From Vicinamibacterales bacterium (GTDB lineage Bacteria > Acidobacteriota > Vicinamibacteria > Vicinamibacterales > SCN-69-37): a DNA stretch of 64,000 nucleotides. The notes under the pieces were generated by a model. It made no database searches. It was given only the letters and a program-made list of their open reading frames with translations, and was not told the origin of the DNA. The stretch covers positions 750,368-814,367 of the forward strand of contig JAURFE010000001.1 in the NCBI GenBank assembly GCA_030827135.1, in the 5' to 3' direction. The number at the start of each line of letters is the position of its first letter. Position 1 is the stretch's first letter. The translations under genes were made by a program, and so were the position numbers. This document shows, one piece after another, positions 1 to 64,000 of the stretch.

Positions 1-3000
1 ATCCCGGTTCAGTCTCGCGAAGCGCTCGAGGACGGTCTACGGCAGCTTGTCGCAAACGGCGCGCAGTCGGCGCCGCGGCCGACCGGCGAGCCGGACGTGG
101 ACGCGCTGGTCGCGCGGTATCTCGCGGGAGAAGCCGTGGACTGGCGCAGTTTTCACCAGAATCGTGGCGGCCGGTACATCACGCTGCCGCCGTTCCCGTT
201 CCGGCGGACCCGTTTCTGGTACGACCCCAGACCGAAAGGCGGCGTCCATCCATTGCTTTCGCGCCGGCTGCCGGAGACGGCTGCCGGGGCAACGACGGCG
301 AGTTGGGACGTCACCGCCGACCCGGCCCAGCTGTCGTACCTCCGTCAGCATCGGCTCCTTGGTCAGCCGGTCTGGCCGGTGTCAGCCTTCGTTGAGCTCG
401 CGCTGGCGGCTGGTCGTGCGTCGGATCCATCGCGGCCGTTTCGCCTGCGCAACGTGAGGTTTCCTCGGTCCCTCGAGTCCTGCCCACCAGACCGGCAGGC
501 CGTGCAGGCGTCGCTCGAGCATCCAGGCAGCACGGTGTCCGACTTCACGCTGTGGAGCCGCGCCGGTGAATCGAGCGCCTGGACGGATCATTGCCGCGCT
601 ACGATCGACCGCTCGGAGGCCTCGCCAGAGACGGGTGCCGGATCCCGCATCGACTTCGGCCTGATGTTCTTCGCCGCCCGCGACGAAAGCACCAGCGGTG
701 AACGGTACGACCTCGTGTTGGAGGCGGCGCGATTCGCCGATCGGGAGGGCTTCACCAGTGTCTGGGTGCCCGAGCGGCACTTCACGGCCATGGGCAGCCT
801 GTATCCGAACCCGTCGGTTCTGCACGCCGCGCTCGCCCGCGAGACGCGTCACGTGCGGCTGATGGCGGGTAGCGTCGTCGTGCCGCTGCACAATCCGGTA
901 CGCATCGCCGAGGAATGGGCGGTCGTGGACAACCTGTCGGGTGGCCGCGTCGGGATGTCGTTCGCGTCGGGCTGGAACCCGCACGATTTCGTCCTGGCGC
1001 CCGGGAAGTTCGCCGAGCGCCATCGGCTGCTGTACGAAGGCATTGCGCAGCTGCGCACGCTCTGGCGCGGCGAGCCCTTCGAGCACGTGGACGACACGGG
1101 CAAGGTGTCGAAGCTCCGGACGTATCCGACGCCAATACAGCCCGAGCTGCCGGTCTGGATCACGGCCGCGCGCAGCCCGCAATCCTTCGAGCAGGCGGGT
1201 GCGCTTGGCGCGAACCTGCTCACGCACCTGCTCGACCAGGATATTGACGCACTTGCGGCGCAGGTCGCGCGCTACCGCGCCGCCCGCGAGCGCGCGGGGT
1301 TCGATCCAGCGACGGGACGCGTCACGGTGATGTGCCACACCTTCATCGGTCGCGATCGGGAGACCGTCGATCGGCTGACGCGAAAGCCGTTCTGCGACTA
1401 CCTGAAGACGAACATCGGGCTGTTTGCGGATCTGGCGCGCAGCCGTTCGCGCGACGCGGATCTCTCGACCCTACCGCCCGGCGAGATCGACGAGTTCGTG
1501 AATTTCCTGTATGACCGGTTCGCCGGCACGCGCGCCCTGATTGGCACGGTCGAATCCTGCCGTGACATGGTCGTGAGACTCGACGCGGCCGGGGTCGATG
1601 AAATCGCCTGCCTGCTCGACTTCGGTCCGCCGTCGCGCGAGGTGTTCGAGTCGCTTCCCGCGCTGCTCGACTTACGCCACGCCACGCGGCCACCGGCCCC
1701 GGCGCGGCCGGCCCATGAAGGTGTGGTGCGGCTGCGCGACGCCCGCGCCCATTGCGGCACGGCCGTTCCGGTCGATGCCCTGTACACGCGGCTCGAGCTC
1801 GCAGGCCAGCACGTCGATCCCGTGGACCGCCTGCTGACCGAGGTCTCCCGCACCGACGGCGAGTCAATGGCCCGCATCGACGCAAGCGCGCTGCCCGACC
1901 GCGAGGCGTACGCGATGCATCCGGCGATCCTGGACGCGTGCCTCCAGTCGATGGTCGCGGCGCTTCCGCAGGGCGCCGACACCGTCTATCTGCCTTTGCG
2001 CATCGACTCGGTCCGATCAGTGGCTCCCGCGCACGGTGTGCTGTGGAGCCTCGGCCGACTCACGGCCGACACAGGCGACACGATCGTTGCAGATCTTTCG
2101 GTACTGACCGACGCGGGCGACCTCGTGTTCGAGGCACGCGGGGTCACGGCTCAGAAGCGCCGGCTTCAACCAGAGACGGCCGCCCGGGAACGGCGCACCG
2201 ACACAGATTTCTTCGAAGTGACGTGGGAGCCGGCCGACTCACCCAATCTGGCCGCGACAGGCCAGACGCAGCCGTGGCTCATCCTTGGCGAAGGCCGAGG
2301 TATCGCCCGGACGCTCCGCGCGACCTTGAAGCGCCTCGGCGTGCCGGCGATTGTCGCGTCCATCGGATCCAGCGGTACCGCAACAGACGCACGGGAACTT
2401 ACGGCGGACCTCGACTCGGCATCGAGCACGAGACAATTCCTCGATACCCTCGGCGTTCCGCCGGACCGGCTGGCCAACATCGTGTACCTCGGCGCACTTG
2501 ACGCCGCCGTCGCCGATATCGATCAATCCCGTCGGCTCGCCCTGCACATTCCGTTGTTCCTGGCGCAGGCGCTTTCGACCGCGTACAGCCCCACGCCGTT
2601 GTGGTTCGTCACGGCCGGCGCAGTCCACGTGCCGCAAGTCCCGCGTGCCATGCACCCGGGACAAGCGCCGCTGTGGGGATTCGGCCGAGCCCTCGCGCGG
2701 GAATACGCCGCCCGCCGGAGCGGCCTGGTCGATCTTGATCCGATCGCCTCAACCGCGCAACAGACGGCCCAGCTGTACGACGCGGTCGCCCGCGGCGACC
2801 GCGAAGATCAATTCGCGATGCGCGACGGACAGACGTTCGTCCCGCGGCTGGCGCGGTACGCGCCGAGTGACGATGCGCCCGTCCGCCTGCACGTGCGGCC
2901 GGATGCAAGTTATCTGATTACGGGCGGCGCTGGAGGTCTGGGCACGGCCGTGGCGCAATGGCTGGCGAGCCACGGCGCCGGGGCGATCATCCTCGCCGGG

Positions 3001-3939
3001 CGCAGGCCGTCCGCAGCGCATGCGAACGAGGCGCTGGCCGTCGAGCTGGGCGCACGGGTGCGCTACATCGAGATGGATGTGGCCGACGAGACCGCGGTCG
3101 AGACGTTCCTCGCAGAGCACACGCGGACCCATCCCGACCGCCCGCTGCGCGGCGTCGTACACGCGGCTGGCGTGTGGGAGGACCGGGCCATCGCCGAGAT
3201 GGACACAGCCTCGCTCGATCGGGTGCTTCGACCCAAAGTGTCCGGCGTCGCGGTCCTCGATCGGCTCCTGGATGATCACGCGCTCGATTTCTTCGTGCTT
3301 TTCTCGAGCTTCTCCTCGATCGTGCCACCGGCAGGACAGGCCAGTTACGCCGCCGCCAACGCCTTCCTTGACGCCGTCGTGCAGGATCGCCGCGACCGCG
3401 GACGGCCGGCGTTGAGCATCAACTGGGGCCCATGGTCGGACGTCGGCTTCGCATCGACCGGCACCGGGGCAGCGGCCCACCGGGTCCTGGAGCATTCCGG
3501 GATCTCTCGGTTCACGCCTGCCGAGGGCGTCGCGCGCCTGGAGCGCCTGCTGCGGACGTCGTCGCTTCCGGCGCACGTGGGCGTGATCACGCTGGATGTC
3601 GCCAGGCTTCACGCGGCGGACCCCTGGGTCGCAAACGCCCCGATTTTCGCGAATTTCATCAACGGAGGCGTCCGGCGTGCTGCGCCGACGGCGGCTGCGG
3701 CGCCCATCACCGACGCGGCCGCATTGCGCCACCTGCTCACCCTGACCGTTTCTGAAGTCCTGCAGCTGCCCGCCCCCGGAGCAGCCACCGACGTGCCTCT
3801 CGACGAGCTCGGACTCGACTCGCTGATGGCCGTGGAGATCAAGAACCGGCTGGCCGCGGAGGCTGGCGTGGACATCCCTCTCGTCGAGCTGTTGAAAGGC
3901 ACGACGATCGCGTCGCTGGCGGAGCGGATCAGGCCATGA
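1..3939 (+). CDS. Type I polyketide synthase, 3' portion (5' end upstream of window): post-AT linker, DH split by an LLM monooxygenase domain, KR, ACP
   Basis: Frame 1 is open from nt 1; the track ORF 97..3939 merely begins at an internal GTG. Motifs in translation: HPLL...HRLLGQPVWP (DH HxxxGxxxxP), IDFGLMFFAA/GFTSVWVPERHF (bacterial luciferase/LLM family), HPAILDACLQ (DH DxxxQ), YLITGGAGGLG and SYAAANAF (KR), LGLDSLMAVE (ACP Ser). Stop overlaps the next start (ATGA at 3936-3939). Confidence 0.9.
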   Translation: MPVQSREALEDGLRQLVANGAQSAPRPTGEPDVDALVARYLAGEAVDWRSFHQNRGGRYITLPPFPFRRTRFWYDPRPKGGVHPLLSRRLPETAAGATTASWDVTADPAQLSYLRQHRLLGQPVWPVSAFVELALAAGRASDPSRPFRLRNVRFPRSLESCPPDRQAVQASLEHPGSTVSDFTLWSRAGESSAWTDHCRATIDRSEASPETGAGSRIDFGLMFFAARDESTSGERYDLVLEAARFADREGFTSVWVPERHFTAMGSLYPNPSVLHAALARETRHVRLMAGSVVVPLHNPVRIAEEWAVVDNLSGGRVGMSFASGWNPHDFVLAPGKFAERHRLLYEGIAQLRTLWRGEPFEHVDDTGKVSKLRTYPTPIQPELPVWITAARSPQSFEQAGALGANLLTHLLDQDIDALAAQVARYRAARERAGFDPATGRVTVMCHTFIGRDRETVDRLTRKPFCDYLKTNIGLFADLARSRSRDADLSTLPPGEIDEFVNFLYDRFAGTRALIGTVESCRDMVVRLDAAGVDEIACLLDFGPPSREVFESLPALLDLRHATRPPAPARPAHEGVVRLRDARAHCGTAVPVDALYTRLELAGQHVDPVDRLLTEVSRTDGESMARIDASALPDREAYAMHPAILDACLQSMVAALPQGADTVYLPLRIDSVRSVAPAHGVLWSLGRLTADTGDTIVADLSVLTDAGDLVFEARGVTAQKRRLQPETAARERRTDTDFFEVTWEPADSPNLAATGQTQPWLILGEGRGIARTLRATLKRLGVPAIVASIGSSGTATDARELTADLDSASSTRQFLDTLGVPPDRLANIVYLGALDAAVADIDQSRRLALHIPLFLAQALSTAYSPTPLWFVTAGAVHVPQVPRAMHPGQAPLWGFGRALAREYAARRSGLVDLDPIASTAQQTAQLYDAVARGDREDQFAMRDGQTFVPRLARYAPSDDAPVRLHVRPDASYLITGGAGGLGTAVAQWLASHGAGAIILAGRRPSAAHANEALAVELGARVRYIEMDVADETAVETFLAEHTRTHPDRPLRGVVHAAGVWEDRAIAEMDTASLDRVLRPKVSGVAVLDRLLDDHALDFFVLFSSFSSIVPPAGQASYAAANAFLDAVVQDRRDRGRPALSINWGPWSDVGFASTGTGAAAHRVLEHSGISRFTPAEGVARLERLLRTSSLPAHVGVITLDVARLHAADPWVANAPIFANFINGGVRRAAPTAAAAPITDAAALRHLLTLTVSEVLQLPAPGAATDVPLDELGLDSLMAVEIKNRLAAEAGVDIPLVELLKGTTIASLAERIRP
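247..612 (+). other. PKS DH domain, N-terminal hot-dog half (approx.)
   Basis: VHPLLSRRLPE...LSYLRQHRLLGQPVWPVSAFVELALAAG: canonical DH N-terminus with catalytic His motif HxxxGxxxxP (His codon near nt 349). Confidence 0.75.
649..1677 (+). other. Luciferase-like (FMN-dependent, LLM family) monooxygenase domain embedded in the PKS (approx.)
   Basis: IDFGLMFFAARDES...YDLVLEAARFADREGFTSVWVPERHFTAMGSLYPNPSVL...VVPLHNPVRIAEEWAVVDNLSGGRVGMSFASGWNP...DEIACLLDFG: hallmark LLM TIM-barrel sequence of ~345 aa lying between the two DH halves. Confidence 0.85.
1759..2166 (+). other. PKS DH domain, C-terminal hot-dog half, possibly degenerate (approx.)
   Basis: ALYTRLELAGQHVDPVDRLL (position of the GxxYGPxF motif; Tyr replaced) ... 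AMHPAILDACLQS (DxxxQ motif retained). Confidence 0.65.
2209..3636 (+). other. PKS ketoreductase domain (structural + catalytic subdomains, approx.)
   Basis: Rossmann motif YLITGGAGGLGTAVAQWL (nt ~2911), HAAGVWEDR (Asp at the LDD position, B-type-like), catalytic SSxS...YAAAN. Confidence 0.85.
3730..3930 (+). other. PKS acyl carrier protein domain (approx.)
   Basis: DVPLDELGLDSLMAVEIKNRL; phosphopantetheine Ser codon near nt 3820. Confidence 0.85.
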
Positions 3940-6900
3940 ACGGCGCCGCGGGATTGTCACTGGCTCAGCAAAGCCTGTGGTTCCTCCATCGCCTCGAACC
4001 GTCGAGCACGGCGGCGTTCAACGTACGCGCGGCGCTACGCCTGCAGGGACCGCTGCAGCCCGGCGTGCTCACGGCGGCTCTGCAGGCGGTCGTGGACCGG
4101 CACGAGGAGCTCCGCGCGTATGTGGCGTTGTCCGACGACCAACCAGCGCGGTCGATCGCATCGGCGGTCCGGTGCGACATCCCGGTCGTCGATCTGACGA
4201 GCGTGGAGCCATCGGCGCGCGACCGCGAGCGCCAGCGCGTGATCGACGCCGAAGGCCGGCACGTATTCGATCTCGGCGCCGCGCCGCTGTTCCGATGCCG
4301 GCTGTGCCGAACCGCCGCCGACGACTGGTTCCTGGTCCTGACCGCGCACCACATCATCGCTGACGCGTGGTCGCTGGCGGTGATCCTGCGTGACCTCAGC
4401 GCCGCATATCGCCGCCTCACGATCGCCCCGGAGTTACGTTTGCCGGTGCCGTCCCACAGCTATGCGGATTTCGTGGATTGGCAGCGGCGCCGGCTGGCGA
4501 GCCCTCACGCCGGTCAGGACCTCGAGTTCTGGACGAGCGCGCTGGCGGGCCTGGAACCGCTGCGCCTTCCTGCCGACCTCAGCTCCCGCGGGGCCACCTA
4601 CGAGGGAGCGTCGCGCCAGTTCGTCATCCCGCCCGAGACCACCGAGTCGCTGCGCGAGATTAGCCGCCAATCGAAGGCGACCCTGTTCCACACGCTGCTG
4701 GCGGCCTACTCCATCTTCCTGTCCAGGCTCACCGGCCAAACAGACTTTACGGTCGGCACATCCGTCGCCGGACGAGACGATGAGTCGTTTGAACCGCTGG
4801 TGGGCTTCTTCGCGGATCTACTCGTGGTCCGGCAGGACCTCTCGGGGAGGCCGACGTTCGTCGATGTAATCGATCGGGTGCGTCGCCGCAGCCTCGACGC
4901 GCTGGACCATCAGCATGCGCCTTTCGATGCGATCCTCCGCGAGATCAGCCCCGGCAGAACGGGGGACGCGGCCCTGCTGTTCCATGCGATGTTCCTGTTC
5001 ACCAAGAATCCGGCGGCTCAGTTCGATGTGCCGGGCCTCACGGTCTCTGCCCCTCTGCTGCCGAGCGTCACAGCCAAATACCCGTTGAGCCTGCACATCG
5101 AGGACGACGGCGAGAGTCTCCGCGGGCTGATCGAATGTCGCACCGCGCTCTTCTCATCCAGACGCATCGATCAGCTGCATCGTCACTGGCTCCACCTGAT
5201 CACGGGACTCGCGCGCCAGCCAAGTGCCTCGGTGGCTGCGGTTGCGATGCTGGATCGCGCGGAAGAACACCGTGTGACCTTGGGCCGCAATGCTCCGGGC
5301 ACCCCGTCGTCGGCCACGACTCTCCACGAGCGGTTTTCCAGACAGGCGGAAACGCAGGCGGCGCGCACCGCCGTGAGCGACGCACACGGCGACGTGACCT
5401 ATGGCGAGCTCGAGGCCCGGGCGAATCAGATCGCCTGGCGGTTGCGCGAGATGGGGGTGCGTCCCGAGACACGAGTGGGCCTGTGTCTCGGACGCTCCGC
5501 GGACGCGATCGTAGCCCTGCTGGCCGTGGTGAAGGCGGGCGGCGCCTATGTACCGTTGGACCCTGCCTACCCCACGACGCGGCTCGGATATCTCATCGCG
5601 GACGCCAACATCGAGATCGTGGTTACGCGGCGAGAGGACGCCTCGGCCGTTCCGGCGTCGGCGAATCTCCGCATCCTCGACCTCGATGCGGTCGGCGCCC
5701 TCCTGCCGGACGCGCCACCGCTTGGCGCCCCACCGGTGTCCTGCCAGCCGGACAACGCGGCCTACGTGATCTACACATCAGGCTCCACCGGTCAACCCAA
5801 AGGTGTCGTGGTCACGCACGGCAACGCGACCCGGCTGTTTCAGGCGACCACCGAGTGGTTCCGTTTTGGTCCCGACGACGTGTGGGTCCTGTTCCATTCA
5901 CTCTCGTTCGATTTTTCAGTCTGGGAAGTCTGGGGAGCGCTGCTCCACGGCGGCCGTCTCGTCGTGGCCCCGTATCTGACGACACGATCTCCGGAGGCGT
6001 TTCGGCGACTGCTCGTCGATGAGCGCGTGACGGTGCTGAACCAGACGCCGTCGGCGTTCCGGCAGCTCATTGACGCCGACCGTTCGGCCTCGGGGCCGGC
6101 CGACTTCTCACTGCGCTGGATCGTCTTTGGTGGCGAGGCGCTCGATCCGGCAATGCTTCGGCCGTGGGTCGAGCGGTACGGAGAAGCCCGTCCTCAGCTC
6201 GCGAACATGTACGGAATCACCGAGACCACGGTCCACGTCACGTTCCGTCCGCTGTCGTCGGCCGACGTCTTCGGCGAACCGCGGAGCGCGATCGGCGAGC
6301 GGATTCCGGATCTCGAGCTTTACGTGCTCGATCGGGCGCAGCGGCCGGTTCCCGAAGGCGTCACGGGTGAGTTGTTCGTGGGCGGCGCCGGCGTCGCCCG
6401 CGGGTACCTCGGAAGGGCCGCGCTGACGGCCGAGCGCTTCGTGCCGAATCCGTATGGCCGGCGCGGGTCACGGCTCTATCGCACGGGCGATTTGGCGCGT
6501 TGGCTCGACAACGGCGACCTCGAATACCTCGGACGCGCGGATGGACAGATCAAGATTCGCGGCTTCCGCGTGGAGCCCTTCGAGATCGAAGAGGTCGTGC
6601 GACGGCATGACGCCGTCCGTGATGCGGTGATCGACCTGCGAGGCCGCGGCGACGGCGCGCGCCTGGTGGCGTACGTCATCCCGGCACCCGGCCGTACGCC
6701 GGCGCCAGCCGACCTGCACACGTGGTGCGTCGCGCGCCTGCCGGCTCACATGGTGCCGGCCGTCTTCGTGTCGGTCGCCTCGTGGCCGATGACGGTGAAC
6801 GGCAAGCTCGATCGCACGGCCCTCCCGGCGCCAGATGATGGGGCCCTGGTGCACCGTGGAGAAGAAGAACCGAAGACGGAGGCAGAGCGCGCCATCGCCA

Positions 6901-7080
6901 AGGTGTGGGCCGGGGTGCTCGGCCTCGCGCGTGTCAACCGCGATGACAACTTTTTCGAGCTGGGCGGCGACTCGATCCTCTGCCTGCGCGTGCTGTCCGG
7001 CCTGCGACGGCACGGCCTGATGTGCAGCCTGGCTGATCTGTACCGCTGCGGCAGCGTCCGCGAGCTCGCGGCGATTGCCA
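3936..7080 (+). other. NRPS module 1: C(acyl-accepting)-A(Thr)-T
   Basis: A-domain code read by eye as DFWNIGMVHK (FDFSVWE / VLNQTPS / IVFGGEA / NMYGITETTVH), the canonical Thr code. T domain has GGDSI (E-type PCP signature). C His motif is HHIIADAWS (Gly to Ala). Confidence 0.75.
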
Positions 7081-10000
7081 CGCCCGGCGGCGACCATGTG
7101 CCGGCCGTCGCGCCCTTCGCCCTCATCAACAGTGACGACCGGGGTCAGCTGCCAGCCGGGGTTGTCGACGCCTATCCACTGACGCGGCTACAGAGAGGGA
7201 TGCTGTTTCACCGCGAGCTGGCGCCGGGCACGGCCGTCTACCACGACGTCTTCAGCGTCCAGCTCCGGCTCCCGTGGAATCCCGCCGCCTTCACGACGGT
7301 GGTGCAGCAACTGGCGGAGGCGCACGCTGCGCTGCGGACGAGTGTCGACTCGGGCACGTTCAGCCAGCCACTGCAACTCGTCCACCACACCGCACGGGTG
7401 AGCTGCACATTCGCGGACCTGTCCGCGCACGACACCGATGCCCAAGACGCGGAGGTGGCTCGCGTCGTCGCCGACGAACAGGCGACGGAGTTCAACCTGT
7501 CGGCGCCGCCATTGTGCCGGTTCCACATGGTCCGCCGCTCGGGTGGTGCCGTCCAGATCGTCTTCGGGTTCCACCACGTGATTCTCGACGGATGGAGCGT
7601 GGCCTCGTTGATGACCTCGCTGATCGAGGCCTACCGCGCCCTCTGCCAGGGCCAGGCGCTCGAACATCCGGACACGCCCGGGCCAGGCATCGCCGTCGCC
7701 CGCGAACAGGAAGCCCTGGGAGCGGAAGACAGCCGCCGCTTCTGGCAATCCGAGCCGCTGCCGGCCATGGAGCTGCCCAGACATCCGCCGGCGTCGTCTG
7801 AGCCGGACGCGCGGCGCTCAGTCGCGCGCCTCACAGTGCCGTTGAGTGCGGCGCTTTCGGCCGGGCTCCATGAGATCGCCGCGCGCGCGCACACGCACGT
7901 GAAGAGCGTGCTGCTCGCGGCGCACCTCCTGGTGCTCTCCAGGCTCGCCGGCCAGTCCGACGCCGTGACGGGCCTGGTGATGAACACGAGGCCAGAGACC
8001 GACGACGGGGAGCGCATCCTTGGCCTGTTCCTGAATACGGTGCCGTTTCATGTCGACGTGTCGACGCCGACGTTTGTCGAGCTCGTCCGGCGCGTGGCCG
8101 CACGTGAGCAGACATTGCTGGTGCATCGGCATTTCCCGATGCACGAGATCCGCCAGATTCGGGGCGGTCGCGCGTTGTTTGACGCGGCCTTCAACTTCAT
8201 CCACTTCCACGTCTACCGTCAGCTGCTGCGCCCCGGGGGCCTGGAGGTAATCGGCCACGAGTTTCTCGAGGAAACCGACTTCCCGTTCCTGGCGCAGTTT
8301 GCGGTCTATCCCGACGGGACGTCCATCGAACTCCAGCTCACCTACGCCGCCCGGGAGTTTTCGGCGGCCTATGTCCGTCGAATCGCCAGCTCCTACGAGC
8401 GCGTACTCGAAGCGGCGGTCGCCCGGCCGCAGGCCGCGCCCTCCACCTACGCGCTGATCTCCTCTTCGGAGGCGGCGGACGTTTTGAGTTGGCGTGGCCA
8501 GGGACAGACCTATCCCGAGGCGCCGAGTCTTCCGGCCTGGTTCAGCACAGTCGCGGCCAGACACGGGGACGCCGTCGCGATCACGAGTGCCGATGGCACG
8601 CTCACATATGCGGCGCTCGATCGCCAGTCCACGCAAATGGCGCACGCGCTTCGCCGCCTCGGCGTGGGGCCCGAGACGCGCGTCGGGCTGGCCATGGAGC
8701 GCACGCCGTCGCTGCTCGTCGGCCTGCTCGCGATTCTCAAGGCCGGTGGTGCGTATGTGCCGCTCGACCCGGCGTACCCGCCGGCTCGGCGCAGGTTCAT
8801 GCTCGACGACAGCCGCGTGCGGCTTGTCCTCACCGACGGGCGCGTCCCCGTCCCGGCGGAGATACCCGCCTTCGACGTCAGCGACGTCGCCGCGTGGCAG
8901 CACGAGTTGACGACGCCAATCGAGCCGGCCCCGCAACCGGATCACCCGGCGTATGTGATCTACACGTCCGGGTCGACCGGCCAGCCGAAGGGCGTGGTCG
9001 TCACCCATCGGAATGTCACGCGGTTGTTTCAGGCGGCCGCGGCACACTTCACGTTCGGTCCAAGCGATGTGTGGACGCTGTTTCACTCAATCGCTTTCGA
9101 CTTTTCGGTCTGGGAACTATGGGGCGCGTGGCTCTACGGCGGGAGGCTCGTGCTCGTCGACTACGAGACCAGCCGCACGCCCGAGCGCTTCTATGGGCTA
9201 CTGGCCGACGAAGGCGTCACGGTCCTCAACCAGACTCCGTCGGCCTTCCGGCAGCTCCTTGGCGTCGACGACACACAGCGTCGCCCGCTGGCGCTGCGGT
9301 ACATTATCTTCGGCGGCGAAGCGCTCGACCTGGCACTCCTGGCGCCCTGGGTCGCGCGGCATGGTGACGCTGCGCCGGCACTCGTCAACATGTACGGCAT
9401 CACCGAGACGACCGTCCATGTCACCCATCGCCGGATCCGGCGTGCGGACGTTCTTGGCGGCGCAGGCAGCCTGATCGGCCAGCCGCTCGGCGATCTGCAG
9501 CTCTACGTGCTCGACCGGCACCAGCAGCTGGTAGCGTCGGGGCTCCCGGGCGAGTTGTATGTCGGGGGCGAGGGCCTGGCGCGCGGATATCTCGCGCAGC
9601 CCGCCATGACCGCGAGCCGCTTCGGCCCTAATCCGTTTGGGGCCGGCCGGCTGTATCGCACGGGCGACGCGGCGCGGTGGCTGGACGGGGGCGAGCTCGA
9701 GTATCTCGGCCGACTGGACGATCAAGTGAAGATCCGTGGCTTCCGCATCGAGCTCGGTGAAATCGCGTCGGTGCTTCGCGAGCACGGGGGCCTCCGCGAG
9801 GCAGCGGTCATCGCCCGCCGGCAGCCGAGCGGCGAACCGCAGCTGATCGCCTACGGCATCGCCGCGGGGTCGCCGGCGCCGACCGCGGCCACCCTCCGCA
9901 TCGCCGCCCAGCAGTGGCTCCCGGCGCACATGGTGCCGGCCGCGTTCGTCCTCCTCGATGCCCTGCCGCTCACCCGTCATGGCAAGCTCGACCGCGATGC

Positions 10001-10391
10001 TCTCCCGGCGCCGGAGTCCGATGCCGGCACGGTCGACTTCGTGCCGCCGCGCTCTGACGTCGAGCGACAGTTGTGCGCGATCTGGCAGGAGCTCTTCACC
10101 GGCACGCGGATTGGCATCACCCACAACTTCTTCGATCTCGGTGGCCACTCGCTGCTCGCGACACAGTTGATCGCGCGCGTTCGACACCGGCTCGGGGTCG
10201 ACCTTCCCTTTCGCGTGATCTTCGACGCACCCACGATCCAGGCAATGGCCGCGCGGGTCTCCGCGTCGAGCGCCGCGCCGGCGCCGCAGCCGGCGCGGTC
10301 GACGCCGCGCGCGCCTCGCCAGCGGCGGCAGGTCGCTGTGACGAGTGACGGCACGCTCCTCCCCGACGATTCGGAACCCACGGGCAGGTAG
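3936..10391 (+). CDS. Non-ribosomal peptide synthetase, two modules (C-A-T-C*-A-T)
   Basis: 2151-aa ORF with C motifs ([16 protein letters not shown]; later [10 protein letters not shown]), two A domains ([24 protein letters not shown], GKLDR) and two T domains (GGDSI, GGHSL). ATGA overlap with the PKS gene. Confidence 0.95.
   Translation: [2151 protein letters not shown]
7110..10260 (+). other. NRPS module 2: C*(atypical, [27 protein letters not shown])-A(Thr)-T
   Basis: C domain with HHVILDGWS but a distinctive N-terminus. A code DFWNIGMVHK (Thr). T domain GGHSL. Confidence 0.75.
8517..10013 (+). repeat. A-domain-sized duplication, copy 1 (module 2 A domain); copy 2 at 11755-13248
   Basis: Protein copies are roughly 85-90% identical by eye over ~500 aa (e.g. 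[60 protein letters not shown].D). Confidence 0.85.
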
Positions 10392-10398
10392 CCGATCT

Positions 10399-29041
<18,643 letters not shown>

Positions 29042-29055
<14 letters not shown>

Positions 29056-29800
29056 CGCGCGCGCGATCGTCACCGGGGCCGCGAGCGGCCTTGGCCGGCG
29101 CTTTGCGCTCGAACTCGCGCGGGCGGGGGCCCGCGTCGCGGCGGTGGATGTCGACGCGGACGGCCTTCAGCGCCTCGTGGCCGAGGCGTCCGGCGGCCGG
29201 AGTGGTGTCGATACCTTCGTCTGCGATGTCTCTCGTGAGGAGGCCGTGCGGACCACGGTCCAGCAGGCGATCGCGGCACTGGGCACGGCGAACGTGCTGG
29301 TGAACAATGCCGGGATTCTGCGCGACGGCCTGCTGGTCTCGCAGGAAGATGGGTTCGTCCGCAAACTCCCCACCGCGCAGTGGCGGAGCGTGCTCGAGAC
29401 GAACCTCACGGGCGCGTATCTGATGGCTCGTGAAGTCGCGGCGCAGATGGTCGAGCGGCAAGTGCGACCGGCGCTCGTCGTGAACATCTCGTCGCTGACC
29501 GGCGGCGGCAACGCCGGCCAGTCCAACTATTCAGCGTCGAAAGCCGCACTCGACGCGCTGACACGGACGTGGGCCATGGAACTGGCTCCGCACGGCATCC
29601 GCGTCGGCGGCATCGCGCCCGGCCTGGTCGACACGCCGATGCTGGCGTCGCTCGGCGACGCCGAGCGCGAAGCGCTGACGGCCAAAGTCCCGCTGGGCCG
29701 TGCTGGCCAGCCATACGAGATCTGGCTGGCGCTGCGGTTACTCATCGAATGCGAGTTCTTCACCGGACGCGTCATCGCGGTTGATGGCGGTGCCGCATGA
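29042..29800 (+). CDS. Short-chain dehydrogenase/reductase, FabG-like (3-oxoacyl-ACP reductase family)
   Basis: IVTGAASGLGRRFA (TGxxxGxG), NNAG, ISS...YSASK catalytic triad. Overlaps the upstream NRPS by 14 nt and the downstream NRPS by ATGA (29797-29800). Confidence 0.9.
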
Positions 29801-32800
29801 CCGGACCGGAATTCAATCTCGACGACCTCGAGCTCCTCGACCGGCTCCTGGACGACGCGGGCGCGTCGCGACCGGTCCTCGCTGGCGGGGCTGAGCGGCG
29901 GCGCGAGGCGCCGGCCTCCCTCCAGCAACGGCGCCTGTGGTTTCTGCACGAGCTGACGCCGGACTCGGCCGCCTACAATGTCGCGACGGCGCTCCGTCTC
30001 GAGGGCCCGTTCGACGAGTCGGCGTTCCGCCGCGCGCTCGAGTTCGTGGTCATGCGCCACGACGTGCTCCGCACGACGTTTCACGGCCGCGATGGCGCGC
30101 CGTGGCAGGTCGTCTCGACGTCGCCGCTCCTGGACTTTCAGTCGGAGACCCTGGAGGTGCGATCCGCGGAAGCACTGGCTGCCGAGGTCCAGCGGCAATT
30201 CGCCATTGAGAGCCACCGCCCGTTCAATCTCGGCACCGGCCCCCTGTTCCGCGTTCGCCTCTTGAAGTCCGGCCCCCAACAGCACGTCGCCATCCTCGCG
30301 CTACATCACCTGATCGCGGACGCCTGGTCGTTCGGCGTGCTCGTGCGTGAAGTCGCCTCCGCCTACCGCGCGTTCCTGGTGTCGGAGCCGGTCGACTGGT
30401 CCGAGCTGCCGCTGCAGTACACGGACTACGCCGCCTGGCAGCACGCGACGCTCGACGACGTGCGGATCGGCGCGCACGTGGACTACTGGGCCGATCGGCT
30501 ACGGGGCCTCTCCCGGCTCGATCTGCCCACCGACTTTCCCCGTCCGGCGCTGCAAACCTTCAACGGCGACCTGCTGACCTTCGAGCTCTCTCCCGCCGTC
30601 ACGGCCGGGCTTCGGGCGCTGTGCGGCGACGGCACCACGCTGTTCATGGTGTTGTCGGCGGCGCTGCAGACCTTCATCGGCCGGTACTGCCGCGAGTCGG
30701 ACGTCGCGATCGGCACGTCGATCGCCAGCCGCGAGGTCCCAGGGACTGAGGGTCTCATCGGTTTCTTCGTGAACATGATGGTGCTCCGGGCCGATCTCTC
30801 GGGCGACCCGACGTTCACCGAGCTGCTGGCACGGGTGCGACGGGACGTGCTCGACGGGTTCGACCACGCGCAGGTGCCGTACGAGATGCTCGTCGAGCGA
30901 CTACAGCCCGAGCGTGACCGCAGCCGGAATCCGTTCTTCCAGATCGCGTTCACTCTGTTCAGCACGCCCGTCCCGCCGACCGATTTCATCGGGCTCCACA
31001 TCGAGCCCATCGCCAGCCAGACCGCGGCGAGATTCGACCTCGAGCTGTTCATGGAAGAGGCCGCTGGCGGCGGCATGCGCGCGGTGTTCTCCTACAACAC
31101 GGACCTGTTCAGGCGCCAGACGATCGCGGGGCTCGCCGGCACCTTCGGCCGGCTGGTGGAATCCATCGCGGCCGATCCCGGACGCCGCATCCTGGATCTG
31201 CCCTGGCTCACTGACGAGGAAGCGCGGCGCGCGGCGGCGCGCGTCGATCGCACATGGCCGGCGACCGGGGGCATCCACGAGATCATCGCGGCCCAGGCGG
31301 CGCGCGAGGCGTCCCGGACGGCCGTCCGGTGCAACGGAACATCCCTGACCTACGGCGAATTGGACCGTCGCGCGCGGGCGATCGCGCGCCGGCTGGTGTC
31401 GCTCGGCGCGGGTCCTGATGTGCTCGTGGGCCTGTGGTTCGATCGCTCCGTCGATTTGGTAACGGCGATCGTCGGCGTCCTCAACGCGGGTGCCGCCTAC
31501 GTCCCGATCGACCCGGCCTATCCGCCGGAGCGAGTGGCGTTCATGCTGCAGGACAGCCGGCCGCTGGCGATCGTCTGCACGCGCGAGCTCGCGGCCCGTC
31601 TGCCGGCGTTCAGCGGCCATGTGATCTGCCTCGAAGACGTCGCGGATGACGAGCCCGTCGAGGACTGGACCGCCCCGCGCGTCGCACCGGACAATCTGGC
31701 CTACATCATTTACACCTCGGGCTCGACCGGGCAGCCCAAAGGCGTGCAGGTCACGCATCGCAACGTCGTGCGTCTGATGCAGGCGACCGATACGTGGTTT
31801 TCGTTCGGGCCTGACGATGTCTGGACGCTGTTCCACTCCTACGCCTTCGACTTCTCGGTCTGGGAGATCTTCGGCGCGCTCATGTACGGCGGCACGCTCG
31901 TCGTCGTGCCGACCGCTGTGGCCCGTTCGGCCGAAGATTTCTACCAGCTCGTCTGCGACGAGGGCGTCACCGTGCTCAACCAGACGCCGTCCGCGTTTCG
32001 CGAATTCGTCGCCGCCGAACAGCGGCTGGCGCGGGAGCGCGATCTCAGCCTGCGCTTCGTGATCTTCGGCGGCGAGGCGCTCGACTTCAGCGGCCTCGAG
32101 TCGTGGTTCGACCGGCATGGCGACCGCGATCCGGTCCTCGTCAACATGTATGGGATCACCGAGACCACGGTGCACGTGACGTACCGGCCTGTTGCGTGGC
32201 GCGACGCGCGCGGCGCCGGCGGCAGCCTCATCGGTCGCCCCATTCCCGATCTCGACTTGCACCTGCTCGACGACCGGCTACGACCGGTCCCCAGCGGCGC
32301 CGTCGGCGAAATCTTTGTCGGCGGCGCCGGAGTGGCGCGCGGGTACGCCAGCCGGCCGGCGCTGACCGCCCAACGCTTCGTGCCCAACCCGTTCACGGCA
32401 ACCGTCGGCGAGCGCCTGTATCGCAGCGGCGACCTGGCGCGCCAGCGGTCGGACGGCGAGCTGCAGTACCTGGGTCGCGCTGATCACCAGGTCAAGGTCC
32501 GCGGCTTCCGCGTCGAGCTCGGCGAAATTGCGGCGGTGCTCGAAGGCCACCCCGAGGTGTCGCAGGCCGTCGTGGCGGTACGCGAGGACGTCGCCGGCGA
32601 TCGCCGGCTCGTGGCGTACGTGGTGCCGACAGCCACCACGGCCGGCGCTCCGCCGGAGGCCGCCGAGTTGACCCGGGACTGGCGGCTCACGTTCGACGAG
32701 ATGTATCGCCAGGGCGCCGGGACCGACGCGGACTTCAATACGTCGGGCTGGAACAGCAGTTACACGGGCCAGCCGCTATCGGCCGACGCGATGCGGGAGT

Positions 32801-35800
32801 GGGTCGACGAAACCGTCGGCCGCGTAGCAGCTCTCGGCGGCCGGCGCACGCTTGAGATTGGGTGCGGCACCGGCCTCCTGCTGTTCCGGCTGGCCGCGAC
32901 CTGCGAGCGGTATGTGGCGACCGATCTGTCACCGGAGGCCCTGCGGCTTGTGTCGGCAGGCGTTCTCGCCCGAGGCTGGTCGCACGTCGAGGTGCGCCAT
33001 CAGGAAGCGCGGGACTTTCGGGGGATCCCGAAGGGCGAGTTCGACACGATCGTCCTGAACTCGGTGGCGCAATACCTCCCCGGCATGGGGTACCTGCGCG
33101 AAGTCATCGATGGCGCGCTCGACGCGCTGGCGCCTGGCGGATGCCTCGTGATCGGCGATGTCCGAAACCGCCGGCTGCAGCAGGCTTTCCACGCGTCGGT
33201 GCAGCGGTTCCGTGCCGGCAGCACGATCCCGCGCGACACGCTCCGCGAGCGCGTGCGTTCGGGGCTCGCGCACGACGAGGAGCTGACGATCGATCCCGAG
33301 GCGTTTCCTGCGCTGGCCCAGGAGGACCCGCGCGTTCGGCACGTGGATGTGCACCTGAAGCACGGACGCGCGCTGACGGAGATGAACCTGTTCCGCTACG
33401 ACGTCGTGGTGCACACCGGCGTCCGGCACTCGGTCGAGCCATCGTGGATGGAATGGGCCAGCGCGATGACGGTGGATTCCATCGGCTCGCTCCTGCGCGA
33501 GTCCGCCGGACGCGGGCTGGCCGTGGCGGGCATCCGGAACGCGCGCCTGCACGACGCGAACGCCACCGTGACGTGGCTGAGCGGCGACGAGCCGACGGAC
33601 GCGCCCGCGGGGCTCGACCCAGCCGACCTGGTGACGCTGGCGCGAGACCTTGGCTTCAGCGCACGCCTGTCCTGGGCTCCCGACAGTTCGGACGGCCGAT
33701 TCGACGCGTGCTTTGTTCCGCAATCTGACGCCGGAGAGCCGCCGCCCCACGTCGCGCCACGGCCACGGCCGACGAAGGCGCACCTCGGTCCCTGGTCCAG
33801 TTTCGGAGGCCGGTCGGCTGACGGCGCGTCCCTCTCGCGCCAGCTGCGGGAATTCGCCGCGACGAAACTCCCAGACTACATGCGGCCACACGCCTTCGTC
33901 CTGCTCGACCGGCTGCCCCTCTCCGCGCACGGCAAGCTGGATCGACAGTTGCTGCCGGCGCCGCAGGCCGAACGAACCCGCAACGTCGAGGCGATCGCGC
34001 CTCGCACGCCTGCCGAACAAGCGCTCGAGGAGATCTGGCGCGACGTCCTCGGCCTCGGCGTGGTCGGCGTGGATGATGATTTCTTCGCGGTCGGTGGTCA
34101 CTCACTGCTCGCGACGCGCGTGGTCTCGCGCATCCGCGATCGGTTCCTCGTGGAGTTGCCCCTCCGCGCCCTGTTCGAATACCCGACCATCGCGGGTCTC
34201 GCACGTGAACTCGATCGGTTGACCCCGTCGATTGCCGCCGAGGCTGGCGGTATCCCGCGTGCGTCGAGTCGCGATGCGTTGCCGGTGTCGTTTGCGCAGC
34301 AGCGTCTCTGGTTCCTGCAGCTGCTGGATCCTGACCTCCCGGCGTACAACATCGCCGCGGCGGTGTCGCTGCGGGGCCCGCTCGACGCCGGCGCACTGGC
34401 GCAGGCGCTCGAGGCGATCGCCGGGCGTCACGAAGTCCTGCGCACGACTTTTGCCTGGCGGGACGGACAGCCGGTGCAGGTGATCCACGAGACGCCGCGG
34501 TTTCCACTGCAGGTTGACGACCTCAGCGGTGTACCGGCCGACCTTCAGGAGGCAGAGGTTCAGCGGCGCATCGGCGACGCGGCGACCCGATTGTTCTCGC
34601 TCGAACACGGCCCGCTCGTCCGCGGCCTGCTGCTGCGCCTGGCCGCCGATCGCCACGTACTCGCCCTGACGATGCACCACATCGTCGGCGACGGCTGGAC
34701 CATCGGCGTCCTCGCCCGCGAGCTTGGCGCGTTGTACACGAGCGCCCTGCGGCGGACGCCGTCACCGCTGTCCGATCTGCCCATCCAGTACGCGGACTTC
34801 GCGGTGTGGCAGCGCGGGTACGTCCAGGGCGACGTGCTCCAGCGGCAACTGCAGTACTGGAAGACGCAGCTTTCGGGCGTCCCGACCGGTCGCGTCCTTG
34901 CTCCCGATTTTCCATCGGGCCATGAGCGACAGGGCCGAGGCGCGTGCGAGCGGGTCGCGCTCCCGCCGGAACTCGCCCGTCGACTGACTGCGTGTGGTCA
35001 GGCACACGGCGCCACGCTCTTCATGACGCTCGTCTCGGCGTTTGGCGCCTTGCTTCATCGCTACAGCGGCGACACGGACTTCGCGATCGGCACGCCGATT
35101 GCCAACCGGACGCGACGCGAGACCGAGACGCTGCTCGGCTGCTTCGTGAATACCCTCGCCCTGCGTCTGAATCTGTCGGGCGATCCGACGTTCGTCGAGC
35201 TACTCGAGCGCGTCCGGTCGACCGCCATGGACGCGTACGCCCATCAGGACGTCCCGTTCGAGGCGGTCGTCGACGCCGTGCAACCGGACCGCGACCGCCA
35301 GAGCCATCCGCTCTTCCAGGTGATGTTCGTCTTGCAGAACGCGCCGTCGGAGCCGCTGCGGTTTCCCGACCTCGAGATTGCTCCCTTCGAGATCGAGACC
35401 GTAGCCGCCAAGTTCGACCTCTCGCTGCTTGTGGAGCCCTCCGGCGACGGCGGCCTGACGGCCGTTTTCGAGTACGACCGCGACGTGTTCCTGGCGGACA
35501 CGGTACGGCAGCTGGCCCGCCACTTCCACGGATGGCTGTCGCAGCTCTGCAGCCAACCCGACCGGCGGATGTCGGCGCTGGACGTTCTGTCGCCGGCCGA
35601 CCGCGCGGACCTGCTGACCCTGGGGCGCGGCGAAGACATGGGCGAGGACGTTCCGCTCGTGCTCGACCGGATTGCCAGTTGGGAGCGCTCGGATCCGACC
35701 CGGACCGCGGTGACGGGCACGAACGGCCCCCTCTCCTACGGCGAGCTTGGATCGCAGGCGCTGGCTGTCGCGCGCGTCCTGCGGGCGCGCGGAATACAGA

Positions 35801-38235
35801 CCGGCGATCGCGTCGGGCTCTGCGTGGAGCGCGGGCCGGCCATGATCGCGGGCTTGCTGGGCATCATGACGGCGGGCGCCGCCTACGTGCCCCTCGACCC
35901 GGCGTATCCGGCGGATCGGCTGTGCGCCCTGCTGACCGATTCGGGGGCCTCGCACGTGGTGCTGGGTCCTGGCCTGGCAGGGATGTTCGCTGAATTCCCT
36001 GGGCGTCTCGAGCTCGTCTCGATCGATGACGCTCGTATGGACGTGAGAGGCACCGTGTCGCTCCCGGCGGTCGCGCCTTCGCAGCCGGCGTATGTGATCT
36101 ACACGTCAGGCTCGACCGGGCGGCCCAAGGGCGTCGCGGTCTCGCACGCCAACCTCGCCAGGTCCACCTGGGCCAGACGCCACGTCTATTCCGGCGTGCC
36201 GGCGCGCTTCCTGCTGCTGTCGTCTTTTTCGTTCGACAGTTCCGTCGCCGGAATTTTCTGGACACTGGCCGAGGGCGGTACGCTCGTGCTACCCGAGCAC
36301 GGCGGCGAGCGTGACGTGCTCCGGTTGGCGGACCTCATGGCGCGTCACGGCGTCACGCATCTGCTGGCCTTGCCGTCGCTGTACGAGCTCATGCTCCAAG
36401 AACTCGACCCGGCTGCACTGTCGACGATGCAGACGGCCATCGTCGCGGGCGAGGCGTGCCCGGCGAGAGTGGTGAACACGCATCGGGCGCGCGCCCCGCG
36501 GGCGGCGCTCTACAACGAGTACGGTCCGACCGAAGCCACGGTGTGGTGCACCGTCGATCGACTCGACATCGCCGCCGAGGATGCTCCGGTGACGATCGGC
36601 CGGCCGATTGCTTCGACGTCGATCTATGTGCTCGACCGCGAGCTCAACCTGGTTCCGAGAGGGCGAACCGGAGAGATTTGCGTCGGTGGCTCTGGCGTGG
36701 CGATCGGCTACCTGAACGCGCCAGGCGCCACACCCGGCGCGTTCGCGCCCGATCCGTTCTCGGCCACGCCGGGCGCGCGCCTGTATCGGACCGGCGACCT
36801 CGGCCGCTGGCTGCCCGATGGACGGCTCGTGTCGCTCGGGCGCAGCGATCGCCAGGTCAAGGTGCGCGGCCACCGGATCGAACTGGAGGAAATCGAGTCG
36901 GCGCTCCGCGATCATCCGACGGTCGACGATGCCGCCGTGATCATCCGGGACCCGGACGGCCACGCGGCAGGGCTGGCGGCGTACGTCGTCCCGCGCGCCC
37001 CTGGCGTCGACACCCGCGCGGTTCGCGAGTGGCTGGCCGGGCGGCTGCCGGACTTCATGGTGCCGGCACACTGGAACGTGCTCGACCGACTCCCGCGCCT
37101 GCCGAACGGTAAAGTGGATCGCGCCGCCTTGCCGATGTCGGCGGCCACAGCTGGCGCCGTGCGCGTGCCGGCGCGAGATCCGCTCGAGCATCAGCTGCTG
37201 GACGTGTGGAGCGAGATCCTACGCCACGAGGATCTTTCCGCGACGGACAACTTCTTCGACGCCGGGGGGCACTCCCTCCTGGCCGTGCAGCTGGTTTCTC
37301 AGATCGAGAGGCGCTACGGCTACCGGGTGCCCGTCGCCGCGCTGTTCGAGGCGGGGACGGTCGCGGGGCTGGCGGACCGAATCCGGGCCGGTCAGCCGGC
37401 CTCGACCAGCCCCGTCGTCGCCTTGCAGTCATCAGGGACCGGCCTGCCGTTCTTCTGCGTGCATCAGGCGGGCGGAAACGCCTTCGCGTACTTCCGGTTG
37501 GCCCGTGCGTTTCGCGGCCGCCGGCCTTTCCATGCCTTGCAGTCGCGGGGCCTGGACGGCATGCAGCCGCCGTTCGAATCCATTGAAGAGATGGCCGCGT
37601 TCTATGTCGACGGCATCCGCACGGTGCAGCCGGCCGGACCGTATCTGCTTGGCGGGCATTCACTCGGCGGCCGCGTCGCGTTCGAAATGGCCCGGCAACT
37701 CGAACATTCGGGGGCGCGTGTCGCGTGCCTCGCGGTCCTCGACGTTCCGGCACCGGGCATGGATGTCGGAACCGGCGCACCAATCGACGACGAGACCGCT
37801 CTAGCGCACATCGCGGCGCAGATCGAACAGCACTACGGCGTCGATCTACAGTTGTCGGCACGGCCGCTCGACTCGGCGTCCGCGACCTCCGCGTCGCGCG
37901 ACCTGCGGGCGCGGCTGTCGGACGCTCACCTGATCACCCCGGGGGCCGGCGCCGAGCAGGTCGAGGCGTTGATTCGCGTTTATCGCGCCAACCTCGCCGC
38001 CGTAGCCCAATATCGCCCACCGGTCACATCCGTGGATCTCGAGGTCTTCGTCTCGACTGCGCTGCGCGCGATGTATCCAGACGATCCGGCGCTCGGCTGG
38101 GCCGGCGCGACGACCGGCCGTGTTACGATTCACGCGATCGACGGGGATCACTTTTCAATGCTGGCCGATCCCGGCGTCGTGGGCTTCGCGGACCTCCTGA
38201 GCGCCAGCCTCGATGCGGCGACTGAGGGGTACTGA
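29797..38235 (+). CDS. Non-ribosomal peptide synthetase, two modules with embedded N-methyltransferase and terminal thioesterase (C-A/MT-T-C-A-T-TE)
   Basis: 2812-aa ORF: LQQRRLWFL, HHLIADAWS, YTSGSTGQPKG, LEIGCGTG, GGHSL, HHIVGDGWT, YTSGSTGRPKG, GGHSL, GGHSLGG. Confidence 0.95.
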   Translation: MTGPEFNLDDLELLDRLLDDAGASRPVLAGGAERRREAPASLQQRRLWFLHELTPDSAAYNVATALRLEGPFDESAFRRALEFVVMRHDVLRTTFHGRDGAPWQVVSTSPLLDFQSETLEVRSAEALAAEVQRQFAIESHRPFNLGTGPLFRVRLLKSGPQQHVAILALHHLIADAWSFGVLVREVASAYRAFLVSEPVDWSELPLQYTDYAAWQHATLDDVRIGAHVDYWADRLRGLSRLDLPTDFPRPALQTFNGDLLTFELSPAVTAGLRALCGDGTTLFMVLSAALQTFIGRYCRESDVAIGTSIASREVPGTEGLIGFFVNMMVLRADLSGDPTFTELLARVRRDVLDGFDHAQVPYEMLVERLQPERDRSRNPFFQIAFTLFSTPVPPTDFIGLHIEPIASQTAARFDLELFMEEAAGGGMRAVFSYNTDLFRRQTIAGLAGTFGRLVESIAADPGRRILDLPWLTDEEARRAAARVDRTWPATGGIHEIIAAQAAREASRTAVRCNGTSLTYGELDRRARAIARRLVSLGAGPDVLVGLWFDRSVDLVTAIVGVLNAGAAYVPIDPAYPPERVAFMLQDSRPLAIVCTRELAARLPAFSGHVICLEDVADDEPVEDWTAPRVAPDNLAYIIYTSGSTGQPKGVQVTHRNVVRLMQATDTWFSFGPDDVWTLFHSYAFDFSVWEIFGALMYGGTLVVVPTAVARSAEDFYQLVCDEGVTVLNQTPSAFREFVAAEQRLARERDLSLRFVIFGGEALDFSGLESWFDRHGDRDPVLVNMYGITETTVHVTYRPVAWRDARGAGGSLIGRPIPDLDLHLLDDRLRPVPSGAVGEIFVGGAGVARGYASRPALTAQRFVPNPFTATVGERLYRSGDLARQRSDGELQYLGRADHQVKVRGFRVELGEIAAVLEGHPEVSQAVVAVREDVAGDRRLVAYVVPTATTAGAPPEAAELTRDWRLTFDEMYRQGAGTDADFNTSGWNSSYTGQPLSADAMREWVDETVGRVAALGGRRTLEIGCGTGLLLFRLAATCERYVATDLSPEALRLVSAGVLARGWSHVEVRHQEARDFRGIPKGEFDTIVLNSVAQYLPGMGYLREVIDGALDALAPGGCLVIGDVRNRRLQQAFHASVQRFRAGSTIPRDTLRERVRSGLAHDEELTIDPEAFPALAQEDPRVRHVDVHLKHGRALTEMNLFRYDVVVHTGVRHSVEPSWMEWASAMTVDSIGSLLRESAGRGLAVAGIRNARLHDANATVTWLSGDEPTDAPAGLDPADLVTLARDLGFSARLSWAPDSSDGRFDACFVPQSDAGEPPPHVAPRPRPTKAHLGPWSSFGGRSADGASLSRQLREFAATKLPDYMRPHAFVLLDRLPLSAHGKLDRQLLPAPQAERTRNVEAIAPRTPAEQALEEIWRDVLGLGVVGVDDDFFAVGGHSLLATRVVSRIRDRFLVELPLRALFEYPTIAGLARELDRLTPSIAAEAGGIPRASSRDALPVSFAQQRLWFLQLLDPDLPAYNIAAAVSLRGPLDAGALAQALEAIAGRHEVLRTTFAWRDGQPVQVIHETPRFPLQVDDLSGVPADLQEAEVQRRIGDAATRLFSLEHGPLVRGLLLRLAADRHVLALTMHHIVGDGWTIGVLARELGALYTSALRRTPSPLSDLPIQYADFAVWQRGYVQGDVLQRQLQYWKTQLSGVPTGRVLAPDFPSGHERQGRGACERVALPPELARRLTACGQAHGATLFMTLVSAFGALLHRYSGDTDFAIGTPIANRTRRETETLLGCFVNTLALRLNLSGDPTFVELLERVRSTAMDAYAHQDVPFEAVVDAVQPDRDRQSHPLFQVMFVLQNAPSEPLRFPDLEIAPFEIETVAAKFDLSLLVEPSGDGGLTAVFEYDRDVFLADTVRQLARHFHGWLSQLCSQPDRRMSALDVLSPADRADLLTLGRGEDMGEDVPLVLDRIASWERSDPTRTAVTGTNGPLSYGELGSQALAVARVLRARGIQTGDRVGLCVERGPAMIAGLLGIMTAGAAYVPLDPAYPADRLCALLTDSGASHVVLGPGLAGMFAEFPGRLELVSIDDARMDVRGTVSLPAVAPSQPAYVIYTSGSTGRPKGVAVSHANLARSTWARRHVYSGVPARFLLLSSFSFDSSVAGIFWTLAEGGTLVLPEHGGERDVLRLADLMARHGVTHLLALPSLYELMLQELDPAALSTMQTAIVAGEACPARVVNTHRARAPRAALYNEYGPTEATVWCTVDRLDIAAEDAPVTIGRPIASTSIYVLDRELNLVPRGRTGEICVGGSGVAIGYLNAPGATPGAFAPDPFSATPGARLYRTGDLGRWLPDGRLVSLGRSDRQVKVRGHRIELEEIESALRDHPTVDDAAVIIRDPDGHAAGLAAYVVPRAPGVDTRAVREWLAGRLPDFMVPAHWNVLDRLPRLPNGKVDRAALPMSAATAGAVRVPARDPLEHQLLDVWSEILRHEDLSATDNFFDAGGHSLLAVQLVSQIERRYGYRVPVAALFEAGTVAGLADRIRAGQPASTSPVVALQSSGTGLPFFCVHQAGGNAFAYFRLARAFRGRRPFHALQSRGLDGMQPPFESIEEMAAFYVDGIRTVQPAGPYLLGGHSLGGRVAFEMARQLEHSGARVACLAVLDVPAPGMDVGTGAPIDDETALAHIAAQIEQHYGVDLQLSARPLDSASATSASRDLRARLSDAHLITPGAGAEQVEALIRVYRANLAAVAQYRPPVTSVDLEVFVSTALRAMYPDDPALGWAGATTGRVTIHAIDGDHFSMLADPGVVGFADLLSASLDAATEGY
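29910..34200 (+). other. NRPS module 8: C(LCL-like)-A(Thr) interrupted by MT-T
   Basis: A code DFWNIGMVHK (FDFSVWE / VLNQTPS / VIFGGEA / NMYGITETTVH). The A10 core (LPLSAHGKLDR) lies ~430 aa downstream of the A8 core because of the MT insertion. T GGHSLLATR. Confidence 0.75.
32650..33840 (+). other. SAM-dependent methyltransferase domain inserted between A8 and A10 cores (N-MT type, approx.)
   Basis: DFNTSGWNSSYTGQP...RRTLEIGCGTGLLLFRLA (SAM motif I), EMNLFRYDVVVH (resembles N-MT motif NELSxYRYxAV), AGIRNARL. Confidence 0.75.
34260..38232 (+). other. NRPS module 9: C(LCL-like)-A(unassigned)-T-TE
   Basis: LTMHHIVGDGWT. A code read as DSALIAEVWK (FDSSVAG / HLLALPS / AIVAGEA / NEYGPTEATVW), which I cannot assign. 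T GGHSLLAVQ, then TE. Confidence 0.7.
37410..38232 (+). other. Type I thioesterase (chain-release) domain
   Basis: LPFFCVHQAGGNAFAYF, nucleophile elbow LLGGHSLGGRVAFE, C-terminal IDGDHFSML (His). Confidence 0.85.
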
Positions 38236-39443
38236 TGGGCCGTGGCGTGTTTCTCAATGTGTCGGGAGGCGGCCACGTCATCGCGACCTATGGGATGGTT
38301 GGCGAACTGGTGGCGCGCGGGGAGACCATCACCTACTACGAAGCGCCGAAGTTTCAGCGGGACATCGAGGCGCTGGGCGCCGAGTTCCGGCCGTATGGGC
38401 CGATCCGCCCTTACCCGGGTCCGCTCGCGCAGTATCCGTATCATCACGAACTCGACCTGCCGCCGGTCATGACGTGGATTGCACTGGAATGGCTGCCGAG
38501 GTTGCTGCCGGAGATTCGCGCGCTTAAGCCTGACTACATCGTCCACGACTCCCTCTGCCTGTGGGGACGCGTGGTCGCCGAGAAGCTCGGCGTGCCGGCG
38601 GTCTGCTCGGTCCACACACCGGCGGTCACGTGGCCACTCCTGTTGCGTGTCGGCCGGTATTGGCGGGACATGCCCCGCATGGCCGCCCGATCGCACAGAA
38701 GCCTGCGATTCTTTCGAACGCTCGCCCGTCAACTGGGCGAGGAGTACGGCGTCGAGAAGACTGGGTTCATCGACCTGCTCTCGAACGTCCAGCCGCAGAC
38801 GATCTGCCATGCCCCCCGAGAGCTGCAGCCGTACGGCGAGACCTTCGGTGCGACGTATCACTTCGTTGGCTCGGTGCACGATCGACCGGTCAAGACGGCG
38901 TTCCCGTTCGATCGCATTCGCGAGCCGTTCATCTACGTCGGCTTCGGGACGATTTGCGATCCCGGACCGGCGTTCTTCCGGAACTGTCTGTCGGCATTCG
39001 CCGGGCTCGACTACCAGGTCGTCATGATCCTCAGCGACAGCACGGTGCCAGAGGACCTGGGCGCCGTGCCGTCGAATGCGATCATCTGGAGCCTGAAGCG
39101 GGACGGTCTGGCGCCTCAGCTCGACCTGCTGCCCCGCGCGTCGTTATTCGTGATGAACGGAGGCAATGGCGGCGCACGGGAAAGCGCCTGGTTCGGAGTG
39201 CCGATGATCGCGGTACCGACGACCTTCGAAACCGACACGATTTCGATGCGGATCGACGCTCAGGGAGCCGGGACCCGCATCCCCCCGCAGCGGGCGACGC
39301 CGGAGCGGCTCAGGCGCGCCGCGCTCGAGATCCTCGCGAACCCCTCGTACGCGCGAAACAGCCGGCGCATCGGCGACGCGTGCCGCGCCTCCGGCGGCAG
39401 TATGCGTGCCGCGGACGTCGTGCTTCAGGCCGTCCGCGGATGA
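38235..39443 (+). CDS. GT1-family glycosyltransferase (macrolide/MGT-like UDP-glycosyltransferase)
   Basis: N-terminus FLNVSGGGHVIATYGMVGELVARGETITYY (GT-B acceptor domain); C-terminal donor motif NGGNGGARESAWFGVPMIAVPTTFETD. Start shares one nt with the NRPS stop (TGATG). Confidence 0.85.
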   Translation: MGRGVFLNVSGGGHVIATYGMVGELVARGETITYYEAPKFQRDIEALGAEFRPYGPIRPYPGPLAQYPYHHELDLPPVMTWIALEWLPRLLPEIRALKPDYIVHDSLCLWGRVVAEKLGVPAVCSVHTPAVTWPLLLRVGRYWRDMPRMAARSHRSLRFFRTLARQLGEEYGVEKTGFIDLLSNVQPQTICHAPRELQPYGETFGATYHFVGSVHDRPVKTAFPFDRIREPFIYVGFGTICDPGPAFFRNCLSAFAGLDYQVVMILSDSTVPEDLGAVPSNAIIWSLKRDGLAPQLDLLPRASLFVMNGGNGGARESAWFGVPMIAVPTTFETDTISMRIDAQGAGTRIPPQRATPERLRRAALEILANPSYARNSRRIGDACRASGGSMRAADVVLQAVRG

Positions 39444-40762
39444 ACGCGCAGGACGAGGCCGCCCGATTCGAGGATGTCGTCGATTGTGAACGCCGCCGGC
39501 GTCGGCCGGACGGGCTCGATGCGCACGCACTGCGCGACCGTCGCGAGCATCAACTGCAGTTGCAGCATCGCGAGCGGCTGCCCGATGCAGTTTCTGGCGC
39601 CCCACCCGAACGGAAAGTAAGCGAAGGTCGGGAGCTCCCGTTCGAATCCTGGCGTCCATCGTTCCGGTTTGAAGGCCTCCGGGTCCGGAAACCACTCGGG
39701 TTTGTGCTGCATCACCCACTGCGAGATGATCACGCGCGCGCCGCCGGGCACATGCCACTCGCCAATCCGATCGTCATCGACCGCCACGCGCACCATGGCG
39801 CCGGCCGGAGGACACAACCGCAAGGTCTCTTTGACGATCTGTGCGGTGAACGGCAGGCGATCGAGGTCGGCGAAGCCGGGCGGCCGCCCCTGCAGTGCGC
39901 CCTCCAGCTCGGCGGCCAGTTGCGCCTCGACCTGCGGATGTTGGGCCACGAGCCGCAGCACCTGGATGAACGCCGCCGCGGTCGTGAAGAAGCTGGCGGC
40001 GAGAGTGCTCGTGAGCTCATGACAGATCTGGCGATCGGTCAGCACCTGGCCGTCGCTCTGCCTGGTCTCGAGCATCGACGACAGCAGGTCGTGCCTGGGG
40101 CCACCCTCCGCGCGGCGCTTCGCGATATACGGCAGGATCTCGGCGTCGTACGCCGCCATCGCACGGGCGTAGGCGCGGTTGCCCCGCGTCGGGAATGGAG
40201 GTGGCAGTTGAAGGAAGCCGTCGAGGCGCCGGAGGGCGTCGGTAAAGGGGTCGCGAATGCGGCGGGAGTCCTCGCGCGGGCCTATGCCGAAGTGCATCTG
40301 GATGCCGATATCGAGAATCAGATCCATGACGGCGTCGCTGACGCGGACTTCGCCCGCGGTCCAGCCGTCGAGCATCGCGCGCGTCGCCGAGACGGCGACA
40401 TCCGCGAACGGCCGCACGCGGTCGCGCTGCAGCATGGTCGCGAGCATCTGGCGCCGCGGTTTGGCGGCGGCCCCCGGCGTCGTCTGGAGCGATTGCCCGA
40501 AGAATCTCTGGGCGCGGCGTCCACCCGACGACTTCACGTAGTTGTCCGCGTTGGTGACCATGACGTGCCGGACAGGCTCCGCCCCGGTCACCACGTACAG
40601 CTTGAAACCGAGACAATGGAAGGAACTGACCTCGCCGTAGGTGCGCGCGAGATCCTCGAACGCGAGCACGCGGCGCCGCTTGAAATTCAGGAGGGCGCGC
40701 ACGATATCCGCGCCCCTCGGCCCGGGCGGTCGCCGGCCAGTGGCGCCGGACGTCACGGACAC
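39425..40762 (-). CDS. Cytochrome P450 monooxygenase
   Basis: Heme-binding loop FPFGWGARNCIGQPLA (FxxGxRxCxG), ExxR (ETLRL). GTG start at 40762, or at 40756, which has better spacing from GGGAGG. The 3' end overlaps the convergent GT gene by 19 nt. Confidence 0.9.
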   Translation of the reverse strand: MSVTSGATGRRPPGPRGADIVRALLNFKRRRVLAFEDLARTYGEVSSFHCLGFKLYVVTGAEPVRHVMVTNADNYVKSSGGRRAQRFFGQSLQTTPGAAAKPRRQMLATMLQRDRVRPFADVAVSATRAMLDGWTAGEVRVSDAVMDLILDIGIQMHFGIGPREDSRRIRDPFTDALRRLDGFLQLPPPFPTRGNRAYARAMAAYDAEILPYIAKRRAEGGPRHDLLSSMLETRQSDGQVLTDRQICHELTSTLAASFFTTAAAFIQVLRLVAQHPQVEAQLAAELEGALQGRPPGFADLDRLPFTAQIVKETLRLCPPAGAMVRVAVDDDRIGEWHVPGGARVIISQWVMQHKPEWFPDPEAFKPERWTPGFERELPTFAYFPFGWGARNCIGQPLAMLQLQLMLATVAQCVRIEPVRPTPAAFTIDDILESGGLVLRVHPRTA

Positions 40763-40791
40763 CGCCTCCCACCTGCGTCGCGCACCCGCTG

Positions 40792-42138
40792 ATGGCCGCG
40801 ATCCTGTTCTGTCCCCTGCCCCTGGCGAGCGCGATGAACGCGTCGCTGGCGATCGCCAAGGCGCTGCGCTTGCGCGGGCATCGAGTCGCCTTCTGCGGCA
40901 TGAAGGACGCCGAGGCGATCGTGGCGCCGCATGGCTTCGAGAACATCGCGGTCTTCGAGGACTGGTTTCCGCAAGGCTTCGTCCGCACGTGGGTCAAGGG
41001 CGGCGTCGATCGCGGCTTCGGCTGGGAGCGCCTGCGGTTTCTGCTCGACGAGCGGCGGCGGCTGCTCCGCCACGAGGCGTTCATCAATTTCCTGATCAAA
41101 GGCGGCATCGAGGAGTTTCCGGCGGCGGTGGCGCCGTTCGCCCCGGATCTGATCTTGATCGACAGCGCCGTCCACACTCACTGGGCGCTCGCCGCGTACC
41201 GCACGGGGACACCCTGCGCCTACCTCAACCAGTGCCTGCCGGGAATCGAGGATCCCGTTGTCCCGCCCCTCCACTCGCAGCTGCCGCCGGCGACCGATGC
41301 AGCGGGCGGGCAGGCGGTGGAACAGGCGTGGGACGCGTTGTTCGCCAGCCGGCGCCGCGCGAACCTGGCCGCGCGACTGACCGGGGTGACCGACTGGATC
41401 GAGCACTTGACGCGTCTCGCCGCCGCGTGCGGCTACCCGTCCGATCGGTTCAACACGCGCACCGAGCTGATGCCCGTGCTCGACCTGCCGATCCTCACGA
41501 TGTGCCCGGACGCATTCGAATTTCCTCAGGCGCTCGGCCGTCCAGGCCGGCACTACGTCGAGGCCGCGATCGACCTGACGCGCCAGGAGCCCCCCTTCCC
41601 GTGGGACGCGCTCGATCCCTCCAGGGCACTGGTGTATGTGTCGCTCGGCAGCATCGCGTTCAGCCAGTCGTTCCTGCAGCGGGTCATCGACGCGGCCGCA
41701 GCCGAGCCGGGCTGGCAGCTGGTGGTGAACCTCGGCACCGGCCTGGACGCCTCGGCGTTCACGGGCGTGCCGTCGAATGCGATTCTCGTGAAGGGCACGC
41801 CGCAATTGCGAGTGATCGAGCGCGCAGCCGTGATGGTCAACCACGCCGGTATCGGCACCGTGAAGGAGTGCATCTACCACGGCGTCCCGCAGGTCGCGTT
41901 CCCGATCTTCTTCGATCAGCCGGGCGCCGCAGCGCGCATCCGCTACCACGGGATCGGCGTCGTGGGCGATTTTGCCACGAGCACGTCCAAGGACATTCGC
42001 GATCTCGTGCGGCGCGCGCTGACCGACGAGCGCATCAGGGACCGGGCCGCCGCGATGTCGCGGACATTCCGGGAGGTCGAGGAGCGTCAACCGTCGATGG
42101 CCGTCATTGAGCATCTGTGTCGGCCGGAGGCCCGGTGA
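40792..42138 (+). CDS. GT1-family glycosyltransferase
   Basis: ILFCPLPLASAMNASLAIAKALRLRGHRV (GT-B N-terminus); VNHAGIGTVKECIYHGVPQVAFPIFFDQPGAAARI (UDP-sugar donor motif). Confidence 0.85.
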   Translation: MAAILFCPLPLASAMNASLAIAKALRLRGHRVAFCGMKDAEAIVAPHGFENIAVFEDWFPQGFVRTWVKGGVDRGFGWERLRFLLDERRRLLRHEAFINFLIKGGIEEFPAAVAPFAPDLILIDSAVHTHWALAAYRTGTPCAYLNQCLPGIEDPVVPPLHSQLPPATDAAGGQAVEQAWDALFASRRRANLAARLTGVTDWIEHLTRLAAACGYPSDRFNTRTELMPVLDLPILTMCPDAFEFPQALGRPGRHYVEAAIDLTRQEPPFPWDALDPSRALVYVSLGSIAFSQSFLQRVIDAAAAEPGWQLVVNLGTGLDASAFTGVPSNAILVKGTPQLRVIERAAVMVNHAGIGTVKECIYHGVPQVAFPIFFDQPGAAARIRYHGIGVVGDFATSTSKDIRDLVRRALTDERIRDRAAAMSRTFREVEERQPSMAVIEHLCRPEAR

Positions 42139-43747
42139 CGAACTCGATCTTGCCGTCGAGTATCTTGACCGTCCGATCCGCCAGGTGGAAATACCGGTCG
42201 TCGTGCGTGACGGCGATGATCGTCTTGCCGCGCGCGCGCAGGTTGTAAATCAGCGTCTCGTACAGGAACCGGCGGAACTCCGGGTCCTGGTCGGCCGCGA
42301 GCTCGTCGAACACGTACACGGGCTTGTCCTCGAGCAACGAGACAACGAGCGCGAGGCGCTTCCGCTGTCCCGTCGAGAGGTCGAGCTTGGTGAAGCGATC
42401 GTTGGCGAACTCGGTCTTGTCCTGCAGCTGCATTTCCTTGAGCAGCGCCTGGACGCGTACCGGGTCGAGATCGCGGAGGCCATAGAGCTTATCGAAGAGG
42501 TGGAAGTCCGAAAAGATCGCCGTGAAGAGCTCACGATAGCTCTGCAGTCGCGCGCCGTCGATGCGCTCGCCGTCCACGTCGATCATGCCTTTGGAGGGCG
42601 CATACAGCCCGGTCAACAGCCGCAGCAGCGTGGACTTGCCGCTGCCGTTGCCCCCGATGATGAAGAGGATCTCACCCGCGCGCACCACCAGCGACGCGGG
42701 GCCGACGGTAAACGTCCGCTGCCCCGCCGTGTCGTGGAAGGAGTACTCGATGTCGGTCAGCGTGAGCGTCTTGAAACCGGCGTAGCGGTCCGGATCGCCT
42801 CTGGGCACGTCCTTCGGGGTCAGGGCCTCGAGCGCCATCTCGAGCTTGTGAATGTTGTCGGCGGCGATATTCGCGCGTGAAAACGCCGGGATCGCGCCAA
42901 CCAGCGCCGTGAGCGGGCCAATCACGAACAGAATCGCCGTCGTCAACTCCGTCAGGACGGAGTTATAGGTTGGCATCAGCCGAGGCAGTATGAACACGAC
43001 CGCGCCAATCAGGATGTAGAAGGTGACCTGCGAGAAGATCGAACTCTTGTTGTACACGTCCTCGGTCTGCGTGCGCACGTTGCCCAGCACGCTGCTGATC
43101 CGCTCCAGCTCGCGGAAGAGGTCCTCCCGCCGGCGCTGGCTCAGCTTCACTTCCTTGAACCCTTCGATCGCATGGGTCACGGTGTCGAGAAACGCGATTT
43201 CCTTCTGCGTTGCCATCGCAATCAGGCGGACGGCCTGCTGTCCGTAGTAACGGTAGATAAAGAGCCCGAGGCCGACCAGCGTCACCGTCAGCGCGAACGC
43301 CGTCTTGGACAAGATCGCGATGTAGCACGCCGAAAAGAGAACCAGCAGGCTCGCCTGCAGCGCGAACGTGAGGCTGCCGCTCGACTGCGAGATGACGAGG
43401 GTTTCGTGCGTGATGACGTTGTAGATGCGGCTCTTGCCGACGTTCTCGAGCACCGAGAGCTCGGCCGTCTCGATCTTGGACGTAATCCGCAGCCGCACGC
43501 GGTGCAGCATGCCCTCGAACAAATGGCTGATCCGCCCGAACGTGTAGCGGAAGCACAGGATATAGAGCGCGATGACGACGATGTAGATGAGGAGATAGCG
43601 GTCGGACGGCACTTCCGTCCCGCTCTGCATCGAGGTGTTGATGACCGCCAGGATACCGGCGTTGGCCAGCCCCGAGATCACGGCGCCCGCGTACACGTCC
43701 CAGCGGAGGCCGTTCGACTCGCGCTTGATCAAGTCAGTCAGCGTCAT
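42104..43747 (-). CDS. ABC transporter, fused TMD-NBD, cyclic-peptide exporter type (SyrD/PvdE-like)
   Basis: Six-TM-like N-terminal half; Walker A GGNGSGKST, signature LSTGQRKRLAL, Walker B VYVFDE. The 3' end overlaps the convergent GT gene by 35 nt. Confidence 0.85.
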   Translation of the reverse strand: MTLTDLIKRESNGLRWDVYAGAVISGLANAGILAVINTSMQSGTEVPSDRYLLIYIVVIALYILCFRYTFGRISHLFEGMLHRVRLRITSKIETAELSVLENVGKSRIYNVITHETLVISQSSGSLTFALQASLLVLFSACYIAILSKTAFALTVTLVGLGLFIYRYYGQQAVRLIAMATQKEIAFLDTVTHAIEGFKEVKLSQRRREDLFRELERISSVLGNVRTQTEDVYNKSSIFSQVTFYILIGAVVFILPRLMPTYNSVLTELTTAILFVIGPLTALVGAIPAFSRANIAADNIHKLEMALEALTPKDVPRGDPDRYAGFKTLTLTDIEYSFHDTAGQRTFTVGPASLVVRAGEILFIIGGNGSGKSTLLRLLTGLYAPSKGMIDVDGERIDGARLQSYRELFTAIFSDFHLFDKLYGLRDLDPVRVQALLKEMQLQDKTEFANDRFTKLDLSTGQRKRLALVVSLLEDKPVYVFDELAADQDPEFRRFLYETLIYNLRARGKTIIAVTHDDRYFHLADRTVKILDGKIEFVTGPPADTDAQ

Positions 43748-43781
43748 GCGACCTCGAAGTGTACTATGGAACCCGCGCGGC

Positions 43782-43810
43782 TTGACTGGCCTGAGTCCGC
43801 ATGGTATCAG
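43782..43810 (+). promoter_or_regulatory. Candidate sigma70-like promoter for the MbtH/TEII genes
   Basis: TTGACT (43782-43787), 17-nt spacer, TATCAG (43805-43810), in the 74-bp divergent gap between the ABC exporter and MbtH genes. The -10 element is weak. Confidence 0.25.
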
Positions 43811-43821
43811 TATGAATCCGC

Positions 43822-44040
43822 ATGAGCTGGGACGATTCCGACGCCGCCACGCCCTACCAAGTCGTCCTCAACGACGAGGAGCAGTACTCGATCTGGCCCG
43901 CCGATCGCGAGTTGCCGGCCGGCTGGCGGGCGGATGGCACAACAGGCACCAAGGACGAGTGCCTGGCCCACATCGCGGAGGTCTGGACCGACATGCGGCC
44001 GCTCAGCCTCCGGCGCGCGATGCACGCCAACAAGCTCTGA
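43822..44040 (+). CDS. MbtH-like protein (A-domain chaperone)
   Basis: 72 aa; [24 protein letters not shown]...[15 protein letters not shown], the signature of the MbtH family. Confidence 0.95.
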
Positions 44041-44058
44041 CGCGGCCCGCTGAGTTTC

Positions 44059-44808
44059 GTGCCGCCTGCCCTTCCGGCCCTGCGTTGGTTCGCCTCTCGA
44101 TCCGATTCCACGATCCAGTCTCGACTGATCTGTTTTCCGTTCGCCGGTAGCGGCGCCTCGACATACCGGACCTGGTGTCAGGCGTTCGGCCCTGGCGTCA
44201 ATGTGTGCGCGGTCCAGCTGCCGGGGCGTGAAGATCGGCTCGCGGAGACGAGGTATCGCCATCTTGCGCCGCTCGTCGACGCGCTCGCGACTGTCCTGAC
44301 GCCGGCCTTCGACGCGCCCTACGCCTTCTTCGGCCACAGCATGGGGGCGCTCATCGCCTTTGAACTCGCGCGCCGGTTGCAGCAGACAGGACGCCCGCTG
44401 CCCACGCGGCTGTTCCTGTCGGGCCATCGATCGCCCGATCGCCGGCCGGCCTCGAGCGCCATCCACGCCCTGCCCGATCAGGAGTTTATGGAGGCACTGC
44501 GCCGGTTCGGCGGAACGCCCGACGTGCTGTTGAACGACCCGGAGTTCGTCGCGCTGGCACTGCCCGTCCTTCGCGCGGACTTCACGCTGTGTGAGACCTA
44601 CGAGTTCGTCCCGGGTCCGGCCCTCGAGGTGCCGCTGACGATTCTCGCCGCGACGCGCGACCGGCATGTCCCGGTTGAGGATCTGGACGGCTGGGCGAGG
44701 CACTCGTCGCGCGCGACGCGCGTACGGATGTTCGACGGCGATCACTTCTACGTGCAGACGGCGCGCGACGCGGTGATGCGCGCCGTCGCCGAAGATCTCC
44801 GGGACTAG
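44059..44808 (+). CDS. Type II (editing) thioesterase
   Basis: LICFPFAGSGASTYRTW, GHSMGALIAFELARRL (GxSxG), C-terminal GDHFY (His). Confidence 0.9.
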   Translation: MPPALPALRWFASRSDSTIQSRLICFPFAGSGASTYRTWCQAFGPGVNVCAVQLPGREDRLAETRYRHLAPLVDALATVLTPAFDAPYAFFGHSMGALIAFELARRLQQTGRPLPTRLFLSGHRSPDRRPASSAIHALPDQEFMEALRRFGGTPDVLLNDPEFVALALPVLRADFTLCETYEFVPGPALEVPLTILAATRDRHVPVEDLDGWARHSSRATRVRMFDGDHFYVQTARDAVMRAVAEDLRD

Positions 44809-45656
44809 CGGACCTGCACGGCGAACATCAGCATCGTATCAGTCTTCTGCACGGACTCGACCGGCCGGCTGTGGTAGCGCAGCTGGAACATGGGGCCGAT
44901 GCCAATGTGCGGATTCAACTGCATCTGCAACCCGACATTCCACGTCAGGCGTGAGCCGGCGCCGCTGGTCGTGTGAATCGTCGTGTTGAAGCTGTGGCTG
45001 AACTGGGCCTTCTGGGCAATGACCGCGTCGTACGTATTCTCGAAGTAGAGCGCAAAGCCATTCTGCTTCGTATTCGGCACGGTCAAAAAGTCCTGCACCT
45101 CGTATCCGGCCGCGGCGACGGCCCCGGCCTTGTGGTTGCCTTTGCTGAATCGCTTGCTGACGCCGCCGAAATACGCGATGCGGTGATCGACCAGCTTTGG
45201 CTGATCCCGCTCCACTATGACGCCGCCGATGACGTTGACGGGCTTCGACACGCTGATGATTAACATTTCGCTCAGTTTCGAGGTGGACTGCCGGAACGAG
45301 CCGCCATCGTTTTCCAACCGCTGCTCCTGGATGTTGACCGACAGTGAGAGCATATTCGTCACCAGGCCCTTCCGGTTCACCACGTCGACACCAGCGGCAA
45401 CCTGAAATCCCGACACCGAACCCGTCGAGTTAGCGAACGAGCCCTGCCCCTCGGCGAAGGTCAGCCAGCCCGGCGCCTTGGTCTCCATGTCACGGGGATC
45501 GATCATCCACCACTGGCCGTAGTCGGGCTTCTTCTGATCTGGGGAGGCCGGTGCCGCCGCGGGGGGATTGGCGGGCGCGGCAGTCTGTGCATTGGCAGAC
45601 TGCGGCACGAGGCCGCAGACGAGAACGGTAAGTACGATTGCGGCTAACGACTTCAT
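44805..45656 (-). CDS. Secreted beta-rich protein, putative outer-membrane protein (DUF481/YdiY-like, tentative)
   Basis: Preferred start is the ATG at 45656 (MKSLAAIVLTVLVCGLVPQSANA signal peptide) rather than the track start at 45788. Alternating-hydrophobic beta-strand pattern through to the C-terminus. Family assignment is from memory only. Confidence 0.7.
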   Translation of the reverse strand: MKSLAAIVLTVLVCGLVPQSANAQTAAPANPPAAAPASPDQKKPDYGQWWMIDPRDMETKAPGWLTFAEGQGSFANSTGSVSGFQVAAGVDVVNRKGLVTNMLSLSVNIQEQRLENDGGSFRQSTSKLSEMLIISVSKPVNVIGGVIVERDQPKLVDHRIAYFGGVSKRFSKGNHKAGAVAAAGYEVQDFLTVPNTKQNGFALYFENTYDAVIAQKAQFSHSFNTTIHTTSGAGSRLTWNVGLQMQLNPHIGIGPMFQLRYHSRPVESVQKTDTMLMFAVQVR

Positions 45657-45717
45657 GGGTGAGAAGATACCTAACAGGGGATCCCTGGTCAATTCCGCGC
45701 GCCATTCGCTTGGACGG

Positions 45718-45747
45718 TTGCAAAATTCTAATCGCCTTGTGTAACAT
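45718..45747 (+). promoter_or_regulatory. Candidate sigma70-like promoter of the 45.8-49.1 kb operon
   Basis: TTGCAA (45718-45723), 18-nt spacer, TAACAT (45742-45747), ~30 nt upstream of the ATG at 45779, in an AT-richer divergent gap. Confidence 0.35.
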
Positions 45748-45778
45748 GTTTGAGGGTCAGCCATCAGAGGAGTGTCAC

Positions 45779-46027
45779 ATGTCTTCAAACGATACGGGTA
45801 ACGGAATCAAACTGCTTGGCGAAGTGGTCGTGCCAGGCGCAAGCCAGTTCATCGACGGCAACGTCAAGTCCGGCAGCCTCCATTTGCTCGGCTCCGTGGC
45901 GGCGCTGGCGTTCCTCGGGCCGGCCGGCTTCGCCGCCTCAGTCCTGCTTCGGGGCAACTCGTTTACGTCGTCGACGCTGAATAAGCCGCTCTATCGCGCG
46001 TTCAGCCAGAGCTCGCCCGCGGCGTAG
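45779..46027 (+). CDS. Small hypothetical protein (82 aa, Gly/Ala/Ser-rich, one hydrophobic stretch)
   Basis: ATG at 45779 preceded by GAGGAG (spacing ~7 nt); GC-rich third codon positions. The track ORF 45638..46027 starts further upstream without an RBS. Confidence 0.6.
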   Translation: MSSNDTGNGIKLLGEVVVPGASQFIDGNVKSGSLHLLGSVAALAFLGPAGFAASVLLRGNSFTSSTLNKPLYRAFSQSSPAA

Positions 46028-46186
46028 TCGTCTACCCGACACTCTTCCGACGGCATGCGTCTGGGCCGACAGGCACCAGGCGTATGCCGTGGTAGCGTCA
46101 TTCCAGGGTGCTGGCGCGCATGGCGCCTCCCGAACGCTACGCCATCGTCACGGAGCTGGGGGAGCACGATTGAGCGAGGAGTCACG

Positions 46187-47206
46187 ATGAGATCGCCTTT
46201 CGACACCCGGCGACGATGGAATAGGCCCGTCGTAATCGCGCTTGCCCTTTCTCTGGCGGGCTGCAACAGCGAGGTCCTCTTTCACGGCGCGAAGTTAACC
46301 GACGGCGGCGCGACCATGAGCGTGGCGTCCCTGATGCCGTCCTGCTCCTGCATGACGATTAGCGCCAAGCAGCAGACGGGCGACGTGGTCGTCATCTCAA
46401 GACGGCACGGGATCGAAACCGGCCGGTTCCTCCTGAGACCGGGCGAGCCAAGACGCTTCCGCTTCGACTGGGCCGGGAGCACGAACGCCGATGTCTACCA
46501 CATGTCGGCCTACAGCCCCGTGAACGGTGCGCCTGGCCAGCAACTGACCCCTATCGACGACTACGTTGAGTTCCAGGAAGATCTGGTGGACGTCCCCTGC
46601 GCGTCTCAAAGCTGTCCGTTTGGATTGCTCAACATGAATCAAGCGTATGCCGAGCAGCTCGGCCAGGCGGGCACCGAGAACTATGCGGTAGGGTCGTCGT
46701 TCATCCATGGTGGGAAAGCGATCGTGCTCAACACGCCGGCGGGTACCTGCGGCTGCGTGATGCTCAGCAACACCAGCCGGACCGCCATCGAACTGCGCTC
46801 AAGCCTGCACGGCCGGAACGGGGGCAAGCTGACGTTTCCGGCGGGCGCCACGCTCGGCATCGGCTTCGACTTCGCGGGGGACAACCCAGATGACGTCTAC
46901 CTACTCGAAGCGACGCCGGTTGGCGCCCAGCGGTCCGTGAGAGAAGACGAGAGCGGCAAGGTCGCGGGCGCGCTTTCGGCGAGCATCGCTGACTTTGTGA
47001 CGATGTACGGCCAGTTCGATGGCCTGAGCTGTCCTCTCGACGCCCGCGCGCCAAACGCTGCGGTCGCGGTCACGGTCAACGGCACGACCTCGATGTGTCC
47101 CTTCGGCGACCTGCGCATGTACGAGCGGGCGGCGCAGGCGCAGGCCGCCGCGGATGACGGCACGCCGCCGGCGGCCGCCACCGTGGCGAAGAAGGACCGG
47201 CCGTGA
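46187..47206 (+). CDS. Hypothetical lipoprotein built from two homologous Cys-containing modules
   Basis: ATG at 46187 preceded by GAGGAG. N-terminus MRSPFDTRRRWNRPVVIALALSLAGC (lipobox LAGC). Internal duplication visible in the translation (see findings). Confidence 0.8.
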   Translation: MRSPFDTRRRWNRPVVIALALSLAGCNSEVLFHGAKLTDGGATMSVASLMPSCSCMTISAKQQTGDVVVISRRHGIETGRFLLRPGEPRRFRFDWAGSTNADVYHMSAYSPVNGAPGQQLTPIDDYVEFQEDLVDVPCASQSCPFGLLNMNQAYAEQLGQAGTENYAVGSSFIHGGKAIVLNTPAGTCGCVMLSNTSRTAIELRSSLHGRNGGKLTFPAGATLGIGFDFAGDNPDDVYLLEATPVGAQRSVREDESGKVAGALSASIADFVTMYGQFDGLSCPLDARAPNAAVAVTVNGTTSMCPFGDLRMYERAAQAQAAADDGTPPAAATVAKKDRP

Positions 47207-48240
47207 CCGACGCGACGATGCGTGACGATGGGCCCGAGTCGCTGGTCGACGCCCCGGACTCGAAGCCGGTCGGGCCGTTGCGCGCGTGGGTGCGGCGATG
47301 GCTGCCGGCGCTCATCATCAGCGTCATGCTCATCGTCCTCGCGGTTCTCGTGCTGTGGCCGAAGATCGTCAGCACCATCCGTGCCGGCCAGGAGGGCGTC
47401 CTGTGGCGCCGCTTCGGCGGCGGTGTCGTCGTGGACACGATCTATCTCGAGGGCACGCACTTCATCTTCCCGTGGGACACGATGACGCTTTACGATGTGC
47501 GCGTGCAACGCAGGGACGTGACCGCGAGCGTGCTGTCGGCGGACGGACTGGTGATCAAGGCGGACGTGTCGATCCGCTTCAGGCCGGCCGCCAAGACCGT
47601 GCCGCAGCTCCATCAAAATGTGGGGCCTGACTACGTCGACCGGGTCCTGATCCCGGAAGTGCTCTCGGCCGTGCGCCAGGTCATGGGCCAGTACAAGCCC
47701 GAAGAGCTGTATTCGCTGCGGACCGACGACATGCAGCGTGAAATCGTGGCGCGCTCCGTGGTTCAGGTCCGCGACCGCTATGTCGTAGTCGACGACGTCC
47801 TGATCCAAGCGATTCGTCTGCCCGAGGCCATCGAGCAGGCCATCCAAGGCAAGCTCGTCAAGGAACAGCAGGCTCTCGAATACCAGTACAAGCTGGAGAT
47901 CGAGGAACAAGAAGCGCAACGAAAACGGATCGAAGCGCAGGGCATCTACGACTTCCAGCGGACGGTCAACTCGAGCATCACGGCGCCCCTGCTACGCTTG
48001 AAAGGCATCGAGGCCACGCTCGAGCTGGCGAAGTCACCGAACGCGAAGATCGTGGTCATCGGCGGCGGCAACGACGGCCTGCCGCTGATCCTCAACATGC
48101 CCGGGTTGTCGGATGCATTGACGGCGCCGGGTCCGTCGCCCGCCAACTCGGCGCCTCCGGCGCCGCCCGGCCGGGCGACCGGCGCCGGGCCGGCCGGCCG
48201 GGCGACCGGCGCCGGGCCGGCCGGCGGCCGCGGACGATAG
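47203..48240 (+). CDS. SPFH/band-7 (prohibitin/HflC-like) membrane protein
   Basis: N-terminal TM (LPALIISVMLIVLAVLVLW), then GQEGVLWRRFGGGV...FIFPWDTMTLYDVRVQ...ADGLVIKADVSIRFRP...IPEVLSAVRQVMGQYKPEELYS, then coiled-coil EQQALEYQYKLEIEEQEAQRKRIEAQG. GTG start overlaps the upstream stop (GTGA); an alternative ATG lies at 47218. Confidence 0.85.
   Translation: MTDATMRDDGPESLVDAPDSKPVGPLRAWVRRWLPALIISVMLIVLAVLVLWPKIVSTIRAGQEGVLWRRFGGGVVVDTIYLEGTHFIFPWDTMTLYDVRVQRRDVTASVLSADGLVIKADVSIRFRPAAKTVPQLHQNVGPDYVDRVLIPEVLSAVRQVMGQYKPEELYSLRTDDMQREIVARSVVQVRDRYVVVDDVLIQAIRLPEAIEQAIQGKLVKEQQALEYQYKLEIEEQEAQRKRIEAQGIYDFQRTVNSSITAPLLRLKGIEATLELAKSPNAKIVVIGGGNDGLPLILNMPGLSDALTAPGPSPANSAPPAPPGRATGAGPAGRATGAGPAGGRGR
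48169..48222 (+). repeat. Tandem 27-bp direct repeat (2 copies) in the 3' end of the SPFH gene
   Basis: GGCCGGGCGACCGGCGCCGGGCCG occurs at 48169-48192 and 48196-48219, encoding GRATGAGPA twice. Confidence 0.85.
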
Positions 48241-48257
48241 ATAATCAGGAGGAAGGG

Positions 48258-48488
48258 ATGATTGTCCAGGGCGTCACCGCGTGGCTGTTGGGTTCCCTGC
48301 TCATCGGGTTCTTTGGCCGACGCTACCGATTCGGATTCTGGGGGTATTTCTTCGTCTCGGTGCTACTGACGCCGATTGTCGGACTCTTGCTGCTGATCGC
48401 TGCCATTCCGAACAAACGCACGCGGAAGATCGTGCGCGAGGCGGATCGGCGTAACGCGGCGGCCCCGAACACAAGACGCGCATCGTGA
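48258..48488 (+). CDS. Small membrane protein (76 aa, two predicted TM helices)
   Basis: Strong RBS AGGAGG 7 nt upstream; VTAWLLGSLLIGFFG and FWGYFFVSVLLTPIVGLLLLIAAI hydrophobic segments. Confidence 0.7.
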   Translation: MIVQGVTAWLLGSLLIGFFGRRYRFGFWGYFFVSVLLTPIVGLLLLIAAIPNKRTRKIVREADRRNAAAPNTRRAS

Positions 48489-48509
48489 GCACGATAAGGA
48501 ACCGTTGCC

Positions 48510-49142
48510 ATGCCAAGAGCCAAGAAATCGCGACCGTCCTTCGGCCCGAATGAGGGGAAGCCCGTGGCCCAGCCTGCGTCGAGAGGCTGGGTCTATCGTT
48601 CCGAGGGAAAGCCGCCGGCCGAGGAGGCCGCCGCTGCCCCGCCACCGACGCCTGAGCCTCCGGTTGAGTCGTCGAGAGTCACCACCAGGCCGGCCGAACC
48701 GGTAACCGTGAGCGGCGACCCGCAGCATATCGTGGTCCGCTACAGCAAATTGGCGGCGGGCGCCGGCTTGATCCCGATGCCCGCGGTGGACGTGCTCGCC
48801 ATCGGCGGCCTGCAGCTCAAGATGATCGCGGACCTCGCGCAGTGCTACGGCGTGCCGTTCAAGCGCGAGCAGACGAAGGCGATCGTGACGGCGCTCGCCG
48901 GCGGTGTGACGTCGACGAAGCTGGCGTATGGGGCCGGCAGCTCGGTGTTGAAGGCGATTCCCGTGGTCGGACAGATCGGCGGCATGCTGGCGATGCCGGC
49001 GTGGGGCGCGGCGGTGACGTACGGCATCGGGCGGGTCTTCATCCAGCATTTCGAGCTCGGCGGCACAATCGACAACATGGACGTCGCCCACGCCCAGCAA
49101 CAGCTGCCGGCCGAAGTCGCGGGCGCCCAGGCGTCGAGCTAG
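48510..49142 (+). CDS. DUF697-like protein (tentative) with Pro/Glu-rich N-terminus
   Basis: YSKLAAGAGLIPMPAVDVLAIGGLQLKMIADLAQCYGVPF...LKAIPVVGQIGGMLAMPAWGAAVTYGIGRVFI; resembles the DUF697 pattern as I remember it. Confidence 0.6.
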   Translation: MPRAKKSRPSFGPNEGKPVAQPASRGWVYRSEGKPPAEEAAAAPPPTPEPPVESSRVTTRPAEPVTVSGDPQHIVVRYSKLAAGAGLIPMPAVDVLAIGGLQLKMIADLAQCYGVPFKREQTKAIVTALAGGVTSTKLAYGAGSSVLKAIPVVGQIGGMLAMPAWGAAVTYGIGRVFIQHFELGGTIDNMDVAHAQQQLPAEVAGAQASS

Positions 49143-49187
49143 GCCGCGGCACCCCGTGCGCTCGCGTTCCCTGACGGCAGGCTATCC

Positions 49188-50180
49188 ATGCGTTCTCTCG
49201 TGACAGGCGGAGCCGGGTTCATCGGCGGACACGTCGCTCGCGAATGTCTGTCGCTGGGCCACGAGGTCGTCGCGCTCGACGACCTGTCCGGCGGGTTTCC
49301 GGACAACGTGCCGGCCGACGCGACGTTCGTGCAGGGGTCGGTGACCGACCACGCGCTCCTCGAGCAACTTTTCACCAGACACCGATTCGACTACGTCTAC
49401 CACCTTGCGGCCTACGCCGCTGAAGGGCTCTCGCACTTCATCAGGCGATTCAACTACATGAACAACGTCATCGGCAGCGTCAACCTCATCAACGAGGCGG
49501 TGCGCCACGACGTGAAGTGTTTCGTCTTTACGTCATCCATTGCCGTCTACGGCAGCGGCGAGCCGCCATTCGACGAGACGCAGCAGCCCGTCCCGGAGGA
49601 TCCCTACGGTATCGCCAAGCTTGCGGTGGAGCAGGACCTGGAAAGCGCCCACCGTCTGCTCGGACTCGACTTCGTGGTGTTCCGGCCGCACAACGTGTAC
49701 GGCGAGGGCCAGAACATCGGCGACCCGTATCGCAACGTCGTCGGGATTTTCATGAACCGGATGATGCAGGGGCAATCGGCCACTATTTTCGGCGATGGCC
49801 GCCAGACGCGGGCCTTCACCTACATCGGCGATATCGCGCCGCAGATCGCAGCCAGCGTGCACGTGCCCGAGGCGATGAACGGCGTCTTCAATATCGGCTG
49901 CGACTCACACGCCAGCGTGCTCGAGGTCGCAGAACTGGTCCGCCACGCGCTGGGCGCCTCGGCACCGATTGAATTCCTGCCACCCCGTCAGGAGGCGGTG
50001 CACGCCTACAGCCGCCACGACAAGTTCCGCCGCGTGTTCGGCAGGCGCCCGGACACGCCGCTCGCCGAAGGGATTCGCCGCATGACGGAATGGGCGCGCG
50101 CACGCGGCCCCCGCAAGAGCACCGGTTTCAAAACCCTCGAAATTTCCAAGAACGTACCGTCGATTTGGCGGCCGTCCTAG
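49188..50180 (+). CDS. NAD-dependent epimerase/dehydratase (GalE/extended-SDR family)
   Basis: MRSLVTGGAGFIGGHV (GxxGxxG), SSIAVYG, PYGIAKLAVE (YxxxK). Confidence 0.9.
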   Translation: MRSLVTGGAGFIGGHVARECLSLGHEVVALDDLSGGFPDNVPADATFVQGSVTDHALLEQLFTRHRFDYVYHLAAYAAEGLSHFIRRFNYMNNVIGSVNLINEAVRHDVKCFVFTSSIAVYGSGEPPFDETQQPVPEDPYGIAKLAVEQDLESAHRLLGLDFVVFRPHNVYGEGQNIGDPYRNVVGIFMNRMMQGQSATIFGDGRQTRAFTYIGDIAPQIAASVHVPEAMNGVFNIGCDSHASVLEVAELVRHALGASAPIEFLPPRQEAVHAYSRHDKFRRVFGRRPDTPLAEGIRRMTEWARARGPRKSTGFKTLEISKNVPSIWRPS

Positions 50181-50265
50181 GGGCGAAGCCGACACCACCG
50201 GCACGGCCCCGGCACTCGTTGACTTGAGCGCCGGGAACCTGCAGCACACCAGCGTAAGCTCCCCG

Positions 50266-50472
50266 TCAAGTAGACAGTCGATAAGGAGACGGTCCCGGCG
50301 ATGACGGCCTCGGCAGAAACGTGAGGGGCGGCACCGCGCCGAGGCTGTCGTGGGGCCGCTCATGGTTGTACGTCAGGAGCCAGTGCTCGCTGACTGGGAG
50401 CTCTACCTGCGGCTTTCGCGACACCACCCAAGTCACGATCATGGACACGAGGTACTCCAATATCGACGGCAT
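50266..50472 (-). pseudogene. C-terminal remnant of a DDE (IS3/IS481-type) transposase
   Basis: ...EHWLLTYNHERPHDSLGAVPPLTF matches the conserved W..YN..RPH.SLG..P..F end of rve-type integrase cores. There is no upstream catalytic domain. Confidence 0.6.
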
Positions 50473-50607
50473 GATGCGAATGTGTCCTGGGTAGTGCCGC
50501 TCATGCGGGAGTCCGGTCGTGCGATGTATCAGCTACACCGCGAGCTTGCCCGAGTAAGGAGGGCTGGATGTGACCGGCAGAAGGGACTACCTGTATTTGC
50601 GGGCGCC

Positions 50608-51372
50608 TCAGGGCCCGCCTTTCATGCGTCTCCAGGCCCAGTAGGTTTTTGCGATCGGCGAAAAAATGGCCTGGGCGACTTTTGCGCGCGGAGACAGCCA
50701 GTGCATGGACATGTGATGTATTGCGTAGGAACGGCTTGTGTCGTTGATGTGAACAAGCCTTCCATTTTCCATACGCGGCGATAGCGGCTCGAAAATGTAG
50801 GTCGGGTGAACGCGTGTTGTGTCGAGCTTGTCAAACGCTCCGGCTTCCACCGCATCGCTGACGACAATCGGCCCGGTGCTATAGCAGATATGCTCCGACG
50901 GCGCACGCGCTGGACGACGGAACAATCCCCGAGGTTCGTTGCTTACCCGCCGAGGCAATTCTTTGAAAATCGCGTCCCACAAGGGATGACCGGGAACACT
51001 CGCTACGGCCGCATTCGTGTAACCCCGGACTGCTGAAAATAATGCGAGTTCGCATCCTTCAAACAATTCGTCCACCGGCCTCAGGTTTTCGATATCCATG
51101 TCCACGTACAGGCCGCCGAAACGATGCAGGATGAAGTAACGAATTGCATCGCAACGCTGGATAAAGTGAGGATAACGGTCATAGACGGAAAGAAACGATG
51201 GATATTCGTCGGCAATCAGCTTGCGCGCCGACGCATGATCCCAAAATCGATACTCCCAGTGTTGATGATTGGCGAGCCAGGTGTCCCGATACGCGCAATA
51301 GTCCTTGCGTGTGACGACTTCGTTCCCGCTCATGTTGTAGATTTGATGAATTATTTTGGGAATGCGACTCAT
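50608..51372 (-). CDS. Glycosyltransferase with DXD sugar-binding region (GT32/OCH1-like)
   Basis: IPKIIHQIYNM...WEYRFWDH...CDAIRYFILHRFGGLYVDMDIENL. Start taken at the ATG at 51372 (MSRIPKIIHQ); the track start at 51441 is possible. Clearly AT-richer than the BGC. Confidence 0.8.
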   Translation of the reverse strand: MSRIPKIIHQIYNMSGNEVVTRKDYCAYRDTWLANHQHWEYRFWDHASARKLIADEYPSFLSVYDRYPHFIQRCDAIRYFILHRFGGLYVDMDIENLRPVDELFEGCELALFSAVRGYTNAAVASVPGHPLWDAIFKELPRRVSNEPRGLFRRPARAPSEHICYSTGPIVVSDAVEAGAFDKLDTTRVHPTYIFEPLSPRMENGRLVHINDTSRSYAIHHMSMHWLSPRAKVAQAIFSPIAKTYWAWRRMKGGP

Positions 51373-51505
51373 GATGCGGTCTTTACCGAGTGAACACCTG
51401 TGAGCACCAACGAAGACCTCTCGCACAATCCGAATTGCCAAAAGGCGATTCCGCCGAATTCACAGCGGCTCAACCTCTGCGTTTGTCACGTGACTGCCAG
51501 AAATT

Positions 51506-51706
51506 CTATTCCTCTGCGCTCAACGCGTTTCGCAATCTCGTCCACACGACGTCTGCGTGGCCTGCAAGCTTATCGCGAAAATCCGGCCGCAAGCTCGCGT
51601 AGGACCCGAGCGGCGAGTCTCCCTCAGGCTTCCTGGGCTCCTGACGAGCGGTCAGTGTCACGGCGGCGGCGACGCTCACGAACACAATCGGCACCACTCT
51701 TCGCAT
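51506..51706 (-). CDS. Small hypothetical secreted protein (66 aa)
   Basis: ATG at 51706 preceded by AGGGAG (~11 nt); MRRVVPIVFVSVAAAVTLTA looks like a signal peptide. No family recognised. Confidence 0.35.
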   Translation of the reverse strand: MRRVVPIVFVSVAAAVTLTARQEPRKPEGDSPLGSYASLRPDFRDKLAGHADVVWTRLRNALSAEE

Positions 51707-51719
51707 AGCTGGATTCTCC

Positions 51720-51915
51720 CTCACGCGCCGGCCCGCCGCGCGGCCGCCTGGCGCTGCGTCCAGCCCTGCTACCAGACGCGGCGGAGGAACAGGCGGCGCT
51801 GATGCACATTGGTCTTGGCGTTACGATGGACGCTCATTCGGTGGATCCTGCAGACACGGTGAGTTGGTTTCGCAACCCCCATTGTTTCCAGAGCCTCCCG
51901 AATGAACAACGTCTC
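51720..51915 (-). mobile_element. Decayed left end of an IS481-family element, copy A (5' UTR plus truncated HTH-coding N-terminus)
   Basis: Minus strand reads MSVHRNAKTNVHQRRLFLRRVW*QGWTQRQAA..., cf. the IS481 transposase N-terminus M..H.NARLT..GR..LV.RV...GW. In-frame stop. ~85% identical to 54901-55075. Confidence 0.6.
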
Positions 51916-51927
51916 GAGTATTCACAC

Positions 51928-52881
51928 CTAGCTCCGGCGGGACGGCGGGCAGAGCTCCGCGGCCGCGGCGAGGCGTGCGGCGCTACGGGAGCTCCATCGG
52001 CTGGCGAAGCGGGAGACGCTGTAGACCGCACGCGCCCAGGCCCGGTAGAAGGCGATCACCGGACGCAGTCGAGGCGAGGCTTCGAACGTGGCGACGGAAT
52101 GTCCGGACAACAGCAGGAAGTGAATCGGTTCTCTGGCGGGTGGAGAGCCGAAGCGGAGGCCGGCGTGGCGGGTCGACTTCAGCCTGCGCGTCCGGAAGCT
52201 GTCGGGATACCGGGCGGCGATGAAGTTACCGTAGGTCTCGTATTCGCTGAAGCCGGAGCCGCCGAGGTCCCGGTCGGTGATGGCGTCGAGAACGCGCCAG
52301 ACCCAGGAGTCGCGGGATTTCCTCGAGTTGGAACCGCGAAGAGCCTCGATCAACTCGAGCATATAGCGCTGGTCGATCATCAGATGCTCGGCGATGAACG
52401 AGAAGCTGACCTGTCTCTCGATTCCCAGGAGCTTGCGGAGCGCCACGAAATACGGGGGATGCCGCTCCCCCTTCGGGCTGACGAGCACCCGGCCGTCGGC
52501 GTCGAAAAACGCCAAAGGGCGGAGAGCGACGGTGTCGCTGTCCCAGACCAGATAGTGCCCGCCGATCTCCGGATGGCCACACATCGCCATCTTCAGGAAC
52601 TGCTGGAAGTACCAACCGGCTCTCGCACCGGCTCCGGCGCGCGCCTCGAGATACTCACGGATCGCCTGAAGGCTCACACCTTCGATGACTTCATCCTCAT
52701 CCACGAGGTGAAGCGGGCCGTTCGGCTCGAGGGAGTCCTCGAAGAACGGGAAAAGCTTCCGCGATGTGACGACGAAGATCTTCCGCTGGCCGGCATGAAG
52801 CTGGAGCGACCGGACCGCGGTCAGTGAGGTTTCGGGACGCAGCGGCCCAACACACGTCACCGCGTCGAAGATCTTCAGCAT
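51928..52881 (-). CDS. Hypothetical protein, possibly nucleotide-diphospho-sugar transferase-like
   Basis: 317-aa ORF with coherent codon usage; GWYFQQFLKM...YLVWDSDT (DxD-like). Functional call is weak. Confidence 0.55.
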   Translation of the reverse strand: MLKIFDAVTCVGPLRPETSLTAVRSLQLHAGQRKIFVVTSRKLFPFFEDSLEPNGPLHLVDEDEVIEGVSLQAIREYLEARAGAGARAGWYFQQFLKMAMCGHPEIGGHYLVWDSDTVALRPLAFFDADGRVLVSPKGERHPPYFVALRKLLGIERQVSFSFIAEHLMIDQRYMLELIEALRGSNSRKSRDSWVWRVLDAITDRDLGGSGFSEYETYGNFIAARYPDSFRTRRLKSTRHAGLRFGSPPAREPIHFLLLSGHSVATFEASPRLRPVIAFYRAWARAVYSVSRFASRWSSRSAARLAAAAELCPPSRRS

Positions 52882-52963
52882 CGGTCCGCCAGTCCTCCAG
52901 AACGACTCTGCGAGAGCACGTCAGCGTCGCCTGCCATCGATGCGGTCGGATCGAGACGTCCAG

Positions 52964-53818
52964 TCAGGCGACGTGACCTGGCTGGCCGACGGGGGCGTTG
53001 CGGGGAGAGTGAATCTTGGACGAGGTCGTTTTTGAGCCAGCAGCGCTGACCTCTGTCGTGGTCTGGACATTGAGAAAATCGAGCAGCGCCCCGTAATCGG
53101 CCGCCGCCCGGCTGGCGGGTGCGTATTCCCAGATGGTCTGATGAGCTGCCGCGGCGTACGTCAGGTCGATGCACTGGCGGATGCCGCGCGGGAAGAGCGC
53201 CGGTCCCATCTCGGCATCCGCCGCGAGCGCCCCCACCGTCGCCTTGCTGGCGTGCGTACTGCTGTTGACGGTGGTCGGCACGACGGCCGCCAACTTCAGC
53301 GGCCGCTCGGGCCACAGCGCGCGCATCTCCTGGATGCCGTCGAGCGTCTGCCGCGCGCCCGCCAGGGCCATGGTGTCCATCCCGACCGGGACCACCAGTT
53401 CGCTGGCCGACAACAGGACGTTGTAGGTCAACAGGTTCATCGCCGGCGACGAGTCGAAGACGATGATGTCAAAGCCCGTGAGGCCAGTGAGTCGCCTCGA
53501 CAGCAGGGTTTCGCGTTGGATTGTGCCGGCGAGTTGAGCATCCAAGGTGAAGGCCGACGGCGTGGCGGTAATCACGCCCAGGCCCGGGCGCTGGCTGCAG
53601 CGCACGATCGCATCGTCCAGGGCCACCGTGCCGAGCATGAGTTCCTTCACGGTGTACGCTGTAGGAGAGATGCCCAGCAGGCGCCCGGCGTTGCCCTGGG
53701 GGTCGGCGTCGACGAGCAGTACGCGGTGGCCGCGGAGGACCAGGCCTGCAGCGATGTGCACGGCCGTAGTCGTCTTACCAACGCCCCCCTTCATATTGAC
53801 AACCGCGAGTCGACGCAT
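52964..53818 (-). CDS. ParA/MinD-family P-loop ATPase (orphan; no ParB seen)
   Basis: MRRLAVVNMKGGVGKTTTAVHIAAGL (deviant Walker A KGGxGKT), VLLVDADPQGN, IIVFDSSP. Start taken at the ATG at 53818. Confidence 0.85.
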   Translation of the reverse strand: MRRLAVVNMKGGVGKTTTAVHIAAGLVLRGHRVLLVDADPQGNAGRLLGISPTAYTVKELMLGTVALDDAIVRCSQRPGLGVITATPSAFTLDAQLAGTIQRETLLSRRLTGLTGFDIIVFDSSPAMNLLTYNVLLSASELVVPVGMDTMALAGARQTLDGIQEMRALWPERPLKLAAVVPTTVNSSTHASKATVGALAADAEMGPALFPRGIRQCIDLTYAAAAHQTIWEYAPASRAAADYGALLDFLNVQTTTEVSAAGSKTTSSKIHSPRNAPVGQPGHVA

Positions 53819-54025
53819 CCGTGTGCCCTCGGGTGTTGATGTTACTCCAACTCGTTTTCCTCGCGGCCGCTGACGTAGCGCGACGCTCCGCACGATTGTC
53901 GGTCGGGATTCCCCTGGTGCCCGGGCGGCTCGATGACCTCCGGCGCATGGCGATGGCCATCGCGGCTGCCGTGCTGGGGTTGCCGATGATCGGCCGCGTG
54001 GCCGGGCTGCAGCGTAGGACGCGCT

Positions 54026-54679
54026 TTACTTCAGGGCGGCGAGCTTCCCGAAGTCGATGGCGCGGGCAGCCTCCTGCAGCGTGCCTGGCCCGGGCAACTG
54101 GTTGCCCTTCACCGCCACGAGGAACCGCTTGCCGACGAGCATGGTGAGCTCGCCGTCACGGTTCTCGTTCCGCCACTCCTCGAAGCCTGGTTGGCCGTTG
54201 AGGGTGACGCCCTTCTCGTAGCCGTCGCGTGACTCGCGGCTGATGCCCATCGAGGCCATCATCGAAAACGGTGCGAGCACGGCCTGCGCGAAGCCCGAGT
54301 CGGTGATGGTCACGGTGAGCGACGCATCGCCCTTCGTGTAGGAGGCCTCGGTCTGGCTGTAGGTCACCGGCGAGGTCATGCGCTCGCTGTTCGGTGTGCC
54401 GCGCTCCCAGCCCGAGAGGCTCGGCAGCAGGGCCTCGAGCGACTGGAACGAGACCGGGTCGACCGTCTTGCCGTCGCCGTTCATGGCGTCGGTCAGGGCT
54501 TTCATCCCGGCGGCGAGGTCCTCGGCCGAGCCGTTGCCCTCGGCGGCTTTCGAGAGGGCCTCACCGGCCTTCTCGAGGTTGGCGGCGGTCTCTTCCGCCT
54601 GCTTCTCTGCGTCTGATTTTCCGCAGGCCACTGAGGCGACCAGCGCGCCCGCGACCAGAATGACAGCGACTCGATTCAT
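54026..54679 (-). CDS. Hypothetical lipoprotein
   Basis: ATG at 54679: MNRVAVILVAGALVASVACGK (lipobox VAC). No family recognised. Confidence 0.7.
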   Translation of the reverse strand: MNRVAVILVAGALVASVACGKSDAEKQAEETAANLEKAGEALSKAAEGNGSAEDLAAGMKALTDAMNGDGKTVDPVSFQSLEALLPSLSGWERGTPNSERMTSPVTYSQTEASYTKGDASLTVTITDSGFAQAVLAPFSMMASMGISRESRDGYEKGVTLNGQPGFEEWRNENRDGELTMLVGKRFLVAVKGNQLPGPGTLQEAARAIDFGKLAALK

Positions 54680-54745
54680 GATGCGTTCCCTCAATAGGAT
54701 TCCGACGATCTGGCTCTCGCTGAATTTCGCCTTGCGCCTGACCAC
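54680..54745 (-). pseudogene. Scrap resembling the N-terminus of an IS3-family orfA (HTH_Tnp_1) fused in frame upstream of the lipoprotein gene
   Basis: MVRRKAKFSESQIVGILLRE, cf. the typical IS3 orfA start M.K.RFS.EQI..IL.E. Only ~20 aa. Confidence 0.4.
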
Positions 54746-54779
54746 TCCTGAGCCAGAAGCATTCTACACTCGACTGTCT

Positions 54780-55075
54780 ACCCACTGGGGGAGCTTACGC
54801 CAACACCACACCTGTCGAGGCCGCAGCCGGCAGTGGTCGGCCAGCTCGCGGCCGCGCGCCAGCCATTTGGCGACCGTCCGGACACTCACGCCCGCCACCT
54901 CGGCCGCCTGGCGCTACGTCCAGCCCTGCTGCTGGACGCGGCGGATGAACAGGCGGCGTTTATACACTTTGGTCCTGGCGTTATGAGCGATGCTCATTCA
55001 GGGGATCCTCCAGAAACGGTGGCTTGGTTTCGCAACCCCCATTGTTTCAGAGCCTCCTGAATGAACAATGTCTAC
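54780..55075 (-). mobile_element. Decayed left end of an IS481-family element, copy B (5' UTR, RBS, HTH-coding N-terminus with in-frame stop)
   Basis: Minus strand from the ATG at 54997: MSIAHNARTKVYKRRLFIRRVQQQGWT*RQAAEVAGVSVRTVAKWLARGRELAD.... GGAGGA RBS 8 nt upstream. Confidence 0.65.
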
Positions 55076-55227
55076 AGCGTTCGCATCGAGCGCTCGGTCT
55101 GGCCCGGCGGCTGTCGCCACCGGCCCCGTCGTGTTGCGTGTGTTGTCGCGCATCTGGGGCTTAGGACATTGCCGCCGGGGCCGCCCGCGGGGGCTTCCGA
55201 GACGCGTTGGGAAGGGTAACGGAGAAG

Positions 55228-56550
55228 ATGGGGTTCTTGCTTAAGTACCGACGGGGAGCTTTTCTGAAGATCGCCCGCATCGGCATTGAACCAAGCATGA
55301 GTCGTGTGGACGTGGCAAGGATATCGTTCCTGAACATTCTTGCTCTCGTGTCCGGTCTTCTCGTGCTGGCATTCGCGGCCGTTAACGCATTCATGGGATT
55401 GTGGTTCCAGGTCTTCGCCGAAGTCATCATTGCCGGCGCAAGCTTCCTGACCTGGCTGTTGGTGCATAAACGCCGCCATCGGCTCGCAGCCGTGTACTGG
55501 ATCAATGGCGCGACCCTGTTTGTCGTGGTCTTGAGCGTCACCAACTACCAGAACGGCCGCTTCGCGGAAACGGAAAACATCATGTTAGGCCTCATGGTGG
55601 TTGCCTTTCTGCTGCGCTGGCGTGGGAGCCATATCCAATACTGGGGGATGCTCGGCGTGTTGCTGGCGCTCAAGTATTACAAGCACTCGTTCGAGACCGC
55701 CGCCATCACGGACGAACCGACCGCCCTCTTCGTTGTTGAGAACAACATAGCGATCGCCGTGCTCATCTTCTTAGCCCTCAAGTATTTTTTGAGCATGCTG
55801 ACAAGCGCGATGGAGGACCTGGCGGCCACGGCAGCCAATTTGGCAGCAGCGAACAACGAGCTTGAAGCCTTCTCCTACTCCGTCTCCCATGACCTGCGTG
55901 CTCCGCTGCGCCACATTGACGGTGTTCTACACCTGTTCAAGGCCAGGACCTCCGCCACACTTGATGACAAAAGTCGGCACTACATGGACACCATCTCGAA
56001 CACCGCCAAGAGGATGGGGACCCTGATTGACGACTTGCTCGCCTTCTCTCGCATGAAGCGATGCGAAATACAGGCGTCAGACATCGACCTCGGTGTTTTG
56101 GTGCAGGAAGTCATCCGGGAATGTGAGCATGAGACGGAGGGGCGCAACATCAGCTGGCACATTGGCGAGTTACCGCCAGTTACCGGCGACGCCGCCATGC
56201 TGCGTATGGTGCTGGTGAATCTGATCTCGAATGCCGTGAAATTCACCAAAAACGTTGAAAGAGCCGAGATCGCGATTGCGTCCAAGCCAGGGTCAGAGAC
56301 AGAAACCGTTGTCTTTGTGAGAGACAACGGTGCGGGTTTTGACATGCGGCACGCCGACAGGCTGTTTGATGTCTTTCAACGTTTACACAGCAAAGATGAG
56401 TTCGACGGCACCGGCATTGGCCTAGCCAACGTCCGGCGCATCATCGGTCGACATGGCGGCAGAACCTGGGCAGAGGGTCAAGTGAACCAGGGCGCCACGT
56501 TTTATTTCTCCCTGCCGCACAGCCGGACGATTGGGATGCGGAGTCAGTAA
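55228..56550 (+). CDS. Membrane-bound sensor histidine kinase (orphan; no response regulator adjacent)
   Basis: Several N-terminal TM segments; H-box FSYSVSHDLRAPLRHI, N-box LISNAVKF, G1 DNGAGF, G2 GTGIGLANV. Start uncertain (TTG 55207, ATG 55228, ATG 55297). Confidence 0.85.
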   Translation: MGFLLKYRRGAFLKIARIGIEPSMSRVDVARISFLNILALVSGLLVLAFAAVNAFMGLWFQVFAEVIIAGASFLTWLLVHKRRHRLAAVYWINGATLFVVVLSVTNYQNGRFAETENIMLGLMVVAFLLRWRGSHIQYWGMLGVLLALKYYKHSFETAAITDEPTALFVVENNIAIAVLIFLALKYFLSMLTSAMEDLAATAANLAAANNELEAFSYSVSHDLRAPLRHIDGVLHLFKARTSATLDDKSRHYMDTISNTAKRMGTLIDDLLAFSRMKRCEIQASDIDLGVLVQEVIRECEHETEGRNISWHIGELPPVTGDAAMLRMVLVNLISNAVKFTKNVERAEIAIASKPGSETETVVFVRDNGAGFDMRHADRLFDVFQRLHSKDEFDGTGIGLANVRRIIGRHGGRTWAEGQVNQGATFYFSLPHSRTIGMRSQ

Positions 56551-56552
56551 AG

Positions 56553-56680
56553 AAAACGGGCCTTGCCCAGGTCCTCGAGCTTGATGTTCTCGAGCTTGAT
56601 GCCGAGGTCCTCGGTGATCGCCCGGCCGCCCGCTGGCGGCACCGGTCAAGTAAGGGGCGTTGAGCGCGGCATCCGCGATC
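56553..56680 (-). pseudogene. groEL: Relic fragment of a chaperonin gene
   Basis: Minus-strand frame reads ...GGRAITEDLGIKLENIKLEDLGKAR..., cf. the conserved GroEL segment LTGG.VISE(E/D)LG.KLE..TLEDLG.AK. An adjacent frame upstream reads YLTGAAS (cf. ILTGG), implying a frameshift. No flanking GroEL sequence. Confidence 0.55.
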
Positions 56681-56692
56681 ACACTGCGGGTG

Positions 56693-57433
56693 CTACTTGG
56701 GCAGTGGATCAAACAGCATCGAATTCAGTCCGGGACGACCGATTTGCATGGCCATGTACATGACCATGGCAAACAATAGTGCGAGGCCGACGATGAAGAC
56801 CCTGGATTCGGCATACACGCCATGCTCGGCGGTCTTGTACCCGAGCAACAGGAAACACACGCAGTAGTAGAGAGACTGTATGCTGAATACGGTTCTCGGA
56901 ATGCGTTGAGCGGAATTGACGAACAGCTCCCCGACCGCAATCGTCAACCCGGAGACTTCGTTGTCGAGCACATCGACACCATTGGCCTGCAGACGGGCCA
57001 GTTCCTTCCGGAGTGCGGCATCCCTGGCCAGCAGCCGGTCCATGTCACCACTGAGGCTGTTCCGGTCAATCGCTGCAGTGAGGTCCTCGAAGTAGGCGGC
57101 CGCCAGCGGAGCAATTCGGCCGCGTTCTTCATCGGGCAGCAGATTCAGTGCCGACTCAAGACTCCGGGCGGCCAGCTTGGTGGAGACCACGCCGGAATAG
57201 GTGGACGACTCCAGTGTCAGCGCCTGACCAAATGTGAACGCGACCAGCAGGGCGAAGAGACCGAGCACGGGCGCCACTATGCCATCAATAATCAGGCCAT
57301 CATCGGACTTGGCCGCGCCTGGACGCCGGAGTCGAAACAGACGGGCTCCAAGCCACATCGCCAACAGGCCCATGGCGAATATCGCCGCGAACACGCCGAC
57401 GGGACTGACGGTCATGAAGTTGGTCAGCAACAT
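56693..57433 (-). CDS. Membrane protein, DUF4239-like (tentative)
   Basis: 246 aa; two TM helices at each end (VGVFAAIFAMGLLAMWL, VAPVLGLFALLVAFTF ... YYCVCFLLLGY, IVGLALLFAMVMYMAM) flanking a soluble helical core. Confidence 0.65.
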   Translation of the reverse strand: MLLTNFMTVSPVGVFAAIFAMGLLAMWLGARLFRLRRPGAAKSDDGLIIDGIVAPVLGLFALLVAFTFGQALTLESSTYSGVVSTKLAARSLESALNLLPDEERGRIAPLAAAYFEDLTAAIDRNSLSGDMDRLLARDAALRKELARLQANGVDVLDNEVSGLTIAVGELFVNSAQRIPRTVFSIQSLYYCVCFLLLGYKTAEHGVYAESRVFIVGLALLFAMVMYMAMQIGRPGLNSMLFDPLPK

Positions 57434-57451
57434 CGGTCGAGTCTACTCTGG

Positions 57452-57482
57452 TGACACATTTGTGTCATTCACCGTGTGAATG
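57452..57482. promoter_or_regulatory. Two adjacent perfect 7-bp inverted repeats (possible operator sites) upstream of the DUF4239-like gene
   Basis: TGACACA-TT-TGTGTCA (57452-57467) and CATTCAC-CGT-GTGAATG (57466-57482), in the short gap after the 57433 start codon. Confidence 0.3.
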
Positions 57483-58105
57483 CACCATTTCAGCTTGGGG
57501 GGAGCACGCCAGCGTGAGCGCCGCCAGCCAAAGCCCCGGAATGCCCATTGGGCATCACTGAGTCGCCGATAGTCCGTATTACGTGGGTCTTTCCCGAACA
57601 TAACGGGCCGGCGCCGCATTCGTACTCGACGTCGGCATAGATGGCCCAGCGGAACTGCGAAGAGTCATAGGCGGCAGGCACGCAGGCTGGACGCCGCCAA
57701 ACGTCCGGGGCCAGGTGTCGAGTCGATAGCACGCTGCCCCTTCGGGCAGGGCGCAGCGCTCCGGATTGGCCAGGCACAGCGTAAACGTCGGGCCGCGCTG
57801 GCCGCGCCATAGTCTGCCCTGAAGGACCGATCCTGCGGAACGGCATGCCGGGATAGACGAGCCGCACTGCGGGCGTGGTGGGGGGCGTGGTGGAAGGTGC
57901 CGACCCGGCCCCCCCCGCGTCAACGATGATAACGAGCTGCCAATCGAAAACCCCAAACAAGTTCCCCCACCCACGCAAGCACGAGGTCGTCTGTAAGAGC
58001 GCGGTAGCCGTAGCCGGACGCCTGCAGGCGCGTACCGGGCTCAAGTGGTTGCAGACCGGCGTCGACCACATACCAGGGTCCGTCGATCTGATTCGTTGTT
58101 GATCG

Positions 58106-59947
58106 GTGCCCGCTCACTCTGATATACCGTCGCCACTCATGACCGCTCGCCTGCCGAGGCGCCTGTTTCGGTTGTCGGTTCACTGGGCTAACCGGTGGAT
58201 CATTCGCTCATCGTTGCGCATGGCGAAACTCTTGCAATCGATGTGGCAACTTGGTGCCGCCGCGCGTTTCACGCTGGTGGCCGCCTTCCTCGTGACCGTA
58301 CTTGCCGGGTTGGCACACGCGCCTGGGGTGACACCGATCGCGTCGGCCCGGCTGGTGGCTCTCTGTCAGGCCGGAGGCTTCGTGCTTGCCTGGTCCGTCA
58401 CTCTGGCGACGAGCGCCCAGCGCCATCCGCTGGTCCTGCTGACGGTTTCTCCGTGGCTGATCTTCTACCTGGTGCTCGTGGGTGGCGCCGTGAACGGTAC
58501 GCCGCTGGCTGCGCTGCCGCTGCTGTGGCTGGCGTGGGTACTGGGCCGATCGCTCATGGGTCTACGGGGTGCGCTGGCGCCTACCGCGAGCTGGGCCGTG
58601 GCTTCCCTGATGATCAGCTACTCGTTGCCTGGCGTCTCAGGGCTGAGACGCGCGCTCGGGTGGTCTTTTCCTTACACCTGGCTGTTGACGGGCATCACCC
58701 TCTTCATTGCAGGCGGCATCGTGGCCGTCCATCGCCGGGCCCGCGGAGATGCGCGCGCACCGGGGTTTGGTGCGGTCCTCGCCGGATCAATGGCGGTGTG
58801 CGCCACAATCGTGGTGACCGCCTCATGGATCAACGTGGGCCTGACCCTCGACTGGATCAAGACGGTGACCGACGATGCCAGCGCCATCGTCGCGTTGCTG
58901 TTCATGTGGACAGCCGGACGTTTTGCCGAAGGTGCGTTCAGCCTGACGAGCTGGACGCTGCGGCAGTCGGCCCGCCTGGTCCCGTCCACGCTGTGGACGG
59001 CCGCGGTGCTGGTGACCATGGCTGGCGCCACGGGGCAACAGCTCTGGGCGACTACGGCGTCGGACCCTGACGGCCTGACCCGATTCGCGCTGGCCACGAA
59101 AGCCACTCTCGGAATCGTCTCGATGGGACTGTGTGCCTGGTGGTTGCGGCGCCGGAGCCTGTCGACCGCGACACTCGTGCTCGTCACGACGTCGTGGTTC
59201 GTTGGGTGCAGCGCTGTGCAGGGGTTGCATGCGTATGCCACCGCGACGGCCAATTCGCACCAGCTGCCGGGTGAGATATCCGGACTTGGACTGATGGTGG
59301 TCGCGCTAGGGCTGGCGTACGAGATCGGCAAGCGGACGAAGCCCGATCCTGCCGATAGCGGCGCGCTCTACGTGCCGCTGGGCCTCACGGTCACGGCCTC
59401 GACGCTCGCGCTGTGCCTGCTGCTGACATCGGGCCCGGCATGGGAGATGCGTAAGTCGCTGATGATCCTGACGGGCGCACTGCATCTGGGTGTTCCCCTG
59501 GCCATCGCGCGCGCGCGCCGGTGGATAGCGGGCGCGCGGCCGCCGTCATCGCTGGCCTGCCTCTTGTTCTTTTCTGCCGGGTACGGATGTGCGCTCGCGG
59601 TGTTGGCCGTTGAGCCTCGCCACTCCGCGGCGTTGCTGGTCTCCGTGCCGGCGCTCTATCTCCTGTTGCGCCTGTGGGAACGCTCGCAACCAGAGACCGT
59701 ACCCGACGCCGGCGCGTTGATGGGGGCCCTGTTTGGCGGCGGACTTGTCGCTGGCTGGATGATGCCGTACCCACCGACGCTGCCGTTTCTGCCGCGACCG
59801 GCGTGGGTGGATCTGTTGCGCGATTGGGGCGCACTGGGACGACCGCCCGTCACGCTCGCGCATGGACTGTTGCTCGTCGTGGCCTGGTTGACCGGTGGTC
59901 TCCTGGGTTGGAAGCGCTTTGCGTGGCAGCGGAGTGTCACGTCGTAA
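58106..59947 (+). CDS. Polytopic integral membrane protein, function unknown
   Basis: 613-aa ORF, almost entirely hydrophobic segments (>12 putative TM helices). Start uncertain (GTG 58106, ATG 58139, ATG 58220). Confidence 0.7.
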   Translation: MPAHSDIPSPLMTARLPRRLFRLSVHWANRWIIRSSLRMAKLLQSMWQLGAAARFTLVAAFLVTVLAGLAHAPGVTPIASARLVALCQAGGFVLAWSVTLATSAQRHPLVLLTVSPWLIFYLVLVGGAVNGTPLAALPLLWLAWVLGRSLMGLRGALAPTASWAVASLMISYSLPGVSGLRRALGWSFPYTWLLTGITLFIAGGIVAVHRRARGDARAPGFGAVLAGSMAVCATIVVTASWINVGLTLDWIKTVTDDASAIVALLFMWTAGRFAEGAFSLTSWTLRQSARLVPSTLWTAAVLVTMAGATGQQLWATTASDPDGLTRFALATKATLGIVSMGLCAWWLRRRSLSTATLVLVTTSWFVGCSAVQGLHAYATATANSHQLPGEISGLGLMVVALGLAYEIGKRTKPDPADSGALYVPLGLTVTASTLALCLLLTSGPAWEMRKSLMILTGALHLGVPLAIARARRWIAGARPPSSLACLLFFSAGYGCALAVLAVEPRHSAALLVSVPALYLLLRLWERSQPETVPDAGALMGALFGGGLVAGWMMPYPPTLPFLPRPAWVDLLRDWGALGRPPVTLAHGLLLVVAWLTGGLLGWKRFAWQRSVTS

Positions 59948-59968
59948 CTCGTAAACGGAGGAGTCGTT

Positions 59969-60898
59969 ATGTGGAGAGGCCTGTGGCGTTTTGTCGGGGT
60001 GATCATCTGTGGTGTTCTGCCGATGATGGCGGGGTGTGGATCCACGCCGGGCGGCTCGCGCTCGAGCAGTGGAGGAGACAGCGCCCCGGCGGTCGCGTCT
60101 CAGGACGCGTCGGGACGGGTCACCCCGGCAAAGACCATTGACGAGGCCACGAGTCTGCCGGTCACGGCCCGCTCGCAGGACCAGTGCGCATTCGTCGCGC
60201 CGGCCGCATGGGCTGTGACCGTCGGAGAACAGTCGGCCGGCGTCGACATCTTCAACGCAGACAAGACAATGTTCGCCAGCTACCTGGTCTATCCAGTGCA
60301 AACGGCCATCGCGCCCTATGCGTACTCGTATCCGCCTCCGATGAACGACCCGGATCGCTACAGCCGGGATCCAAAGCAGGTCATCCGCGCGCTGTTGCGC
60401 CCGGCGGTAGCCCAACACGGCGGTGTGCCTGATTTGGAGTTCACGGCGGATCCGGTGGAGGCAATACCGCCTTACTCCACCCTGACGCTCCGGGGGTCCA
60501 CGCATTCCGCCTTGGTGATCTACGCGGCGATGCCGGGAGATGCGCAGAGCTACGTCATTCCGATTCGTGCCGCCATCATGGCCAACCAGCACTGGCCGCA
60601 GATGGCCGGCTCGCTGGCGCGCATGGCGATGAACATCCGATGCACGGTGCAGCTACGGGTGCCGCCCGATCAGGATCTCGAATCCCGCGTGGAACGGCGC
60701 CGTGACGCCGACACCGAGGGCGACGAGGCCGGCTACAACCCCTGGCGCGGCTCCGAGTACGTCCATGACGCCAACACCGGCCAGAACTTCATCGTGACGT
60801 CGTCGGACTGGAGCGCCACCGGACCTGACGGGCCCGGCTACTACAGACGAAACGGGAACGACGTGACGAAGCTCTCGCCCGGCCGATCCGGGGGCTAG
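59969..60898 (+). CDS. Hypothetical lipoprotein
   Basis: GGAGGAG RBS 7 nt upstream; MWRGLWRFVGVIICGVLPMMAGCGS (lipobox MAGC). Confidence 0.75.
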   Translation: MWRGLWRFVGVIICGVLPMMAGCGSTPGGSRSSSGGDSAPAVASQDASGRVTPAKTIDEATSLPVTARSQDQCAFVAPAAWAVTVGEQSAGVDIFNADKTMFASYLVYPVQTAIAPYAYSYPPPMNDPDRYSRDPKQVIRALLRPAVAQHGGVPDLEFTADPVEAIPPYSTLTLRGSTHSALVIYAAMPGDAQSYVIPIRAAIMANQHWPQMAGSLARMAMNIRCTVQLRVPPDQDLESRVERRRDADTEGDEAGYNPWRGSEYVHDANTGQNFIVTSSDWSATGPDGPGYYRRNGNDVTKLSPGRSGG

Positions 60899-63800
60899 CG
60901 TTCGGACGCCGGGAGCTCCAAAACGCGCGCTGCTGGAGTCACGCGGCCCTGGAACAGGTTAAACAACGATGACAGGCGAGAGGTCAGAACCACGTACACG
61001 TTCCCCCGGTCTGACTCGGTGATCAACGCGGGGCCGAAGGAGGTCCACGGACGCGTGGTGTAGCCGATGCCGGCCCGAAGGTCGGCACTCACCCAGTAGG
61101 CCAGCTCGGCCGCGCCGATCATGTCTCCCGTGTCCACCGTGCCGAATCGCTTGGCCAGCCGCAGTTCCCCAGCCAGATCGAACCGGCTGGCCAGGCGGTA
61201 CTGCAGCCGGGACTGCGAGAGCAACGTTGCCGTCGAGCCGAGCCGGCCGACGTGCGTGCGCAACAGGCCCACCCGCTGGTGGAATTCGAGACGGCTGGTC
61301 ACCTGATAGTAGCCGTCCAGTGACAGTCGGTCGATCCGGTTGTTGGGTGTCTGCCTCACGGCCATTGCCGGCGACAGGGCGTCCCCGTGGTTCCACGCGA
61401 ACAACAGGCCGACCCGGTCCGACTGCTTGGGCCGAAGCGCGAGGGCTGCGAGAGCCTCGTCGCGTGTCTCGGTCACGTTGTTGAATGTGGTGCGGTCCCG
61501 CCGATAGTGGCCGCTTACGCTGATCGAGGGTGTGACCTGCCCCGCCACCGCGGCCGAGACCAGCGACGCCTCCCGCTGACCACTACGGTACTGGTAGTGC
61601 ACGGTCGTCCGCCATTGCTCGGGCGTGAACGCGATGCCTCCAATCGCACTGGTGAAGCCGCGGCCCTCCCCCTGTATCTGAACAGCGCGCTGCAGGCCGA
61701 CATCGAACGCCCAGGTGCGGGTGACCGGCAGGCGAGTCATGACGCCAAGCAGGGCCGCTCCCTGCGTCGCGTTGAACCCCCTGTCGAGTTGATACCGGCT
61801 GGTGAAGGTGGTCAGCCTGTGCAGCCGCGACTCGAAGCCAATGGCCGTTTCCCGCGTCGACAGCGGCGAGAACAGACCTGCAGCCTCGACGCCGCCCATG
61901 GGGATGATCGGGTGGTCGCTCCACCGCTGGCTGACGAAGAGCTGGGCACCGGACCGCACGCGGTAGCGTGCACTCAGCATGGTCTGGTCGGGATAGGTCG
62001 GGTCCGCGTCACCCATGTTCTGCTCGCGACGAATACCTGCCTCGAACCGGCGCGCCGGCCGCCAGTCGAGACCCGCCGTGACGAGGCGTGAATCGACCGT
62101 GCGCTGTGCCAACGTGTCGTCGAGATGCCGGGCATCGACCCTGGCCGTCAGCTCGACAGCGCGGCCCACGTGCCTCGCCAATTCGGCGCTGATCGTCGCA
62201 CGACGGGCATTGGCGTGACTCGAGTGGGCCGTCTCGCCTTGCGCGAGTAGACGCAATCGCGTCCGCGACGAGGGCGCAAGTTCCACGTCGGCGATTGCCG
62301 ACGTCAGGCCCGGCACGACCGGCGTACCGTAGGGATTGACGAAGACCGTGTCGGTCTTCGAGAAGCGCAGTCGGAACGCGTTCCCGGGCCGGTCCGAGAA
62401 CGGCTGGTCCAGCTCGACCCGGACGGCCATCCCGGTGGCCTCGTCGGACACGTCCCCAGCCCGCATGTTGCGACTGAACGGAATCTCGAGCCGCAGGCGT
62501 CCTCGTCCGGCAAGACGCTGTTCCAGTTCCACCCCCCCAAGCCAGGCGCGGCCTGTGCCGGATGCGGCTTCGGTCAGGCCCGTCGCCCGCACGCGAAGGC
62601 CTGAGGCCCACGCCTGTTCACCGCGGAACACGACGATCGAGTTGTCGAGCCCCGCGGTGGCGTGCTCGTAGGAGACCACAAGGAACTCGGCCGACAGTGT
62701 GCGGTCGAATAGGGGCAGCGGACGGCTGAAGTACACGGCGCCCGCCATCGCATCGAGGACGTAGTCGACGCCTCGCGCGAGTCGTATCTGCTCGAGGATG
62801 AGGTCCGGCTGCCGGCGGTCGCGCACCTCCACGGTGAGCACCTCGCTGCCCGATAACACCCGGCCGTGCGACAGACGCACCACACCCGTGACTGGACCCG
62901 GGAACACCTCCCGGCTGTAGGCCGTGTCGGGGCGGGCCGCCTGGACGGCCAGCCACTGGCCGGGCCGACGTTCGAGGTGCACCTCGGCGCCGGTGAGCGA
63001 GCGGCTGATGCTGATAAGTCCACTGCGGTCCTGTCGGGTGGCGTCGCCGTGCAGGTCACCGAACAGGATTCGTGAACGACCGAAATCCAGTCGTGCATAG
63101 ACCCGCGCGTTTGACATGGCCAGTTCCTGATACGTGGACGTGTCGCCAAGGACAGGATAGGTATGGTCAGTCGCAGCGTTGGCGAAGCGCCGGTCGACAC
63201 CCGTGGCCTGATTGATCGAGTCGCCCGTCGTGGCGGCCAGGGTCAGCTGCGCGTCACCAGTGGACGGCGTCTGCAGGAAGAAGGCGGCGTGCTGACGCAG
63301 GCTGGACGATGCCGCACCTGACGCCGCCTCACTCCCAAGGACGAAGCTCAGCTCACCGATCGCGGCCACGACGGGCGCGGCGCGCGTCGCCACCGATCGC
63401 ACATGGGTTTGTGCGACCGCGCCGGCCTTGCCTCCCTGACTGACGGTCAGCACGGCGACCGCTGGTGCGAGGCCGCTCTGCAAGCATGCCACCGCCACGC
63501 CATCACGGACCGGCAGACTGACCGTATTCACATCGAGCGGCAGCGAGACGCCCCTCGACTCCTGCCGGCAATATGCCTCCACTGCCAGGCGGCTGGTCGC
63601 GCCGTCGACATCATCGTCCGCCGTCACGGGGCCGATCCACTCGCCCGCGGTCGTAGACAGCGTCACCAATCCGGCGGGAATCGGCAGTCCGGCTGGATCG
63701 AAAGCCCTGATCGTGACAAGCGTTCGATCCCGTCCACCCGCGGCGAGATCAGCTCGGTCAGCGATAATTTCCAACCGACCGACATCCGCCGCACCCGGAG

Positions 63801-63927
63801 GCACGACGCCGTTGGCCATCGAGTATCCACCGTCACGAATCAGTGTCGAGACCGACGGCTTCGACGCCGGGAGGGGCAGGGACGTCATCGAGGGTGTCTG
63901 TGCGACCAGTGCGAAATTTTGTCGCAT
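60895..63927 (-). CDS. Large (1010 aa) hypothetical protein: N-terminal bacterial Ig-like (invasin/intimin Big_1-like) region plus long beta-strand-rich C-terminal region (possible outer-membrane barrel)
   Basis: GRLEIIADRADLAAGGRDRTLVTIRAFDPAGLPIPAGLVTLSTTAGEW resembles Big_1 repeats. The remainder shows alternating-residue beta patterns (AELAYWVSADLRAGIGYTT). No clear signal peptide at the annotated start. Confidence 0.6.
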   Translation of the reverse strand: MRQNFALVAQTPSMTSLPLPASKPSVSTLIRDGGYSMANGVVPPGAADVGRLEIIADRADLAAGGRDRTLVTIRAFDPAGLPIPAGLVTLSTTAGEWIGPVTADDDVDGATSRLAVEAYCRQESRGVSLPLDVNTVSLPVRDGVAVACLQSGLAPAVAVLTVSQGGKAGAVAQTHVRSVATRAAPVVAAIGELSFVLGSEAASGAASSSLRQHAAFFLQTPSTGDAQLTLAATTGDSINQATGVDRRFANAATDHTYPVLGDTSTYQELAMSNARVYARLDFGRSRILFGDLHGDATRQDRSGLISISRSLTGAEVHLERRPGQWLAVQAARPDTAYSREVFPGPVTGVVRLSHGRVLSGSEVLTVEVRDRRQPDLILEQIRLARGVDYVLDAMAGAVYFSRPLPLFDRTLSAEFLVVSYEHATAGLDNSIVVFRGEQAWASGLRVRATGLTEAASGTGRAWLGGVELEQRLAGRGRLRLEIPFSRNMRAGDVSDEATGMAVRVELDQPFSDRPGNAFRLRFSKTDTVFVNPYGTPVVPGLTSAIADVELAPSSRTRLRLLAQGETAHSSHANARRATISAELARHVGRAVELTARVDARHLDDTLAQRTVDSRLVTAGLDWRPARRFEAGIRREQNMGDADPTYPDQTMLSARYRVRSGAQLFVSQRWSDHPIIPMGGVEAAGLFSPLSTRETAIGFESRLHRLTTFTSRYQLDRGFNATQGAALLGVMTRLPVTRTWAFDVGLQRAVQIQGEGRGFTSAIGGIAFTPEQWRTTVHYQYRSGQREASLVSAAVAGQVTPSISVSGHYRRDRTTFNNVTETRDEALAALALRPKQSDRVGLLFAWNHGDALSPAMAVRQTPNNRIDRLSLDGYYQVTSRLEFHQRVGLLRTHVGRLGSTATLLSQSRLQYRLASRFDLAGELRLAKRFGTVDTGDMIGAAELAYWVSADLRAGIGYTTRPWTSFGPALITESDRGNVYVVLTSRLSSLFNLFQGRVTPAARVLELPASER

Positions 63928-64000
63928 GAGGATACCGGAGCCCAGCGGCGACCGAAGGAGCCGGCTCCATCCCTGTTGGCGAGGATTGGATGTCGGCGGC

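Follow-up and report, generated by a model that had tools for sequence, protein, structure and literature searches.

A predicted hassallidin/jagaricin/herbicolin-family biosynthetic gene cluster in an uncultured estuarine-water bacterium

Overview of the cluster

Nucleotides 1-44808 of the analysed DNA stretch (64,000 nucleotides in length; hereafter, the window) contain, with an estimated probability of about 0.8, the greater part of a hassallidin/jagaricin/herbicolin-family biosynthetic gene cluster, which according to the pathway proposed below would direct the synthesis of glycosylated cyclic lipononadepsipeptides. Pfam-based annotation classified the content of this interval as the 3' end of a PKS gene, nine modules encoded in three NRPS genes, and a set of tailoring genes (Table 1). 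The affiliation is based on domain content and order, specificity codes, classes of condensation (C) domains, and collinear homology to a hassallidin-type assembly line. The assembly line is intact; it adds a member to a known antifungal family and is not a new type of system. The cluster starts approximately 6 kb upstream of the window.

Table 1. Features of the cluster and its surroundings (coordinates within the window).
Feature	Position (nt)	Strand	Evidence and details
FAAL-ACAD-ACP, JmjC/cupin hydroxylase, PKS KS	upstream of window		identical metagenome contigs
PKS, 3' two-thirds, AT-less module	1..3939	+	Pfam; full gene from identical metagenome contigs
PKS LLM domain	~658-1602	+	Pfam
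PKS KR domain	~2905-3441	+	Pfam
PKS ACP domain	~3745-3930	+	Pfam
NRPS 1, 2151 aa	3936..10391	+	starter-position C, A1(Thr), T, CmodAA, A2(Thr), T; Pfam, codes
CmodAA-type C domain after Thr1	7137..8453	+	best PDB matches: McyA C, 296 bits; AmbE CmodAA, 168 bits
NRPS 2, 6218 aa	10399..29055	+	Pfam, codes; start from gene calls on identical contigs
DCL-type C domain, module 4	13591..14913	+	directly after T3; 73% identical to C at 18091-19413
E domain, module 4 (Tyr)	16699..18039	+	motifs PIQAWF, HHLVIDG, EGHGRE, FNYLG
CmodAA-type C domain after Thr5	21292..22611	+	best PDB matches: McyA, 367 bits; AmbE, 220 bits
E domain, module 6 (Gln)	24436..25800	+	motifs HHLAVDA, EGHGRE
SDR (FabG-like)	29042..29800	+	Pfam, NCBIfam; stop/start overlap with NRPS genes on both sides
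NRPS 3, 2812 aa	29797..38235	+	C-A8(Thr,MT)-T, C-A9(His code)-T-TE; Pfam, codes, motifs
N-MT embedded in A8	~32830-33255	+	
TE	~37450-38187	+	
GT1-family (macrolide-GT-like) glycosyltransferase	38235..39443	+	Pfam EryCIII-like_C/UDPGT; start overlaps NRPS 3 stop
Cytochrome P450	39425..40762	-	Pfam p450, E 1e-61
Second GT1-family glycosyltransferase	40792..42138	+	Pfam UDPGT/EryCIII-like_C, NCBIfam
Cyclic-peptide export ABC transporter	42104..43747	-	NCBIfam TIGR01194, 338 bits (cut-off 286)
MbtH-like protein, 72 aa	43822..44040	+	motif SIWPx7PxGW...WTDMRP, six-frame scan
Type II thioesterase	44059..44808	+	Pfam Thioesterase, E 1e-50
GalE-like NAD epimerase	49188-50180	+	Pfam, NCBIfam
DXD glycosyltransferase	50608-51441	-	Pfam, NCBIfam

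NRPS genes and predicted residue order

Nine A domains, eleven C/E-fold domains, and one TE were counted across the NRPS genes. The domains of NRPS 2, whose start had been set at position 10345 in a preliminary description of this DNA and was shifted by the gene caller (Table 1), are arranged in the order C-A3(Thr)-T, DCL-A4(Tyr)-T-E, DCL-A5(Thr)-T, CmodAA-A6(Gln)-T-E, and DCL-A7(Gly)-T.

Stachelhaus codes were extracted by MAFFT alignment to GrsA-PheA; GrsA itself, used as a control, yielded DAWTIAAICK. The nine codes read earlier by eye were all reproduced by this alignment with the exception of A1, which has V in place of I (DFWNVGMVHK, Thr). The exact string DFWNIGMVHK (Thr), previously assigned to five domains, is therefore found in four: A2, A3, A5, and A8. 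The remaining codes are DASTIAAVCK in A4 (Tyr), DAWQFGLIDK in A6 (Gln), DILQWGLIWK in A7 (Gly), and DSALIAEVWK in A9. The last of these had been read correctly and left unassigned; it appears among published His-activating signatures (PMC12283262), from which residue 9 is predicted to be His. With this signature included, the codes give the order Thr-Thr-Thr-Tyr-Thr-Gln-Gly-Thr-His. The colinear order acyl-Thr-Thr-Thr-Tyr-Thr-Gln-Gly-NMeThr-X proposed earlier agrees both with the codes and with the end-to-end alignment to the Aulosira assembly line described below.

Pfam methyltransferase matches covering residues 1012-1153 of NRPS 3 confirmed the placement of an N-MT inside module 8. This MT comes behind the A8 motif and contains LEIGCGTG as its SAM motif; the TE expected at the end of module 9 was also present and carries the motif GHSLG. 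In the proposed pathway, the first C domain would pass the acyl group to Thr1, and the MT embedded in A8 would N-methylate Thr8. The TE would release the chain as a macrolactone, closed on the Thr2 hydroxyl by analogy with other members of the family.

Homology to a hassallidin-type assembly line

The has-type cluster on plasmid AP018308.1 of Aulosira laxa NIES-50 was used as the sequence proxy for hassallidin, the product of has clusters in Nostocales. The codes of the Aulosira cluster, Thr-Thr-Thr(E)-Tyr(E)-Thr-Gln(E)-Gly-Thr(MT)-Gln, correspond to this peptide. The three NRPS proteins, when joined (11,181 aa), align over their full length to the Aulosira NRPS with 43.3% identity (10,885 pairs) and one large gap, so that the suggested similarity to has NRPSs stands above background. 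NRPS 3 shares 42.8% identity with its Aulosira counterpart over 2800 aa, as compared to 35-38.5% for unrelated NRPSs of the same architecture. The code strings are the same at seven of the nine positions (Thr 1, 2, 3, 5, 8; Tyr; Gln); A1 shows a single substitution, and the Gly code shows two. Identity between the A domains of the two lines tracks substrate and position (Thr, 50-57%; Tyr, 47%; Gln, 47%; Gly, 51%), and in modules 8 and 9 each C domain pairs, in both directions, with the one at the same position of the other line. No orthology links the opening C domain to the starter C of the Aulosira line, identity over the first 500 alignment columns being 24%; the best matches of the opening C domain are LCL-type domains.

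Condensation domains after Thr1 and Thr5

The C domains that follow modules 1 and 5, earlier noticed as unusual, form a subtype of their own and belong to the dehydrating CmodAA class, with McyA and AmbE as their best solved relatives. The motif GGDSI is present in both T1 and T5, upstream of these domains; GGDSI in the upstream T domain has been reported for putative dehydrating C domains (review PMC10880069). The Aulosira line has the CmodAA subtype at both of the same positions, while the Pantoea (herbicolin) line has it between modules 5 and 6. The CmodAA-type domains after modules 1 and 5 are proposed to convert Thr into dehydrobutyrine (Dhb) during condensation. Hassallidins retain Thr1. 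Given that the Aulosira line also has a CmodAA domain after module 1, this domain may not guarantee dehydration at that position.

Epimerization domains and the gap in module 3

The earlier statement that E domains follow only the Tyr and Gln modules holds: two were found in all, both with HHxxxDG-type and EGHGRE motifs, and they would invert Tyr4 and Gln6. Module 3, whose E domain in this family goes with D-Thr or D-allo-Thr at residue 3, has no E domain in the domain map, and a DCL-type C domain adjoins T3 directly. The nearest solved structures of this DCL-type C4 domain are those of McyB, PvdL, and SrfA-C. In the alignment with Aulosira, the position of the module-3 E domain corresponds to a gap of about 430 aa, the sole large gap observed. 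Since a DCL-type C domain follows a module without E, the configuration of residue 3, and even efficient turnover, are uncertain.

One explanation is that the cluster is a crippled or decaying copy, in which the line stalls once the module-3 E domain is lost from its place before a D-specific C domain, leaving little or no product. The gap is clean and falls exactly at the Aulosira E site, T3 keeps the GGDSI motif of the type that partners E domains, and C4 has remained DCL-type, all of which fit such a history. We nevertheless consider it improbable, as every reading frame is intact, including 25 kb of NRPS genes and more, and C4 is homogenised with C6 (73% identity), not degraded. The full-length proteins are also repeated across many independent samples and assemblies, and this recurrence suggests purifying selection.

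Initiation and the lipid tail

The full PKS protein (1833 aa) consists of KS, a linker, the N-terminal half of DH, an LLM/Ox domain, the C-terminal half of DH, KR, and ACP. The KS retains Cys-His-His. Upstream recovery of KS-AT and loading genes, as recommended in the preliminary description, succeeded for the KS and FAAL-ACAD-ACP; an AT domain was found neither in the PKS nor elsewhere within the ~70 kb examined. The DH is split around the LLM, with its His motif before and DxxxQ after the insertion. The LLM, a luciferase-like domain, has PuwE (6ket) as its top PDB match (376 bits, E 1e-111). The oxygenase domain of PuwE has been credited with 2-hydroxylation of the acyl chain (PMC4219810). 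The close homology of the LLM to this oxygenase, together with the presence of KR, supports the earlier proposal of a route to a 2,3-dihydroxyacyl tail. However, catalytic His and Asp have both been retained in the split DH, so that dehydration of the tail could take place instead of dihydroxylation.

According to our scheme, FAAL-ACAD-ACP, encoded just upstream of the window, would activate a fatty acid and probably desaturate it, and the AT-less PKS module would add one malonyl unit. KR would then reduce the 3-keto group, and the PuwE-type flavin oxygenase domain would hydroxylate C-2, giving 2,3-dihydroxyacyl-ACP. In the puwainaphycin PKS/NRPS, to which PuwE belongs, as well as here, a luciferase-like flavin oxygenase resides in a lipopeptide-initiating PKS downstream of FAAL. 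PuwE, however, pairs the oxygenase with an aminotransferase, leading to a 3-amino-2-hydroxy acyl group, whereas here the oxygenase lies within a split DH and has KR as its partner.

Tailoring, export, and accessory genes

Both GT1 genes recognized earlier were verified by Pfam. The first of them scored 249 bits against the NCBIfam MGT model, just under the 260-bit cut-off. The SDR between the NRPS genes had been regarded as an odd feature; it is common to both related clusters compared and is thus not an oddity, sharing 57% identity with the SDR of the Aulosira cluster and 50% with that of the herbicolin cluster of Pantoea. Three elements inside the interval were missing from the initial list, namely the P450, the MbtH gene, and the ABC exporter. 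The nearest solved structures of the P450 are 7wzl (putative P450), 3dbg ('putative cytochrome P450'), which we take to be CYP170A1, and CYP51; NikQ and OxyD are absent among the structure matches listed for it. The MbtH-like gene gave no match in the NCBIfam search. The ABC exporter and the type II thioesterase are, respectively, 35% and 37% identical to the exporter and the hydrolase of the herbicolin cluster.

The two GT1 enzymes would attach sugars, and the P450 and the JmjC-type hydroxylase may add more oxygen. MbtH, the type II thioesterase, and the ABC exporter probably support assembly and export.

Relationship to known family members

The cluster shares with the hassallidin type the MT in module 8, an SDR near the last NRPS gene, MbtH, a JmjC-like gene (36%), and participation of PKS in lipid initiation. 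The 2,3-dihydroxyacyl tail predicted here is also known for hassallidin, whose tail is 2,3-dihydroxytetradecanoate (PMC4282715). The differences from Aulosira include Gln versus a His code at position 9, an E domain in module 3 versus none, conventional PKSs without an LLM match in the comparison, and a family 2 glycosyltransferase versus GT1; the P450 is present only here. These differences bear on the explanation that the product is hassallidin proper (Gln9, Thr1 kept, Dhb at position 5 only), made by a has cluster acquired horizontally from cyanobacteria. The best full-length matches among those compared are indeed cyanobacterial (Aulosira and Nostoc plasmids, 42-43%), and the dihydroxyacyl-type tail and the CmodAA-type domain at position 2 of the Aulosira line would also agree with it. 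This explanation is very unlikely, as A9 displays the His signature, in contrast to DAWQFGLIDK in A6 here and in A6 and A9 of Aulosira, and is just 35-39% identical to any A domain in the compared clusters. Identity of ~43% and a GC content of 69% speak against recent transfer from cyanobacteria, and the PKS, glycosyltransferases, and P450 have no Aulosira counterparts.

The His signature of A9 points to jagaricin B/C (= Sch 20561/20562) as the nearest known peptide, with the same predicted core. Jagaricins (A-F) are known from Chromobacterium haemolyticum (hml), Janthinobacterium agaricidamnosum (jag), and also Aeromonas; for those of C. haemolyticum, His9 was determined experimentally in the same core as predicted here (PMC12077216). 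Compared by published description, the order Thr-Thr-Thr-Tyr-Thr-Gln-Gly-NMeThr-X is common to both, with His9 there and a His code here. The hml cluster also has N-MT in module 8, E domains in modules 4 and 6, glycosyltransferases, and a type II thioesterase, and Dhb1 and Dhb5 of jagaricins match the two CmodAA-type domains (PMC12077216). It differs by an E domain in module 3 (PMC12077216), by its NRPS genes hmlA-C and hmlG, and by three glycosyltransferases versus two GT1 here. The tail of jagaricin B is (R)-3-hydroxymyristate, versus FAAL-ACAD-ACP and an oxygenase-bearing PKS module in this cluster; PKS genes are not named for hml in the text consulted (PMC12077216). The genomic context had been called unexpected. 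Given that beta- and gamma-proteobacteria are already known to carry the scaffold (hml, jag; PMC12077216), a context that is neither cyanobacterial nor enterobacterial is less unexpected than proposed.

Herbicolin A is encoded by the hbc/acb cluster on Pantoea agglomerans plasmids, with a related cluster in Candidatus Fukatsuia symbiotica. The gene order is similar (NRPS, SDR, (MbtH, ABC), NRPS of the type C-A(MT)-T-C-A-T-TE, glycosyltransferase, hydrolase), as are the CmodAA-type C domain between modules 5 and 6, Gln6 with E, Gly7, and NMeThr8; the Gly code, DILQWGLIWK, is identical. In contrast, Leu4, Gly5, and Arg9 stand in place of the Tyr, Thr, and His codes, PKS is absent, and there is a single small glycosyltransferase. 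The last NRPS protein is 38% identical to that of herbicolin, which lies within the range for unrelated NRPSs of the same architecture (35-38.5%). The herbicolin link proposed earlier rests, therefore, on synteny and position-specific domain types, and not on NRPS identity.

Implications

Known parts appear to be recombined here: a jagaricin-type core with His9, a PKS-built tail bearing an oxygenase, GT1 sugars, and a P450. The range of the family is extended to an uncultured estuarine-water bacterium, with no new biosynthetic principle. The differences from the family, including the absent module-3 epimerase, define a natural structure-activity variant, and the cluster is a test case for the role of a D-specific condensation domain without epimerase.

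A bolder interpretation, possible though rather doubtful, is that this is the first family member from a bacterium that lives free in the plankton and belongs neither to the Cyanobacteria nor to the proteobacteria known as producers, making a hybrid compound. The latter would combine the jagaricin His9 core with a hassallidin-like, PKS-extended, 2,3-dihydroxy and possibly unsaturated tail and two sugars, with residue 3 either kept as L-Thr or inverted although a cis E domain is missing. In the case of inversion, a DCL-type C domain would work without its usual partner. Jagaricins are haemolytic virulence factors and, like hassallidins and herbicolin A, potent antifungals that target membranes. 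The product may share this antifungal mode of action and, if the hybrid reading is true, might counter fungal (chytrid) or protist enemies in estuarine plankton.

Recurrence in metagenome assemblies

The source of the window is a MAG of an uncultured bacterium from San Francisco Bay plankton, which recurs in estuarine water metagenomes. The identical gene order was found in more than 10 independent assemblies (ENA, JGI, NCBI, and single-run Logan contigs), and some of the contigs with identical order and proteins span 100-290 kb. This repetition excludes an assembly artefact; a chimeric fusion of different NRPS clusters via repeated modules, for which the internal repetition (A2 versus A3, 83% identity; C4 versus C6, as given above) and the MAG origin could be cited, is extremely unlikely also because the line is collinear from end to end with a cluster derived from an isolate.

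Downstream of the interval, the window contains the genes for a GalE-like epimerase and a DXD glycosyltransferase (Table 1). These are possible candidates for sugar-supply genes, with uncertain membership in the cluster.

Affiliation and gene content

Nt 1-44808 of the window belong to a genuine, intact gene cluster of the hassallidin/jagaricin/herbicolin family. This newly found member combines a predicted jagaricin-like core and hassallidin-like, PKS-built tail with glycosylation and oxidation genes of its own, and it lacks the epimerase of module 3. Its value lies in natural-product discovery; no new principle is involved.

All genes listed in the preliminary description were recovered, but the P450, the MbtH-like gene and the exporter had been left out of that list. 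A plus-strand ORF of 743 aa without family match lies over the actual P450 gene, which is on the minus strand; this may explain why the P450 was left out. Contigs encoding proteins identical to those of the window extended the cluster by a further ~6 kb upstream, adding the KS-bearing end of the PKS, a FAAL-ACAD-ACP protein (fatty acyl-AMP ligase, acyl-CoA dehydrogenase, ACP), and a JmjC/cupin hydroxylase encoded on the other strand.

Features of the cluster and its surroundings (window coordinates unless stated; L089, stretch including the region upstream of the window; L105, stretch that also holds the gene at the window end; L008, stretch of the Pantoea agglomerans ZJU23 plasmid)
Feature	Position (nt)	Strand	Remark
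FAAL-ACAD-ACP	L089 1-3443		one fused protein, upstream of the window
JmjC/cupin hydroxylase			upstream of the window
PKS, complete	L089 4503-10004		1833 aa
PKS, 3' part	1-3939	+	
NRPS gene 1	3936-10391	+	
C domain after Thr1	7137-8453		
Thr A domain, module 2	8467-9239		
NRPS gene 2	10399-29055	+	
Thr A domain, module 3	11705-12474		
C domain after T3 (C4)	13400-14913		region
C domain after Tyr E domain	18091-19413		
C domain after Thr5	21292-22611		
SDR, FabG-like	29042-29800	+	start/stop codons overlap NRPS genes on both sides
NRPS gene 3	29797-38235	+	
GT1 glycosyltransferase, first	38235-39443	+	
ORF overlying P450	38561-40792	+	
P450	39425-40762	-	
GT1 glycosyltransferase, second	40792-42138	+	
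Cyclic-peptide ABC exporter	42104-43747	-	
MbtH-like gene	43822-44040	+	
Type II thioesterase	44059-44808	+	
Polytopic membrane protein	58106-59947		613 aa, no family match
1881-aa protein	60895-64000; L105 10927-16572		runs past the window end
Herbicolin C domain after Gly5 module	L008 ~14030-15350		CmodAA-type

A search with an HMM trained on the C-fold domains of the window itself gave 11 such domains, two being E domains with the expected motifs. The MT sits after the A8 motif in module 8, and the TE carries GHSLG. The two E domains, module-8 MT and terminal TE noticed earlier were thereby confirmed.

Adenylation domains and predicted peptide

The A3-A6 regions of all nine A domains were aligned to GrsA-PheA by MAFFT, and the codes were read at the ten canonical positions. 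As a control, the GrsA sequence returned DAWTIAAICK at these positions. The codes were DFWNVGMVHK (A1), DFWNIGMVHK (A2, A3, A5, and A8), DASTIAAVCK (A4), DAWQFGLIDK (A6), DILQWGLIWK (A7), and DSALIAEVWK (A9). Those read by eye in the preliminary description were the same for A2-A9 and differed for A1. At the protein level, A2 and A3, both of Thr type, are 83% identical, against 54-58% for other Thr A pairs. The pattern suggests that A2 and A3, which lie on either side of the junction of NRPS genes 1 and 2, were homogenised recently.

A survey of 2051 A domains (PMC12283262) lists the A9 code as a signature for histidine activation. Accordingly, the core predicted from the codes and domains is Thr/Dhb-Thr-Thr-D-Tyr-Dhb-D-Gln-Gly-NMeThr-His. 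A9 has no counterpart in the compared clusters (35-39% identity to every A domain). The hits of a protein search with module 9 were all generic two-module NRPSs (40-46% identity) of no diagnostic value.

The predicted core equals that of jagaricin B and C (the same compounds as Sch 20561 and 20562), which are made by hml, the jagaricin cluster of Chromobacterium haemolyticum (PMC12077216); hml is known here from its published description. The A9 domain of hml was mis-predicted as Leu, while the residue found was His, and the same paper links hml with jag, the Janthinobacterium agaricidamnosum cluster, and with the cyanobacterial hassallidin (has) clusters (PMC12077216). The scaffold was thus already documented outside cyanobacteria and enterobacteria, and the genomic context described earlier as unexpected is less surprising than claimed. 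Variovoracins, which are unrelated small rhamnolipopeptides, were rejected as the product, as were Skermanella plasmid matches, which represent an unrelated small NRPS, as relatives.

Comparison with hassallidin and herbicolin clusters

In a tblastn search of the last NRPS against plasmid records, the best full-length matches were on plasmids of the cyanobacteria Aulosira laxa NIES-50 (42.7%) and Nostoc sp. UHCC 0926 (42.4%), with the herbicolin plasmid of Pantoea agglomerans ZJU23 ranking below both. The complete hassallidin-type cluster of Aulosira (~223-283 kb, AP018308.1) is located on a conjugative plasmid beside three PKS genes. Its four NRPS genes carry the codes Thr-Thr-Thr-Tyr-Thr-Gln-Gly-Thr-Gln; its modules 3, 4, and 6 have E domains, and its module 8 A domain is collinear with the MT-bearing A domain of the window. 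As read from these codes, its predicted residue order is that of hassallidin.

The concatenated NRPSs of the window (11,181 aa) and Aulosira (11,642 aa) align end to end over 10,885 pairs with 43.3% identity. A-domain identity tracks substrate: 50-57% for Thr, 47% for Tyr, 47% for Gln, and 51% for Gly. In modules 8 and 9, each C domain finds its match at the corresponding position of both the Aulosira and the Pantoea line.

The same gene order recurs in the herbicolin cluster: NRPS, SDR, MbtH, ABC exporter, C-A(MT)-T-C-A-T-TE NRPS, GT, and hydrolase. The last NRPS is 38% identical to the herbicolin protein and 35-38.5% identical to unrelated NRPSs of equal architecture, so that what ties the cluster to herbicolin is its synteny, specificity codes, and classes of domain. 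The relationship proposed earlier stands above this background in sequence similarity for the has-type cluster, but not in identity to herbicolin. The GT1 pair and P450 of the window, by contrast, have no homologues in the retrieved Aulosira or Pantoea regions.

Absence of the module 3 epimerase

The one real departure from the family line is the absence of an E domain in module 3, unlike in the Aulosira and hml lines. The only gaps of at least 25 aa in the end-to-end alignment are two adjacent ones in the window (213 and 219 aa), which correspond exactly to the Aulosira module 3 E domain. T3 still carries GGDSI, a motif also present in T domains ahead of E domains in these clusters. The possibility that C4, the C domain after T3, acts as a dual C/E domain was rejected, as its second His motif is absent. 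C4 is of the DCL type (for D donors) and shares 73% identity (70-93% in windows of 40 aa) with the C domain behind the E domain of the Tyr module; the duplicated stretch of ~370 aa covers almost exactly one C domain, which points to a probable duplication or gene conversion of this domain. Since the reading frames are intact and the same proteins occur in many samples, we read the missing E domain as probably lost by deletion from a cluster that still works, not as a sign of decay.

Condensation domains of the dehydrating class

The C domains after Thr1 and Thr5, noted earlier as unusual, proved to be of the dehydrating CmodAA type. They are mutual best matches within the cluster, and their best matches elsewhere occupy the same positions in Aulosira and position 6 in Pantoea. 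Among solved structures, both come closest to the N-terminal C domain of McyA and to the AmbE CmodAA domain; the module 4 C domain, by contrast, matches the ordinary DCL-type domains of McyB, PvdL, and SrfA-C. McyA takes part in dehydroalanine formation. AmbE has been described as a dehydrating C domain (PMC10880069). The T domains ahead of both CmodAA-type domains carry GGDSI, a T-domain motif reported upstream of putative dehydrating C domains, with herbicolin among the examples (PMC10880069). In the predicted product, these features support Dhb in position 5 and, more tentatively, in position 1.

In Aulosira, too, module 1 is followed by a CmodAA-type C domain, although Thr1 is retained in hassallidins. 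The herbicolin line has a CmodAA-type C domain after the Gly5 module, where there is nothing to dehydrate; this domain looks like a relic of a Thr5/Dhb5 ancestor.

Lipid tail

The complete PKS comprises KS, linker, DH N-half, LLM (luciferase-like domain), DH C-half, KR, and ACP. The KS has its Cys-His-His residues. The DH is split by the LLM insertion between its hot-dog halves, with the catalytic His before and the DxxxQ (Asp) motif after the LLM. The best solved relative of the LLM is PuwE (6ket; 376 bits, E 1e-111); formation of the 2-hydroxy group in the puwainaphycin 3-amino-2-hydroxy acyl moiety has been attributed to the oxygenase domain of PuwE (PMC4219810). The hassallidin tail is 2,3-dihydroxyacyl (PMC4282715). 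Together, the PuwE-type LLM and the KR support the dihydroxyacyl starter proposed earlier, here a predicted 2,3-dihydroxyacyl tail as in hassallidin. The prediction is limited by the DH, which appears intact, by the uncertain role of the ACAD, and by the lack of an AT: neither an AT domain in the PKS module nor an AT gene in the ~70 kb examined was found. Fusion of FAAL, ACAD, and ACP suggests that the starter fatty acid is desaturated while on the carrier. PKSs with an embedded or adjacent LLM also occur in cyanobacterial and Burkholderia replicons, so this PKS design is not the oddity it had been taken for.

SDR and oxidative enzymes

Nor is the SDR wedged between NRPS genes peculiar to this cluster: the Aulosira and herbicolin clusters also have one (57% and 50% identity). 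The SDR family, at 58-66% identity, is found in Verrucomicrobia, Bradyrhizobium, Skermanella, Longimicrobium, Pyrinomonadaceae, and many metagenomes, and is thus not specific to these lipopeptides; the nearest non-identical members (78-79%) are located on short metagenome contigs. A link between the SDR beside the module-8 gene in three clusters and allo-Thr8 is speculation.

The P450 was considered as a NikQ-type beta-hydroxylase of carrier-bound His. This was rejected: its nearest structures are a putative P450 (7wzl), 3dbg, and CYP51 types, which set it apart from carrier-protein-dependent beta-hydroxylases. The JmjC protein resembles JMJD5 and FIH and has a fragmented homologue in Aulosira.

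Occurrence and genomic surroundings

Proteins identical to those of the window were present in an NCBI MAG (GCA_041255685.1, contig JBETCG010000008.1, with the full cluster at ~9-60 kb), JGI metagenomes 3300021961 and 3300021962, runs SRR7130819 and SRR7130820, and further ENA and Logan assemblies. The two runs are San Francisco Bay water samples (PMC10720571).

GC content is 67-70% in the first 42 kb and 60-68% in the rest of the window. The core synthetase genes are richer in GC than the flanks, which fits their horizontal acquisition. Near ~42000, at the exporter, MbtH-like and type II thioesterase genes, GC drops from ~69% to 60-66%. Rfam families and tRNAs were absent from the window and its flanks.

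The flanks encode an SPFH protein whose closest relative shares at most 56% identity and whose few named homologues are spread over Acidobacteriota, Myxococcota, and Gammaproteobacteria. They also encode a DUF481 protein and proteins with lipoprotein-type signal sequences. The 1881-aa protein, only part of which lies in the window, has an SdrD_B/CLIPPER-like N-terminus, and its long C-terminal half looks like an outer-membrane beta-barrel. The DUF481 protein, the lipoprotein-type signals, and this barrel-like protein are taken to indicate a diderm bacterium. The region of the polytopic membrane protein shows a strong AT skew of -0.28 over 58-60 kb.

Follow-up and report, generated by a model that had tools for sequence, protein, structure and literature searches.

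Gene and domain organisation of the locus

The window, meaning the whole 64,000-nucleotide stretch of Vicinamibacterales DNA analysed here, opens within a PKS gene that continues beyond its left edge. Translation of frame 1 gives an ORF that is open from nucleotide 1 to the stop at 3939, corresponding to 1312 amino acids within the window, and its domains occur in the order DH N-half (DH_N), luciferase-like monooxygenase (LLM), DH C-half (DH_C), KR and ACP, the KS and AT portion being off-window. The ATG of the next gene, at 3936, overlaps the PKS stop codon. The features of the PKS ORF and of the genes that follow it are given below.

1..246, + strand: upstream tail of the same PKS ORF, a linker ending ...LPPFPFRRTRFWYDP that precedes the DH (continuous frame-1 translation)
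247..561 (aa 83-187), + strand: DH_N hot-dog half (PF21089 PKS_DH_N, profile 1-103/103, E 1.2e-13)
562..654 (aa 188-218), + strand: linker 1, between the DH_N profile match and the LLM
655..1674 (aa 219-558), + strand: LLM TIM-barrel of the MupA/Atu3671 subfamily (TIGR04020, profile 1-340/341)
1675..1731 (aa 559-577), + strand: linker 2, Pro/Ala-rich, from the LLM to the DH
1732..2157 (aa 578-719), + strand: DH_C hot-dog half (PF14765 PS-DH, profile 6-158/166, E 2.5e-24)
2158..3441, + strand: KR region, with a structural subdomain at aa ~720-968 and the catalytic KR at aa 969-1147 (PF08659, profile 1-180/180, E 4.7e-59)
3745..3939 (aa 1249-1310), + strand: ACP and stop codon (PF00550 PP-binding, E 6.9e-13; LGLDSL phosphopantetheine site)
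3936-10391, 10345-29055 and 29797-38235, + strand: three NRPS genes with 2+5+2 = 9 modules (Pfam and core-motif counts)
29042-29800, + strand: stand-alone SDR (Pfam)
38235-39443 and 40792-42138, + strand: glycosyltransferases (Pfam)
39443-40792, + strand: unassigned ORF between the glycosyltransferases
42104-43747, - strand: ABC transporter (Pfam)

Both DH halves exceed their Pfam cutoffs, PKS_DH_N scoring 51 bits (cutoff 27) and PS-DH, the model of the C-terminal hot-dog, 86 bits (cutoff 23.7); Pfam places Bac_luciferase at aa 220-534. Ahead of DH_N lies an LPxYxFxRxxxW linker that is common to the window and its homologues, and DH_N itself contains HPLL as well as LRQHRLLGQPVWP, the motif with the catalytic His (His117). 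Linker 1 partly extends the last DH_N strand, and the linker 2 region varies in length in the family alignment.

The motifs quoted in the earlier note on this DNA are all in place in the translation, namely HPLL at aa 83, HRLLGQPVWP at aa 117-126, IDFGLMFFAA at aa 216-225, GFTSVWVPERHF at aa 250-261, GQHVDPVD at aa 602-609, HPAILDACLQ at aa 640-649 and HAAGVWEDR at aa 1054-1062. The insert does separate the two DH halves as described there, but it is larger than the ~345 aa first given, with ~390 aa between the two DH profile matches; this gap is made up of the 340-aa LLM and linkers of ~31 and ~19 aa. The possibility that the fusion is a frameshift artefact was rejected, since homology extends along the whole of an unbroken frame, and since independent fused proteins exist.

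The flanks of the insert match one dehydratase

A complete TIM-barrel LLM lying between two hot-dog halves was the central claim of the earlier note, and it is borne out by Pfam, TIGR04020, an insert-deleted alignment, Foldseek and AF2. Whether the flanks are two halves of one PS-DH-type domain had been named beforehand as a point on which this description could be refuted. A chimera from which the insert was deleted (aa 79-212 joined to aa 563-735) aligns end to end, as one stretch covering residues 5-287, to solved PKS DH domains. The best match quoted is to 7TZL (37-309/315, E 2e-13), and the chimera also aligns to CurJ, CurK, CurF, GphF, PpsC and PksJ. Because it aligns as a single stretch to solved DHs, the flanks are, as judged from sequence, complementary halves of a single double hot-dog, a match that chance would not come near to giving.

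A first AF2 model, based on an alignment of LLM-first proteins, gave a pLDDT of ~50 for DH_N and was remade with fused homologues. The second model (pLDDT 89, pTM 0.71) is confident for all three parts, with pLDDT values of 81-96 for DH_N and above 90 for both the LLM and DH_C. Values of 71-73 occur around model residues 490-510, in linker 2, and the sole internal segment with a pLDDT below 50 is formed by residues 139-145, which correspond to protein aa 208-214. The top Foldseek matches listed for the model are all LLMs.

Like the canonical PKS DH domains (EryDH and the DHs of CurF, CurJ and CurK), the window DH has both halves together with the HPLL, HxxxGxxxxP and HPALLDxxxQ motifs. It differs from them in its inter-hot-dog linker, which holds the ~390-aa insertion whereas the canonical halves are contiguous via a short linker, and in its degenerate GYxYGPxF motif.

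The luciferase-like insert

The insert matches TIGR04020, the NCBIfam family of MupA/Atu3671 FMN-dependent LLMs, over its full length with 463.8 bits against a cutoff of 244.45. Its match to PDB 6KET, the Ox domain of PuwE, has an E value of 4e-111, and Foldseek gives a TM of 0.92-0.94 with 46% identity to this structure and a TM of ~0.8 to LuxA/B. The earlier reading would have suffered had the insert been short of conserved LLM residues; all 47 invariant columns of a 41-sequence LLM alignment include the window residue, among them P188-E189-R190-H191 (query numbering). We predict the LLM to be an FMNH2-dependent alpha-hydroxylase.

That the LLM performs some other reaction, be it of the Baeyer-Villiger or chain-shortening type (proposed for CalD/MndB) or an F420-dependent reduction, or that it is an inactive relic, appears to us the least probable of the readings weighed here. 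Functions within the LLM superfamily are diverse, PMC8739492 cites chain-shortening members, and F420-dependent families do match the insert, at 50-120 bits. However, these matches are weaker and all lie below the families' own cutoffs, far under the 464 bits of TIGR04020, the retention of all family-invariant residues argues against a relic, and the nearest solved structure is itself an assembly-line Ox domain.

MupA has been shown in vitro to hydroxylate the alpha position of a beta-keto thioester carried on an ACP, a reaction that depends on FMN, NADH and a separate reductase, and the MupA cluster is also without a flavin reductase gene (PMC10952193); no such gene was found by Pfam among the scanned ORFs of the window. 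PuwE Ox has been assigned to the C2-hydroxylation of a 3-amino-2-hydroxy acyl unit (PMC4219810). This Ox domain of puwainaphycin biosynthesis, whose structure is the closest solved one to the insert, resembles it as an assembly-line-integrated LLM, one whose assigned substrate is a lipopeptide fatty chain, but, unlike in the window, no DH is described there (PMC4219810). MupA of mupirocin, OocM and CalD are likewise members of the TIGR04020 subfamily and LLM alpha-hydroxylases of trans-AT PKSs. They differ from the insert in being free-standing and in acting in trans with a KS0-ACP bimodule; no DH encloses them, and they are not part of a cis-AT-type module.

Fused and split homologues

Other DH(N)-LLM-DH(C) arrangements, which the earlier note had proposed to seek in databases, were found in both fused and split form. 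When 257 homologues were classified by architecture, 174 were seen to pair the LLM with a DH C-half; 150 begin at the LLM and continue into DH_C, and 24 are fused like the window (DH_N-LLM-DH_C). Another 73 have an LLM without DH flanks. The module is split exactly at the junction of DH_N and LLM in 12 genome loci (L001-L009, L011, L056 and L057), the upstream ORF of split homologues terminating within the segment equivalent to linker 1; the window ORF runs across this junction without a break. The two hot-dog halves of the split systems thus lie on separate proteins, and these have no docking domains. A tblastn search at E 1e-5 missed DH_N in L006, L007 and L010, where it was recovered by an HMM made from 12 DH_N halves.

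The earlier note knew of no described DH-embedded LLM, but novelty is not supported, as public data contain many instances of the arrangement and its split form is found in the genetically characterised occidiofungin cluster. DH_N-LLM-DH_C is a widespread module type, and the window is a further member of an existing kind. Its closest protein homologues have at most 62% identity, and matches to the full architecture at most 53%; in the genome-contig search the best match had 54%, or 49% where the query was covered in full. A full-text literature search found no description of the LLM-in-DH topology or of split-DH docking, an absence that is not proof.

AT-LLM-KR modules without DH halves (P0071 and P0087) fall in the same LLM clade in an NJ tree drawn without support values. 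Since the LLM occurs in such modules, the hydroxylation chemistry does not need a DH. The cyanobacterial locus L004, with proteins separated by slashes, reads FAAL-ACP-KS-AT-KR-ACP / KS-AT-DH_N / LLM-DH_C-KR-ACP / KS-AT-KR-ACP; it was considered as a hassallidin locus, which could not be demonstrated, and its architecture is that of a polyol-type PKS.

The split system with a known product is that of occidiofungin. In the B. ambifaria ocf locus (L001), OcfJ has the order FAAL-ACP-KS-...-DH_N and OcfI the order LLM-DH_C-KR-ACP, a stretch with 48-49% identity to the window protein. These occidiofungin/burkholdine proteins of Burkholderia share with the window the domain order (...KS-linker-DH_N, then LLM-DH_C-KR-ACP) and the feeding of an NRPS, and they too stand at the lipid-initiating end of a glycolipopeptide NRPS line with a glycosyltransferase (PMC9792986, PMC9494966). 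They differ in that two proteins, split at the DH_N to LLM junction, take the place of one ORF, that OcfJ has no AT domain in Pfam, and that the OcfI motif is HPAFLDACSR (D...R) whereas the window has D...Q. Moreover, the ocf chain is further extended and transaminated, whereas the window chain goes straight to an NRPS C domain.

NAA2 of occidiofungin is 3-amino-5,6,7-trihydroxystearic acid with xylose on the C7-OH (PMC9792986), and disruption of the ocfI homologue abolishes the toxin (PMC3442841). The C7-OH and C6-OH would be the expected output of a KR plus alpha-hydroxylation without dehydration in the first ocf module, and retro-biosynthetic mapping would assign the C6-OH to OcfI.

Dehydratase active site and chemistry of the module

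The catalytic residues His117, Asp645 and Gln649 (the latter two in HPAILDACLQ) are intact in the window DH. On the other hand, the GYxYGPxF motif reads GQHVDPVD, with Tyr, Gly and Phe lost, and from the missing Tyr the earlier note had suggested a catalytically dead scaffold. This suggestion is a weak one, as the window DH retains the catalytic His and Asp and both are conserved across its family. The catalytic His occurs in 12/12 aligned DH_N halves, and the HPxxLD motif is almost invariant in the DH_C halves (H 74/74, P 74/74, D 72/74); some members have lost a catalytic residue, such as L010, with Tyr for the DH_N His, and P0058, with Gly for the Asp. Most LLM-DH_C homologues likewise have a degenerate YGP motif, and the Tyr is also missing from the CurJ DH in the chimera alignment (IHLGQSF). 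The CurJ DH is an active dehydratase. The conservation of His and Asp exceeds what a mere scaffold would need, and therefore the DH active site may have some role.

The adjacent KR carries GGAGGLG, K1079 and Y1116-AAAN, and its HAAGVWEDR, in the LDD position, retains the third-position Asp; its PDB matches are the KRs of EryAI, AmphB and others. With these residues present, the KR looks active and B-type-like, as had been proposed.

We consider it reasonably probable that the locus encodes the reducing and oxidising half of a PKS module for lipoinitiation, in which the LLM alpha-hydroxylates, the KR reduces and the DH is mainly structural. A module of the order (KS-AT off-window)-DH_N-LLM-DH_C-KR-ACP would hand an oxygenated fatty acyl chain to the 9-module NRPS. 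After KS extension, the LLM, using O2 and FMNH2 supplied by a reductase encoded elsewhere, would place a hydroxyl on C2 of the 3-oxoacyl thioester carried by the ACP, much as MupA does, and the B-type-like KR would then reduce C3 to give 2,3-dihydroxyacyl-ACP. The DH would not dehydrate this product and would serve mainly as a frame holding the LLM in the "DH slot" beside the KR and ACP; in the commoner split versions it would be the contact between two polypeptides. Finally, the first NRPS C domain would N-acylate residue 1, and a hydroxyl of the lipid may become a target of the glycosyltransferases, which is the case in occidiofungin and the hassallidins. The 2,3-dihydroxyacyl-ACP output put forward in the earlier note is the best-supported chemistry, by analogy with MupA (PMC10952193), PuwE Ox (6KET) and the OcfJ/OcfI module, whose product has a vicinal C6/C7 diol (PMC9792986).

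The same conserved His and Asp, kept even where the halves lie on different proteins, and the near invariance of HPxxLD could also speak for a DH that is active and on-pathway. The KR and DH would then yield a 2-enoyl thioester, to be epoxidised or hydroxylated by the LLM peroxyflavin, with opening or hydration leading to the 2,3-diol, and the embedding would set two consecutive active sites side by side. LLMs such as those of mensacarcin act as epoxidases (cited in PMC8739492). Nevertheless, we regard this route as unlikely: MupA-type enzymes work on beta-keto substrates (PMC10952193), AT-LLM-KR modules of the same LLM clade do without a DH, the His is lost in L010 and the Asp in P0058, and the YGP motif is degenerate in the window as in most of the family.

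A dehydration acting later in the sequence has its own argument in the canonical D...Q pair of the window DH, as against the D...R of most split homologues. Here the DH would convert the 2,3-dihydroxyacyl chain to a 2-hydroxy-2-enoyl one (the enol of a 2-oxoacyl), or the LLM would over-oxidise, and the chain passed to the NRPS would be an alpha-keto or alpha-hydroxy-enoyl one; in myxoglucamide biosynthesis, an FMN-dependent Ox domain gives alpha-hydroxy as well as alpha-keto amides (PMC13638107). Yet the diol survives in occidiofungin, the only homologous system whose product is known (PMC9792986), the window DH_C is off the family consensus at conserved positions (W616S, F609D and F594L), and the two glycosyltransferases fit free lipid hydroxyls, which leaves such a starter very improbable. 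Dehydration by the window DH is probably not expressed in the product.

A possible role of the split dehydratase as an assembly device

Because the halves of the split systems are carried by different proteins without docking domains, the DH is suggested as an assembly interface. We tentatively raise the possibility that the DH double hot-dog has been repurposed as an assembly device whose halves clamp the LLM. In split systems, non-covalent hot-dog pairing would dock KS(-AT)-DH_N to LLM-DH_C-KR-ACP, and the fusion seen in the window would be the covalent version; the still-conserved His/Asp pocket might keep the acyl chain in place for the neighbouring flavin site, or enolise it. The recurrent gene break between hot-dog halves would then represent an apparently undiscussed mode of subunit docking, and the arrangement a natural design for placing a tailoring domain inside a PKS module.

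For genome mining, the reading of DH_N-LLM-DH_C-KR as an alpha-hydroxylating, diol-forming module changes the structure prediction, given that a tool reading "DH+KR" would mispredict an enoyl chain.

Downstream cluster and predicted product

The NRPS line has E domains after modules 4 and 6, an MT in module 8 and a terminal TE. The window has a GC content of 68% and carries a DUF481 protein, a family known mainly from Gram-negative bacteria; both features speak for a high-GC, probably Gram-negative source and probably against a cyanobacterial one. Hassallidins are glycosylated and combine a dihydroxylated fatty acyl cap with nine residues, of which the penultimate is N-methylated (PMC10300848). 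Compared by layout alone, the window fits them in its 9 NRPS modules, N-methylation in module 8, TE and two glycosyltransferases, whereas it differs from the cyanobacterial hassallidins in its GC content, its DUF481 protein and its only two E domains; the resemblance, at the level of layout, is a lead only. The predicted product of the window is an uncharacterised glycolipopeptide of nine residues that would carry a 2,3-dihydroxy fatty acyl cap.

Domain organization of the PKS protein

The PKS ORF occupies frame 1 of the plus strand and is open from nt 1 of the window to a stop at 3939, with 1312 aa visible, so that the start of the gene must lie outside the window. Pfam and NCBIfam profiles gave the following map.

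Domains of the window PKS protein
aa 83-187, +: PKS_DH_N, the N-terminal hot-dog half (DH_N) of the dehydratase (DH); Pfam, profile 1-103/103
aa 220-534, +: Bac_luciferase; Pfam
aa 219-558, +: TIGR04020, MupA/Atu3671 FMN-dependent luciferase-like monooxygenase (LLM) of natural-product pathways; NCBIfam
aa 578-719, +: PS-DH, C-terminal hot-dog model (DH_C); Pfam, profile 6-158/166
aa 969-1147, +: KR; Pfam
aa 1249-1310, +: PP-binding; Pfam

The insert matches TIGR04020 over the whole model, at 464 bits (cutoff 244), and is joined to its neighbours by linkers of ~31 aa (linker 1) and ~19 aa (linker 2). When the insert was cut out computationally, so that aa 79-212 ran straight into 563-735, and the chimera searched against PDB sequences, residues 5-287 aligned as a single stretch with full-length PKS DHs (7TZL, CurJ, CurK, CurF, GphF, PpsC, PksJ), meaning that the flanks are two halves of one DH. 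Together, the domain map and the chimera alignment confirm the claim of the earlier note that the inter-hot-dog linker houses a complete LLM, and all the motifs quoted there are in place.

A first AlphaFold2 run, with LLM-first homologues as input alignment, gave a confident LLM and DH_C and a poor DH_N, because there was almost no alignment depth in that part. The second run, whose alignment included fused homologues, reached a mean pLDDT of 89.2 and a pTM of 0.71 (DH_N 81-96, LLM and DH_C both >90), with low internal confidence only in linker 1 and moderate confidence in linker 2; these values are consistent with a predicted packing of DH_N against DH_C. By Foldseek, the insert is closest to 6KET, the 'OX' domain of PuwE (TM 0.92-0.94, 46% identity), with bacterial luciferases next. 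In a (beta/alpha)8 barrel the first strand adjoins the last helix, and such a domain is therefore readily placed in a loop.

Distribution of the embedded monooxygenase

A word-indexed search returned >1000 homologues, and most of the best matches were proteins of ~1100 aa from Burkholderia, Acidobacteria, Streptomyces, myxobacteria and cyanobacteria, with the LLM at the start followed by PS-DH, KR and ACP. In 1.84 billion cluster representatives, searched exhaustively with HMMER, 1954 proteins reached E <=1e-30, and 17 among the best 150 of these are fused like the window protein, that is, carry DH_N, LLM and DH_C on one ORF (query span from ~2-43 to ~631-659). Pfam upheld the fused architecture in four of these fused proteins, including P0123 (2240 aa, KS-AT-DH_N-LLM-DH_C-KR-ACP) and P0130 (2930 aa, FAAL-ACP-KS-AT-DH_N-LLM-DH_C-KR-ACP).

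Architectures of 257 retrieved homologues, a mixed set rather than a random sample, sorted by home-made HMMs
LLM-first with DH_C (split): 150/257
Fused (window and a few cluster duplicates counted in): 24/257
Internal LLM without DH flanks: 73/257
LLM-first without DH_C: 7/257
DH_C only, LLM internal: 2/257
DH_N only: 1/257

The embedded LLM is not rare: with 150 split and 24 fused forms among these homologues, DH_N-LLM-DH_C is a frequent module type, already present in the occidiofungin pathway and barely discussed there, and the window holds a new fused example of it. Both DH halves are absent from the AT-LLM-KR-ACP modules of P0071 and P0087. Six cyanobacterial proteins (P0077, P0081, P0092, P0102, P0103, P0107) carry a C-methyltransferase and ACP after LLM-DH_C, with no KR; the methyltransferase in the KR place indicates that the embedded-LLM cassette combines with other tailoring domains. 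In a rough neighbour-joining tree of LLM domains, drawn without support values, fused forms are spread over several clades, mixed among split forms, and the window LLM groups with P0123, P0124 (from an Acidimicrobiia MAG) and P0125.

Split modules and occidiofungin

The break at DH_N/LLM was found in 12 genome loci (L001-L009, L011, L056, L057) from Burkholderia, four cyanobacteria, a Xenococcaceae MAG, Dictyobacter and five Streptomyces. In these loci the upstream ORF stops ~5-35 codons past DH_N, between an 8-nt overlap with the first LLM match and ~130 nt before it. The downstream proteins begin at LLM residues 1-3 and hence have no N-terminal docking domain. Because the break falls between the hot-dog halves, the catalytic His and Asp are on different polypeptides. 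Read most simply, this suggests that the rebuilt double hot-dog would keep the two subunits attached to each other. Our literature search found no paper on split-DH subunit docking, and the split or embedded hot-dog may be of specialist interest as an assembly interface.

The 1107-aa Burkholderia homologues are OcfI of the occidiofungin cluster; PMC9494966 lists the gene, of 3324 bp, under 'flavin-dependent monooxygenase'. In B. ambifaria (L001), OcfJ reads FAAL-ACP-KS-linker-PKS_DH_N (DH_N at aa 1344-1448 of 1474), OcfI reads LLM (aa 1-318), PS-DH, KR, ACP, and the following gene begins KS-AT-KR; the order is that of the window, but on two proteins. In OcfJ (L001 5580-10004) the stretch from the KS linker to DH_N is only ~170 aa long, with no Acyl_transf_1 match, and by its sequence the module appears to lack an AT of its own. 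The toxin is lost on disrupting an ocfI homologue (PMC3442841). As its lipid residue, occidiofungin has 3-amino-5,6,7-trihydroxystearic acid, which bears xylose at the C7-OH (PMC9792986). Reasoning retro-biosynthetically, we infer that KR and alpha-hydroxylation in the first module, with no dehydration, supply the C7-OH and C6-OH, the next KR the C5-OH, and transamination the C3-NH2. On plasmid1 of Scytonema sp. HK-05 (L004 240-19081) four proteins read FAAL-ACP-KS-AT-KR-ACP / KS-AT-DH_N / LLM-DH_C-KR-ACP / KS-AT-KR-ACP, from which one would expect a polyol with one additional alpha-hydroxyl, analogous to the occidiofungin triol.

Active sites and proposed chemistry

The GYxYGPxF motif of the DH is degenerate (GQHVDPVD), and the earlier note had read the DH as a possible dead scaffold from the loss of its Tyr. 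This argument is weak, because the CurJ DH, an active dehydratase, also lacks the YGP Tyr in the chimera alignment, and because H117 (in LRQHRLLGQPVWP) and D645/Q649 (in HPAILDACLQ) are intact. HPxxLD is near-invariant in 74 LLM-linked DH_C halves (H 74/74, P 74/74, D 72/74), counts somewhat biased by choosing the halves for an HP...D/G/N motif. Position Asp+4 is Arg in 50, Gln in 12 and Leu in 11, and the Tyr is kept in only ~12/74. The catalytic His is kept in 12/12 aligned DH_N halves. The DH_C Asp is replaced by Gly in P0058. A fused module in an Acidobacteriota MAG (L010 5401-7360) has Tyr for the DH_N catalytic His (YRVDDTAILP), and its reading frame breaks down within DH_C, where an assembly frameshift is likely.

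The KR carries GGAGGLG, K1079 and Y1116-AAAN, and HAAGVWEDR keeps the diagnostic Asp of the LDD position; from these motifs it looks active and, as previously proposed, B-type-like. The ACP has the serine of DSL.

The route that we consider rather probable would begin with a 3-oxoacyl-ACP from KS extension, hydroxylated at C2 by the LLM and reduced at C3 by the KR; the 2,3-dihydroxyacyl chain would then be handed to the first NRPS C domain, with a DH that is probably non-dehydrating and would act as a frame for the LLM, in the slot that separates AT from KR. This product, already suggested in the earlier note, is chemically reasonable. The chemistry is established for the same LLM subfamily by MupA, which adds a hydroxyl to the alpha-carbon of a beta-keto thioester carried on an ACP and requires an external reductase as well as FMN and NADH (PMC10952193); the 2-hydroxyl of a fatty chain in a lipopeptide is attributed to the PuwE Ox domain (PMC4219810), and occidiofungin contains the triol. 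The main uncertainty comes from the conserved DH dyad, which keeps two other routes alive: the DH may act on-pathway, forming an enoyl that is then attacked by the flavin peroxide, or it may dehydrate the diol to give an alpha-keto/enol acyl chain.

Downstream gene cluster

Downstream of the PKS, the cluster (3936-43747) holds three genes for 9 NRPS modules (2+5+2), with E domains after modules 4 and 6, an N-methyltransferase inside module 8 and a terminal TE.

29042-29800, +: stand-alone FabG-like SDR, 252 aa, between the second and third NRPS genes

The SDR gene overlaps the end of one NRPS gene and abuts the start of the next, and is therefore probably co-translated. Two glycosyltransferases flank ORF 39443-40792, followed by an ABC transporter/exporter on the minus strand. 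Hassallidins have a dihydroxy fatty acid and nine residues, with sugars on an N-Me-Thr and on the lipid 3-OH (PMC10300848); the layout of the cluster resembles what these would require. The DNA, however, is 68% GC and encodes a DUF481 protein nearby, both of which speak against a cyanobacterial source. ORFs 39443-40792 (+), 58106-59947 (+), 59969-60898 (+) and 60895-63927 (-, 1010 aa) had no Pfam match at E <=1e-5.

Past the NRPS genes GC falls from ~0.69 to ~0.63-0.66 (~40000-64000), and a cluster boundary likely lies in this region, which also hints that the host is Gram-negative. Its genes encode a DUF481 protein, of a family of outer-membrane proteins mainly from Gram-negative bacteria, as well as Band 7, a sugar epimerase, a DXD glycosyltransferase, a ParA-like ATPase and a histidine kinase.
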